A DNA stretch of 64,000 nucleotides, from assembly GCA_038087875.1 (NCBI GenBank), contig JAXLNO010001769.1:1-64000 (forward strand). The letters run 5' to 3'. The notes under the pieces are model-generated. The model saw nothing but the letters and a program-made list of their open reading frames with translations, was not told the origin of the DNA and searched no databases. Numbering within the stretch: the stretch's first letter is position 1; every line of letters begins with the position of its first letter. Made by a program: the position numbers and the translations under genes. This DNA is from Malacoraja senta. Its lineage: Eukaryota. Below are positions 1 to 64,000 of the stretch, in pieces.

Positions 1-19
1 GTTGTCCCATCAAGAGCGG

Positions 20-375
20 TAAACACTTTAGGTCTGCATTCCTTGGAGTGTAGAAAGTGATGAGTGACCTTATTCACACATGCAATATCTTAAGGGGCTT
101 TTCATGATAGATGTTGAGATGTTTCACTGGTGGGAAAGTCTAAAAACAATGGGAAACAAGTAGAGAATAAGGGACCAGTTGTTTAAAACTGAGGTACATA
201 AAAATCACTTTTTTCAGAAGGGTGTGAATCGCTGGAATTCTGTGCCCAGAGGTGGTGGTGGCTAAGGCATTAAATATGCTTATGAACAGATAGAGAAAGC
301 TTTGAAAGATTCAGGCAATTGAGGGTTTTGGGGTAATGGAACAGAGGAGGAGTCGTCCACTCCTGCTATTTTTAC
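20..375 (+). mobile_element. Old CR1 LINE 3' fragment
   Basis: Decayed similarity to the 3' ends of the younger CR1 copies in this window (tggaattctgtgcccagagg, gagggttttgggg…ctcctgct). Confidence 0.65.
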
Positions 376-440
376 TTGTGTTGTTGACGATTACCCTCAT
401 GAATAAAGTTAGAACGTGCAACCAACATTTCAATCAGAGG

Positions 441-972
441 GGCCTCGGAGTGGCTCAGCAGTAGAGTTACTTCCTTGCAGTACCTGTGACTCCGGTTTGA
501 TCCTGACTAAGGGTGCTGTCTGTACCAACTTTGTATGTTCTCTCTTATGACTGCATGGGTTTTCACCTGGTGCTTCGGTTTCCTCCCAGTTCCAAAGACC
601 TGCAGGTTTATAGGTTAATTGGCATCTGTAAATTGTCCCATGTGTATAGGATAGAACTGTGTAGGCAGCACGGTGATGCAAAGGGGTGGCACGGAGTAGC
701 AGCGGTAGAGTTGCTACCTTGCAGTGGCAGAGACCCAGGTTTGATCCTGACCATAGGTGCTGTATGTATGGATTTTTTACGTTCTCCCCGTGACCTGTGT
801 GGGTTTTCTCTGGGGGTTCCAGCTTCCTCCCACACTCCAAAGACATGCAGGTTTGCAGGTTAATTGGCCCCAGGTGTGTGTAGGATAGTGTTACTGTGGG
901 GGGATCACTGGTCAGCACAGACTCAGTGGGCCTAAGGGCCTGTTTCAAGGCTGTACCTCTAAACCAAACTAA
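441..972 (+). mobile_element. Two adjacent HE1/V-SINE-like tRNA-derived SINEs
   Basis: tRNA-like head (gcagcggtagagttg…ggtttgatcct), central ggtttcctcccacactccaaagac domain, and CR1-type tail gggcc…tgtttc…ctctaaaccaaactaa. About 20 further copies occur in the window. Confidence 0.85.
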
Positions 973-1864
973 TCTAAGGAGCTGAGGCCAACTGAACAGT
1001 GATCATTTTATTGAATGGTGGGACAAGTTTGGTGACTATTCGCAGGGGCTGATAGCCTACTACTGTTCTATTTCCTCCTGTTCTTGATAGTTCCCCTCAT
1101 GGAGGAAACTAGACCTTGGAGGCCAAGGTTTCAAACTGAGGAGAAAATTGTTTTATTTTTCTCCCAGATGATAACGAATGGTGGGAATTTTCAACTACAG
1201 AGTGTAGATTCATTACGTTACTGAGAAGGATGGATTTGTTTCTTTGGGAAGTTGTGAGTTACTGGCTACAGACTCTTCTGGTCAACAGTAGATCAGTCAT
1301 GACCTAATTGAGCTGCAGAACAGACTTTACTCATGGCCAACAAATATTTCATTTTTCTTGTGATCTCTACAATTACCCACTACAATCATTGCACTCTTAC
1401 TTGTTTATGATTGCACTCACGTATGGTGTATTATGACTGGATAGCATGCAAAACATGGTATTTCACCGTATTTTTGTACACATTACAATAATAAACTAAA
1501 CTTTAGGGAGAAGGGAGCAGAATAATGTGGCCTCTATCAGTGGTTGAGTAATATGGACTAAAACATTGGTTTGTACTTATTCTGCCAGTGGCTTGTGGGC
1601 CTATTCCTGCTTCTCCTTTCTTGTGTTCATGTATTTGATGTCTCTTGCTTACTGTGGTCACTGCTGTGAGTTATAACTCCAGTAACATAAGCAAATTAGT
1701 TCAGCACTATCCGAGCAAAATTAAAAGCATTTTTAAAAATGCAGACTTAAATCTGGTGTAGTGAGGGAGAAACACAGACATCTTTGGGTGGATTGAAATG
1801 ATTTTGGTTAAGAGCTGAAAATTAAAATGAATAGAAATTAACATTTTGACATTAGACTTCAGAG

Positions 1865-2130
1865 GTACATCACAGAAGCAGGCCCTTCAGCCCACCGAGT
1901 CCTCGCTAACTCCCCGTACAATAGTACTATACCACGACAGGTGACAATTTATAATTTTACCAAAGCAAATCAACCTAAAAACCTGTACTTCTTTGAGATG
2001 TGGGAGGAAACTGGAGCACCAAGAGAAAAACAATGCAGTCACGGGGAGAATGTACAAACACCGTACAGACAGCACCGTTAGTCAGAATCGACCTGAGTCT
2101 CTGCTGCTATAGGCAGCAACTCTACCGTTG
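1865..2130 (-). mobile_element. HE1/V-SINE-like SINE
   Basis: Reverse complement of the same SINE consensus. Confidence 0.8.
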
Positions 2131-2754
2131 CAACACTGAGGATATCTTGAATTACAAAAGCAATATTTTGGGCTCATCACCAACCATACCAGCACCTGCA
2201 TTCTTTATATGGTACATTAATATGGAGTTTATTGCATTGAAACAGGCCCACAAGCCTGCCCTGTTGTTCAATACAATCCCTCAGTCATTCCTGATCTGGT
2301 TTGATTAGGATGCAAATAAAAGCTTTTCACTATATCACAATACAAGTGACAATAATAAACCAATCCCAATGCTATTGTGTAAGTTCTCCCCATATCTGAT
2401 AGATAGATCCTTGATACATTTGTAGACACCATCGCCGTCTATATCCACCACCATTTGCTGCACAGTTTCAATGTCCAAACTAGCTTCCAATATAACGGTT
2501 TTACAGAATTCCATTTTGAGTTGAAAGATACAACATGGAAACAGGCCCTTCAGCCCACCATGCTGACCACCAGTCACCCCTTCACACTAGTTCAATGTTA
2601 TCCCACTTTTTTGTCCAATCCCCACACACGCTAGGGGAAATTTACAGATGTCAATTAACTGACAAACCCACACACCTGTGGAATGTGGGAGAAAACCAGA
2701 GCACCCGGGAAGAACCCAGTTGGTCACAGGAAGAAGGAACACAATCTATACAGT

Positions 2755-2960
2755 AGCTAGACAAAAATGCTGGAGAAACTCAGGGGGTGAGGCAGCATCT
2801 ATGGAGCGAAGGAATAGTTTTGGGTCAAGACCCTTCTTGGAGGGTTTCGACCGGAAACGTCGCCTATTCCTTTGCTCCATAGATGCTGCCTCACCCGCTG
2901 AGTTTCTCCAGCGTTTTTGTCTACCTTCGATTTTTCCAGCATCTGCAGTTCTTTCTTAAA
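2755..2960. mobile_element. Inverted pair of Penelope pseudo-LTR (pLTR) fragments
   Basis: The left arm (aaatgctggagaaactcag…gaaggaatag) is the reverse complement of the right arm (ctattcctttgctccatagatgctg…agcgtttttgtc). The same sequence terminates the coding Penelope copies. Confidence 0.8.
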
Positions 2961-3234
2961 GAAAATCTACACAGACAATACCAGGGGTCAGGATCTAACG
3001 CTGGTCTCTGGTGCTGTGAGGCAGCAGCTCTACCTGTTGTGTACAGTGTTTGGTTTCCTCCTTTTTGTTCTGCATTGTAATGATTCAAGTCAGGATAGGC
3101 GATTGGATTGATGGGTATCCTGAATCATAACATAAGGAGCAGTTAGCAGCATAAGAATGGAGCGTTATCTGAAACGTAATTACAGTTCCAGGCAACTACG
3201 CCCTGCCTTTCCATTCCATTTGCTATAGAGTGCG

Positions 3235-3515
3235 AAAAAACCAAAGTGCTGGAGTAACTCAGCAGGTCGGGCAACATCTCTGGAGGACATTGACAGGCGC
3301 TGTTTCAGATTGGGACCCTACTTCAGACTGACAATAGTCACCTATCCTTTTTCTCCAAAGATGCTGCTCGACCCGTTGAGTTACTCCAGCGCTTTGTGTC
3401 TATCGTCACCTATCTATGCCCTCCGGAGTTGTGACCTGACCTGTTGAGTTACACCAGCACTTTGTGTCTTTTGTTGTTGTAAATCAGCATCAGCACCTCC
3501 TCGTGTCTCCATTGC
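3235..3515. mobile_element. Inverted Penelope pLTR fragments upstream of the leader exon
   Basis: gctggagtaactcag… followed by the complementary …gagttactccagc copies. Confidence 0.75.
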
Positions 3516-3548
3516 AGTCAATTGTTTCCTGCTGGTTCAATGACATCG

Positions 3549-3591
3549 CTCGACAACTGGTGTCGACCCGTGGTATTTTTATTCTGATTGC
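3549..3591 (+). promoter_or_regulatory. Possible degenerate X-box/Y-box (SXY-like) promoter module of the class I gene
   Basis: CTCGACAACTGGTG…TATTTTTATTCTGATTGC lies about 75-120 nt upstream of the ATG and resembles MHC X1 and Y boxes in order and spacing. An RFX-like GTTCCAGGCAAC sits at 3185-3196. The matches are degenerate. Confidence 0.3.
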
Positions 3592-3665
3592 ATGATGAGA
3601 TCCTGCTTTGATGTTGGTGAAGTTTGGCTCAGTTGCTGCTGTTGATGTGAGAGGTTGTGCGTGAA

Positions 3666-3717
3666 ATGATTCTGTTCATCTTGTTGAGTTTCTTCCGCGT
3701 ACAAGGGGCTCAAGCAG
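3666..3717 (+). CDS. MHC class I-like gene, leader (signal peptide) exon
   Basis: ATG at 3666 gives MILFILLSFFRVQGAQA plus 1 nt, a hydrophobic signal ending A-Q-A. It ends at CAG|GCAAGT (GC-type donor) in phase 1. G plus the GG of the alpha1 exon gives Gly1 (…AQA/GPHTL…). The surroundings are non-repetitive and contain CpGs. Confidence 0.75.
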
Positions 3718-3989
3718 GCAAGTTAATGATTCTCATTTTATTCGCTACTGGCTAAAAGCGTCTTGGCTTTATCTCAATCTTGACCGGAGGCGACTGAGTT
3801 TAAAAAAGCGCGCAATACACATTCAGTCTGATTCATGGTTCATGCGGACGGACGTTAAAAGGGTTTAATCTCCACTGTTTCAGTACAATCCAGACTGGAA
3901 TTTCTGCTTTGATTTGCACAATGCCCCGTTTCCTCTGTGGAAGAAGGAACTGCAGATATTGGTTTAAACTGATTTTAACTCGTGTAAAA

Positions 3990-4925
3990 CAAACAGGAGC
4001 GAGGCATGCACTAGGGTTTCCTCGCTGCTCCGCTCTTGCTCTCCCTTCCCCCCACATTCGTAACAAGGACAGAGTCCCCCTTGTCCTCACCTTCCACCCC
4101 ATCAGCCGTCGCACAGCATATGATCCTCCATCATTTTTTGCCACCTCCAACAGGATCCCACTACTGGCCACATCTTCCCATCTCCACCTCTTTCTGCTTT
4201 CCGTGGAGACCATTCCCTCCGAAATTCCCTGGTCAACTCGTCCTTTTCCACCCAAACCACCCCCTCCCCAGGTACTTTCCCCTGCAACCGCAGGAGATGC
4301 AACACGTGTCCCTTTCCCTCCCTTCTCGACTCCATCCAAGGACCCAAACAGTCTTTCCAGGTGAGGCAGAGGTTCACTTGCACCTCCTCCAACCTCATCT
4401 ACTGTATCCGCAGTTGCAGGTGTCAACTTCTCTACATCAGTGAGGCCAAGCACAGGCTCGGCAATCATTTCACTGAACTACTCCGCTCTGTCCATCTTAA
4501 CCTACCTGATCTCCTGGTTGCTCAGCACTTCAACTTCCCCTCCCATTCACAATCTGACCTTTCTGTCCTGGGCCTCCTCCATTGTCAGGGTGAGGCCCAG
4601 TGCAAATTGGAGGAATAGCACCTCATATTTCACTTGGGTAGTTTACACCCCAGCGGTATGAACATTGACTTCTCTAACTTTAAATTGCCCTTGCTTTCCC
4701 TCTCTATCCCCTCCCCCTTCCCAGTTCTTCCACTAGTCTTAGTGTCTTCAACTACATTCTATCTTTGTCCCGTCAACTCCCCTGACATCAGTCTGAAGAA
4801 GGGTCTCGACCCGATAGGTCGCCCATTCCTTCTCTCCAGAGATGCTGCTGGCCTGCTGAGTTACTCCAGCATTTTGTGTCTACCTTCGAGTTAAACCAGC
4901 ATCTGCAGTTCTATCCTACACAAAG
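3990..4925 (+). mobile_element. Penelope-like element 3' fragment (GIY-YIG region plus pLTR), frameshifted
   Basis: Peptides NKDRVPLVLTFHP and RQRFTCTSSNLIYCIRSCRCQLLYISEAK, followed by the pLTR with ctgaagaagggtctcgaccc. Confidence 0.9.
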
Positions 4926-5139
4926 TGCATTGTTTGACAGGTTCAAGTTTATGGCCAAATTCCTCGTATGTTGCAAAACATACTTGGCGAATAAAGTGTG
5001 ATTCTGATTCTGATTGATCTGATTCTGAAATGTGGGAAGAGAGCGAGGCACTAGTACAATGCAAAATCATTAAAAGATTAGCACACACTGTGGATTTTGC
5101 TATTGACTGAGTGACAACTCTTAGCTCCAAACGTGCGGT

Positions 5140-5680
5140 CGTCACGTTTATGTTGTTTAGTAGTGATGTGGATAAGGGGATTGAATGTTTTGTGGCGAAG
5201 TTTGCAGATGATGCTAAAATAGGGGGAGGGGCAGGCAGTGTAGAGGATGCAAGGACTTTGCAGAAGGACTTGTTCGGGTTAGGAGAGTGGGCAGAGAAGT
5301 GGCAGATGAAATCCAGTATAGCAAAGTGTGGAGACATGCATTTTGGTAATAAGAATAAAGGCGTAGATTATTTTACAAATGGAGAGAGAATCCAGAAATC
5401 GGAGGCACACAGTGACATGGGAGTGTTGGTGCAGGACTCCTAAAAGGTTAATTTGCAAATTGAATCGGTAGTCAGGAAGGTGATTTATATCAAGAGGACT
5501 GGAATACAAAAACAGAAAATGCCGCCCGATTTGTAAGAGTGTCAAAGGTCACAGGGAGATGACAGGAGAACGGCACTGAGAGGGAACGATAGGTCAGCCA
5601 TGATTAAATTGTGGAGTAAACTCGATGGGCTGAACAAACAAATTCTGCACCTTTGACTTATGAAGTGAGTCAAAGTTCAG
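5140..5680 (+). mobile_element. CR1 LINE RT fragment
   Basis: Peptide DKGIECFVAKFADDAKIGG…DLFGLGEWAEKWQM…KCGDMHFG. Confidence 0.88.
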
Positions 5681-8600
5681 AACATGAGGGATGATCTTTT
5701 TATTTCTCCCCAGACTGGTGTGTCTGGAACCAAAATTCACAGTTTAAAAATAAGGCTTCAGACATTCTTATGGCACCAAAACATGGTGACACTTGTGTAT
5801 TGCCTAGGTTAGGTCTGCTATATGATTTTACCGTTGTATGCGAAACAAAGTATTTCACTGTACCTAGGTGCATGTGACAATAAAATATCATTGAATCGTT
5901 GAATTCAGTGCAGTAATGAGATGAAATCTTTTCACCCAGAGGGTAATTAGTCTTTCAAATTCTCTGTCCAAGAAGGCTGTGGGCATTCAGTCAATCAGAT
6001 GCTTGAGGCAGGGATAGGAAGATGCTTGGATACAAAAGGAATCCAGAATTCGGAAAAATGGTTGTCTGCTGGAGGATCGGTTATGATCTTATAGAATATC
6101 AGAGATTGGGAACAAAGGATGAATGGCAACATTTTGCTTAGGTTAGGTTTGATCCCACTCCACAAGAGAATCCAGAAGGAAAGAGAGTATAGAATGTTCA
6201 ATTGTCATATGTGCTGACTACAATACAATAACATTCATGTAGCAGCTTAGCAGACCTGTAAGACAATACAAATAGATAACATACTAAAAATTCAGTAAAT
6301 TGATAATCCCCAAATCTGTGCAAAAACACCGCAAATGGTTAGTTTAACCAAAGACAGTCCATAGGTCTACAGGGTCCGACTCGACACATTACCTATCCAT
6401 GCTGCCTGATCTGCTGAGTTACTCCAACACTTTATTTTGTTCATTAATCATAGCTGAGTGTAGTGTCGTTCAGGGTTCAATATACGGGAAGATTTTAATG
6501 ATCACATTCCAGCACGCATCTCCAGAGCCAAACAAAACAATGACATTCTCCTTTGATGGTAATAATCTAATTTGGTGAAAGGTGAAAGGCTTAGATATAA
6601 AGAATAACATTTATAGCAGTTCCAATGTAGGAAAATGCTTCAATGAGATTCGTAAGAATATTATTCTGTAACATTTTACTTCGAGCAGTATAATGGCATG
6701 ACATGACAATTAGCAAAATAAACGTTTAAGGTGCATCTTAAAGGAAGAATAAGATGTAGGGATATTTAGAGAGCAATTCTATGACTTAGGCCTGCTCTTC
6801 AGATGGAATACTTAAATTTGTGAATAATCAGGAAGTTATACTGCCCGGTTCATCGTGGGTTCTGACCTCACCACCATCTAAGGGATCCACACGAGACGCT
6901 GCCTCAAAAAGGAAGCCAACATCATCCCCCTGGCCACGCTTTCATTACCTCCCACCATGGGGAAGAAAGTATAGGTGTCTGAAAACCATGACAACCAGGT
7001 TCAAGAATAGCTTCTTCCCAACAACTATCACGCACTTGAACAATACACAACGCTAACCTCAACTGTGAAATTGTATGGACTGTATGCATGCCGAGGGAGG
7101 AGCTGCGTAGGAAGGAACTGCAGATGCTGGTTTAAACCGAAGATAGACACAAAATGCTGGAGTAACTCAGCGGGTCCGACAGCGACTCTGGAGAAAAGGA
7201 ATAGGTAGCGTTTCAGGTCGAGACCATTCTTCAGACTGATAGTCAGGGGAAAGGGAAACGAGAGATACAGGCGGTGATATAGAGAGATATAAGAACAAAT
7301 GATTGAAAGATATGCTTTGAATGAAAGAGCTGTTGGTCTTAGATATTTAAATACAATGATCAGAGTTTAAAATCTGAATATTTTTCAATCAGAAAGATGA
7401 TGGGTGAATGGGATGGAGCAAGTTAGCACAATGATGACAAAGTTTGAAGAAGGGCCTCAATCTGATACATCACCCATTCCTATTCTCCAGAGATGCTGCC
7501 TGACCCACTGAGTTATTCCAGCATTTTGTGTCTATCGCTAAGTGCTGGAGTAACTCAGCTGGTCAGGCAGCATCTCCGGAGAACGTGGCTAGATGACGTT
7601 TAGGGTAAACACCCTTCCCCAGAGTGAAGAAGGGGTCTTGACCCGAAACATCTATCCATCATCACATATCCGTGATCTCCAGGGATGCTGCCGGACCCAC
7701 TAAGGTGCTCCAGCACTTTGCGTCTCTTTGTGAACCAACATTTGTAGTTCCTTGTTTCTTCAATGTAAATTGACTGTCATTTGTAGGTAAGTGATAGAAT
7801 CTGGAGAGAGATGATGGGAACTTGCAGAGAATAAGAATGGGTTGGTCAAGAGCAAGAGTTTAATTGTCATCTGTACTGGCAATGGAACAATGAAATTCTT
7901 ATACACATATTAAATATACAACAATCAATGGTACAATTAATTACTATTAGTTATACTCGGTAACCAGACCATAACAGTGGAAAAACAAACGTCCTTACTG
8001 CAACCAAAATAAAGTCCATCACAGATCAGAGTTGTTGAGGTAAGGTTGTGGTTAGTGTTGTGCAGTGTTTAAATGCCTGCTGCTCATGAGAAAAAAGCTG
8101 CTCTTAAACCTGGAGCTAACAGTTCTCAGGCTCTCTAACCTCAGAGACAGTTGATTGGTTCAACGGTATTTTATTTGTGGCAAGTACCGAGGTACAGTGA
8201 AATTCATTATTGTATACAGTTTAGTACAAGTATCACTATATATAAGTCCTTAGATACATCTTAGATAAGCATCTCAGATACAGTACAAGTGTATAGCAGT
8301 AGTACGCTGAGACAGTATACAGTGTCGCCAGTTTATGGTGCCATTTTCACGTCCCAGTTGTTGTAAGTGAGGGTTCTTGGGTTGACCATGAGGCCCATTG
8401 TCCTGGTGTTGTTGCAGGGTTGACCTGTCCAATCGAAGCTGTGGTGTCCTCTACTGCTGCAGGGCGCAACTGGTCCATGTGCCCGGCCTCTTGGAGCAGC
8501 ACCTGGAACAGCCGGATCCCAGGCTGCTGCAGGGCCTCCAGCACCCACACCACTGTTGAGGCAGTCCATTCCCTCCCGCAGCCTGTCTGCCTATAAGCCA

Positions 8601-10054
8601 TCCATCTGACTCCTTCCACTCTGGGCGGGCAAGCTGGGCCTTCCAGGTGGGTCCTCCATCCACGGTCCACAGCGAGCAAGAACTCAGTCCGTGATGGATG
8701 GGCCAGATCTTCCGGGCGAATTCCTGGTCCAGGGTGGCCGGCCCTGAGAGTATGGCCAGGGTGGTGTGGGTCTCTGATGATATTAGCTGTCTTTCTGAGG
8801 CAGCACCTCCTGTAGATCTATTCAATGGTGGGATGGAATGGTATGGAATGAGTGCTTCATGGTCAGAGTGGACTGTCGGCTGAAGGTTCTATTTGTGTGT
8901 CTCTGTGACTATATGTGTGGAGAATGCTTCGAAAGAGTAGGCGAAGGGGCATTCTAAATGATGGGATGCACATATCATTGTAAACGGGGCCCTCAAAGTA
9001 TTGATCTGTAAAATGCTAAATCTGCATTTCATTGCAGGGGACTAGTGTTTAATGGTAGCCAATCCACATAAACACTTGTCTCGTCTATGGAGAGTTTTGC
9101 AGACTGCTCCAATTACAATAAATTAATATATAACGAGTGGGGTACAAGAAGATACATTCCTTTTATCCATAGATGCTGCCTGTTCCACTGCGTTACTCCA
9201 GTATTTTGTCTCTATCTTTGGTGTAAGCCAGCATCTGCAGTGCCTTCCTACACAGACACAAGAAGGATCCCAACAATGAGTTCTGTTTGTATGGAGTTGA
9301 TACGTTCTCCCTGTGACCGCTCGGCTTTCCTCTGGGTGCTCAGAGGGCAGTGGAGGCCGGTTCTCTGGATACTTTCAAGAGAGAGCTAGATAGGGCTCTT
9401 AAAGATAGCGGTGTCAGGGGATATGACAAGAAGGCAGGAACGGGGTACTGATTGGGGATGATTAGCCATGATCACATTGAATGGCGGTGCTGGCTCGAAG
9501 GGCCAAATGGCCTACTCCTGCACCTATTGTCTATTCTCTATTGTCTATTGTTTCGTCCCACGTTCCAAAGACGTGTGGGTTTGTAGGTTTATTGGCCGCT
9601 GTAAATTGCCCCTAGTGTGTAGGATGTGAAACAGGGAAAACATAGAACTAGTGTATGGGTGATTGATGGTCAGTGAAGACTCAGTGGGCAGAAAGGCCAG
9701 TTTCCATGCTGCATCTGTTAAAAAAGATTGGTGAGCATGATACCCGAATTCAAACGTCACAGAGAAACCAACACATTTTAGTTTGTACAGACAAGAACAC
9801 CCAAGAATGTTTGTATTCAAACAGACCAACAAAGTAATAAAGGTTTGCAGGTACAAAGACCAACAGTGAGCATTGCTTAATCTAATCTTATACTCAGAAC
9901 ATTGTAGACGTAGGGCATTCAGCACAGGGAGGCTGTCCCATTGAGGGGGACGAGAACAAATGAGGTACTGTGGGGATGGGGGCGCCACCAAGAATGAAGG
10001 GGGAACTGGTGGGGATGGTGTCTGCTGCCATGTGCGGCAACAGGCAGTGGATAG

Positions 10055-12550
10055 GACCCCCCCCCCCACACCACCCCACCACCCCCCCACCACACATCGC
10101 CTCGTCCCCATTACACCCACCTGCCTTCCTCCGGCCCCAACCCCCATCCCTGCCGGGTGTTCACCATCCCCCCCGACCTCCCCCTCTCCGACATCGAACG
10201 GTCTGTCCTCAGCAGAGGTCTTACCTTTGTCCCCCTCCGTCCCCATCTCAATGAGTTCCGTGCCCTCCATGACTTGGAACGCTTCTACCGTCGCCTCCGC
10301 CTCACAGCTCACTTCCATGGGAAGCAGTCCTCGCTCCCCACTGATGACCCCTTTTCCCGTCTCCAACGCACCCCATCCTCATGGAACCCCCCTCGCAGCC
10401 TTCCGGCTTTAGAACTCTTTATTAAAAACTGCCGCCGTGACATCAGCCGCCTCAACTTCTCCACTCCCCTGTCTCACTCCAATCTCTCCCCCCTTGAACG
10501 CACTGCCATCGACTCACTCCGCAACAACCTAGATTGGGTTATCAAACCCGCCGACAAGGGAGGTGCCGTGGTAGTCTGGCGCATCGACCTCTACAAAGCT
10601 GAGGCCACGCGCCAACTCTCGGACACCTCTTCCTACTTACCCCTGGACCATGACCCCACTGACGAGCACCAGGCCACCATCTCCAGCACCATTACCAACT
10701 TCATCCACTCCCACGCCCTGCCCGAACGAGCCTCCAACCTCATCGTTCCCCAGCCCCGCACAGCCCGCTTTTACCTTCTCCCCAAAATCCACAAACCTGA
10801 CTGTCCCGGTAGACCCATTGTCTCTGCCTGTTCTTGCCCCACCGAACTCATCTCCACCTACCTCGACTCCATACTATCCCCCTTGGTTAAATCCCTCCCC
10901 ACCTATGTTCAAGACACCTCAGACACTCTCCGTCATCTCCGCGCATTCCACTCTCTAGGCCCTCACCCCCTCATCTTCACCATGGACGTCCAGTCACTGT
11001 ACACCTCCATCCCCCACCAGGATGGTCTCAAAGCCCTCCGTTTTTTCCTCGACCGTAGAAGCAATCTATACCCGGCCACTGACACCCTCCTCCGCCTAGC
11101 GGAGCTGGTACTTACACTTAATAACTTTTCATTTGACTCCTCCCATTTCCTCCAAATACAAGTCGTAGCTACGGGCACACACATGGGCCCCAGCTACGCC
11201 TGCCTCTTTGTCGGGTACGTAGAACAATCCCTGTTCAATGCGTACCAGGGCCCCATCCCAGACCTCTACCTCCGCTACATCGATGATTGTTTTGGTGCCA
11301 CATCCTGCACCCACACACAACTGACTGACTTCATCCGCTTCACCACCAACTTCCATCCGGCACTCAAATACACCTGGACCATTTCCGACACTTCCCTACC
11401 ATTCCTTGACCTCACTATCTCCATCGCAGGTGATAGACTCCTTACCGACATCCACTACAAACCTACCGACTCCCATGGCTATCTGGACTACACTTCTTCC
11501 CACCCTGCTTCCTGTAAGGACTCCATCCCCCACTCCCAATTCCTCCGTCTACGCCGCATCTGCTCCCAGGATGAGGCGTTCCACACCAGGGCATCTGAAA
11601 TGTCCTCATTCTTCAGGGAACGGGGGTTCCCCTCCTCCACCATAGATGAGGCTCGCACCAGGGTCTCTGCCATACCCCGCAACACTGCTCTCTCTCCCCA
11701 TCCCCCCACTCACAACAAAGGCAGAGTCCCCCTAGTCCTCACCTTTCACCCCACCAGCCGTCACATACAACAAGTGATCCTCCGTCAGTTCCGCCACCTC
11801 CAACGTGACCCCACCACTCGCCACATCTTCCCATCTCCCCCTATGTCTGCCTTCCGCAAAGACCGCTCCCTCCGTAACTCCCTTGTCAATTCTTCCCTTC
11901 CCTCCCATACCACCCCCTCCCCTGGTACTTTCCCTTGCAACCGCAAGAGATGCAACACTTGTCCCTTCACTTCCCCCCTCCACTCCATTCCAGGACCCAA
12001 GCAGTCGTTCCAGGTGCGACAGAGGTTCACCTGCATCTCCTCCAACCTCATCTATTGCATTCGCTGCTCTAGATGCCAGCTGATCTACATCGATGAGACC
12101 AAGCGGAGGCTTGGCGATCGTTTCGCAGAACACCTCCGGTCGGTCCGCAATAACCAACCTGAACTCCCGGTGGCTCAGCACTTCAACTCCCCCTCCCATT
12201 CCGTATCTGACCTCTCTGTCCTGGGTCTCCTCCATGGCCACAGCGAGCAACACCGTAAATTGGAGGAAATGCACCTCATATTCCGCTTGGGCAGTCTACA
12301 TCCTGGTGGCCTGAACGTTGAATTCTCCCAATTCTGCTAGCCCTGGCTGTCCCCTCCCCTTCATCAGCCATCTGGTTGTCTCCGCCTCTCCCCCAGCCCT
12401 CGGGCTCCTCCTCCTCCTTTTCCTTTTTTCCTTTCTTCTCCCCACCCCCTATCAGTCTGAAGAAGGGTTTCGGCCCGAATCGTTACCTATTTCCTTCGCT
12501 CCATAGATGCTGTTGCACCCGCTGAGTTTCTCCAGCATTTTTGTGTACCA
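10055..12550 (+). mobile_element. Penelope-like retroelement, 5'-truncated, with pLTR
   Basis: Contains the 10157-12340 ORF and ends in the pLTR (12340-12550). Confidence 0.95.
10157..12340 (+). CDS. Penelope RT plus GIY-YIG endonuclease ORF (727 aa, starts at a GTG, N-terminus probably missing)
   Basis: IKPADKGG, LPKIHK…GRPIVS, FTMDVQSLYTSIP, YLRYIDD, FLDLTI, YKPTDS, CNRKRCNTC, NLIYCIRC…YIDETKR, HFNSPSHS. Confidence 0.9.
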   Translation: MFTIPPDLPLSDIERSVLSRGLTFVPLRPHLNEFRALHDLERFYRRLRLTAHFHGKQSSLPTDDPFSRLQRTPSSWNPPRSLPALELFIKNCRRDISRLNFSTPLSHSNLSPLERTAIDSLRNNLDWVIKPADKGGAVVVWRIDLYKAEATRQLSDTSSYLPLDHDPTDEHQATISSTITNFIHSHALPERASNLIVPQPRTARFYLLPKIHKPDCPGRPIVSACSCPTELISTYLDSILSPLVKSLPTYVQDTSDTLRHLRAFHSLGPHPLIFTMDVQSLYTSIPHQDGLKALRFFLDRRSNLYPATDTLLRLAELVLTLNNFSFDSSHFLQIQVVATGTHMGPSYACLFVGYVEQSLFNAYQGPIPDLYLRYIDDCFGATSCTHTQLTDFIRFTTNFHPALKYTWTISDTSLPFLDLTISIAGDRLLTDIHYKPTDSHGYLDYTSSHPASCKDSIPHSQFLRLRRICSQDEAFHTRASEMSSFFRERGFPSSTIDEARTRVSAIPRNTALSPHPPTHNKGRVPLVLTFHPTSRHIQQVILRQFRHLQRDPTTRHIFPSPPMSAFRKDRSLRNSLVNSSLPSHTTPSPGTFPCNRKRCNTCPFTSPLHSIPGPKQSFQVRQRFTCISSNLIYCIRCSRCQLIYIDETKRRLGDRFAEHLRSVRNNQPELPVAQHFNSPSHSVSDLSVLGLLHGHSEQHRKLEEMHLIFRLGSLHPGGLNVEFSQFC

Positions 12551-15500
12551 GTGGATAGGACTGTTCGGTACTTTGTAACTTTGTCTGCGCCAACACATGA
12601 CGACATATTTGTACTGCCTAGGTTCAGTTTAATTTATTGTCACGTGTACCGAGATACAGTGAAAAGCTTTTTGTTGCTTACTAACCAGTCAGTAGAAAGA
12701 CAATACATGATTACAATCAATGCATTTACAGTGTAGAGACACATGATAAAGGAATAATGTTTAATGCAAGGTGAAGCCAGCAAAGTCCGGTCAAGGATAG
12801 ACTGAGGTTGTGTGGAAAACAAAGCATTTCACTATACACAGATACCTTGGGTACATGTGACAATAGAGTATCATTCAATCATTCTTTCATTCATCAGTCC
12901 TATTCCTCCCAATTTATTTTCCATATAACACTGGCACCCATGGCCGCCAATGCTCCTTTGATTTTCTTTGCCATTTACGTGTGTTGATCTGGCAAATGGG
13001 TTTTGTGAAGTACAGCACAGTGGTGCAATGGTAGAGAGTTGCTACCTCATAGCGCCAGAGACCCAGGTTCAATCCTGACTTCAGGTCTGTCTAGGTGGAG
13101 TTTGCACATTTTCACTGTGAGTTTCCTCCAGGTGTTCCGGTTTCCTCCCACAACACAAAGGCATGCAGCTTTGTAGGTTAATTGGCCTATGTAAATTGCC
13201 CCTAGTGTATAAAGAGTGGACAAGAAAGTGGAATAACTAGAGTGAATGGGAGATCAATGGTCAGCATGGACTCAGTGGGCCGAAGGGCTTGTTTCCGCTA
13301 TAACTCTAAACTAACCTTAACACCCACTAAAATTACTGATTTATTGCAAGTAGCTAGATTCAAAACTATTTAAACTACTGAAGACGGGTCCTGACTCAAA
13401 ACATTACCTGTCCATTCCAGCCACGGATGCTCCCTGACTCACTGAGTTCCTCCAGTATTTCATTGCTCAAGATTCCAACATGTCTCGATATATAACTACT
13501 TGTTTGAATAACACTGTTGTTTGGTATTTTTATGATCTTTTTACGGTAGAATTGCATGCTGAAATGTTCATACCTTGAACATAGTTGAAAAGGATAGTAA
13601 TTCATTAATGCATGCAGGAATAGTATTATTAAAATTGACTTTAGTAAAATACCGAATACACTGGCAATATGCAGTAGGTCAGGCCGCATCTGTGGGCAGG
13701 AAAGCAGAGCTAATGTTTCAGGCCAGAGACCCTTCAGGACTGGGAAGGAGGAGAAAGAAGAAAGGAGGAACTGAAGATGCTGGTTAACATAAAAAGATAC
13801 AGTGTTGGAATAACTCAGTGGGACAGGCAGCATTACTGGAGAGCGTGGGATGCTAAGGTTTTGGGTCAGGACCATTCTTCAAACTGATTGTGGGGGTAAA
13901 TAAAGCTAGAAGAGAGGAGGGGCAGAACAAAGTATGGCAGATGATAGGTGATAGATACCAAAATGAGAGAGCAGTCCTGAACTACTATCTGCATCATTGG
14001 TGACCCTCGTACTTTCTTTGATCGGACTTTACTGGCTTTACCTTGCACTAAATGTTATTCCCTCACCATGTATCTCTACACTGTAAATTGTTAGTTTGTA
14101 ATCATGTATTGTCTTTACGCTGACTGGTTAGCAGGCAACAAAAGCTTTTCACTGTACCTCTGTACACGTAACAATAAACTAAACTAAAATGTTGCAGAGA
14201 GGATTTTCCGACAGGCAAATGATTGGACAAAGGCCAGAGATGAAAAGACAAAAGGAATTAAAGAATGGTGAATTGTGAAAATAGAGGAATGGATGAAGGG
14301 GACGGGGGAGGGCAGAAATAGATGCAAGTCCAGATGGGGCACAGGGGAGGGCAAGAAATGGGGGGGTAGGTTACCTAAAATTCTCATCACTTCCCACCCA
14401 AACCATCGCATCCCAGGTAATCTCCCCTGCAACTGCGGATGTAACATCTATTCCTGTACCTCCTCTGTGGTCTGCCTCGAGGGACCACAGCAGCCCTTCT
14501 AGGTGAGACGAGGTTCATGTACACCTTCTCTAAACTGATCTATTGCATCCGGTGTTCCCAATGTGGCCTTCTGTATATCGACGAGACCAAGCATTGACTC
14601 CACGACCATTTCGCCGAAAATATGCACTTGATCTGCCATGGACTTCTGCACTGGATCTCCTGGTTGCTAACCATTTGAACTTCCTTTCCCATTGCCATAT
14701 TGACCTTTCTGTTTTGGGTCTCCTCCATTGCCAGTGTGAGGTCACATGCAAACAGCCCCTAACATTCTTCTTGGGTAGCTTTCAACCTGATGGTGTGAAC
14801 ATTGAACTCGCCAAATTTAGGAAACCTAAGCCCTACTCTCCTCCTCCTCCCCTTTCTCCCCCACACCCATATTTCTCCCCACTGTTGCCCCCCTCCCCTG
14901 TAGCCCACCTGGACTAGCACCTATTTCCCTCCTCATCCCCTTCCTTCTAAATTTGCCATTTGCAACTTTTCAATTATTTTGTTGCGCACCTTCTGTATTT
15001 TTAACTCTGGCCCTTGTCCAATAATCTCCCTATCAACTCCCCCCATTACCGCCTCCTCACCTATGTCCACATATTACCTGCCCCTCCTTTCATCCAGTTA
15101 ATTTCATCTCCCCCTCCCCCTTCCCCCTCTACAATGCCCATACCAACCCGCCCCCCAACCTCCCACCATTAGTCTGAAGAAGGATCCTGTTCCACAACAC
15201 CACATATCCATGTTTTCCAATGATACTGCCTGACCCGTCGAGTTGTCCCAGCACTTTGTGTCTTTTTCCAGGAGAAAAAAAAGAAGCATGTTAAGCTGCA
15301 GGAAGTGTGGGGGAGGGAGAATGTCTTTCAATGATAGACACAGAAAGCTGGAGTAACTCAGCGGGACAGGCAGCATCTCTGGAGAGAAGGAATGGGTAAC
15401 GTTTCGGGTCGAGACCCCTTTTCAGACTTTCCAAGCCTTATCTGGTAGAATTTAATGAGATAGACATCTGTTTGTGGTCGAATGCATTATCTGAAAGCTG

Positions 15501-15829
15501 AATGTAAATTGTACTGTTAAGGCTTTACAATATGTCATTGGTAAAAATGTGCATGGATTGAGCATATGGGCTTAATTGTCCTCCTGCTTTGAAGGAAAGC
15601 TCACAGCATGTCTCAATTGCATGTCAACCTAGTATCATAAAAACAACTACTGTAGGAACTCAGGTGGTAGAGGAACATCTTTGTAAGAAGGAACTGCAGA
15701 TGCTGGTTTACACTGAAGATAGACACAAAATGCTGGAGTAACTCAGTGCAGCATTTCTGGCAAAAAGAAATAGGTGACATTTCAGGTTGAGACCTTTCCT
15801 CACATCTTCAAGAGTCAAGAGTATTATAG

Positions 15830-16575
15830 ACAATAGACAATAGGTGCAGGAGTAGGCCGTTCGGCCCTTCGAGCCAGCACCACCATTCAATGTGATCATG
15901 GCTGATCGTCCCCAATCAGTACCCCGTTCCTGCCTTCTCCCCATATCGCCTGACTCCGCTATTTTTAAGAGCCCTATCTAGCTCTCTCTTGAAAACATCC
16001 AGAGAACCTGCCTCCACCGCCCTCTGAGGCAGAGAATTCCACAGACTCACCACTCTCTCTGATAAAAAGTGTTTCCTCGTCTCCGTTCTAAATGGCTTAC
16101 TCCTTATTCTTAAACTGTGGCACCTGGTTCTGGACTCCCCCAACATCGGGAACATGTTTCCTGCCTCTAGCGTGTCCAAGCCCTTAACAATCTTATATGT
16201 TTCAATGAGATGCCCTCTCATCCTTCTAAACTCCAGAGTGTACAAGCCCAGCTGCTCCATTCTCTCAGCATATGACAGTCCCGCCATCCCGAGAATTAAC
16301 TTTGTAAACCTACGCTACACTCCCTCGATAGCAAGAATGTCCTTCCTCAAATTAGGGGACCAAAACTGCACACAATACTCCAGGTGTGGTCTCACTGGGG
16401 CTCTGTACAACTGCAGAACGACCTCTTTGCTCCTATATTTGATTCCTCTTGTTATAAAGGCCAACATGCCATTCGCTCTCTTCACTGCCTGCTGTACCTG
16501 CATGCTTACTTTCATAGACTGATGTACAAGGACCCCCAGATCCCGTTGTACTTCCCCTTTTCCCAACTTGACTCC
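15830..16575 (-). mobile_element. CR1 LINE 3' fragment
   Basis: RPHLEYCVQFWSPNLRKDILAIEGV and GLYTLEFRRMRG…WNSLPQRAVEA, with a (ctattgt)n tail. Confidence 0.93.
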
Positions 16576-16741
16576 AGTTAGATAGTGTTTTATTGTCATA
16601 TGTCCCAGATAGGACAATGAAATTCTTACTTGCTGCACAACAGAAGGGAATGAAATTTGGAGGGAATTAAGTTTTTCACAATGATTTTTAACTGGTACAG
16701 TAAGTCACTTCTATTATTCATAAACCATTTGCTGGAGTCTG

Positions 16742-18434
16742 TAGCAATGTTACAAAATTTTGAGATTTTAAAAATCAAGTCTGCAATTTATCCCATCAGA
16801 TAAAGCATAAAAGAAGTTTAATTTGACACCTAATTCACTTTCATATCTTCAGTATTAAAAAAGTTATGGCCATTTTCATACTCGTAAATTAGTATCTAGT
16901 TCCCTATTGCTTTTCCATTGACTTAACACAAAAGCTGTGATCGAGGACAGTCAAAAGCCCATAACGTTCTTAGAAATTAAAGGCCTGTCTCACGAGTTTG
17001 CGATCATTGGCGGTGAAACAGGAAGTATCTACCGCTCGTGGACCGCCAGAGACCGCGGGTTCGGTCAAATGCACTCTACCGGGGCCGTGCGGCGTTGGTC
17101 CCAACACCGCACGGTGCTCACAAAAAAACAACAATGTTGAAAAATCTTTTCCTACCGCACAGCCGCCGCCAGCGAGGCACAAGTGCAGCACGGGCACCGC
17201 CACTGCCGCCGCCAGTGCGGCTCGAGCGCCGTGAGTCCAACTTTCACCGCCACAGCCGCCGCCAGTGAGGCAAGTGTGCGGCACGGGCACCGCCACAGCC
17301 GCCGCCAGTGAGGCACGTGTGCGGCACGGGCACTGCCACAGCCGCCGTCACAGCGCCGCGATCACCACTACCGCCGCCACAGCCCCGCGATACGAAATGA
17401 CGTCATCGCGTAGCGCGTCGCATTGCGCGATAATGTCATAGCGTAGCGCGTCGCGTTGCGTGATGTCGTCATCACCCGACGCCGCAGGCTCGTGGAACCG
17501 GCCGTAAGGAGATCACTCGGCCCCCGCGCAGCATCCGTGCGGCGCTCTCGCGGTTGTCATGCGGTCCCCTCTTCCGGCGATGCCGCGCTTCACCGCCAAT
17601 GACCGCAAACCTGTGGGACAGAGCCTTAAAGAGAACTTAATGAAATTTTCAGTTATTATAGATTGAAGCATTCTGAAACAAATATGAAACAATCTTACTT
17701 AGATGACCTGAAATTAAAGCATATAATTAGTTAGTTACCCAATTGTAGCTAATTACAAAATTCAATTACTAGATCTAAATATCTATCCATTTCTTAAGAA
17801 AAAGTTAACATTTTTAAAAAGCCTAAGTGTCCAAATAACATTCACACAAGAATTCACAATAAAACATTATTTTTTAATCTCATTGTCATTAATTTATAGG
17901 CCAAATGGAAGGAATTTAGTGTTTAATTCCTGTAAATTAATGGCCATTTAAATCATCTTGCGAGTGGGATTTTGTGGAACGCGCTGGTTTGGAACGTTGC
18001 GGTTACACTGAATTAAACCCCAATATCGGCAGGAAAAATACTGCCGGTTGGTATATTTACATAATCACATTTTCGCAACTTGAAATTTTTATTAAAGGCA
18101 TCCTAAGAAGCAAGTTTATATGAAAAAATAAACGGTGTACCTTGCCTTGTCCCGTGCGTGAAATCCGTCCCGTTGTCGGCGTTGACGGCATTTGAAGATG
18201 ATTTTAATTTTACTCCAACAATTAAATTATAAAGCGCTAATTTTAATAAACTTAATAAAACGGCAGTCGAAGCGATTTTTCTTCATCAACTATTTAACCT
18301 GTTCAAGATCGTTTAGAACAGGCTGCCGAAATATCGCATTTTAAACCCGCCCCCCTCTCAAAGGCGCCAAAGTCGCGCACACGGGCAGTGACAGAACTGC
18401 AGCGCCGCTGAAGGAAAGTTTTGTAACATACCTA
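16742..18434. mobile_element. Non-autonomous TIR DNA transposon with TAG…CTA ends and an apparent 7-bp TSD
   Basis: TIRs TAGcaATGTTACAAAA and TTTTGTAACATacCTA; flanks GAGTCTG (16735-41) and GAGTATG (18435-41); no coding capacity seen. Confidence 0.65.
16981..17626. mobile_element. PIF/Harbinger-type MITE nested in the 16742-18434 element
   Basis: Imperfect TIRs of about 40 bp (aggcctgtctcac…gcgatcattggcggtgaa and ttcaccgccaatgaccgc…gtgggacagagcct), TAA on both sides, and internal GC/CpG-rich tandem repeats. Confidence 0.8.
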
Positions 18435-19469
18435 GAGTATGTAGTAATATTTTCAAAACAATATTTGAAATGACATAAGACCAAGACTGCATGAGAACAT
18501 TTTCTGATACAGTTTAGGATTTGGCAGGAAATGCTAAAAATATGGTTTGGCACGGTGGTGCAGTGGCTGATCTGCTGCCTTACAGCGCAAGGACCCGGGT
18601 TTGATCCTGACTACGGTTTCAGTCTGCAAGGAGTTTGTACGTACTTCCTATGACAGGCGCAGGTTTCCTCCGGGTGCTCCGGATTCCTCCCACACTCCAA
18701 TGACATACCAATTTGCTCAGTAAAATTCTAAATTGTCCCAAGCGTGCATAGAATAGTGATAGTGTGCGGGGATCGCTGGTCGGCGAGGATTCGGTGGGCT
18801 GAAGGACCGGTTTCTGCACTGTATCTCTAAATTAAACTAAATACCCAGAAAGGAAGGAAAAGTTCAAGCCTAAGGAGAGGAAATCTGAATTCACGTTCTA
18901 GACCTTCATCATTTAATTTGGCAACTAAATTGTTGCAACTCTATTTACCTCCACAGATGCTGTTGGATCATTTCCAACATGTTATATTTCTGTGTCAAGT
19001 TTATAGCAACATGTCATTATTTTACCTTATTTTCCACTGAAAATGGAAAGGTTGTTTGATAGATTTGTAATGTAATCATAGCCTAGAACATGGGTCTTTT
19101 GCTGATTAATATTGAGAGTCGAGTCCAGCAATACATTCCTCAGGGCTTGAGCAATTGTGCTCTTGACCTGCTGTGAATTTATCAGAGAGAAGAGTAAGGA
19201 TGTGTAAAAGTGTAGTTATGCCGGCTGAAGTATGTACATTTTTGAGATGGTAGAGAAAATGGGAAGATGAATCACTTCTGTTCAGAAGACATTTAACAAG
19301 GTTACACTTAAAGTGTTTATAAACATTTGTGAGGTAGGATCAGGTTATTTGACTGGAAGGTAATTTTCCCCAAGTGAATGTGGGTGGTGGGAAAATTGAG
19401 AGAGGAGATTAATTGGAATGTGAGATTTACATGGAAACATAGAAAATACTGTAGGTGCAGGAGTAGGCA

Positions 19470-19940
19470 CGTAAGCCAGACCCGTTTAACCCCCTGGAGA
19501 TGGTCTGTAGTGATACCTTCTAACGAGGTTTTATGTAACTAACAATATTGCTAGTTCAGAGTCTATAAGGCTCTTAGGGACCTTAACATTCTGGTGTAGA
19601 TGTGTGACCCCACACAACCCAAGGTCCATGGGATATGCAAACATCTAGTTTGACCTTATGCCCCTGGTCTACTCTGCTTGACTAAGTCATAAACATAAAA
19701 CCTTATTATTGCCCGCAGATCTTCCTATCCAGTGTTAACTTATGCAATGACTGGACCCGTTGCGCTGAACTCAGCGCCATGAGCATAATCACTAGTAAGT
19801 GAGTTTGACCAAGGACAGGGATGTAGCTGGAGCCCACCGGCGAATTGACGTAGCACAATGTTAATAACCCATATCTCTACGTCCCTAGGCCTGGGAGGTT
19901 TTGAGTTGAAGATACCCTTCATAATCTAGATGTCAGAAGG
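19470..19940 (-). mobile_element. DIRS tyrosine-recombinase fragment
   Basis: MKGIFNSKPPRPR…IW matches LMKGIFNSKPPKPRY..IWDV in the DIRS element at 60460-60681. Confidence 0.8.
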
Positions 19941-20490
19941 TGAAGACTGCGCCAGCACGCATGCTGATCATCCAAAATCAGTACCCCGTTCCTGCTTTTT
20001 ACCCATACCCTTGATTCCATTAGCCCTAAGAGCTAAATCTAACTCTATCTTGAAAACATCCAGTGAATTGGTCTCCACTGCCTTCTGTGGCAGAGAAGAC
20101 CACAGATATACAACTCTCTGGGTGAAAATGTTTTTCCTTATCTCATTCCTAAATGGTCTATCCCTTATTTTTAAACTATGACACAAGTTTCTGTGTTCGA
20201 TGACTTTATTCTCCTCAGTGATTTGGTGCACACGTTAATAGTTTAGTTTAGAGATATAGAGCAGAAACAGGCCCTTTGGCCCACCGAGTCTGCACCGGCC
20301 AGCGATTCATGCACCTTAACGCTACCCTACACACAAACCTGGGACAATTTAATATTTACACCAAGCCCATTAACCTATAAACATGTATGTCTTTGGAGTG
20401 TGGGAGGAAATCGATGGTCTTGGAGAAAACCCATGCAGATCACAGGGAGAACGTACAGACTCCATACAGACAGCACCTATAGTTAGGATC

Positions 20491-20625
20491 GAACCCGGGT
20501 CTCTGGCACTGTGAGGCAGTCACTCTACCAGGTCTACAGAACCCGGGTCTCTGGCACTGTGAGGCAGTCACTCTACCAGGTCTACAGAACCTGGGTCTCT
20601 GGCACTGTGAGGCAGTCACTCTACC
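20491..20625. repeat. 48-bp tandem repeat (about 2.8 copies) inside a minus-strand SINE
   Basis: Unit gaacccgggtctctggcactgtgaggcagtcactctaccaggtctaca starts at 20491, 20539 and 20587. Confidence 0.92.
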
Positions 20626-20654
20626 TCTACTGCACCGTGCCACCCATAATAGTG

Positions 20655-21590
20655 CTGCCCAAAAGTCAAGAGAGTTTTTTTGTCATGTGTCCCAGATAGG
20701 ACAATGAATTCTTGCTTGCTGCAGCACAACAGAATATGTAAACATAATACAGAGATAAAAGTTCATGTGTGTCTATATACCATAGACCATATATATATAT
20801 ACACAATAAATAAACATTTAAAGTGCAATAGGCTGTTATTGTTCAGAGTTTGTTTGATGTCGTGTTTAATAGCCTGATGGCTGTGGGGAAGAAGCTGTTC
20901 TTGAACCTGGATGTTCCAGATTTCAAGCTCCTGCACCTTCTTCCTGATGGCAACGGAGAGATGAGTGTGTGGCCAGGATGGTGCGGGTCTGTTGGCAGCC
21001 AGTTTGAGGCAGCGACTGCGATGGATCCCTTCGATGGAAGGGAGGTCAGAGCCGAAGATGGACTGGGCAGTAGTCACAAACTTTGTGGATTCTTTTCCGC
21101 TCCTGGACGTTCAAGTTGCCGAACCCAGCCACGATGCAACCAGTCAGCATGCTCTCTACTGTGCACCTGTAGATGTCCGAGAGAGTCCTCCTTGACATAC
21201 CAACTCTCCGTAAACTTCTCAGGAAGTAGAGGCGCTGCTGTGCCTTCTTTATGATTGCATCAGTGTGTTGGGACCTGGAAAGATCTTCGGAAATACGCAC
21301 GCCCAGGAATTTGAAGTTCTTGACCCTTTCCACCATCGTCCCAGGATATAAACGGGATTGTGGGTTCCTATCCTACCTCTTCCAAAGTCCACAATCAGTT
21401 CCTTGGTTTTACTGGTGTTGAGGGCCGGGTTATTGTGCTGGCACCATTTGGTCAATCGGTCGATCTCACTAATATACTCTGACTCATCACCATCAGTGAT
21501 TCGTCCCACAACAGTGGTGTCGTCGGCGAACTTGATGATGGAGTTCGGACTACGTCTGGCTACGCAGTCATGAGTTTAGAGTGAGTACAG
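20655..21590 (-). mobile_element. Rex1/Babar LINE 3' fragment
   Basis: KFADDTTVVGRIT DGDESEY, LNTSKTKELIVDF, FKFLGVRISEDLS…KKAQQRLYFLRSLRR…YRCTVESMLTGCI. Confidence 0.92.
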
Positions 21591-22014
21591 AAGAACAGTT
21601 TTCTTGTTTTTCAGTCATCAATATTCTCACTAGAATGGGCCATAAAAAAGTACTTCCTGTGGAAAAAGTTCAGTAATTTGGGGGAAAAATATTTAAACTA
21701 ATTGGTCAACTAAATTGTAAAAGACAATGTGAAAAGAATACACATGTGATCCATGAACTAGTTCAAAGAGCTGCCTTGCCTCAGGCACCATCCACTGAAT
21801 GCTGCCGAGTGGTGTATTGTGGAATACTTTGTAAGATTGCATGGAATAAAAATATACATCAATCATAATTAATTTAAATGGCACAGAGGATGCCAGGTTT
21901 TATTTACACTCTGTTGTGTTAAAGAAGGAACTGCAGATGCTGGAAAATCGAAGGTACACAAAAATGCTGGAGAAACTCAGCGGGTGCAGCAGCATCTGTG
22001 GAGCGAAGGAAATA

Positions 22015-22050
22015 GGCAACGTTTCGGGCCGAAACCCTTCTTCAGACTGA
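22015..22050 (-). ncRNA. Minimal type I hammerhead ribozyme motif in a Penelope pLTR (best-preserved copy)
   Basis: The minus strand reads ucagu-CUGAAGA-a-GGGU(UUCG)GCCC-GAAAC-GUU-gcc: core, helix II with a UUCG loop, and palindromic ACGU in place of helix III. Helix I is weak. Confidence 0.6.
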
Positions 22051-22670
22051 AAGGGGGTGGGGAGAAGAAAGGAAAAAAGGAAAAAAGGCGGAGGAGGAGC
22101 CCGAGGGCTGGGGGAGGGGAGGAGACAACCAGAGGGCTGATGGAGGGGAGGGGACAGCAAGGGCTAGCAGAGTTGGGAGAATTCAATGTTCAAGCTACCA
22201 GGATGTAGACTACCCAAGCGGAATATGAGGTGCATTTCCTCCAATTTACAGTGTTGCTCGCTGTGGCCATGGAGGAGACCCAGGACAGAGAGGTCAGATA
22301 CGGAATGGGAGGGGGAGTTGAAGTGCTGAGCCACCGGGAGGTCAAGTTGGTTATTGCGGACCGACCGGAGGTGTTCGTCGAAACGATCGCCAAGCCTCTG
22401 CTTGGTCTCACCGATGTAGATCAGCTGGCATCTAGAGCAGCGGATGCAATAGATGAGGTTGGAGGAGATGCAGGTGAACCTCTGTCGCACCTGGAACGAC
22501 TGCTTGGGTCCTTGGATGGAGTCGAGGGGGGAGGTGAAGGGACAAGTGTTGCATCTCTTGCGGTTGCAAGGGAAAGTACCCGGGGAGGGGGTGGTACGGG
22601 AGGGAAGGGAAGAATTGACAAGGGAGTTACGGAGGGAGCGGTCTTTGCGGAAGGCAGACATGGGGGGAGA

Positions 22671-23829
22671 TACATAGATACATAGAAAATAGGTGCAGGA
22701 GTAGGCCATTCGGCCCTTCGAGCCTGCACCGCCATTCAATATGATCATGGCTGATCATCCAACTCAGTATCCCGTACCGGCCTTCTCTCCATACCCCCTG
22801 ATCCCCTTAGCCACAAGGGCCACATCTAACTCCCTCTTAAATATAGCCAATGACCTGGCCTCAACTACCCTCTGTGGCAGAGAGTTCCAGAGATTCACCA
22901 CTCTCTGTGTGAAAAAGTTTTTCCTCATCTCGGTCTTAAAGGATTTCCCCCTTATCCTTAAGCTGTGACCCCTTGTCCTGGACTTCCCCAACATCGGGAA
23001 CAATCTTCCTGCATCTAGCCTGTCCAACCCCATACGAATTTTGTACGTTTCTATAAGATTCCCTCTCAATCTCCTAAATTCTAGCGAGTATAAGCCAAGT
23101 CTATCCAGTCTTTCTTCATATGAAAGTCCTGACATCCCAGGAATCAGTCTGGTGAACCTTCTCTGCACTCCCTCTATGGCTATAATGTCCTTCCTCAGAT
23201 TTGGAGACCAAAACTGTACGCAATACTCCAGGTGTGGTCTCACCAAGACCCTGTACAACTGCAGTAGAACCTCCCTGCTCCTATACTCAAATCCTCTTGC
23301 TATGAAGGCCAACATACCATTCGCTTTCTTCACTGCCTGCTGCACCTGCATGCCCACTTTCAATGACTGGTGTACCATGACACCCAGGTCTCGCTGCATC
23401 TCCCCATTTCCTAATCGGCCACCATTTAGATAATAGTCTGCCTTCCCGTTCTTGCCACCAAAGTGGATAACCTCACATTTATCCACATTATACTGCATCT
23501 GCCAAACATTTGCCCACTCACCCAGCCTATCCAAGTCACCTTGCAGTCTCCTAGCATCCTCCTCACAGCTAACACTGCCCCCCAGCTTAGTGTCATCCGC
23601 AAACTTGGAGATGTTGCTTTCAATTCCCTCGTCCAGATCATTAATATAAATTGTAAATAGCTGGGGTCCCAGCACTGAGCCTTGCGGTACCCCACTAGTC
23701 ACTGCCTGCCATTGTGAAAAGGACCCATTTACTCCTACTCTTTGCTTCCTGTTTGCCAGCCAGTTCTCTATCCACATCAATACTGAACCCCCAATACCGT
23801 GTGATTTAAGTTTGTATCTTAAATCACAC
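22671..23829 (-). mobile_element. CR1 LINE, 5'-truncated, uninterrupted C-terminal RT frame
   Basis: VTSGVPQGSVLGPQLFTIYINDL…ISKFADDTKLGG…RPHLEYCVQFWSP…WNSLP. Confidence 0.95.
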
Positions 23830-24189
23830 GGGAAGATGTGGCGAGTGGTGGGGTCACGTTGGAGGTGGCGAAACTGACGGAGGATCACTTGTTGTATGTG
23901 ACGGCTGGTGAGGTGAAAGGTGAGGACTAGGGGGACTCTGCCCTTGTTGTGAGTGGGGGGATGGGGAGAGAGAGCAGTGTTGCGGGGTATGGCAGAGACC
24001 CTGGTGCGAGCCTCATCTATGGTGGAGGAGGGGAACCCCCGTTCCCTGAAGAATGAGGACACTTCAGATGCCCTGGTGTGGAACGCCTCATCCTGGGAGC
24101 ATATGCGGCGTAGACGGAGGAATGTTTACACTCTATTTGGAGACACAGAACAAAGAAGTGTCTGACCCAAAACATCATCTGTCCATTCC

Positions 24190-24420
24190 AGACTGCAGGA
24201 CTACGTGCTGAGGGACTCACTGGAGCTTGTTGCAGCCAACACCAAGGCTCAGTGGAGGTCTACAGTCTAGGGTCCTTCGTGGCAATACATTGGGGGGCTG
24301 CAACTGGTGAAGACGCCCCTCAAACAAGGGAAGGGCTATTAACCCAGGAGGGCTATACGAGTGGCAAGGGTGCTTGATATAAGGGTAGTTTGTGAACACA
24401 ACCAAAAATAACCGTAATTA
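24190..24420 (+). mobile_element. Tx1-type L1 ORF2 C-terminal/3' fragment
   Basis: Peptide RLQDYVLRDSLELVAANTKAQW resembles the end of fish Tx1-like ORF2 as I recall it. Confidence 0.55.
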
Positions 24421-24904
24421 ATTCATGTGTGGACACTGAGAATGGCAGAAATGTTGTTTGCCCTGTTCTTATTTTGTATACATTTCATTATTCTGAATAA
24501 TATTTATCCTTGGTGGGGAAAACATCCCTCCAGATATTACCTGACCTGCTGAGTCCCTGCAGCCCTTTGTGTTTTGCAGTGGATAGTATATATGATGTGG
24601 ATGTGAATATTGGTGGTTTGATTAGTAGGTTTACAGATGACATGTACATTGAAGAAGGTTGTCTATGGATCCAGTGGGATACAGATTAGCTGGAGAGCTG
24701 GATGGAGCAATAGCAGAAGGAATGTAATCCAGACATGTGTGAAGTTGTGCATGTCGGGATGTCATGTTCTGGTAGGACATAAACGGTAAGAACCTGAGGG
24801 GTGTTAATATACAGAGTGTCCTTGGGTTGCAAGTTCATTGATACGTGAAAATGCCTACAAGGGTAGACAGGAAAGCAAAGAATGCACTTTGGCATATTTG
24901 TCCA

Positions 24905-25500
24905 CTTAGACAGAGAAACATATAAAATTGGTGCAGGAGTAGGCCATTTGGCCCTTCAAGCCAGCACCACCATTCAATATGGTCATGGCTGATCAACCAG
25001 AATCAGTACCCTGTTCCTGCTTTCTCCCCAATCCCTTGATTTTGTTAACCCTAAGAGCTAACTCTCTCTTGAATACATTCAGTGAATTGGTCTCCGCTGC
25101 CTTCTGTGGCAGAGAATTCCACAGATTCACAACACTCTGGGTGAAAAGGTTTTCCCCATCTCAATCCTAAATGGCCTACCCCTTATTCGTAAACTGTGAC
25201 CCCTGGTTCTGGACTCCCCCAACATTGAGAATATTTTTCCTGCATCTAGTCTGTCAAATCCGTTATTAGTATTCTATTTCTATCAGATCCCCTCTCATCC
25301 TTCTGAATTCCAGTGAATATAATCCCAGTCGATTCATTCTTTTATTATATGACAGTCCCGCCATCCCGGGAATTAACCTGGTGAACTTTGCTGCACTCCT
25401 TCAATAGCAAGAATGTCCTTCCTCAAACTAGGCGACCAAGACTGCACAAAATACTCCAGGTGCAGTCTCACCAAGGCCCTGTATAACTGAATAGACTCTG
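24905..25500 (-). mobile_element. CR1 LINE 3' fragment
   Basis: Same 3' UTR and ORF end as the other CR1 copies, more decayed. Confidence 0.88.
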
Positions 25501-25811
25501 GCATCAAGTATATGAGTTGAGAAATCAAACAAAACATTGGTTAGGCTGCACATGGAGTATTGTGTAGAGTTCTGATCGCTCCACTACTAACGTTACTGTG
25601 CGGGGATCACTGGTTGGCGTGGGCCGAAGGGCCTGTTTCTGCAATGTATCTCTAAACTAAAAAGGATGTGATGGCATCAAAAATAGTGCAGAAGGGTTTT
25701 GCCAGGTTGTTGCCTGGAATAGAGGTCTGGTGTTATGTGAAGAGATTGGATAAGCTGCATTTATTCTCACTAGAATGCAGGAGTGAAATAATGAGGGCTA
25801 TAGATTGTGTC

Positions 25812-26260
25812 GGAAGGATCTGCAGATGCTGGTTTAAACCGAAGAAAGACACAAAAAGCTGGAGTAACTCAGTGGGACAGGCAGCATCACTGGAGAGAAG
25901 GAATAGGTGATATTTCAGGTCGAGACCTTTTCGGGTTGAGTCCCTTCTTCAGGAAGGATCTACAGATGCTGGTTTACACCGAAGACAGATGTAAAAAGCT
26001 GGAGTAACTCAGTGGGACAGGCAGCATCACTGGAGAGAAGGAATGGGTGACATTTCGGGTCGACATCCTTCTTCAGGAAGGATTAACAGATGTTGGTTTA
26101 CACCGAAGACCGACATAAAATGCTGGAGTATCTCAGCAGGACAGGCAGCATCTTTGGAGGGAAGGAATGAGTGACGTTTCTAAACATCATCCATTCCTTC
26201 TCTTCATAAATACTGCCTGCCCTGCAGAGTTACTCCGTCCGGCATTTTGTGTCTATCTTT
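25812..26260 (-). repeat. Three tandem Penelope pLTR units (about 125-135 bp) plus an inverted partial unit
   Basis: gaagga…cagatgctggttta…gctggagta…cttcttcag repeated head-to-tail from about 25814, 25953 and 26077. Confidence 0.85.
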
Positions 26261-28044
26261 GGGGTATAGATAGTATAGAGAGTAACTGTCTCTTTCCCAG
26301 GGCAGTGGAGACTAGAACTGGAGGTTTAAGGTGATGGAAGAGAAATGTCAAGGGGAGATAGTAGAGGCACGATGTACAGGAAGGAACTACTGATGCTGGT
26401 TAAAACTCTCCAGTGAGTCCCTCAGCACGTACTCCTGCAGTCTGGAATGGACAGATGATGTTTTGGGTCAGACACTTCTTCAGACTGATTGTAATAGAAA
26501 GCTGAAAAAGAGATGTGGAGCTGCAGGGGAGATAGTAGAGGCAGACATAATCACAATGTCTATAAAGCATTTGGACTTTTGGTAGGAAAGTCAGGGAGGG
26601 ATAAGGGCGTAATGTAATTGTAGATAAACATCTCGGTCAGCATAGACAAGATTGGGCAAAATGGCCTGTTTATATGCTGCATGATTCAGTATATTTTAAG
26701 ATTCTTTCTGTGGTTTACATGTTGCTATCTCTATTAGCCAGTATAAGCACTGAAAATGGCTCAATCAGTCTACACCAGAGAGAACACTGCCTGAACCAAA
26801 GGAAGTGAGATATGTAACATAGGTTCTTTAGTTTTTTTTAGTTTAGATACACAGCACGGAAACAGGCCTTTCGGCCCACCGAGTCTGCACCGACCAGCAA
26901 CTAACCCGCACACTAATACTATCCTTTGCACACGAGGGACAATTTGGCACATGCATCAAGCCAATTAACCTACATTCCTGCATGTCTTTGGAGTGGGAGG
27001 AAATCGAAGATCTCAGCGAAAATCCAGGCAGGTCACGGGGAGAACGTACTAACTCCTTACAGACAGCACCCATAGTCGGGATTGAAACCGGGTCTCTGGC
27101 ACTGCAAACACTGTAAGGCAGCAACTCTACCGCTGTGCCACTGTGCCGCCCTTATTGGTAACTTTGTGTGATCTTATTTTGTTAGGATGCAAATTCTATG
27201 GGAACGCTTTCTCAAAGAGATAGATAATGATGTAGAAACAACGAACTGCAGATGCTGGTTTGTACCAAAGAGTGTCACAAAGTGCTGGAGTAACTCAACG
27301 GGTCAGAGGTGTGCTACAGCATCTCGGTAGAAAAAGGATTGGTGATGCTGGGTGAAGCTTCAGGTTGGGATCCTTCTTCAGACTGATGTATCGGGTTGGG
27401 ACCCTTCTTCAGACTAACCCTGCTTGAGACTGAAGTAGGGTCCCGACCCAAAGTGTCATCCAGCCTTTTTCTCCAGAGATGCTGCCGGTCTCGCTGAGTT
27501 ACATTAGCACTCTGTGTCTAAGGTTGATAATGAGTTGTTCAATCCTGATGTTTTGTGATGTTAATTTCTGCATGTTCACAGGGCAGACTGTGAGAGTAAA
27601 CAGTTGAAAAACTAGTCTAGCAGGAAATGTGTGGTATTTGAGTAAGTGTGAATGTGGGGCCTCTCCAGTGAGATGATTGGGGAACTCCCTGACAAAGGGG
27701 GATGTGGTGAACAAGTCACCAGGAGGTCATATCAAAGCAGAAGTTAAATGTTACATTGATATTTTTAGTCTGCTCTTGATGTACTGGCATGGTGCAATCC
27801 GATTTGGACAACTTACTGTATATTGCAGCTCAAGATGATATAGATATATAGCATTGGAACAGGCTCTTCAGCCCACCAAGTCCACGCTGAACAGCGATCC
27901 CCATACAGTAGCAATATCCTATAGACTTGCAACAATTTATAATCTTTACCAAACCCTATTAAACTACAAACTCATCTTTGGAGTGTGGGAGGAAGCTGGA
28001 GCACCCAGGGAAAACCCACAGGTAGAATGTAAAAACTCCATACA

Positions 28045-28520
28045 GACTGATTCCCGGGATGGCAGGACTTTCATATGAGGAAAGACTGGATAGACTTGGC
28101 TTGTACTCGCTAGAATTTAGAAGATTGAGGGGGATCTTATAGAAACTTACAAAATTCTTAAGGGGTTGGACAGGCTAGATGCAGGAAGATTGTTTCCGAT
28201 GTTGGGGAAGTCCAGAACAAGGGATCACAGTTTAAGGATAAGGGGGAAGTCTTTTAGGACCGAGATGAGAAAATCATTTTTCACACAGAGAGTGGTGAAT
28301 CTGTGGAATTCTCTGCCACAGAAGGTAGTTGAGGCCAGTTCATTGGCTATATTTAAGAGGGCGTTAGATGTGGCCCTTGTGGCTAAAGGGATCAGGGGGT
28401 ATGGAGAGAAGGCAGGTACAGGATACTGAGTTGGATGATCAGCCATGATCATATTGAATGGTGGTGCAGGCTCGAAGGGCCGAATGGCCTACTCCTGCAC
28501 CTATTTTCTATGTTTCTATG
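28045..28520 (+). mobile_element. CR1 LINE 3' fragment
   Basis: DRLDAGRLFPMLGKSRTR…WNSLPQKVVEASSL, then the ctattttctatgtttctatg tail. Confidence 0.93.
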
Positions 28521-29059
28521 ACAGCACCCATGGTCACGATTGAACCTGGCGGTCTCTTGAGCTGTAAGGCAGTAACTCTACCGCTGTTCCACCGTGTCAC
28601 CCTTTTGTGGGGGATCATGCAGAAGCCTCCTCGTGGCGATCCACGGAACCGACAACACGATGCACTCTGAGATGCGTCGGGCGACCTATTCTGTCAACAT
28701 GTTGGACGACGACAGAAGCCAACAGTGAGCTACACCTCGTCTGACACACGAGCGAATGAACCCTTGTTAGACTAATCAACTGAAGGTTACGACTTATAAA
28801 TATGATGTGATGCAACTAATTGAGAGTGCAGCATAGAGAGTGCAGCACAGAAACAAGCCCTTTTACCTATTGTCCATACTAACTATTTTGGGACCTGATC
28901 TCTTTTTATCTTCCTGATATTTCCAATACCTACCCCTAGATTTTACTCTTTAACGACACACGGAGCAATAAATGGTGGCCTGTGAACCAATTAACTGCCG
29001 TGACTTCCCTTTGTGGGTGGAATATCTGAATATCATATTTCCAAATGTTGATCAGTAAG

Positions 29060-29352
29060 GGCGACATGGTGGGGCAGCGATAGAGTTGCTGCCTTAAAGT
29101 GTCAGAGCCCCGGGTCCGATCCTGACTATGGCTGCTGTCTGTACGGAGTTTGTACGTTCTCCCCATGACCAGTGGGTTTTCGCCAAGATCTTCGGTTTCC
29201 TCCCACACTCCAAAGACGTACAGGTTTGTAGGTTAATAGGCTTGATATAAATGTAAATTGTCCTTCGTGTGTAGGATAGTGTTAATGTGCGGGGATCTGT
29301 GCCGACTCGTGCTGAAGGGCCTGTTTCCACACTGTATCTCTAAACTAAACTA
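29060..29352 (+). mobile_element. HE1/V-SINE-like SINE, near full length
   Basis: tRNA-like head, V-domain, and tail gtatctctaaactaaactaaa. Confidence 0.88.
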
Positions 29353-29723
29353 AAATAATCTAAGTAAGCTTGACATTTAGAATCATGTACAGCATAGAAA
29401 CAGGCCCTTCAGCCCAGCTTATCTATGCCAGCCAAGATGCCCCATCTACCCTTGACCCACCTATCTATATTTTAGCTTAGTTTAATTTATTATTAATGTC
29501 ACGTGTACTGTTTTGCAGTGAAAATGTTTCTTGTGTGCTATCCAGTCAGTGAAAAGACTACATTACAATGAAGCCGTTCACAATCTATAGATACAGGGTA
29601 AATGATATCATGTTTAGTGCAATGTAAATCCAATTGGTGTTTTGCCGATTTCCCTCCAAACCTTTCCTATCCATAGAAATTTCTATTACTTGACAATAAT
29701 TGTATTATTTTATTTGTGTCTAG

Positions 29724-29984
29724 GGCCTCACACACTGATCTATTACTACACCCTGAACCACGGGAGTACTCATCTACCAGAATATAGTGTCGTGGGTGAA
29801 CTGGATGGTTGTGAGATACAGTATTATGACAAAAACATGGTCATTACAGTTCCAAGACAGAAATGGATGGCGGCTGCATTTGACAGGAATTACTGGGTAA
29901 CAAATACGGTCTCTGAAACTGGTTTCCATGGAATCATCAAAGGGCAAGTCGATGAATGGATGCGGAGGCAGAACGAAACAGCAA
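29724..29984 (+). CDS. MHC class I-like gene, alpha1 domain exon
   Basis: Acceptor ttgtgtctAG, donor GTtagt, 261 nt, phase 1-1. Encodes GPHTLIYYYTLNHGSTHLPEYSVVGELDGCEIQYYDKNMVITVPRQKWMAAAFDRNYWVTNTVSETGFHGIIKGQVDEWMRRQNETA, with class I alpha1 hallmarks H3, Y7, VG..DG, P..W, YW and the terminal N-x-T sequon. Confidence 0.93.
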
Positions 29985-32149
29985 GTTAGTTCATTCATTT
30001 CAATACATTTGGAGTGTGATCAATGTTCATAAAAAAACATCTCAAAGAAATTTCTCGCTGTGCCAGAGACCCAGGTTTGATCCTGACTACACGTTCTCCC
30101 TGTGAACACAGATATTTCCTCCAGGTTCTCCGGTTCCGTCCCATATCTTGAAAATGTGAGAGTTTGTAGGTTAATTGGGCTCTGTAAATTACTCTTGTGT
30201 GCTGAGAATGGGTGAGGAAAGAGGGATTACATAGATGTGTAGGAAGGAACTGAAGATGCTGGTTTACAGCAAAGATAGGCACAATGTGCTGGAGTAACTC
30301 AGCGGGACAGGCAGCATCTCTGGATACAAGGAATGGATGACTTTTCAGGTCAAGACCCTTCCTCAGACAGAGTGTTTCCCCTGACTTACTCCAGCATTTT
30401 GTGTCCATTTTGGGATAACATAGAACTAGTGTGAAAGATGATCGATGGTTGGCATGGAATTGGTGGGCAGAATGGCCCATTTCCATGCTGAGTCACTAAC
30501 CTAAGAACTGCAGATGCTGCAAATGTGAAATAAAAACCAAAAATGCCATTGTCTGATGGCTTCATTGTCAGTTTATCACCATGGAAACCTGTAATTACCT
30601 TATCAGTGATACTCCCTATGTCCAACCATGCCTCCCACTCCTGTCTGTAACTTACACATTCTCACAATTCTGAAGCATTAATTTTGTATCTCTTTCCATA
30701 GGTTCCATAGGTAACCAATATTTCAATGATTTGTAAAATGCTGTGCTTCCAGCATTTTACAAATCATTGAAATGTTGGTGGCTTTTTGAATGGTTAAAAT
30801 CCCTTGCGTACCTCACCAATTGTTTTTACTTTTATTGACAAATTTAGAATGAAAAGTTGTGTGAAATATTTAAAGGATAACCTAAATGTCATTGTGGTTC
30901 AGCTGTAGTGATGGTGCCGTAGTGCTATTGACCCAGGGTTGATCCTGGCCTCAGGTGCTGTCTGTACATAGTTTGTACGTACTCCCCGTGACCTGCGTGG
31001 GATTTCCCCGGGTTCCCCGGTTTCCTCCCACACTCCAAGCCTGTATGCCAAAGGGGATCACTGGTCACTGTGGACTCTAAGGGCTGTTTTCGTGCTATAT
31101 CTCTAAATTATCTTGGGCACCAATTGTAAAGTAAGCTGTCCAAATCCATCTGCACCACACTTGTATATCCATATAAGTTGCAATTGGACATGTTTTATAT
31201 TGTAAATCAATAAGTCCTATCACCATTACTGTGTTAATTCAATGACATTCGTAGTGTACCATTGAACAAAGCAGGACTAGGCGTGAGGGAACCATTGTGA
31301 GGTGGGGGGTGGGGGGGGGACAAAGGAGGACCTGGTGTGGGAGACTTTATAACTTTGTCGGTGCCCTTTATGTGAAGAATCTTGACATACGTTGGGTTTA
31401 CAAAACAAAGAATTTCACTGTGACTTGTCACATGTCACTATAAAGTGTCATTCATTCATGATTAATTATTTCTGAAAACATTGCTTTGTGTTACCTCTTC
31501 GGTTACACATTAAACAAATTATATTATTAATCTTTAACTGGACTAAAACAGGGTGAGGGTACAAACAGGGAACAATACGTCAAAATATTATGCACTGGGC
31601 ATAATTTCTATCAATTTTCCACATCTTGCAATATTTATTATTATTTTCAAATTATATGTGAATACATGTGAATGACGTTTATTACATTATCATCTGATTC
31701 ATTGAACCATGTTTATTGAATCATATTGCCTTCAAAAATATTTTTTTAATTTGCATTATTTATGGTGCATATATTATCTGCAACATTGTTATGTTTATGA
31801 GATTTATGAGCATATTGTCGGGGCTCAAGGGTGGGAACAAGAGGGAGAGATTGGGCAAGCCAGGGCTTTATTCCATGGAGCACAGGAGGCTGAGGGGTGA
31901 TCATATAGGGGTGCTTAAAATCATGAGGGGAATTGATAGACTGTATGCCCAGAGCCTTTTACCCAGAGAAGGGGAATCAAATAACCAGAGGACATGGGTT
32001 GAATGTGAGAGGGGGAAGATTTAATTGGAACTTGGGGGCAAACTTTGTGCTCAGAGAGTGGTCAGCATATGGAATGACCTGCCAGAGAATGGAGTTGCGG
32101 CAGGTACAATAACAATATTTAAAAGACACATGGACAGGGACATGCATAG

Positions 32150-32626
32150 GTAGATAAAAGTGCTGGAGAAACTCAGCGGTTGAGGCAGCATCTATGGAGC
32201 GAAGGAAATAGGCAACGTTTCGGGCCGAAAACCCTTCTTCAGACTGATGTGAGGGTGGGTGGGAGGGGGGGAGTGGGGCGCAGGAAGAAGAAAGGAAAAG
32301 GTGGAGCCAGTGGGCTGAGGGAGAGCTGAGTAGGGGAGGAGAAAGTAAGGACTACCTGAAATTAAAGAAGTCAATGTTCATACCGTTGGGGTGTAAACTG
32401 CCCAAGCGAAATATGAGGTGCTGCTCCTCCAATTTACGGTGGTCCTCACTCTGGCCATGGAGGAGGCCGAGGGCAGAAAGGTCGGATTTGGAATGGGAGG
32501 GGGGAGTTGAAGTGCTGATCCACCGGGAGATCAGGTTGGTTGTTGCGAACTGAGCGGAGGTGTTGGGCGAGGCGATCGCCAAGCCTGCGCTTGGTCTCAC
32601 CGATGTAGAGCAGCTGACATCTAGAG
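32150..32626 (-). mobile_element. Penelope 3' fragment with pLTR
   Basis: HSKSDLSALGLLHGQSEDHRKLEEQHLIFRLGSLHPNGMNIDF. Confidence 0.9.
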
Positions 32627-33536
32627 AGAAACGTTTTGAATGATGTCTACCCATTGCAGGGTAAATGGGACCAGCTTAAATGGGGTATCTTGATTAGCAT
32701 GGACAAGTTGGGCCAAAGGGCTTGTTTCCCTGCTGTGTGACTCTCTCTATGACTGCTTTATAGCAAAGAGCGCTGCTGTCTCACAGCTCCAGTGATCGGG
32801 TTCAATCATCTCCAGTGCAGTCTGTGTGGAGTATAAGCATTCTCCCTGTGACAATGTTTGTTCTCCAGTTTCCTCCCACATACCAAAATGTGCTGAATTA
32901 GTAGATTAAGCCACCGCTGCAAATAGGTGGATTTGTGGCATTGATAGAAATGAGAAAGAACCGTTTTGGGGAAAATTAGTGTTGGAATAATTTTGTTCTC
33001 TGGGCTAGAGTGGGCTCAGGAGGCTGAAAGGCCTCTTTCTCCGTCACATGGATTTATGGGCCGTTATTTATCCTTGAATTGCCTTCTTTCTCAATTTAGT
33101 CAACAATGTAAAATTGAAGTAATTGTCTGGATTGAACTATTTAACAATTGTAGATGAAAGGAAGAGCAGAGGCTGCTTTCCTCCACACACAAAGTGCTAA
33201 GGAACTCAACGGGTCAAGCGGCATCTTTGGAGAACATGGGAAGGCAGATATTTCGGGTGAGGATCCTACTTCAGACTGAAGTTGGGACACGTTAGAACAT
33301 GCTTTGTACTCACACTTGCAGTCCAGTGTTAGTTTTCAAGGATTTTTTGTTATTCACAGCTTGTAGTTGTTACATATTCAGCAGACAGAAGATGAGCAAA
33401 CTAAAGCACCTGCAAAGCACAACTAAAAGACCGCAGAAAGAAGCTTGAAAAGAAGGCTCTTATCTAAACAAAGTACTTTCAAGAGAGAGTTAGATTTAGC
33501 TCTTAAGACGAAAGGAATCAAGGGATATGGGGGAAA

Positions 33537-35319
33537 AGATTAGTTAAAACAAATGTAGGTCCCTTGCAGTCAGAAACAGGTGAATTGATCATGTGGAACA
33601 AGGACATGGCAGACCAATTGAATAACTACATTGGTTCTGTCTTCACTAAGGAAGACTTAATTAACTGCCGGAAAGAGCAGGGGACCGGGGGTCAAATGAG
33701 ATGGAGGAATTGAGTGAAATCCAGGTTAGCCGGGAAGTGGTGTTAGGTAAATTGAATGGATTAAAGGCCGATAAATTCCCAGGGCCAGATAGAGTGCATC
33801 CCAGAGTACTTAAGGAAGTAGCCCCAAAAATAGTGGATGCATTAGTGATAATTTTTCAAAACTCTTTAGATTCTGGAGTAGTTCCTGAGGATTGGAGGGT
33901 AGCTAATGTAACCACACTTTTTGAAAAGGGAGGGAGAGAGAAGTGGGGAACCTGCTAGAGTCAGTTATTAAAGATGGGATAGCAGCACATTAGGAAAATG
34001 GTGAAATCATTGGACAAAGTCAGCATAGATTTATGAAAGGTAAATCATGTCTGACGAATCTTATAGAATTTTTCGAGGATGTAACTAGTAGAGTGGATAA
34101 GGCAGAACCAGTGGATGTGTTATATCTGGACTTTCAGAAGGCTTTCGACAAGATCCAACATAAGTGATTAGTATACAAACTTAAAGCACATGGTATTGGG
34201 GGTTCAGTATTGATGTGGATAGAGAACTTGCTGGCAGACAGGAAGCAAAGAGTAGGAGTAAACGGGTCCTTTTTAGAATGGCAGGCAGTGACTAGTGGGG
34301 TACCTCAAGGCTCAGTGCTGGGACCCCAGCTATTTACAATATATATTAATGATTTGGACGAGGGAATTGAATGCAACATCTCCAAGTTTGCGGATGACAC
34401 GAAGCTGGGGGGCAGTGTTAGCTGTGAGGAGGGTGCTAGGAGGCTGCAAGGTGACTTGGATAGGCTAGGTGAATGGGCAAATGCATGGCAGGTGCAGTAT
34501 AATGTGGATAAATGTGTGGTTATCCACTTTGGTGGCAAAAACAGGAAAGTAGACTATTACCTGAATGGTGGCCGATTAGGAAAAGGGGAGATGCAACGAG
34601 ACCTGGGTGTCATGGTACACCAGTCATTGAAAGTAGGCATGCAGGTGCAGCAGGCAGTGAAGAAAGCGAATGGTATGTTAACATTCATAGCAAAAGGATT
34701 TGAGTATAGGAGCAGGGAGGTTCTTCTGCAGTTGTTCAGGGTCTTGGTGAGACCACACCTGGAGTATTGCCTACAGTTTTGGTCTCCTAATCTGAGGAAG
34801 GACATTGTTGGCATAGAGGGAGTACAGAGAAGGTTCACCAGACTGATTCCTGGGATGTCAGGACTTTCATATGAAGAAAGACTGGATACACTCTGCTTGT
34901 ATTCGCTAGAATTTAGAAGATTGAGGGGGGATCTTATAGAAACTTACAAAATTCTTAAGGGGTTGGACAGGCTAGATGCAGGAAGATATGTTCCCGATGT
35001 TGGGGAAGTCGAGAACAAGGGTCACAGTTTAAGGATAAAGGGAAATCTTTTAGGACTGAGATGAGAAAAACATTTTTTACACAGAGTGCTGAATCTCTGG
35101 AATTCTCTGCCACAGAATGTAGTTGAGGCCAGTTCATTGGCTATATTTAAGAGGGAGTTAGATGTGGCCCTTGTGGCTAAAGGGATCAGGGGTATGGAGA
35201 GAAGGCAGGTACAGGATACTGAGTTGGATGATCAGCCATGATCATATTGAATGGCGGTGCAGGCTCGAAGGGCCGAATGGCTTGCTCCTGCACCTATTTT
35301 CTGTGTTTCTATGTTTCTA
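33537..35319 (+). mobile_element. CR1 LINE, 5'-truncated, several frameshifts
   Basis: LKADKFPGPDRVHPRVLKE…WRVANVTTLF, GKSCLTNLIEFF, YLDFQKAFD, VPQGSVLGP, KFADDTKL. Confidence 0.95.
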
Positions 35320-35919
35320 AAAGCAGGAATGGGGTACTGATTCTAGATGCAGGCATGATCATATTGAATGGCGGTGCTGGCTCGAATGGCCGAATGGCCT
35401 GCTCCTGTGCCTATTTTTCTATGTTTCTATAATTAGTATACATTTCGGCTATTGGTGGTGTTTCTTGAAAACACGAAGACGAGAGAATGTAAAGGATCTG
35501 CAGAACAACTAAAAGACTGCAGAAAGCAGCTTGAAAAGGAGGCTCTTCATCTATACAACATAATTATGTTTTATTCAGTTATCATTGTTTGTAGAGTTTC
35601 TTATTGGTATGAAAACATCATCCAAGTTTTGACCCTTCCTTATTACTCCCTGGTCCCAGGGGCATGGTTGGCATTAGCTCATTACATTCATCCTAATAAA
35701 GGGTTGGTGTTCACAGTTGTGCCTGATTTTTATCAATTACAACCTTGAGTTCACAAACTGTTCTTTGTCTCTGGGCTAAAGTTCACAGACTCTCCTTTTT
35801 CAAGGAGTGAGCAGTTTTAAGCAAACTGACTTCAGCAAATCCTTACAAATTCCATCACCCCCCCCCCCCCCCACTTTGATTCATCAATCAATGCCAGAGG
35901 GAATGAATCATCTAAGTAA

Positions 35920-36600
35920 AGGGGCCTGTCCCACTTACGTGTCCTTGGAATGCAAATTACGCGTTGAGCCACGATGGTCCGGCGAAGGTCGGGTGCGATT
36001 ACATGCGTACGCACAGCCGTCTGGAGCGCGTGACGTTATTTGAAGATGGACACAAAGCTGGAGTAAGCCAGTGGGACCGGCAGCATCTCTGGAGAGAAGC
36101 AATGGGTGACGTTTCATGTCGAGACTCTTCTTCAGTCTGAAAAGAAGGGTCTTGACCCGAAACATCACCCATTGCTTCTCTCCAGAGATGCTGCCGGTCC
36201 CGCTGAGTTACTCCTGCATTTCGTGTCTATCTTCAATTTTTTGGCCCCGCTCTGGGAGTAGAAGTGGGGGCGGATCCGGACTGCAACGGCTGTGAGCCCC
36301 AGGCCGAGTTCGGCGATCGTTCGCCTGCTTCTGCTCCTGTTGAAAGTGAGACTTTGCGTCGCGCCAGGGTCTTGGGCCTGTCCCACTTTGGCCGTCAGTT
36401 CCGCGACAGGCCGTTGGCGCGCGAAGATTTCGTTCACTACAAAATTATTGGAGCCCCGCGCGATGTCGCGCACAACTCCATACCCCTCCGCGCTTCCAAG
36501 TGGGACCGGCCCCGCGCGGCCATACGATGCCCGTGCGCCTCAACGCGACCACAAGGTCGCATAATTTGTGTGCCAAGGACACGTAAGTGGGACAGGCCCT
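35920..36600. mobile_element. PIF/Harbinger-type MITE with a nested inverted pLTR pair (about 36040-36235)
   Basis: TIR agg(g)gcctgtcccacttacgtgtccttgg at both ends, TAA flanks (35917-19 and 36601-03), and additional internal TIR-like motifs near 36375 and 36500. Confidence 0.85.
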
Positions 36601-37596
36601 TAAGAATACCAAGGAAAGGTAGCGCAGCTACACATCACTGGATATCTTTAACCTGTTCAATGCCACCGCCGAGTACACTAGGGGTCATGGCCAATAGTGA
36701 AAAATAAACTTGGCAGTGAACAGCTTAATGGTCTCCATATTTTAGAGAAAGCCTTCAATGCCCATGAGGGGTGAGCCTTATTATATCTATGTTTCTCTAA
36801 ATATAGGAAGCACTTTTGTGGTAAAAGATGGGGCAGCTCGGGCCTCGAAAAGATCCAACCTTATGTGCAGCTTTATATTTGTTTATATGCAATAAGCAAA
36901 AAGAACACAATAGAAGATAAAACATGATAATAATTATAAGCAAAGCCAAGAGATCGTGGCCTTACACGAGTTGCTGCCTTGCAGCACCAGAGACCCTGGT
37001 TTGAACCTGACTACGAGTGGTGACTGTACGGAGTTTGCATGTTCTCCCCATAACCTGTGTGGCTTTTCTCTGAGATGTAGGTAAATTGGCTTGGTGTAAA
37101 TGTAAATTGTCCCTAGTGTGGGCTGAAGGGCCTGTTTCAGCACTGTATCTCCAAAGCAGTGGTTCTTAACCTGGGGGTCGTGGCCCCCATGGGGGTCGTT
37201 TGGGGTTTTTCCGGGGGTCATGAAGGGGTTGTAAAGAACATCAATTTGTTGAGCCTATTTTTAGGAACCTAACAAAGGTACATACCACACACAGTATTTT
37301 GTTCACGAATGCGCTTACGTATACACAGGGCCTATGAGAGGGGGGTGCAGGGGGTACATCGTATGCGGGCCCAGAGTCCAATAGGAGCCCGGGAGCTGAA
37401 GGAGGGGGGGTGGGAATTTCCTGAAATCTCAGAAAATGTTTGCATATATTTTGTGAATACTAGCATTCACATTTTGTGCCTTCGGAGTTTTATATATTGT
37501 AATTCGTAGAAATTGTGATCCATAATAAAGCAGGGAATATTAACTGGTGGTGTGTGGTCGGGGTACCTGATTAAAAGAGAGGGAAGGGGAAGACCT

Positions 37597-40459
37597 ATCA
37601 CTACTGATGGATCTTCCCTGTAGGAGGAGGGAGAGCACTAGGTCCCAACAGAGTCATCACTACTGATGGATCTTCCTGCAGGAAGAGGGAGAGCACTAGG
37701 ACCCAACAGAGTCATCACTACTGATGGATCTCCCTGCAGGAGGAGGGCACTAGGACCCAACTGACTGATGGATCTGCCCTATAGTGGGGGGGAGCACTAG
37801 GACCCAGCAGAGTCATCACTACTGATTGATCTTCCCTGCAGGAGGAGAGCACTAGGACCCAGCTGACCGATGGATCTGCCCTATAGTGGGGGGGAGCACT
37901 AGGACCCAGCAGAGTCATCACTACTGATTGATCTTCCCTGTAGGGGGAGGGGGACTAGGACCCAACTGACCGATGGATCTGCCCTATAGTGGGGGGGAGC
38001 ACTAGGACCCAGCAGAGTCATCACTACTGATGGATCTTCCCTGCAGGAGGAGGGAGAGCACTAGGACCCAGCAGAGTCATCACTACTGATTGATCTTCCC
38101 AGTAGGGGGAGGGGGACTAGGACCCAGCTGACCGATGGATCTGCCCTATAGGGGGGGAGCACTAGGACCCAGCAGAGTCATCACTACTGATTGATCTTCC
38201 CTGCAGGAGGAGAGCACTAGGACCCAGCTGACCGATGGATCTGCCCTATAGGGTGGGGGGGACACTAGGACCCAGCAGAGTCATCACTACTGATTGATCT
38301 TCCCTGCAGGAGGAGGGGGACTAGGACCCAGCTGACCGATGGATCTGCCCTATAGGGGGGGGAGCACTAGGACCCAGCAGAGTCATCACTACTGATTGAT
38401 CTTCCCTGTAGGGGGAGGGGGACTAGGAGCCAGCTGACCGATGGATCTGCCCTATAGGGGGGGGGAGCACTAGGACCCAGCAGAGTCATCACTACTGATT
38501 GATCTTCCCTGCAGGAGGAGGGAGAGCACTAGGACCCAGCTGACCGATGGATCTGCCCTATAGGGGGGGGAGCACTAGGACCCAGCAGAGTCATCACTAC
38601 TGATTGATCTTCCCTGCAGGAGGAGAGCACTAGGACCCAGCTGACCGATGGATCTGCCCTATAGGGGGGGGGAGCACTAGGACCCAGCAGAGTCATCACT
38701 ACTGATTGATCTTCCCTGTAGGGGGAGGGGGACTAGGAGCCAGCTGACAGATGGATCTGCCCTATAGGGGGGGGGAGCACTAGGACCCAGCAGAGTCATC
38801 ACTACTGATTGATCTTCCCTGCAGGAGGAGAGCACTAGGACCCAGCTGACCGATGGATCTGCCCTATAGGGGGGGAGCACTAGGACCCAGCAGAGTCATC
38901 ACTACTGATTGATCTTCCCTGCAGGAGGAGAGCACTAGGACCCAGCTGACCGATGGATCTGCCCTATAGGGGGGGGAGCACTAGGACCCAGCAGAGTCAT
39001 CACTACTGATTGATCTTCCCTGCAGGAGGAGAGCACTAGGACCCAGCTGACCGATGGATCTGCCCTATTGGGGGGGGGGAGCACTAGGACCCAGCAGAGT
39101 CATCACTACTGATTGATCTTCCCTGTAGGGGGAGGGGGACTAGGAGCCAGCTGACCGATGGATCTGCCCTATAGGGGGGGGGAGCACTAGGACCCAGCAG
39201 AGTCATCACTACTGATTGATCTTCCCTGCAGGAGGAGAGCACTAGGACCCAACTGACCGATGGATCTGCCCTATATGGGGGGGGGCACTAGGACCCAGCA
39301 GAGTCATCACTACTGATTGATCTTCCCTGTAGGGGGAGGGGGACTAGGACCCAGCTGACCGATGGATCTGCCCTATAGTGGGGGGGGGGAGCACTAGGAC
39401 CCAGCAGAGTCATCACTACTGATTGATCTTCCCTGTAGGGGGAGGGGGACTAGGACCCAGCTGACCGATGGATCTGCCCTATAGTGGGGGGGGGGGAGCA
39501 CTAGGACCCAGCAGAGTCATCACTACTGATTGATCTTCCCTGTAGGGGGAGGGGGACTAGGACCCAGCTGACCGATGGATCTGCCCTATAGGGGGGGGGG
39601 GGAGCACTAGGACCCAGCAGAGTCATCACTACTGATTGATCTTCCCTGCAGGAGGAGAGCACTAGGACCCAGCTGACCGATGGATCTGCCCTATAGGGGG
39701 GGGGAGCACTAGGACCCAGCAGAGTCATCACTACTGATTGATCTTCCCTGCAGGAGGAGAGCACTAGGACCCAGCTGACCGATGGATCTGCCCTATAGGG
39801 GGGGGAGCACTAGGACCCAGCAGAGTCATCACTACTGATTGATCTTCCCTGCAGGAGGAGGGAGAGCACTAGGACCCAACTGACCGATGGATCTGCCTTA
39901 TAGGGGGGGGGAGCACTAGGACCCAGCAGAGTCATCACTACTGATTGATCTTCCCTGCAGGAGGAGGGAGAGCACTAGGACCCAGCTGACTGATGGATCT
40001 GCCCTATAGGGGGGGGAGCACTAGGACCCAGCAGAGTCATCACTACTGATTGATCTTCCCTGTAGGGGGAGGGGGACTAGGACCCAGCTGACCGATGGAT
40101 CTGCCCTATAGGGGGGGGGGGAGCACTAGGACCCAGCAGAGTCATCACTACTGATGGGTCTTCCCTGCAGGAGGAGAGCACTAGGACCCAGCTGAGTCAT
40201 CACTACTGATTGATCTTCCCTGTAGGGGGAGGGGGACTAGGAGCCAGCTGACCGATGGATCTGCCCTATAGGGGGGGGGGAGCACTAGGACCCAGCAGAG
40301 TCATCACTACTGATTGATCTTCCCTGCAGGAGGAGAGCACTAGGACCCAACTGACCGATGGATCTGCCCCATAGGGGGGGGGAGCACTAGGACCCAGCAG
40401 AGTCATCACTACTGATTGATCTTCCCTGTAGGGGGAGGGGGACTAGGAGCCAGCAGAGT
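37597..40459. repeat. Dimeric minisatellite of about 100 bp (alternating units of about 55 and 46 bp)
   Basis: Unit A is agcactaggacccagcagagtcatcactactgattgatcttccctgcaggaggag and unit B is agcactaggacccagctgaccgatggatctgccctatag(g)n. Confidence 0.97.
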
Positions 40460-40778
40460 TAGACCACGTGCTGCCTGCATGGTGGAGGTTGTGGGCCTGG
40501 TGCTGAACCGGGAAGGTGACGGCTCTGGCCCGCTGGTGGCCGGTGGAGAGGCAAGTGTCGGCGGAGTCGCTGGCGGAGGCCCGTGGGGAGCTGGAGTAGA
40601 GATATGGGCTTTCCAGCGACAGTGGCTGTGGTGTCCCCGCCCGGGGAGATGGTGACAGACGGCAGCCACGGCTGTTTCAGTGGTCCGGGCCTGCGTTTGG
40701 GTGGGGGTGGGGGTGGGGGTGTGGGAGAGTGGGCGTGGGTAAGTGGGTGGATTTGTGTGGGTGGGGGTGTAGGTCAGT

Positions 40779-40779
<1 letters not shown>

Positions 40780-40837
<58 letters not shown>

Positions 40838-40861
40838 TATGTGAGTAGGTGAGTGAGTGTG
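40780..40861. repeat. (GT)n microsatellite abutting the gap
   Basis: Direct reading. Confidence 0.95.
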
Positions 40862-41680
40862 NNNNNNNNNNNNNNNNNNNNNNNNNNNNNNNNNNNNNNN
40901 NNNNNNNNNNNNNNNNNNNNNNNNNNNNNNNNNNNNNNNNNNNNNNNNNNNNNNNNNNNNNNNNNNNNNNNNNNNNNNNNNNNNNNNNNNNNNNNNNNNN
41001 NNNNNNNNNNNNNNNNNNNNNNNNNNNNNNNNNNNNNNNNNNNNNNNNNNNNNNNNNNNNNNNNNNNNNNNNNNNNNNNNNNNNNNNNNNNNNNNNNNNN
41101 NNNNNNNNNNNNNNNNNNNNNNNNNNNNNNNNNNNNNNNNNNNNNNNNNNNNNNNNNNNNNNNNNNNNNNNNNNNNNNNNNNNNNNNNNNNNNNNNNNNN
41201 NNNNNNNNNNNNNNNNNNNNNNNNNNNNNNNNNNNNNNNNNNNNNNNNNNNNNNNNNNNNNNNNNNNNNNNNNNNNNNNNNNNNNNNNNNNNNNNNNNNN
41301 NNNNNNNNNNNNNNNNNNNNNNNNNNNNNNNNNNNNNNNNNNNNNNNNNNNNNNNNNNNNNNNNNNNNNNNNNNNNNNNNNNNNNNNNNNNNNNNNNNNN
41401 NNNNNNNNNNNNNNNNNNNNNNNNNNNNNNNNNNNNNNNNNNNNNNNNNNNNNNNNNNNNNNNNNNNNNNNNNNNNNNNNNNNNNNNNNNNNNNNNNNNN
41501 NNNNNNNNNNNNNNNNNNNNNNNNNNNNNNNNNNNNNNNNNNNNNNNNNNNNNNNNNNNNNNNNNNNNNNNNNNNNNNNNNNNNNNNNNNNNNNNNNNNN
41601 NNNNNNNNNNNNNNNNNNNNNNNNNNNNNNNNNNNNNNNNNNNNNNNNNNNNNNNNNNNNNNNNNNNNNNNNNNNNNNNN
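40862..41680. other. Assembly gap (819 N)
   Basis: Run of N flanked on both sides by GT-rich simple sequence. Confidence 1.
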
Positions 41681-41734
41681 TGAGTGAGTGTGTGTCTGAG
41701 TGTATGTGTGTGTTAGTGGGAGGGTGAATTTTAT

Positions 41735-41955
41735 AAATGAAGTTAAAACCATTAGATCTGTTGAACTTGTTAACAGACTATTGACTTGGTAACCTGTTTC
41801 CAAATGTTTGTGTTAGCTTCAGAATACTATTAACAATTCCAGCAACAGTAGCTTCTGCAGAGAGGTCATTTAGCAAACTCAAGCTGATTAAGAATTATTT
41901 AAGGTCGACAATGTCTCATGAACGTCTTGTGGATTTGGCCAGGCTAAGTATTCAA
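41735..41955 (+). pseudogene. hAT C-terminal dimerisation domain fragment
   Basis: PLDLLNLLTDY*LGNLFPNVCVSFRILLTIPATVASAERSFSKLKLIKNYLRSTMSHERLVDLARLSI. Confidence 0.9.
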
Positions 41956-42765
41956 AGTCAGTTTTATTCATCACATACACCCGAAGGTGCAGTGAAGTGA
42001 ATTTGCCAGCAGTGATACATGTAAAAAGAACACACAATACACAATAAAATTGAACACAAACATCCACTACAGCATTCTTCACTGTGGTGGAAGGCAACAA
42101 GTTTCAGCAAGTCCTCCATTGTTCACCCGTGTTCGGGGCCATAACCCCTCCGTAGTCGCCGCTAGGGACGGCCCGATGTACAAGGCCCTCTCGTCGGGAT
42201 GATCCAAACTCCGACGTTGGGACGGACAAACACACTCTGCGGCTTGGAGGTCCCGACTCGGCACTTTCCTACTGGAGACCGCAGCTTCAGGATGTTATAG
42301 GCCACAGGCCAGCGGTTTTGCGGTTAAATATAAAAGGATGTTTCAATGTGAATTCTTTCTCCTTATCTGTATTGTAGCATAAACAAAGATGTTCAAAACA
42401 AAGGTAGATAAAATGCTGGAGAAACTCAATGGGTGAGGCAGCATCTATAGAGTGAAGGAAAACAAATGTGCTTGCTGATCCTTTTATGTTATTTATATTT
42501 ATTTATATTTATCATGGAGGGTGTATAGGGACATAAGGCCTCAAATGCAGAAAATCAACAGAGCGCCCCATTCCACCCCTCTCTCAACTTCCATACCCCT
42601 TTTTGCCGTGCAGGCTACAGCTCATGGCATAAAACTGTAGCATAGTGGATAAAAACAGGATGACTAATGGAGAAGGGAAGGGGGCCCAAAATAAACTTTG
42701 TACCCACTGATAACATTCCTGTGAGGCCCTGCGTATACACGCACAAACAGTGTGTGTTGTGAACC

Positions 42766-44517
<1,752 letters not shown>

Positions 44518-44739
44518 CTGAGCATTGGCAGACATGTTTTAATAAATCGGGCTGTTTTTTTTCAAATTTTGTTTTAGAGGTCACGGTACTGATCAAGAAT
44601 GCCTGATGGGGTCGTGGGGCCAAAAAGATTAAGAACCACTGCTCTAAAGCTTAAAACTAAAGGGGCTAATAAAGGCCACAAAGTGGCTTTAGTGAGTCGG
44701 ATTACAGAAAATCCCACATCTTTTTCAAGGTTTCATGGT

Positions 44740-45425
44740 TAGTTTATTGTCACATATACCAATTAAGGTACATTGAAATGCAGACTACCATACACCATAC
44801 AAAAAGAAAGCAACAAGACACACAATAACGTAAAAGTTAACATAAACATCCACAACAGAGGAGCCCGCACGTTCCTCACTGTGATAGAAGGCAATAAAGT
44901 CTAATCTCCTTCCTCTTTATCTCCCGCGGTCGGGGCAGTCAAACAATCTGCAGTCGGTGGTCGAAACCCCCATTGGGGAATCGAAACTCCCGCGTCGGAG
45001 CGGTCGGAGCGGTCGAAACTCCTGCGGCTTGGAGGTCCCGGATGTTGGTCTCGACCGGGGACCGCGGGCTCCGCGATGTTAAAGTCTTGCAGGCTCTCAC
45101 AGTTGGAGCCCTAAAGTCGATCCCCGACAGGGATTGCGAGCTCCATGATGGTATGTCCACAGGCTCCTGCGATGGATCTCCCGGTCGATCTCTAGCAAAG
45201 GCCACCATTCCTCAATGTTAGGCTGCATTGTGGACGGAGATACGATACAGAAAATATCACATCTACGTCGAGGTAAGAGATTAGGAAAAGTTTCCCACAA
45301 CTCCCCCAACCCCCACCCCCAAAACAAGCTAAAGAACACTAAAGAATATACATTTAACACGTACAAAACAGACACAAGGAAGGAAGGGACAGACATACTG
45401 TTGGCGAGGCAACCATTGCAGCAAA
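44740..45425 (-). mobile_element. Non-coding LINE-tail retroelement (Rex1/L2-like 3' end, GC-rich body)
   Basis: The minus strand ends …atgtgacaataaactaa. It shares the gccttcyatcacagtgagga core with 41962-42310, 46855-47695, 49690-50190 and 60955-61205. Confidence 0.6.
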
Positions 45426-45539
45426 AGTTGGATTGCTTAAGGATATAGAAGGGAATATGTGCTTGGAGTTTGTGGATATAGGCGAGGTTTGGTTTCACCA
45501 AGGAAGACATGTAGAATAGTAAGGACCATTAATAGTAAG

Positions 45540-46335
45540 TACATCATAAAATCCTCCAACATTTTTGCCACCTCCAACGGGATCCCACTACTGGTCACAT
45601 CTTCCCATCTCCACCCCTTTCTGCTTTCCGCAGAGACCGTTCCCTCCGAAACTCCCTGGTCAACTCGTCCCTTCACACCCAAACCACCTGCTCTCCGGAT
45701 ACTTTCCCCTGCAACCGCAGGAGATGCAACACCTGTCCCTTTACGTCCCCCCTCGACTCCGTCCAAGGACCTAAAGTCTTTCCAGGTGAGGCAGAAGTTC
45801 ACTTGCACCTCTTCCAACCTCATCTACTGTATCCGCTGTTTCAGTTGTCAACTTCTCTACATCAGTGAGACCAAGCGCAGGCTCGACGATCGTTTTGCTG
45901 AACACTTCCCCTCAGTCCGTCTTACCCTACCCGATCTCCCGGTGGCTCAGCACTTCAACTCCCCCTCCCATTCCCAATCTGACCTTTCTGTCCTGGGCCT
46001 CCTCCATTGTCAGAGTGAGGCCCAGCCCAAATTGGAGGAACAGCACCCCATATTTCGCTTGGGTAGTCTATACTCCAGCGGTATGAACATTGACTTCTAT
46101 AACTTTCGATAGCCCTTGATTTCTCTCTCCATCCCCTCCCCTTCCCAATTCTGCCACCAGTCTTACTGTCTCCGCCGACATTCTATCTTTGTCCCTCCCC
46201 TGACATCAGTCTGAAGAAGGGTCTCGACCCAAAACAATGCCCATTCCATCTCTCCAGGGAAGCTCTCTGACCCGCTGAGTTACCCCAGCATTTTGTGTCT
46301 CTCTACGATTTTAACATCTGCAGCATCTGCAGTTC
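45540..46335 (+). mobile_element. Penelope 3' fragment with pLTR
   Basis: FQVRQKFTCTSSNLIYCIRCFSCQLLYISETKRRLDDRFAEH…LGSLYSSGMNIDF. Confidence 0.9.
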
Positions 46336-46489
46336 TTTCTTACACATGGAGAATCAATGTGGAGAATGCTAACATGCAGGGACACTTTGAAGTTAAGTAA
46401 GAAGGAGATGTTGGATCACTTGAAGAGAAATGTGGATAAATCCCCAGGACAGAGGGGTGTAGTGGATGATAATAATAATCGTTGAAAAC

Positions 46490-46660
46490 ATTAGTGCCGT
46501 CCTGGTTTCCAACGGGCACGGTGATGGACGCACCACACATCTCTGTCCTCCATGCAGCTGGCAAGCTCCTCTTTTGTCTCTACACATGCGTCTTCCATCA
46601 ACGTCTTCAACATCGTCTTGAATGGCCATCCTGGGTCAAGTCTTCCATGGGTGGAAGACG
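46490..46660 (-). mobile_element. RTE-like LINE C-terminal fragment
   Basis: GRLDPGWPFKTMLKTLMEDACVETKEELASCMEDRDVW. Confidence 0.55.
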
Positions 46661-46679
46661 CATGCCAGCAAACAGGCAT

Positions 46680-48065
46680 GTCTGGCATTTAACGAGCATT
46701 GATGTATATATTGTAGACTTTCGTCCCAAATATCTTTCGTTATGGGTTGGCCTAATTCATTTTCCCATGTGTGTCTATATAAATCCGTCGGCGGGACCTC
46801 ACTATCTAAGAGGGTATTATAAATATGAGATATTAATTTTTCTGTATTAAGATTCAAGATTCAAGATTCAAGAAGTTTATTGCCATGTCAACTGAGTTGA
46901 TAGGAATTTGACTTGCCATGCAGCACACAAATAAAGATTACAACAAAGAATTTAACAGTAAACATAAAAACATCCCCCCACAATGGTTCCCACTGTGGGG
47001 GAAGGCAGCAAAGTCCAGTCCCATCCCCAGTTCACCCATAGTCGGGGCCTATTGAGGCCTCTGCAGTCGCCGCTACGGCAGCACGATGCCTCAGGCCCTC
47101 TCGCCGGATGATGAAGCTCCGGCGTCGGGTGAACACTCTCAGCGGCCCGGAGTGTCTGGAGCGGCTGCCTCCTCCCAGTAGACCGCGGCTCCCGAAGTCC
47201 ACGAGCCGCGCTGGTCGATGCCCCGACTCTGTCGACCTCGTCGTCAGATCCCAGGCTCCGCGGTGTTCCAAGCTCAGCGCCGCTGGAAGCTCCACTGACC
47301 GCAGACCGCAGCTCTGCGATGTTAGTGCTGGCCGTCACAGCACTCCGGAGCTTACTGCACGGCGACCCGGGTTAGGCATCGCCCACTCCGCGATGGTGCT
47401 TCAGCGCTGTGCCGCCGCCGAAGCTGAAGTCCTGGCTGGTCCCGGCAGGAAAACGCCGCTCCAGCCTGCCCGTAGGCCGCGAGGAAGGGGCGAAGATACG
47501 GCTCGGAGAAAAGCCGCATCTCCGACCAGGTAGGGACTGAGAAGAATAGTTTCCCCCTTCCCCCTACCCCCCCCCCCCCACATAAAAAGACTAAAAGATC
47601 TCCAACCAACACTCTCAACTAACTAAAAATAAAAAAAGAGTGAAAAAACTAACAGCTGCTGGCGGGGCAGCCATATTCGACGGCGCCCCCTGTTGATGTT
47701 ATTAGGATGTTTATTCAAACATTCATCAAGGATTTCTGGTTCCCTAGTTCTGTAATCTTGTGTATTTGATTTAATGTAATCTCTAATTTGTAAATATCTG
47801 AAAAAGTTATTTGAGTGTGGTCCGTAAATCTGTTGTAACCCCTGAAATTAAAGAAAAGTGCCTTTCCTATAAAGATGTCCCATCTTTTTAATTCCTTAAT
47901 TTTTCCATTGTGTAAAGCCTTTATCCAACATGGAGGGTTTGAATAAAGGGTTGTTTATAATGGGGAGACAGAGTGATAAATTATCCAATTTTAAAGTCTT
48001 TTATAATTGTTTCCAAATTCGTATACCACTATATATTATAGAATTTTCACTATAGGTTTTTTAAT
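46680..48065 (-). mobile_element. L1 ORF2 C-terminal fragment, split by the 46855-47695 insertion
   Basis: NPIVK…NNPLFKPSMLDKGFTQW…FFRYLQIRDYIK continues across the insert into NTEKLISHIYNTLL…WENELG…IHQCSLNARH. Confidence 0.8.
46855..47695 (-). mobile_element. Non-coding LINE-tail retroelement, apparently complete
   Basis: 5' end gggggcgccgtcgaatatggctgcc, GC-rich body, and a 3' (cttgaat)n tail. Confidence 0.65.
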
Positions 48066-48069
48066 GCAA

Positions 48070-48365
48070 TTTTGTGGGAGCAAACATAATCGAACCAATT
48101 TCAAAAGGCAAACAGTCTTTCACTATTTTGTATGACTCAATGAGGTCCCCCCTTATTCTTCTAAACTCCAGCGAGTACAGGCCCACTGCCATCAAATGGT
48201 CATCATATGTTAACCCATTCATTCCTGGGATCATTCTTGTACACCTCCTCTGGACACTCTCCAGAGCCAACACATCCTTCCTCAGATATGGTGCCCAAAA
48301 TTGCTCACAATGCTCCAAATGTGGCCTGACCGGCGCCTTATAGAACCTCAGCATTACATCCCTGT
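48070..48365 (-). mobile_element. CR1 fragment
   Basis: RFYKAPVRPHLEHCEQFWAPYLRKDVLALESVQRR. Confidence 0.9.
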
Positions 48366-51010
48366 TTGACAGGGAGAAAGTGTAATTGATGTCTTTCATA
48401 TTAGTTAACCATGGATTTTCTTGACCACAGTTGACAGCCCCTAATGGGATTGCATGTCTATCACACATCTCAAAAGAGCACAGCATTAAGCTTCGAAGGG
48501 CAAAATTTACACGAGTTGTGCAGGTCAAGTGTTTTTTTGCACAGAGAGAGCTTGATACCTAGAATGCGCTACCAGGAGTGGTGGTAGAGGAAGACATGAT
48601 AATGGTGCTTAAGAAGGTTTTGGACAGGCTTGTGAATGTGCAGCGAATACAAGGATATGGATCACATGCAGGCAGTGGAAATCAGTTTTGGTTTAGTTTA
48701 GAGATAGAGTATGGAAACAGGATCTTTGGGCCACTGAGTCTGCACTGACCAGCAATTGCCCATTCACTATTTTTGTCCTACAAGCTAGGGACAATTTACA
48801 GAAGCCAATTAACCTACAAACCTGCACGTCTTTTGTATTTGGGAGGAAACCGTAGCCCCCAGAGAAAACCCACAGGGTGACAGAGAGAACGTACAAACTC
48901 CGTCCAGACAGCACTCTAGTCAGGATCGAACCCGGGTCTCTAATGCTGTAAGACAGCCATTCTATCACTGTGCCACTGTGTTGCCTTAGTTTAACTTGGT
49001 ATCCTGTTCGACATGGACATTGCAGGCTGAAAGTCCTGTTCTTGTACTGTTCTATGTTCTATATATTCTCATTGGACAGGGCAGAGTTTTTCACTCCTCC
49101 AGCCTCCATGTTGAATACTTACTCCCAGTTTAAATCTGATTCAATTAGTCAATCCATTTCTCCCCCCCCCCCCTCCTGCCATGATCCCCATTCTATATCT
49201 TGAAGTAGTCATTCCCTTTTTCACTCCCTGGTCTGTCTACTATCCCCACAACTTTCCTCTACTTTCCTGTCTTGGTGCATGCAACATCTATCCATTTACC
49301 TCTTCCCTTCCTACTGTCCATAGACCCAGGCAGTTCTTCAAAGTGAAACAGCGTGAAACACTTGCACTTCCAGTCAAATCTACTGCATTTGGTTTTCATG
49401 ACGTAATCTTCCACATTGCATCAATGAAACAAATAGAATGGCTGCTTTCTGGAGAACCTGCATTCAATCCATGGGACTTTCTAAGATTCCTAATTCCTGC
49501 CACTTTAATTCTCCATTCAACACCCACCATGATCCATCCATCTGTACCTCTTACACTAGGATAACAAGGGTGAAAGTAACCTTGAGGACCAACAACTCAG
49601 CTTCTACCTTGACATGTTGCAGCCTTTCACACTCAATTCCACGTTCAACAAGTTGTATTCCCTGTCGATAAAAGAACTGGTCATTTCATAAGTTCATGTT
49701 CATTTATTGTCACATACACCAATTGGTGTAGTAAAATTCACTGGCCAGGTCAGTCATACAATTTAAAAAAGCAACAGACTCAAAAACACATTTTGACATA
49801 AACATCCATCATAGTGACTCCTACACATTCCTCACTGTGATGGAAGGCGAAAATAAAGTTCCAAGTCCTTCCCTTGTTGTTCTTCCTTGGTCGGGGGCCT
49901 CGAGCCCCCCGTTGAACGGACGGTCTTGAGTCCCGTAGCCGGCGGCGTTCGGACCCTCCGCGTCGAGGTGATCAGCTCCCGCATCGGGGGGATTGTCAGC
50001 TCCCCTGCGCCGGGCGATCGAACCTCGCGTCGGGGCTGGACGAACCTTCTGTGGCGTTGGAGCTCCCGACTAGCCTCTCCCGAGACTGGGAGCCCTTGAT
50101 GGTAAGTTCGCAGGCCGCGTTGGGAGCGATCCCAGGCAAGGGATCCGCTCCGATGGTAAGTTAACGCCCCGTGGTGGGGCTCACGACGGTCCTTTTCAAC
50201 TGTTAAGTTGAAGTCAGAAAGAACAGATGCAAGAAGTATGAAGAAGGACACCAAGCTGAAACATTACGTAACCATGTCTTCCAGATGCTGCCTGAGCCAC
50301 TGAGTTACACCTGCACGTTTTTGTGTTTTTTTTAAATTACAGTAAAGTTATCCACCTGCAAAATCAGGACAGCCTGACCTACTTGAGTACTGCAGTATGT
50401 GCTGCATTTTATATAACTCTGTTTAGTTTCATGCATGCAGAGATGCAGTGAAATGGTTTGGATGGAACAGCAGATGCTGGACACCCCGTCCCTTCTCTCC
50501 AGAGATGCTGCCTGTCCCGCTGAGTTACTCCAGCTTTTTGTGTCTGTCTGCAGTGAAATGGTTGTTCTGCATTCTCCCCAGTCAAGTCATACTGTACATA
50601 AGTACAATTCGTCCTCTTCTGGAACAGCACACAGAGATCCACCACATTCCAGGACTATCTTGCAGCTTCCAAGTCTCTGAGAAGTCTGATTTTGCCCTAA
50701 GGAAATACCCAATTTCACATTTTCTCATGTTAAGGCCCAGTGTCATAACAGCACTGGATTGATGAAGTAGAGGCGCCTGCCTCAGTTTAAGTTTTTCTGT
50801 TTCAAGATTGTGATCAAACCCTCGTCACTGGAACTGTGTCGCAGTGCCACCCATTACGTATCAGTCCCAATTATCTTTCAACATGCTGGAATCACTTGTT
50901 TTTTATCCTTTTTAGACTTTTTTCATGAATTGTTCAGCTTAAACAGTTATGCTACAGCAGTTAAGCGCAGCTACCACTTAGTTCCAGAGACGTAACAACA
51001 CAAGAGATAG

Positions 51011-51194
51011 TGTTGGAAGAATGATCAAACTCACACATAGTGGTTAGAATCCATAGTCTTTTATTAGTAACTCTGCAGAGGAAACACAAGGTGCTTTCTT
51101 CTCAGCATGCTTACTACCAGTCTACCAGAGAGAGAGAGAGAGCTGTCTAATAAGCCTGTGGGCGGAGCCACAGTATGAGTGACACTAATCTACA
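51011..51194. mobile_element. Short solo LTR (184 bp)
   Basis: TG…CA termini (TGTTGG…CTACA) with a perfect 5-bp TSD GATAG (51006-10 and 51195-99). Confidence 0.7.
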
Positions 51195-52299
51195 GATAGG
51201 CACAGGGATAAGTTTCGGTTTATTATTGTCACGTTTAGTTTCGAGGTACAGCATGGAAATAGGCCTTTTGGCCCACTGAACCTGTGCTGACTAACGACCA
51301 CCCAAATATTAGTTCTATCCTACACACTAGGGACAATTTACAGAAGCCAAAAAACTTACAAACCTGCACGTCTTTGAATGTGACGGAACTGTAGCACCCG
51401 GAGATAACTCACATGGTCACAGGGAGAATGTATGAACTCTATATAGACAGCACCCATTGTCAGGATTGAACTTTGGTCTGTGGTACTGTAAGGCAGCAAC
51501 TTTCCCTCTGCGCCACTGTGCTGCCCATGTACTGAGGTAGAGTGTAAAGCTTTGTTTTGCATGCTATCCAATTGGATGAGGTAACAAAATACATATATAT
51601 GATCATCAAACTCAAGTACTGTAGGTAGAGCAAAGGGGAAGGTACAGAGTGTGGCATGTAGTTCTCAGCAATGTAGCACAGCAGTTCCATTAGATAAGTG
51701 TTTCGACACGAAACGTAACACATTCCTTCTCTCCAGAGATGCTGCCTGACCCGTTGAGTTACTCTAGCATTTTGTGTCTATCTGCGGTTTAAACCAGCAT
51801 CTACAGTTCCTCCCTACATAGTTCTATAAACAAAGTCCACTGTCTTTAATGGGGTAGTGGTCAATTGGACAGTACCCTAGCTTATGGAACGATCATTCAG
51901 AAGCCTGATTTTCTCCTCGGTTATCAAGTTTCCGAGTAAGCCATTTGGTCCTCTAACCTGCCCACCATTCAATATGACCATGGCTGACGTTCCTCAGGCA
52001 TCAACTCCTGTTCGATGTCAGTTCCTCATTGCACTCAGTTCTCCAATTTAAGTTTAATTAAGTTAACTACCGCCACATTAAATGCTTCCAATGATTTTGT
52101 CTTCACAAATCTCTGGCGCCAGAGAATGACCACACTCTGCAAAAAGAGATTTTGTAAACAAATGACTGGTCTCTTTTATCTCTTATTGAAGAGGAGTGAA
52201 AATACTGCCAATTTTAAGCTTGTCCCCTCCCCAATTGACCCTCATTTCGTAACTTGTCAATTATTTATTATTGTCAATAATATGCCCTAGTGAAAAGAT

Positions 52300-52790
52300 T
52301 TGCCGATGGTATTAGTTTATTATTGTCACATGAACTGTGATATAGTCAAAAGTTTGTCTGTGTGTTATCCAATCAGATCATACTACACATGTGCAATCAA
52401 GCCATCCACAAGTAGAACAGTGCAAAGAGAAAAATTCTCAGAGTGCAGAATATCGGGTTACAATATCATAACATTACAGAGAAAGTGCAGATCAAAAAGA
52501 GTTGCAAGGATCACAATGAGATTGGTTGGAAGATCAGGGCAACATCTTATCTTACATGAGAACCATTCAGTAGTCCAATAACAGTGGGGAAGTAGCTGTT
52601 CCTGAATTTAATGGTACGTACTTTCAAACTTTCTTGTGTACTGTCTTAACAGGGAGCGTGCGATCCCTTTTAAACCACGTGGTTGGTTGATGGTGCCGAA
52701 AGAGGCAAAATGGGGCAGATGTGGACAGTAACTTGGTTGTTGTAGTGGACTGAAGAATATTTTGTGGTGGGTGACTGTGCAAGTTTTACT
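52300..52790 (-). mobile_element. Old Rex1 fragment immediately upstream of the alpha3 exon
   Basis: 3' tail ttattgtcacatg… and decayed ORF end (cagctgttcctgaat…ggtacgt…tttcaaact). Confidence 0.65.
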
Positions 52791-52823
52791 GAAGATGAAA
52801 ATAACCATCTTACTGTCTTGTAG

Positions 52824-53090
52824 TTTCCCCTGAGGTCACTCTCGCTGCCCGCCCTGATGATCATTCAGTCCTGTACTGCACTGTGTTTGGATTTTACCCA
52901 CCGGCCATCAATGTCAGCTGGTTGCAGAATGGTCAACATGTCTCTGAGACCAAATCTTCTGGGGTCATACCCAACAACGATGGAACATATCATCTAAGGT
53001 CTGTCCTTGAGTATGATCCGTATGATGGGAAACAGTATTCCTGTCATGTCGATCACAGCAGCCTGCCCGGTGGGAAGACCATCATCTGGG
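52824..53090 (+). CDS. MHC class I-like gene, alpha3 (Ig C1-set) exon
   Basis: Acceptor ctgtcttgtAG, donor GTaaga, 267 nt, phase 1-1. Encodes xSPEVTLAARPDDHSVLYCTVFGFYPPAINVSWLQNGQHVSETKSSGVIPNNDGTYHLRSVLEYDPYDGKQYSCHVDHSSL PGGKTIIW, with C1-set C/W/C, GFYP, PNxDGTY and YSCxVxHSSL. Confidence 0.95.
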
Positions 53091-53389
53091 GTAAGAACAT
53101 TAAATATTCTTTCATAGATAATCATTATCTTCTGTTGTTTCCATTTTAATCATCATGAATACATCCCATATTCCAAGATGCTTAAACTTTCTTTGTTTAG
53201 TGGTGTTGCTCTAAGTAATCACGTAATCAGCACCCACTCTCCACATGAGCAGAAGACTTTGTCAACAGAACATTTATCAAAAGTAAATAAATAACTAATA
53301 TACAAGGAAGGAGTATTTGAGATTCTCAGTGGTGGAACTGAAATCTATGAAAGGTATGTTTAAATAAAAAATGAATCTTTCCTCATGAT

Positions 53390-54115
53390 GTGATTAACAA
53401 CAAGGCACTGGGGGAGTACATGCCCCAATCTGAATCAATGGTCTGAAGTGGAAATGATTGAGAGCTTCATGTTCCTTGGCATGAATTTATCCAATATTCT
53501 GTAAAGGACTGACCACATAGCCAAGGAGGCACACCAACACCTCTACTTCCTCAGGAGACTGAGAATATTCATCATGTCTCTGGTGACTCTAGCAAACATC
53601 TATAGATGCCGCTAGAGAAAGCATGTTGTTGGGTTGCATCACATCTTGATTTGGGAACTGCACTGCCCAAGACTGCAAGAATATACAAAGAGTTAAAGAT
53701 CATCACACAGGCCAGACTTCCCACTATTGGCTCAATCTACACTAGGTTGCCTTGGAAAACGAGACTTATCCCAACCTTCCTCCTTCTTGCTCCCATCAGG
53801 CATTAGGTACAGAAAGTTGAAAATATGCACTGCCAGACTCAGGAACACCCCCTTTCCACCTGTTAACAGGCTTCGGAAGGGTCCTTCCATAATGTAGGTT
53901 TAATGCCCGATTCACCTCAACCTCATTGAACATTGAACATTGTCCATGGAACTGATGTGTTACAATGCTGAGAACTATATTCTGTACTCTGTATCCTCCT
54001 CTTTGCTCTATCTATTGTTTTTGAGTTTGTATTTATGTGTAGTTTTATAATTTGTTTGGATAGCATACAAAACAAACTTTGCTCATATTTTGAAACATCT
54101 GGCGTTAATAAAACT
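53390..54115 (+). mobile_element. Old Rex1 fragment in the alpha3-TM intron
   Basis: aaggaggcacaccaacacctctacttcctcaggagactgag, corresponding to K.A.Q.LYFLRRL. Confidence 0.75.
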
Positions 54116-55779
54116 AAACCTAATGAAGTAAGTTCCATGACGCAAGTTACAGATTCAGCAACGAAAAATATAACTGCCTGACAAACAGCGATCGTAGAAG
54201 TTTGATTCCAAGTATGCTGCACTAACCTACACAAATGCTCACTTTTGAAGATTCCCTCGAACAATGCACAACTAAGGAATCTGATGTTTCACTCTGAAGA
54301 CTGTTGACATACCCCAGAACTTAATTTCCAACCTATCTATGTATCATCAGCAATCTAGGCTACAGCGCCACCAGTCCCTTCATCTGCTCTTAATACCAAC
54401 GATAAGTAGTTCACTTTCTTGCATTGATTCCCAACCTGCAGTTGCAGTTTCCCAACCAGAACACTCCTTTAAGACAACTCTCTGCTTGCTCTTAATTGTT
54501 TTTCCATTCATGCTAATTATTACCCCCAATGTCATAAGCCATGTGCCTTTGCATCACTTGATCAGATATCTTATGAAAATCCAGATATTGTGGCGACATC
54601 TGGTGGTCAGGCCACTTATTGCTAGAACCCTCGTCAGGGGAGCTGGGACTATCACGTGAGTGACAGGGTTTTGGTGGGAGTTGGTGATGAGTTAATCGCC
54701 AGTCAACTGGTGTGCCCGATAACAACGGCAGGAACTTTGCTCAAGTCCTTACTAAACGCGAGTGGGCCAAAACTGTATTTCTTTAAAAAAACATTGATTT
54801 GTTCACGACGTTTGGATCTCTACAATATATTGTATTTCTTTTGTTTCTCATTCCAATTTTGTTACCTATTCTGCTTTTCCATCATTTTGTTTATGAATTT
54901 TAGGCTTTTCACACCTGCTGCTCGAATATACATTGTCTACGGGTTCCTGTTGCATTTTCAAAGAGTTCTAATCAATTTCTCAAACAAAGTTTGAAGAAGG
55001 GTCCCAAAACGAAACGTCACCTGTCCATGTGTAAGAAGAAACTGCAAATGCTGGTTTACACCAAAGATGGACACAAATTGCTGGAATAACTCAGCTGGTC
55101 AGCCAGCATCTCTGGAGAAAAGGAATAGGTGATGAATCCATGTTCGCCAGAGATGCTGCCTGTTCCGCTGAGTTACTCCAGCATTTTGTGTCTATTATGT
55201 ATATTCTTTCCACTGACTGGTTAGCATGAAACAAAAGCTTTTCACTGTACCTCAATACATGTGACAATAAACTAAACTAAAGCTTTTGTGTAAATCAGTA
55301 TCTGCATCTCTTTCTTTCTACAATTTTCCTGATAATGCCCTGATAATGCACTTTATTGTTTTGTTATTACTTAAATGTTCTGCCATTATTGAAAGGAATC
55401 CAGCATTTTCCCCAAAACAAATGTTAGTTTATATAGGGTTAAAGCTTTCTGCTTTCAATTCACCTTCTTTCATGAATTAAGTTGTGGCTGTGATGGTGCC
55501 ATATATCATAGAGTTGTACAGAACATATATTGTCCCTTTGCCATGCTGCAGAACTCCGTGATTCAAAACACCATATCATCTTATATACCTTGAAAAGCCC
55601 CAAATATAGACACAAAATGCTGGAGTAACTCAGCGGTCAGGTAACATCTCTAGAGAAAAGGAATAGGTGGCATTTCGGGTCGAGACCCTTCTTCACCCTG
55701 AAGTCTTCAGACAGTGCCCATCTATTTAGCTGCACAGCTTAACAATTGATTTGTAAAATTATGCATTCTTATTTTTCAG

Positions 55780-55887
55780 AAGGAAATAGGAAGAAAGACA
55801 GGCACATAGGCCTTATTGCCGTGTGTGTGCTGATATTGCTGGCTATTGTCTTGGCAGTAATTGTTTTGTGGAGAAAAAAGAGGAGAG
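55780..55887 (+). CDS. MHC class I-like gene, connecting peptide/transmembrane exon
   Basis: Acceptor atttttcAG, donor GTaaga, 108 nt, phase 1-1. Encodes EGNRKKDRHIGLIAVCVLILLAIVLAVIVLWRKKRR: a hydrophobic span followed by a basic stop-transfer cluster. The downstream cytoplasmic exon was not identified. Confidence 0.88.
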
Positions 55888-58800
55888 GTAAGATGGAAAA
55901 ATTGTGATGCACTGTTGCTAGTAAAGGTATTGGGCTTGAAGAAATGATCGATCTCAAGTAGGATAAGGCAGCAGCTACACCTGAAATGCCTCGACAGTCA
56001 CCACTGTCAACTAGCCTTTGTGCTGTTGTTAAATGTTTCTGATAATCAGATATTTAAAAATTGTGAATTCAGTGTAAAAAAAAGTTAAACATTATGGATT
56101 CACTGCCCCAAATCCTAGAAATATCAATGAGTCATTAAAAAGTACAGCATGCAAGCAGTCCTTTTGGCCCACCGTGTCCATGCCAACCACCAACCACCTG
56201 TTCTCATGAATTCTATCTCATTGCACCTTCTCATCCAGTCACCCACCCACTAAGGGCAATTTACAGTGGCCAATTAAACTATAAACTGACACATCTTAGG
56301 ATGTGTGAGGAAACCGGAGCCCCTGGAGGGATCCAATGCGGTTACACGGAGAACATGCAAACTCCACATAGATGGCACTCAAGGTCAAAATTGAACCCGG
56401 GTCTGTGTCGCTGTGAGGCAGCAGCTCTACGAGTTGTGACACTGTGCTGCTCTGTTGGGGGCTCGCACTGTTCATGATCCAAGTCAGCTACGAGGCAGAT
56501 TGGTTGCAGTTTAACATTTACTAGTTTTGTTTAGTTTAATTTAGAGATACAGTGACGAAATAGGTCCTTAGGCCCACCGAGTCTGCGCTGACCAGCGATC
56601 CCCGCACATTAACACTATCCTATACACGCACACCAAGCCAATTAACCTACATACCTGTACGTCTTTGGAGTGTGGGAGGAAACCTTAGATCTCGGAGAAA
56701 ACACACGCGGTCATGGGGAGAACGTACAAACTCTGTACAGACAGCATCAGTAGTCGGGATCGAACCCGGGTCTCCGGTGCTGCAAGCGCTGTAAGGCAGC
56801 AACTCTACTGCTGCACTCAGTAGCTGCCACCAAGGCCGCTGTTGCTGGAAGACTCTATGTTTCTATGACTCAAAATTAAGTGGGAATGTGAGTAGTGGGA
56901 GAAATGGTTCAATGTGGAAAGTCGAATGAATGAGCAACAACATGACAGGTGGACTACAATGTGAAACAGGGCAGCACAGAGCCAGAGACCTGAATTAAAT
57001 ACCGACATCGGCTGTTGTATCTGTAGAGTTTGCATGTTGTTCCTGTGACCATGTGGGTTTCCCCAGGTGCTCTGGTTTCCTCCCACATCCCCAAAACATG
57101 GTTTGGTAGGTTAGTTGTCCCCTAGATTGTGCATGATACAATGTGGGGAGAGCTGATGAGAATGTGGGACAAATATAGGATTAGTGTACATGAATGGTTG
57201 GTGCAGGTCAGTGGGACAAAGGCCATGTTTGTTTGCTGCATATTTCCATGACTCTTTATGATGTAGAAAGATGTTGACTATTTTTGATTTATAAGATTGG
57301 GAAAGACTGTGAGGGACAGTGCTAGAGTAACTCAGCAGGTCAGGCAACATCCCTGGAGACCATGGATAGGTGACAATCTGGTTCGAGACTCTTCAGGCAA
57401 ATTACAATGGGTATTCCTCCGCTTAAGTCTGATAGTAGTGTACAGATGCACCTCAACCACTGACTTGCTCAACAAGTGCTTAAATTAGTTGAATTAAAGT
57501 ATGTTTGGAGTAACATGCAGCAGTCCTTAAAATCTACCATTTCCCAAATCCCAAGAGAGCTGGATGATCAGGGTTTTAGTGTAAATTCAAAGTCATCTAT
57601 ATCACTGATTTCTTGCCTGTGATCACACTAAGATATATTCTGGTGATGAATTGCAGTTCACTTTCCTCCTGTGTAAAGGAGTTATTGTGTTGAATATAAC
57701 AAGTGGAGGGAAAGTCAGTGTAGGATTTAGAGTTTGTACGTAATGCAGCATGGTAGTGCAGCTGGTAGAACTGCTGCCTCACAACGCCAGAGACCCAGGT
57801 TCAATCTGGACCTCGGGTACTGTCTACGTGGAGTTTGCATGTTCTCCTTGTGACTATGTGGGCTTCCTCAGGGAGCTCCGGTTTCCTCCCATATCCCAAA
57901 GTTGAGCAGGTGTGCAGGTAATCATCCTCGGTAAGTCACCCTGATAGTGTAGGGGGTGGATGGGAAATCTATTATGAATGGGTGATTGCTGGTTAGTATG
58001 GATTTGGTGGCACAAATGGCCTGTTTACACACTGTATCACTGTTTTCAAGAGAGAGTTAGATTTAGCTCTTAGGGCTAAGGGATTCAAGGGATATGGGGA
58101 AACAGCCAGATCGGAGTATTAATTTTGGATGATCAGCCATGATTGTATTGAATGGCGGTGCTGGCTCAAAGGGCCGAATAGCCTATTCCTGCACCTATTT
58201 TTTTATGTTTCTATCTTTCTATTAAATAAACTAAATTGGAAGACAGAAGGTATTTACTGATGCATCTTCACACCAGCTGTAAATGTCATAAACTGTGAGA
58301 ATTGATTGCAAATGTTATACAATATTATAAACTAAACTGGGTGATCAAAATGACAAGATGGATGAAGAGCAGAGTTTTCATTGAAATAACAGACGTGCAG
58401 CTTTCTCGAGTACTTGGCCTTGGTTGTGTAATATTTCCTCTTCAAAATACAATGTTCCCTGGCATTTCTGGTCTGAGGCACCATTCAGCAAGTATATTTC
58501 CTGAAACGGAGGTTCTGCTTTCATGGTATCAAGATGTCCAACAGCTCCAGCACCCAGATCAGAACCTTGCCAAAACTAAGAATGCAGCAACAATTTAGTA
58601 ATTGAACATCAACGACATGCATATTTGAACTGAGGCAATGGTTAGCTTATTATCACTGTAAACCAGTCGTGGTCATGGGTCTGCCATTGTGGTCACTATT
58701 AGTGAGGGTGGTTAACTATCATGTAGCAGTGAAACGGAAAAGAATTGGCTTTTCAAGCCCACGGAGCCATAGAGTCATACGGCATGGAAATGGCCACCTC

Positions 58801-59443
58801 AACTTGGCCATGTCAACCAAGATGCCATGTTTAAACTACAATTTACCTGCAATTGACCCATATCTCACTGAACCTTTCCTATCTACAGGATGTACCTGTC
58901 CAAGTGTGTTCTAAATGTTTTTTAATACCTGCCTCAACTCCTTCCGCTGGAATGTTCTTCCATATTTCCACTTCCTCTGGTTCCGAGTAACTCGTTTCCT
59001 TCTCACCTTAAACCTAAGTCCTCTGGTTCTTGATTACACAAGGCTGGTTAAAAGATTCCGTGCATTCAATCTATCTATGCTCCTTGATTTTATAAACTTC
59101 TATAAGATCACCCCTCAGCCTCTTGCGTGCCAAGGACTAAAGTCCAAGCATTCTCATCCTCTCCCTGAATCACAGGCCCTGTTAATGACATCCTTCCGAT
59201 AGTGGAGTGACCAAAACTTAACACATTACTCCAAATGTGACCTCACCAACATCTTGTACAACTGTAGCAGAACATCCCAACTTTTTTATTCAGTACCTTT
59301 CTTTTAAAATCTTTTTATTGTTTTTTTTCAAAAAAACAAAAACAAAAATAAAACATAAAAAACAGAGCAAAAAGAATAATGATAAACATAACAATGGTAT
59401 TGATACATAGGGATCATGATTACATTAATAACAGGTATAAACT

Positions 59444-62400
59444 AATAGTAAGATTAAACGAGAACTTACCTAAGTTTGAAGTTTGATCTTTATTTTATGA
59501 GGAGTTACGTAGGTGATTACGTGAAGAACCCCGCCAGTGCGCCAATCTTCAAAGCAGCGGTGTGAAATCACAAAAAACAACAACCGAAGTAATATAGTCT
59601 CATAATAAAACGAGTAATACAAGAACTTCAATCTGACCTTTATGATAGAGGGTAGGGTCATGGCGGGCACGTAATCACCTACGTAACTCCTCATAAAATA
59701 AAGATCAAACTTCAAACTTAGGTAAGTTCTCGTTTAATCTTACTATTTTACTTCGGAGTCACGTGAGTTACTACGTGAAGATTTTAAAGCTTTGTGATTT
59801 CATGCCGTAGATCAATCCCGGCTTCTCACTGCATAGATTGACTCGGAACGAGAATAATCAATCATGCATTCATAATAACATTTGTACCACAAATGCAGTC
59901 ATTCATTTCAATAATGAAATTAATCAGATCCCCTTTAAACCAGAGGAATTTACACAGAACTTAAAATAGTTTCTGCACACAATCCCGCATTAACAATAGG
60001 CCGATGGTAAAAATGTTGAAACATCAACTCATTGGACCATCTGGCGGCTGCGAGGATATGGTCGACGGGGACGTCTTATGCCCTGGCCGCCGACATTTCT
60101 GCTGCCCTAGACGAGTGAGACGTAAAAACATAAGTGTTAATATCAGCAGCTGTTATGACTTCTTTTATCCATCAGGAAATAGTCTGTATTGAAACTCTCT
60201 TGTGTGGTTTCTTGTGTGTGATTAACAACCCAGTTTCCGTATTTCTTAAATGCTTTGTGACCTCAATGCATTGTCACAAATATGTCTTAACACAGAGACA
60301 AGGATCATTTGGATATGCTGCTAGCATAATTTTAAATCCTGTCACACCTGGCCTAATTTGCTTTAATAGGTCATAGATATAGAATGTAACCTTGTCTTCA
60401 GTTACTTCCATAGTATCTATTTGTAATTTTCTAAGTGTTTGCACTCGTTGTGCAGTCACTCATGCCATAAGCATGAATACTTTCATCCTGAGCTTGACCA
60501 AAGGTAAAGACACACTTGGTGACCATTCACGAAGTAGTTTCAGTACCACACTAACATCCCAGATTGTCATGTACCTAGGTTTCGGTGGTTTGGAATTAAA
60601 GATTCCTTTCATTAGTCTGGAAAGAATTGGGTGTGACCCAATTGGGTTTATTTCTGAATCCAGAACCAAATATGAGGGCAATGCACTTATGGCTGAATTA
60701 ATTGCACTACAACTCAGACCTTCATCATAATAGAGTTTTGACAGATTTTCTAAACATTTGAAATATCTGCAGTACTATATTGCAAATTCTTTTGTACACA
60801 GAACTTTTCCCATTTCTTAATATAAGAAAGGTACTGTTTTTGGAGTGCTCTTCCTCCAGGCTGCCGTAAGCATGTCCACAGTACGCTCAGACAGTCCTCG
60901 CCCCAGAAAAGGCCTTCTTAAACCTGCAAATCAACAAATCCAAACAATCATTAGATTAGATAGATTAGATTAGATAGCCCTTTATTGTCATTCAGACCGA
61001 AGTCTGAACGAAATTGCAACAGTCATACATAAAACAACAATAAACACATATTAACATCCACCACAGTGAGTCCACCCAACATCTCCTCACTGTGATGGAG
61101 GCAAAAGTCTTAGGTCTGCAGTCTCTTCCCTCCTCTTCTCCCTCTGCGCTGAGGCGATACCCCCCGGGCGATGTTTCCCGCGGCTCAAACACCGCGGCCC
61201 GGGGTGGTCGATATAATGGATGTTGTTTCCCTGTTACAGGGTGCAGCAATAAATTACTCCTTTTGGGGACTTTCATCAACATTTGTGTTGTTAATTCTAA
61301 TATCAACAGATACCATGGCTGTGTAGGCCAATCTGGTATTACCAATACACCTGAATCAGCATCTTGCCTGACTTTAAGCAAACACTGGCTTATAAGGCAG
61401 AAAAGTGGAAATATATATGACAACATATCACTCCAATGTAGCGAGAAAGAATCAATCGCCACTGCTCCTGGATCTGATTCACATGAGACATATCTCGATA
61501 GCTGATGATTCAGCCTAGATATAAACAAGTCAATGTTGGGCATTCCAAATCTGATTACTATATCATTGAATACCTCTCGATTCAACATCCATTCTTATTA
61601 TCATGGAACTTTCGTGACCTGGTGTCTGCTATCGTGTTCATTCTACCTGGTAGATAGATAGCTGAAATCCAAATATTCTTTTCAATACACCCAGTCCAAA
61701 GTTGATTAGCCATTTTGTCACATGACCCTGACTTGATTTCATCCATATCATTAATATAGGCAATTGCTGTTGTGTTTATCAATCTGAACTTGGACATGCC
61801 TTTTAGTTGTGTTAGAACAATAACCTTGGAGTCCATAGAAACATCCTAAAACTCCAAATAGTTAACTCCCCATGTCTGCAGTAACAATGACTCTTCCTGA
61901 TTCCATCTGCCTCCGCAGCTAGATGCTAAGTCAGTTTCACCCCATCCTAGTGTACTGGCATCTGTTTGTAATATCATGGAAGGTTTGTTCAATCAGCACT
62001 CTGCTGGAACTGCTTGAGACATGTAGAATCCACCACTGCAGATCAGAAACAGCATTTGTTGTCAGTTGCGTGGTTCTATCAAAATGACCAACATGCATTC
62101 TCAGTGCCTGTTCTTTAACTCTCTGCAGCTGTTGATAATGTAATGGTCCGAATTGGACTGCTGGGAATGCTGCTACTAATTTTCCCAGTACTCAAGCCAC
62201 CTGTCTGATTGAGGGGTTTTGCTCGTTTACCAGATTACTGCAATCTTTAATCAACTCCACCCTTTTTTCACTGGGCAAAGTAATTTTCATTTGGACTGAA
62301 TCAATTGTGAACCCCAAATAATCAATCGAGGTACATGGTGTTAACCTTGATTCCTTTGGATGAATTAGAAACCCCAAACTTTCAAAAGTTGATTTCACAA

Positions 62401-64000
62401 CTGCCACAGATGCTTCTGTTGACTGTTTTGTCCTTCCTATTATCAGCACATCATCCAAAATATGCCACTAGTACATGCCCCTGGCTTCTTAGCAACCCCA
62501 GAACTGGTTTTAATAATTTTGTGAATATTCTGGGAGCGGACGTTAACCCATTAGGCAAAGCTTTGAACTGCCATAACTGGTTCATCCATGTAAATTTAAG
62601 ATACTGAATATGTATCTTTTAAATCTATAGTTGCCATATGACATGCTTCTGAAATAAGTTGTTTGGCAGTCACAAATATCTCTTTTAAAATGTTTAAATT
62701 AAACAAAAGGATTCAGACTTGTCAAGTCTAGAATAATCCCACATCCTCAATCCTTTTTTGATCGATGGAATATATTTAACACAAATTGGTGAATTTGGTA
62801 GACTGATTCTTCAATAACACATTTTATATATAGGGTTTGAAACGCAGCTTGAACCTCCATCACTTCTTTTTGTGCAAACCATATGACAATTACAGCAGGA
62901 AAACAGGCCATCTCGGCCTTTCAAGTCCATGCCGAAGAAGTGGAGAATTCTGCTAGGAACATGCTGGACAGGCAAATCATAATTTGGATTGAATTCAATT
63001 CGAAATCCTTGTATACTATTCAGAATTACCACATCTGAAGTAATCTTCCAATTGTTTATAGAAGAGACATAATCTGCCGCCAACTTTTGGACTTAATCCA
63101 GTTAGTATGTTCCCATGAGAACCAGGTCCACCTACCTCTTGAGTCATTTGAGTACTCTGAGATTCCTGGATTCTCCCGGAAGCACCCTCACTGGTTCTTG
63201 CTCCCGCTGCAGGCCGCCAGCTACGTCCCTGCGTTAATGTGCGACTTGGTCCTGTCCAGGATCCGTATGACATCTGAAAGGATATTCCTCTTTACAGACT
63301 TTTCAACCATTGATGTTTTCATCAATCCTGTTTTCGGTTCATCTTCCAACTCTTTAACACATCTCTCGAGATCCTCTCCAAAGAGTAAGTTGGGTAATTG
63401 TACATTACTTGGTTTGCAGAGTGCTGCGAATTTCGGATTCATAATAGGCCGTATAGCACCTTTCCTCGGACAATTGATCTCGAAGTGGGTGCTGCATAGC
63501 AACCCCAGTGCTTTCTGATGCAACTCCGTCATCTCTTGGCTTTTATCCGCTATTCTGGCAAAGCAGTTATTCCAGCAGCTTTAATATTCTCTGCCATTTC
63601 AATTCTTGAGTTCTCATAATCATACTCAACTCATATTTTCTTGCATTCTCATTCATTTCCTGCTGTTCCAGCTGATGGGAAACCAAGTAATTTATTAGGG
63701 AGGCCAATTCTCTTCTAATGGCTCTCCTGACTCTGACGGGGCAGCGAATCATACTGCCAGGGGTGGAACATCTGTACATCACGTACATCACGGCTACTGT
63801 GACAAATCACATAGAGCCTCACCGTCAGAATCAGGGTCTGAAATCTCATGACCCGTGGCACGCTCCTCATCCCTGAGGGTGCATTCTATCAGCCCTGAAC
63901 CAGGAGCTGTTGAGCTGCTTCCAGCAGCTTGGTTTTCAGTACACTCTTACCTGAGTGTGCTTTGCTCCAACAGCCTATGTAGCAGGCTTTCCATTTGGGC
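59444..64000 (-). mobile_element. DIRS1-type tyrosine-recombinase retrotransposon, decayed, 5' end outside the window
   Basis: In minus-strand order: gag-like (LLFGEDLE), RT (DDVLIIG…GFLIHPKES…YLGFTIDS), RNase H, MT domain (DLFISRLNHQL…AIDSF…YIFP…PDWPTQPWY), and YR (GIFNSKPP…TAQRVQTL…HSSRAA…WS…FY). Perfect 80-bp inverted repeat between the terminus (59444-59523) and the ICR (59668-59747). Confidence 0.93.

What the first reader, a model, noticed from the sequence alone, without database searches (positions are those of the whole stretch)
3666..55887. MHC class I-like gene that appears to lack an alpha2 exon (leader-alpha1-alpha3-TM)
Seen: four open exons with intact splice sites, all phase 1, so alpha1 can splice directly to alpha3 in frame (…RQNETA-I-SPEVTL…), giving 229 codons through the TM exon. 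Reading the 22.8-kb alpha1-alpha3 interval, I found only repeats and short unique spacers, with no alpha2 signature (HxxQxxxGC, YDGxDF, CxxWL). The only hidden sequence is the gap, which lies inside two nested hATs whose TSDs match across it and is flanked by GT repeats. Known: class I needs alpha1 plus alpha2 for the groove and for part of the beta2m interface; HLA-G2 is an alpha1-alpha3 splice form reported to homodimerise in a class II-like way. Inference: this is either a genomically encoded two-domain class I chain or a young pseudogene that recently lost alpha2.
Basis: partly seen in the sequence, partly recalled or inferred. Interest (0 to 1): 0.8.

Follow-up and report, generated by a model that had tools for sequence, protein, structure and literature searches.

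The report
Skate class I gene missing alpha2
One copy of a multi-copy skate immune gene (a non-classical MHC class I gene) has had the exon for its second domain cut out and replaced by repeat-derived DNA, so it is most likely a recently crippled copy and not a new kind of two-domain immune molecule.

Summary
The leader (3666-3717), alpha1 (29724-29984), alpha3 (52824-53090) and TM (55780-55887) exons are open and all phase 1. No alpha2 exon exists in the sequenced 64 kb.

The gene belongs to a skate/shark non-classical class I family. Its solved relative, PDB 9ch4, and its counterparts in three skates all have three domains. The window is colinear with those three loci.
- **Where alpha2 should be:** just after 46654. 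About 1.42 kb of ancestral DNA, including the 279-nt alpha2 exon, is replaced by 1.46 kb of unrelated, repeat-derived filler (46655-48116).
- **The assembly gap (40862-41680):** it lies 5 kb upstream of that place, inside a hAT-like insertion. The insertion has terminal repeats, an 8-bp target duplication and an empty site in Rhinoraja. The gap therefore hides no alpha2.
- **A second lesion:** the leader donor is GC where all three orthologues have GT.
- **The in-frame join:** alpha1-alpha3 stays in frame automatically because the lost exon is symmetric.

The remaining exons still look constrained, so the loss is young, the copies are homogenised, or, less likely, the two-domain form is used. 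Expression could not be tested.

The scan found this before on other DNA of this genome: six other alpha2-less notes, and two follow-ups reached the same verdict.

The parts
3666..3717 (+). Leader exon (17 codons + 1 nt, phase 1)
   Evidence: Read directly. tblastn hit to the leader of P0001. Aligned with three orthologues.
3718..3723 (+). Intron 1 donor, GCAAGT. It is non-canonical: GT has become GC in this copy only.
   Evidence: A. radiata, L. erinacea and R. longicauda all read GTAAGT here.
29724..29984 (+). Alpha1 exon (261 nt, phase 1-1)
   Evidence: PDB 9ch4_A at E=6e-37. 86% identical to L. erinacea P0001. 92.7-94.6% nt identity to three orthologues.
37157..44641 (.). hAT-like transposon insertion that contains the assembly gap. 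TIR CAGTGGTTCTTAACCT; TSD at 37149-37156 and 44642-44649 (CTCCAAAG / CTCTAAAG).
   Evidence: Inverted repeat I4. Flanks read directly, and the empty site is at L002:29119-29127. A ZMYM1/FAM200/DUF4371-type transposase fragment lies at 43348-43689.
40862..41680 (.). Assembly gap (N run, length estimated). It is intronic, with the same GT/GAGT microsatellite on both edges.
   Evidence: It lies inside the hAT-like insertion and 5 kb upstream of alpha2's orthologous place.
46346..46654 (+). Last conserved block upstream of where alpha2 should be. The left breakpoint is 46654|46655.
   Evidence: Matches L002:29341-29465, L001:52558-52963 and L003:53681-53990. Breakpoint alignment.
46655..48116 (.). 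1.46 kb of filler replacing the alpha2 exon and its flanks. It is a mosaic of repeat-derived pieces.
   Evidence: No counterpart in L002 or L003 at this place. 46818-46863 and 47879-48078 resemble (83% and 67.5%) the 3' part of a LINE in A. radiata that carries APE and RT. 46959-47674 resembles another repeat copy, L001:23250-23940.
48117..49688 (+). First conserved block downstream of the replaced segment
   Evidence: Matches L003:55413-56942, L002:30569 onward and L001:64753-66228.
52824..53090 (+). Alpha3 exon (267 nt, phase 1-1), Ig C1-set
   Evidence: Pfam C1-set at 3e-20. 9ch4_A residues 182-268 at E=8e-35. 95.5-97.4% nt identity to orthologues.
55780..55887 (+). Connecting-peptide/transmembrane exon (108 nt, phase 1-1)
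   Evidence: RNA-like contigs of run X1 join it to alpha3.
59300..64000 (-). Retroelement (RT-bearing) insertion. Colinearity with the orthologues ends here, and the last coding exon is not in the window.
   Evidence: RVT_1 hit at 62195-62458 on the minus strand.

Best explanation
This is a copy of a multi-copy skate non-classical MHC class I gene, the family whose shark member is solved as PDB 9ch4. The normal gene has leader, alpha1, alpha2, alpha3, TM and a short cytoplasmic exon.

In this copy about 1.4 kb containing the whole 279-nt alpha2 exon was lost and replaced by about 1.46 kb of repeat-derived DNA. Part of that filler is LINE-like, so a retroelement-associated deletion is the most likely cause (inferred). 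Without alpha2 the chain cannot build the two-helix ligand groove that defines the family, so as an antigen-presenting molecule it is a null.

The reading frame survives only because the exon is symmetric. The copy is therefore best read as a young gene remnant or null allele within a birth-and-death gene cluster. The other exons have not yet decayed because the event is recent or because neighbouring intact copies homogenise them.

Shown: the absence of alpha2, the breakpoints, the position of the gap inside a transposon, and the GT>GC donor change. Inferred: the mechanism of loss, the lack of function and the recency.
For: - **Three-domain relatives:** 9ch4_A matches alpha1 at residues 3-86 and alpha3 at 182-268, leaving 95 residues of alpha2 between them. 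All close skate proteins carry alpha2.
- **Colinear orthologous loci with alpha2:**
  - A. radiata L001, about 90% nt identity, alpha2 at 53460-53738.
  - R. longicauda L002, about 85%, alpha2 at 29625-29903.
  - L. erinacea L003, about 88-90%, alpha2 at 54471-54749.
- **Mapped breakpoints:** L003:53991-55412 (1422 bp) has no counterpart. The window has unrelated sequence at 46655-48116.
- **Nature of the filler:** it resembles the 3' part of a LINE and another repeat.
- **No alpha2 elsewhere:** none was found by protein or DNA search.
- **The gap:** it lies inside a hAT-like insertion that is absent from R. longicauda.
- **Independent support for the left junction:** short-read-derived contigs of the same organism label hold 0.83 of its sampled words.
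- **Second lesion:** the leader donor is GT>GC in this copy only.
- **Radical changes:** the window-specific amino-acid changes fall at sites invariant in the other skates. They are L>Q in the signal peptide, V>E in alpha1 and W>L after the TM.
- **Earlier verdicts:** two independent follow-ups on other pieces of this genome reached the same conclusion.
Against: - **No decay in the remaining exons:** they have no stop or frameshift.
- **No relaxed constraint:**
  - On the window's own branch the exons changed at 6 of 678 sites, against 39 of 1298 in the flanking introns (Fisher p=0.002).
  - Pairwise dN/dS is 0.3-0.45, the same as between intact orthologues.
  - The terminal branch in the tree is short.
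- **The GC donor may still work:** it sits in the AG|GCAAGT context that GC-AG introns normally use (own knowledge).
- **Other alpha2-less copies:** six other alpha2-less notes exist for this genome. That could mean the form has been propagated.
- **Expression:** it was not testable.
Confidence: 0.75

Rival explanations
1. A genuine genome-encoded two-domain (alpha1-alpha3-TM) class I chain. After the deletion the product is expressed and used, for example as a beta2m-free homodimer that engages a receptor rather than presenting ligand, as reported for the human splice isoform HLA-G2. The form has since been amplified in this skate.
For: - The ORF is open for 229 codons with usable splice signals.
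- The exons are significantly less changed than the flanking introns on the window's own branch.
- dN/dS is 0.3-0.45.
- Six other alpha2-less notes exist on other pieces of the genome.
- HLA-G2 shows that an alpha2-less class I chain can fold as a homodimer and bind LILRB2 (PMC11756389).
Against: - The in-frame join follows automatically from the symmetric phase-1 exon.
- Three related species keep alpha2 at this locus.
- The loss is a repeat-patched deletion.
- The leader donor is GT>GC, and the private substitutions are radical.
- No alpha2-less protein appears among the 24 clustered skate proteins and transcript-derived proteins listed.
- The conservation can be explained by a recent event or by gene conversion within a family that is visibly homogenised inside species.
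- The multiple copies may be haplotigs or passive segmental duplicates.
Confidence: 0.13
2. Alpha2 is present but hidden in the assembly gap, or the alpha1 and alpha3 exons were brought together by a scaffold mis-join.
For: An estimated 819-bp gap could physically hold a 279-nt exon. The true gap length is unknown.
Against: - The gap lies inside a hAT-like element bounded by TIRs and a TSD, and the whole element is absent from the R. longicauda locus.
- Both gap edges are the same microsatellite.
- Alpha2's orthologous place is 5 kb downstream of the gap and is fully sequenced.
- Anchor blocks on both sides of the gap keep the order seen in three other species, from the leader to beyond the TM exon.
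- Contigs of an independent run hold the junction.
Confidence: 0.03
3. It is not a class I gene at all but a class II-type or W-category chain. Those have leader, distal domain, Ig domain and TM as their native exon plan.
For: The exon plan is identical to a class II or W chain. W-category genes combine class II organisation with class I motifs and occur in cartilaginous fish (PMC8713811).
Against: - All solved relatives of alpha1 are class I heavy chains, and the best is 9ch4 with three domains.
- The protein is about 92% identical to three-domain skate class I proteins and nests inside that clade.
- Colinear orthologues carry alpha2.
- No partner-chain exons are in the window.
Confidence: 0.01

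Closest known systems
Skate/shark non-classical MHC class I family annotated 'class I histocompatibility antigen, F10 alpha chain-like' (A. radiata XP_032898133.1, L. erinacea XP_055521885.1, ten R. longicauda paralogues); solved relative PDB 9ch4_A
   Same: The leader, alpha1, alpha3 and TM exons are 86-93% identical at protein level, and the locus is colinear over about 59 kb. The A. radiata orthologue matches 9ch4_A at E=9e-118 over 266 residues.
   Different: The alpha2 exon is missing here. Which named elasmobranch lineage this is (UDA, UEA, UFA or UGA; PMC10751288, PMC12562908) could not be settled, because no named reference sequences were available.
HLA-G2/G6, the alpha2-less splice isoform of human HLA-G
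   Same: The predicted product has alpha1 joined directly to alpha3 plus a TM. HLA-G2 forms a non-disulfide, beta2m-free homodimer with class II-like features and binds LILRB2 (PMC11756389).
   Different: HLA-G2 arises by skipping exon 3 of a gene that keeps it and also makes the full form. Here the exon is deleted from the genome, and no product has been seen.
Class I pseudogenes and gene fragments in MHC class I multigene clusters (birth-and-death evolution; own knowledge)
   Same: One member of a tandem family has lost an essential exon through a repeat-associated rearrangement while its neighbours stay intact.
   Different: The remaining exons carry no stop or frameshift and no measurable relaxation of constraint, so this copy is unusually fresh.
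MHC W-category / class II chains
   Same: Exon plan of leader, distal domain, C1-set domain and TM (PMC8713811).
   Different: Here the plan is secondary, produced by deletion. The sequence is class I, and no paired partner gene is present.

Membership tests
Elasmobranch non-classical class I family (9ch4-like, 'F10 alpha chain-like') | Alpha1 domain of the family | tested here: met
   9ch4_A at E=6e-37. 86% identical to P0001.
Elasmobranch non-classical class I family (9ch4-like, 'F10 alpha chain-like') | Alpha2 domain exon completing the groove | tested here: not met
   No protein or DNA match in the window. Its place is replaced by filler at 46655-48116.
Elasmobranch non-classical class I family (9ch4-like, 'F10 alpha chain-like') | Alpha3 C1-set domain and TM exon | tested here: met
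   Pfam C1-set at 3e-20. 9ch4_A residues 182-268. TM exon 95-97% nt identical to orthologues.
Elasmobranch non-classical class I family (9ch4-like, 'F10 alpha chain-like') | Orthologous genomic position | tested here: met
   Colinear blocks with L001, L002 and L003 from upstream of the leader to beyond the TM exon.
Elasmobranch non-classical class I family (9ch4-like, 'F10 alpha chain-like') | Terminal cytoplasmic exon (13 residues) | tested here: inconclusive
   Not found in the window. A retroelement starts at 59300 and runs to the window end.
MHC class II / W-category chain | Two-domain plan is ancestral, and the distal domain is of class II/W type | tested here: not met
   Orthologues have alpha2. 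All PDB relatives are class I.
MHC class II / W-category chain | Paired partner-chain gene next to it | tested here: not met
   No further MHC-like exon in the 64 kb. Only this window was searched.
Alpha2-less class I isoform of the HLA-G2 type | Alpha1 joined in frame to alpha3 | tested here: met
   Conceptual splice gives 229 open codons.
Alpha2-less class I isoform of the HLA-G2 type | Made by alternative splicing of a gene that retains the alpha2 exon | tested here: not met
   The exon is absent from the genome.
Alpha2-less class I isoform of the HLA-G2 type | Expressed, homodimeric, receptor-binding product | not testable with these tools
   The only RNA-like run (X1) carries another organism label, and its contig's upstream partner exon could not be read.
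Class I pseudogene / gene fragment | Loss of an essential part relative to orthologues | tested here: met
   Alpha2 replaced. Leader donor GT>GC.
Class I pseudogene / gene fragment | Relaxed constraint or disabling mutations in the remaining exons | tested here: not met
   No stop or frameshift. Exons changed at 6/678 sites against 39/1298 in introns. dN/dS is 0.3-0.45.
Class I pseudogene / gene fragment | No productive expression | tested here: inconclusive
   No RNA run of the window's own organism label was offered.

The most novel reading that the evidence does not exclude
The deletion created a usable alpha1-alpha3-TM chain that this skate has kept and amplified. Six other alpha2-less notes on other pieces of the genome would fit this. 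It would be a genome-encoded analogue of HLA-G2 that acts as a beta2m-free homodimeric ligand rather than as an antigen presenter.
Probability: 0.1. Interest if true: 0.75.

Novelty: new member of a known kind. Interest (0 to 1): 0.25.

Why it matters
If it is only a crippled copy, it matters mainly for annotation. Gene predictors can stitch alpha1 to alpha3 and report a spurious two-domain class I protein. It also illustrates retroelement-driven birth-and-death turnover in an expanded elasmobranch class Ib cluster.

It would matter much more if the repeated alpha2-less copies in this genome proved to be expressed and constrained. Class I and class II differ precisely in how two membrane-distal domains are shared between chains, so a natural alpha1-alpha3 chain would be a living example of the class I to class II-like transition.

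Tried and rejected
- **W-category / class II idea.** This was my first thought from the exon plan. I rejected it after the PDB and orthologue comparisons.
- **Homologue searches with single exons.** Two word-index searches returned nothing because of the length filter. Only the search with the full A. radiata protein worked.
- **Exact-sequence look-ups.** Those for P0001 and P0156 found no contig.
- **Pfam on the transposase-like ORFs.** It gave nothing. The hAT assignment rests on the TIR/TSD and on a language-model match.
- **RNA test.**
  - Run X1 is RNA-like. It has depth on alpha3 and TM only, and its contigs join the two exons.
  - Its 226-nt contig across the alpha3 acceptor has 28 unaligned upstream letters that the output did not print.
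  - Its alignment start at 52822 fits either an upstream exon ending in AG, as alpha2 does, or alpha1's AA with one mismatch. The run therefore decides nothing.
  - X1 also carries another organism label and differs from the window in the TM exon.
- **Junction-word search across runs.** Other organisms hold only 0.09-0.30 of the words. That cannot separate a shared deletion from shared repeats.
- **Papers naming the shark class Ib lineages.** They are not held.
- **Structure prediction of the spliced product.** I did not attempt it, because the spliced protein has no reference form.


Full report
**Observation**

The window is 64 kb with one N run at 40862-41680.
- the leader, with its ATG at 3666 and its end at 3717
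- alpha1 at 29724-29984
- alpha3 at 52824-53090
- a connecting-peptide/TM exon at 55780-55887

All junctions are phase 1. Joined together the exons give 688 nt, that is 229 open codons plus 1 nt, with alpha1 running into alpha3 as ...RQNETA-I-SPEVTL.... Alpha3 is a C1-set Ig domain (Pfam 3e-20).

**What family it is**

The alpha1 and alpha3 pieces both find the same best solved structure, 9ch4_A. This is a 268-residue heavy chain. It matches alpha1 at residues 3-86 (E=6e-37) and alpha3 at residues 182-268 (E=8e-35), which leaves 95 residues of alpha2 in between. All further PDB relatives of alpha1 are class I or MR1 heavy chains.

An exhaustive HMMER search with alpha1 found an 86% identical little-skate protein, followed by shark proteins of 63-64% identity. 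Cluster look-ups and a search with the A. radiata protein show a family annotated 'class I histocompatibility antigen, F10 alpha chain-like'. It is present in Amblyraja radiata, Leucoraja erinacea, Rhinoraja longicauda (ten annotated paralogues on one chromosome), sawfish, rays and sharks. Every full-length member has leader, alpha1, alpha2, alpha3, TM and a 13-residue tail. The A. radiata protein matches 9ch4_A at E=9e-118.

In a tree the window's product sits inside the skate clade as sister to A. radiata plus L. erinacea, on a short branch. Reviews mention elasmobranch class Ib lineages UDA, UEA, UFA and UGA. UFA and UGA are said to be CD1-like with a crystal structure (PMC10751288, PMC12562908). 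I could not establish which name applies here.

**Is alpha2 anywhere in the window?**

It is not. tblastn with four three-domain relatives recovers the leader, alpha1, alpha3 and TM but nothing credible for alpha2, even at E<=10 and word size 2. blastn with the alpha2 exon plus flanks from three skate loci gives only matches of 30 nt or less to the exon, together with repeat matches to the flanks.

**Where alpha2 should be**

I fetched the genomic loci of three skate orthologues.

| Species (locus) | nt identity to window | alpha2 exon |
|---|---|---|
| A. radiata (L001) | about 90% | 53460-53738 |
| R. longicauda (L002) | about 85% | 29625-29903 |
| L. erinacea (L003) | about 88-90% | 54471-54749 |

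All three are colinear with the window, from upstream of the leader to 59299 beyond the TM exon.

- **Left breakpoint.** The last shared block before alpha2 is window 46346-46654. It matches L002:29341-29465, L001:52558-52963 and L003:53681-53990.
- **Right breakpoint.** The first shared block after alpha2 starts at about 48117. It matches L003:55413 and L002:30569.
- **Ancestral state.** L. erinacea and R. longicauda are contiguous with each other across this interval at 88% identity.
- **Replacement.** L003:53991-55412, which is 1422 bp and includes the alpha2 exon, has no counterpart in the window. The window instead holds 1462 bp of unrelated sequence at 46655-48116.
- **Nature of the filler.** Window 46818-46863 and 47879-48078 resemble (83% and 67.5%) the 3' part of a 5.9-kb LINE that carries APE and RT domains. 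In A. radiata that LINE sits 93 bp downstream of alpha2 with a 17-bp target duplication. Window 46959-47674 resembles another repeat copy. The similarity is too low for the A. radiata insertion to be orthologous to the window's filler.

I therefore read the event as a retroelement-associated deletion in the window's lineage. The mechanism is inferred. The breakpoints are shown.

**The gap**

The scan's program asked that the gap be tested first.
- The gap is intronic, so no reading frame crosses it.
- Both of its edges are the same GT/GAGT microsatellite.
- It lies inside an element spanning 37157-44641. The element has 16-nt terminal inverted repeats (CAGTGGTTCTTAACCT) and 8-bp flanking duplications (CTCCAAAG and CTCTAAAG).
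- The element carries a ZMYM1/FAM200/DUF4371-type (hAT superfamily) transposase fragment.
- In R. longicauda the two flanks abut, and 9 nt (L002:29119-29127) align to both copies of the duplication. Everything between the repeats, gap included, is therefore an insertion.
- Alpha2's own place is 5 kb downstream of the gap and is fully sequenced.
- Contigs from a run with exact intron matches to the window (X4) hold 0.83 of the sampled words across the left junction. That run may come from the same individual as the assembly.

**Signs of decay, and their absence**

The in-frame alpha1-alpha3 join carries no weight. The missing exon is 279 nt with phase 1 on both sides, so removing it always keeps the frame.

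One canonical splice site has changed. The leader donor reads GCAAGT here and GTAAGT in all three orthologues. The nearest GT would shift the frame. GC donors in this context can work (own knowledge), so this is a possible lesion, not a proven one.

Window-specific coding changes are few. There are six nucleotide changes: L>Q in the signal peptide, V>E in alpha1 (two changes in one codon), W>L just after the TM, and two synonymous changes. Alpha3 has none. The three replacements are radical and fall at sites invariant in the other skates.

On the same branch the flanking introns changed at 39 of 1298 aligned sites, against 6 of 678 in the exons (Fisher p=0.002). Pairwise dN/dS is 0.3-0.45, no different from comparisons among intact orthologues. 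So the remaining exons were constrained, or homogenised by neighbouring copies, for most of the branch. The loss is either recent or tolerated.

**Expression**

No RNA run with the window's own organism label was offered.

One RNA-like run (X1), from another label, shows depth only on alpha3 and TM and has contigs that join them. Its contig crossing the alpha3 acceptor has 28 upstream letters that were not shown. The alignment start fits either an alpha2 or an alpha1 partner, so this run decides nothing.

No alpha2-less protein is among the 24 members of the two skate clusters, which include transcript-derived sequences.

**Earlier notes of this scan**

Six other first-reader notes describe alpha2-less copies of this gene on other pieces of the same genome. 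They are s1-140132, s1-140120, s1-140273, s1-140387, s1-140375 and s1-140604.

Two of these have follow-ups. One concluded 'deletion of about 1.4 kb' and the other 'deletion patched by a piece of a jumping gene'. Those descriptions match what I mapped here, which suggests one event followed by duplication or haplotig redundancy. I could not compare the sequences.

**Verdict**

- **Most likely (0.75):** a young, repeat-patched alpha2 deletion in one copy of an expanded non-classical class I family. The copy is a null for ligand presentation.
- **Functional two-domain chain (about 0.1-0.13):** not excluded, because constraint is not visibly relaxed and the form recurs in the genome.
- **Hidden exon or mis-join (0.03):** contradicted by the transposon boundaries and the colinearity.
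- **Native class II or W-type gene (0.01):** contradicted by the orthologues.

Noticed in passing
window 55867: The T that makes the private Leu codon (W>L after the TM) is almost absent from run X4, which otherwise matches the window's introns exactly. About 99% of the depth there shows G, as in the orthologues. X1, X6 and X7 also show G. The T may be a rare allele, a copy-specific variant or a consensus error.
   Followed up: partly
window 3645-3665: A. radiata and L. erinacea have an in-frame upstream ATG that adds 7 residues (MREAVRE/MREVVRE). In the window that ATG is followed at once by TGA (CGA>TGA). R. longicauda lacks the upstream ATG too, so the ATG at 3666 is probably the real start.
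   Followed up: partly
L001:53832-59754 (A. radiata): A 5.9-kb LINE with APE and RT ORFs sits on the minus strand only 93 bp downstream of the alpha2 exon. It has a 17-bp target duplication and is absent from L. erinacea. This spot next to alpha2 has been hit by retroelements more than once.
   Followed up: yes
window 10157-12340: An uninterrupted 727-residue retroelement ORF with a reverse-transcriptase domain lies in intron 1. Fragments of the same element type recur at 22164-24062, 32352-32654 and 45459-46112.
   Followed up: partly
window 59300-64000: An RT-bearing retroelement on the minus strand ends colinearity with the orthologues 1.15 kb before the expected last coding exon. The gene's 3' end is therefore displaced by at least 4.7 kb or lost.
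   Followed up: partly
L. erinacea proteins P0152, P0153, P0155, P0169: NCBI isoform models fuse this class I gene to a downstream GPR139-like receptor gene. The fusions pull a GPCR into the same 90% protein cluster. This is probably a read-through or annotation artefact.
   Followed up: no
R. longicauda chromosome CM130181.1 (cluster of P0164): Ten annotated paralogues are more than 90% identical to each other and group by species in the tree. This points to recent expansion or concerted evolution of the family in skates.
   Followed up: partly
other pieces of this genome (scan notes s1-140272, s1-140373, s1-140388): Other notes describe copies with alpha1 and alpha2 but no alpha3, running into an NXPE gene. 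Together with the alpha2-less copies, this suggests the cluster holds several kinds of partial class I genes.
   Followed up: no
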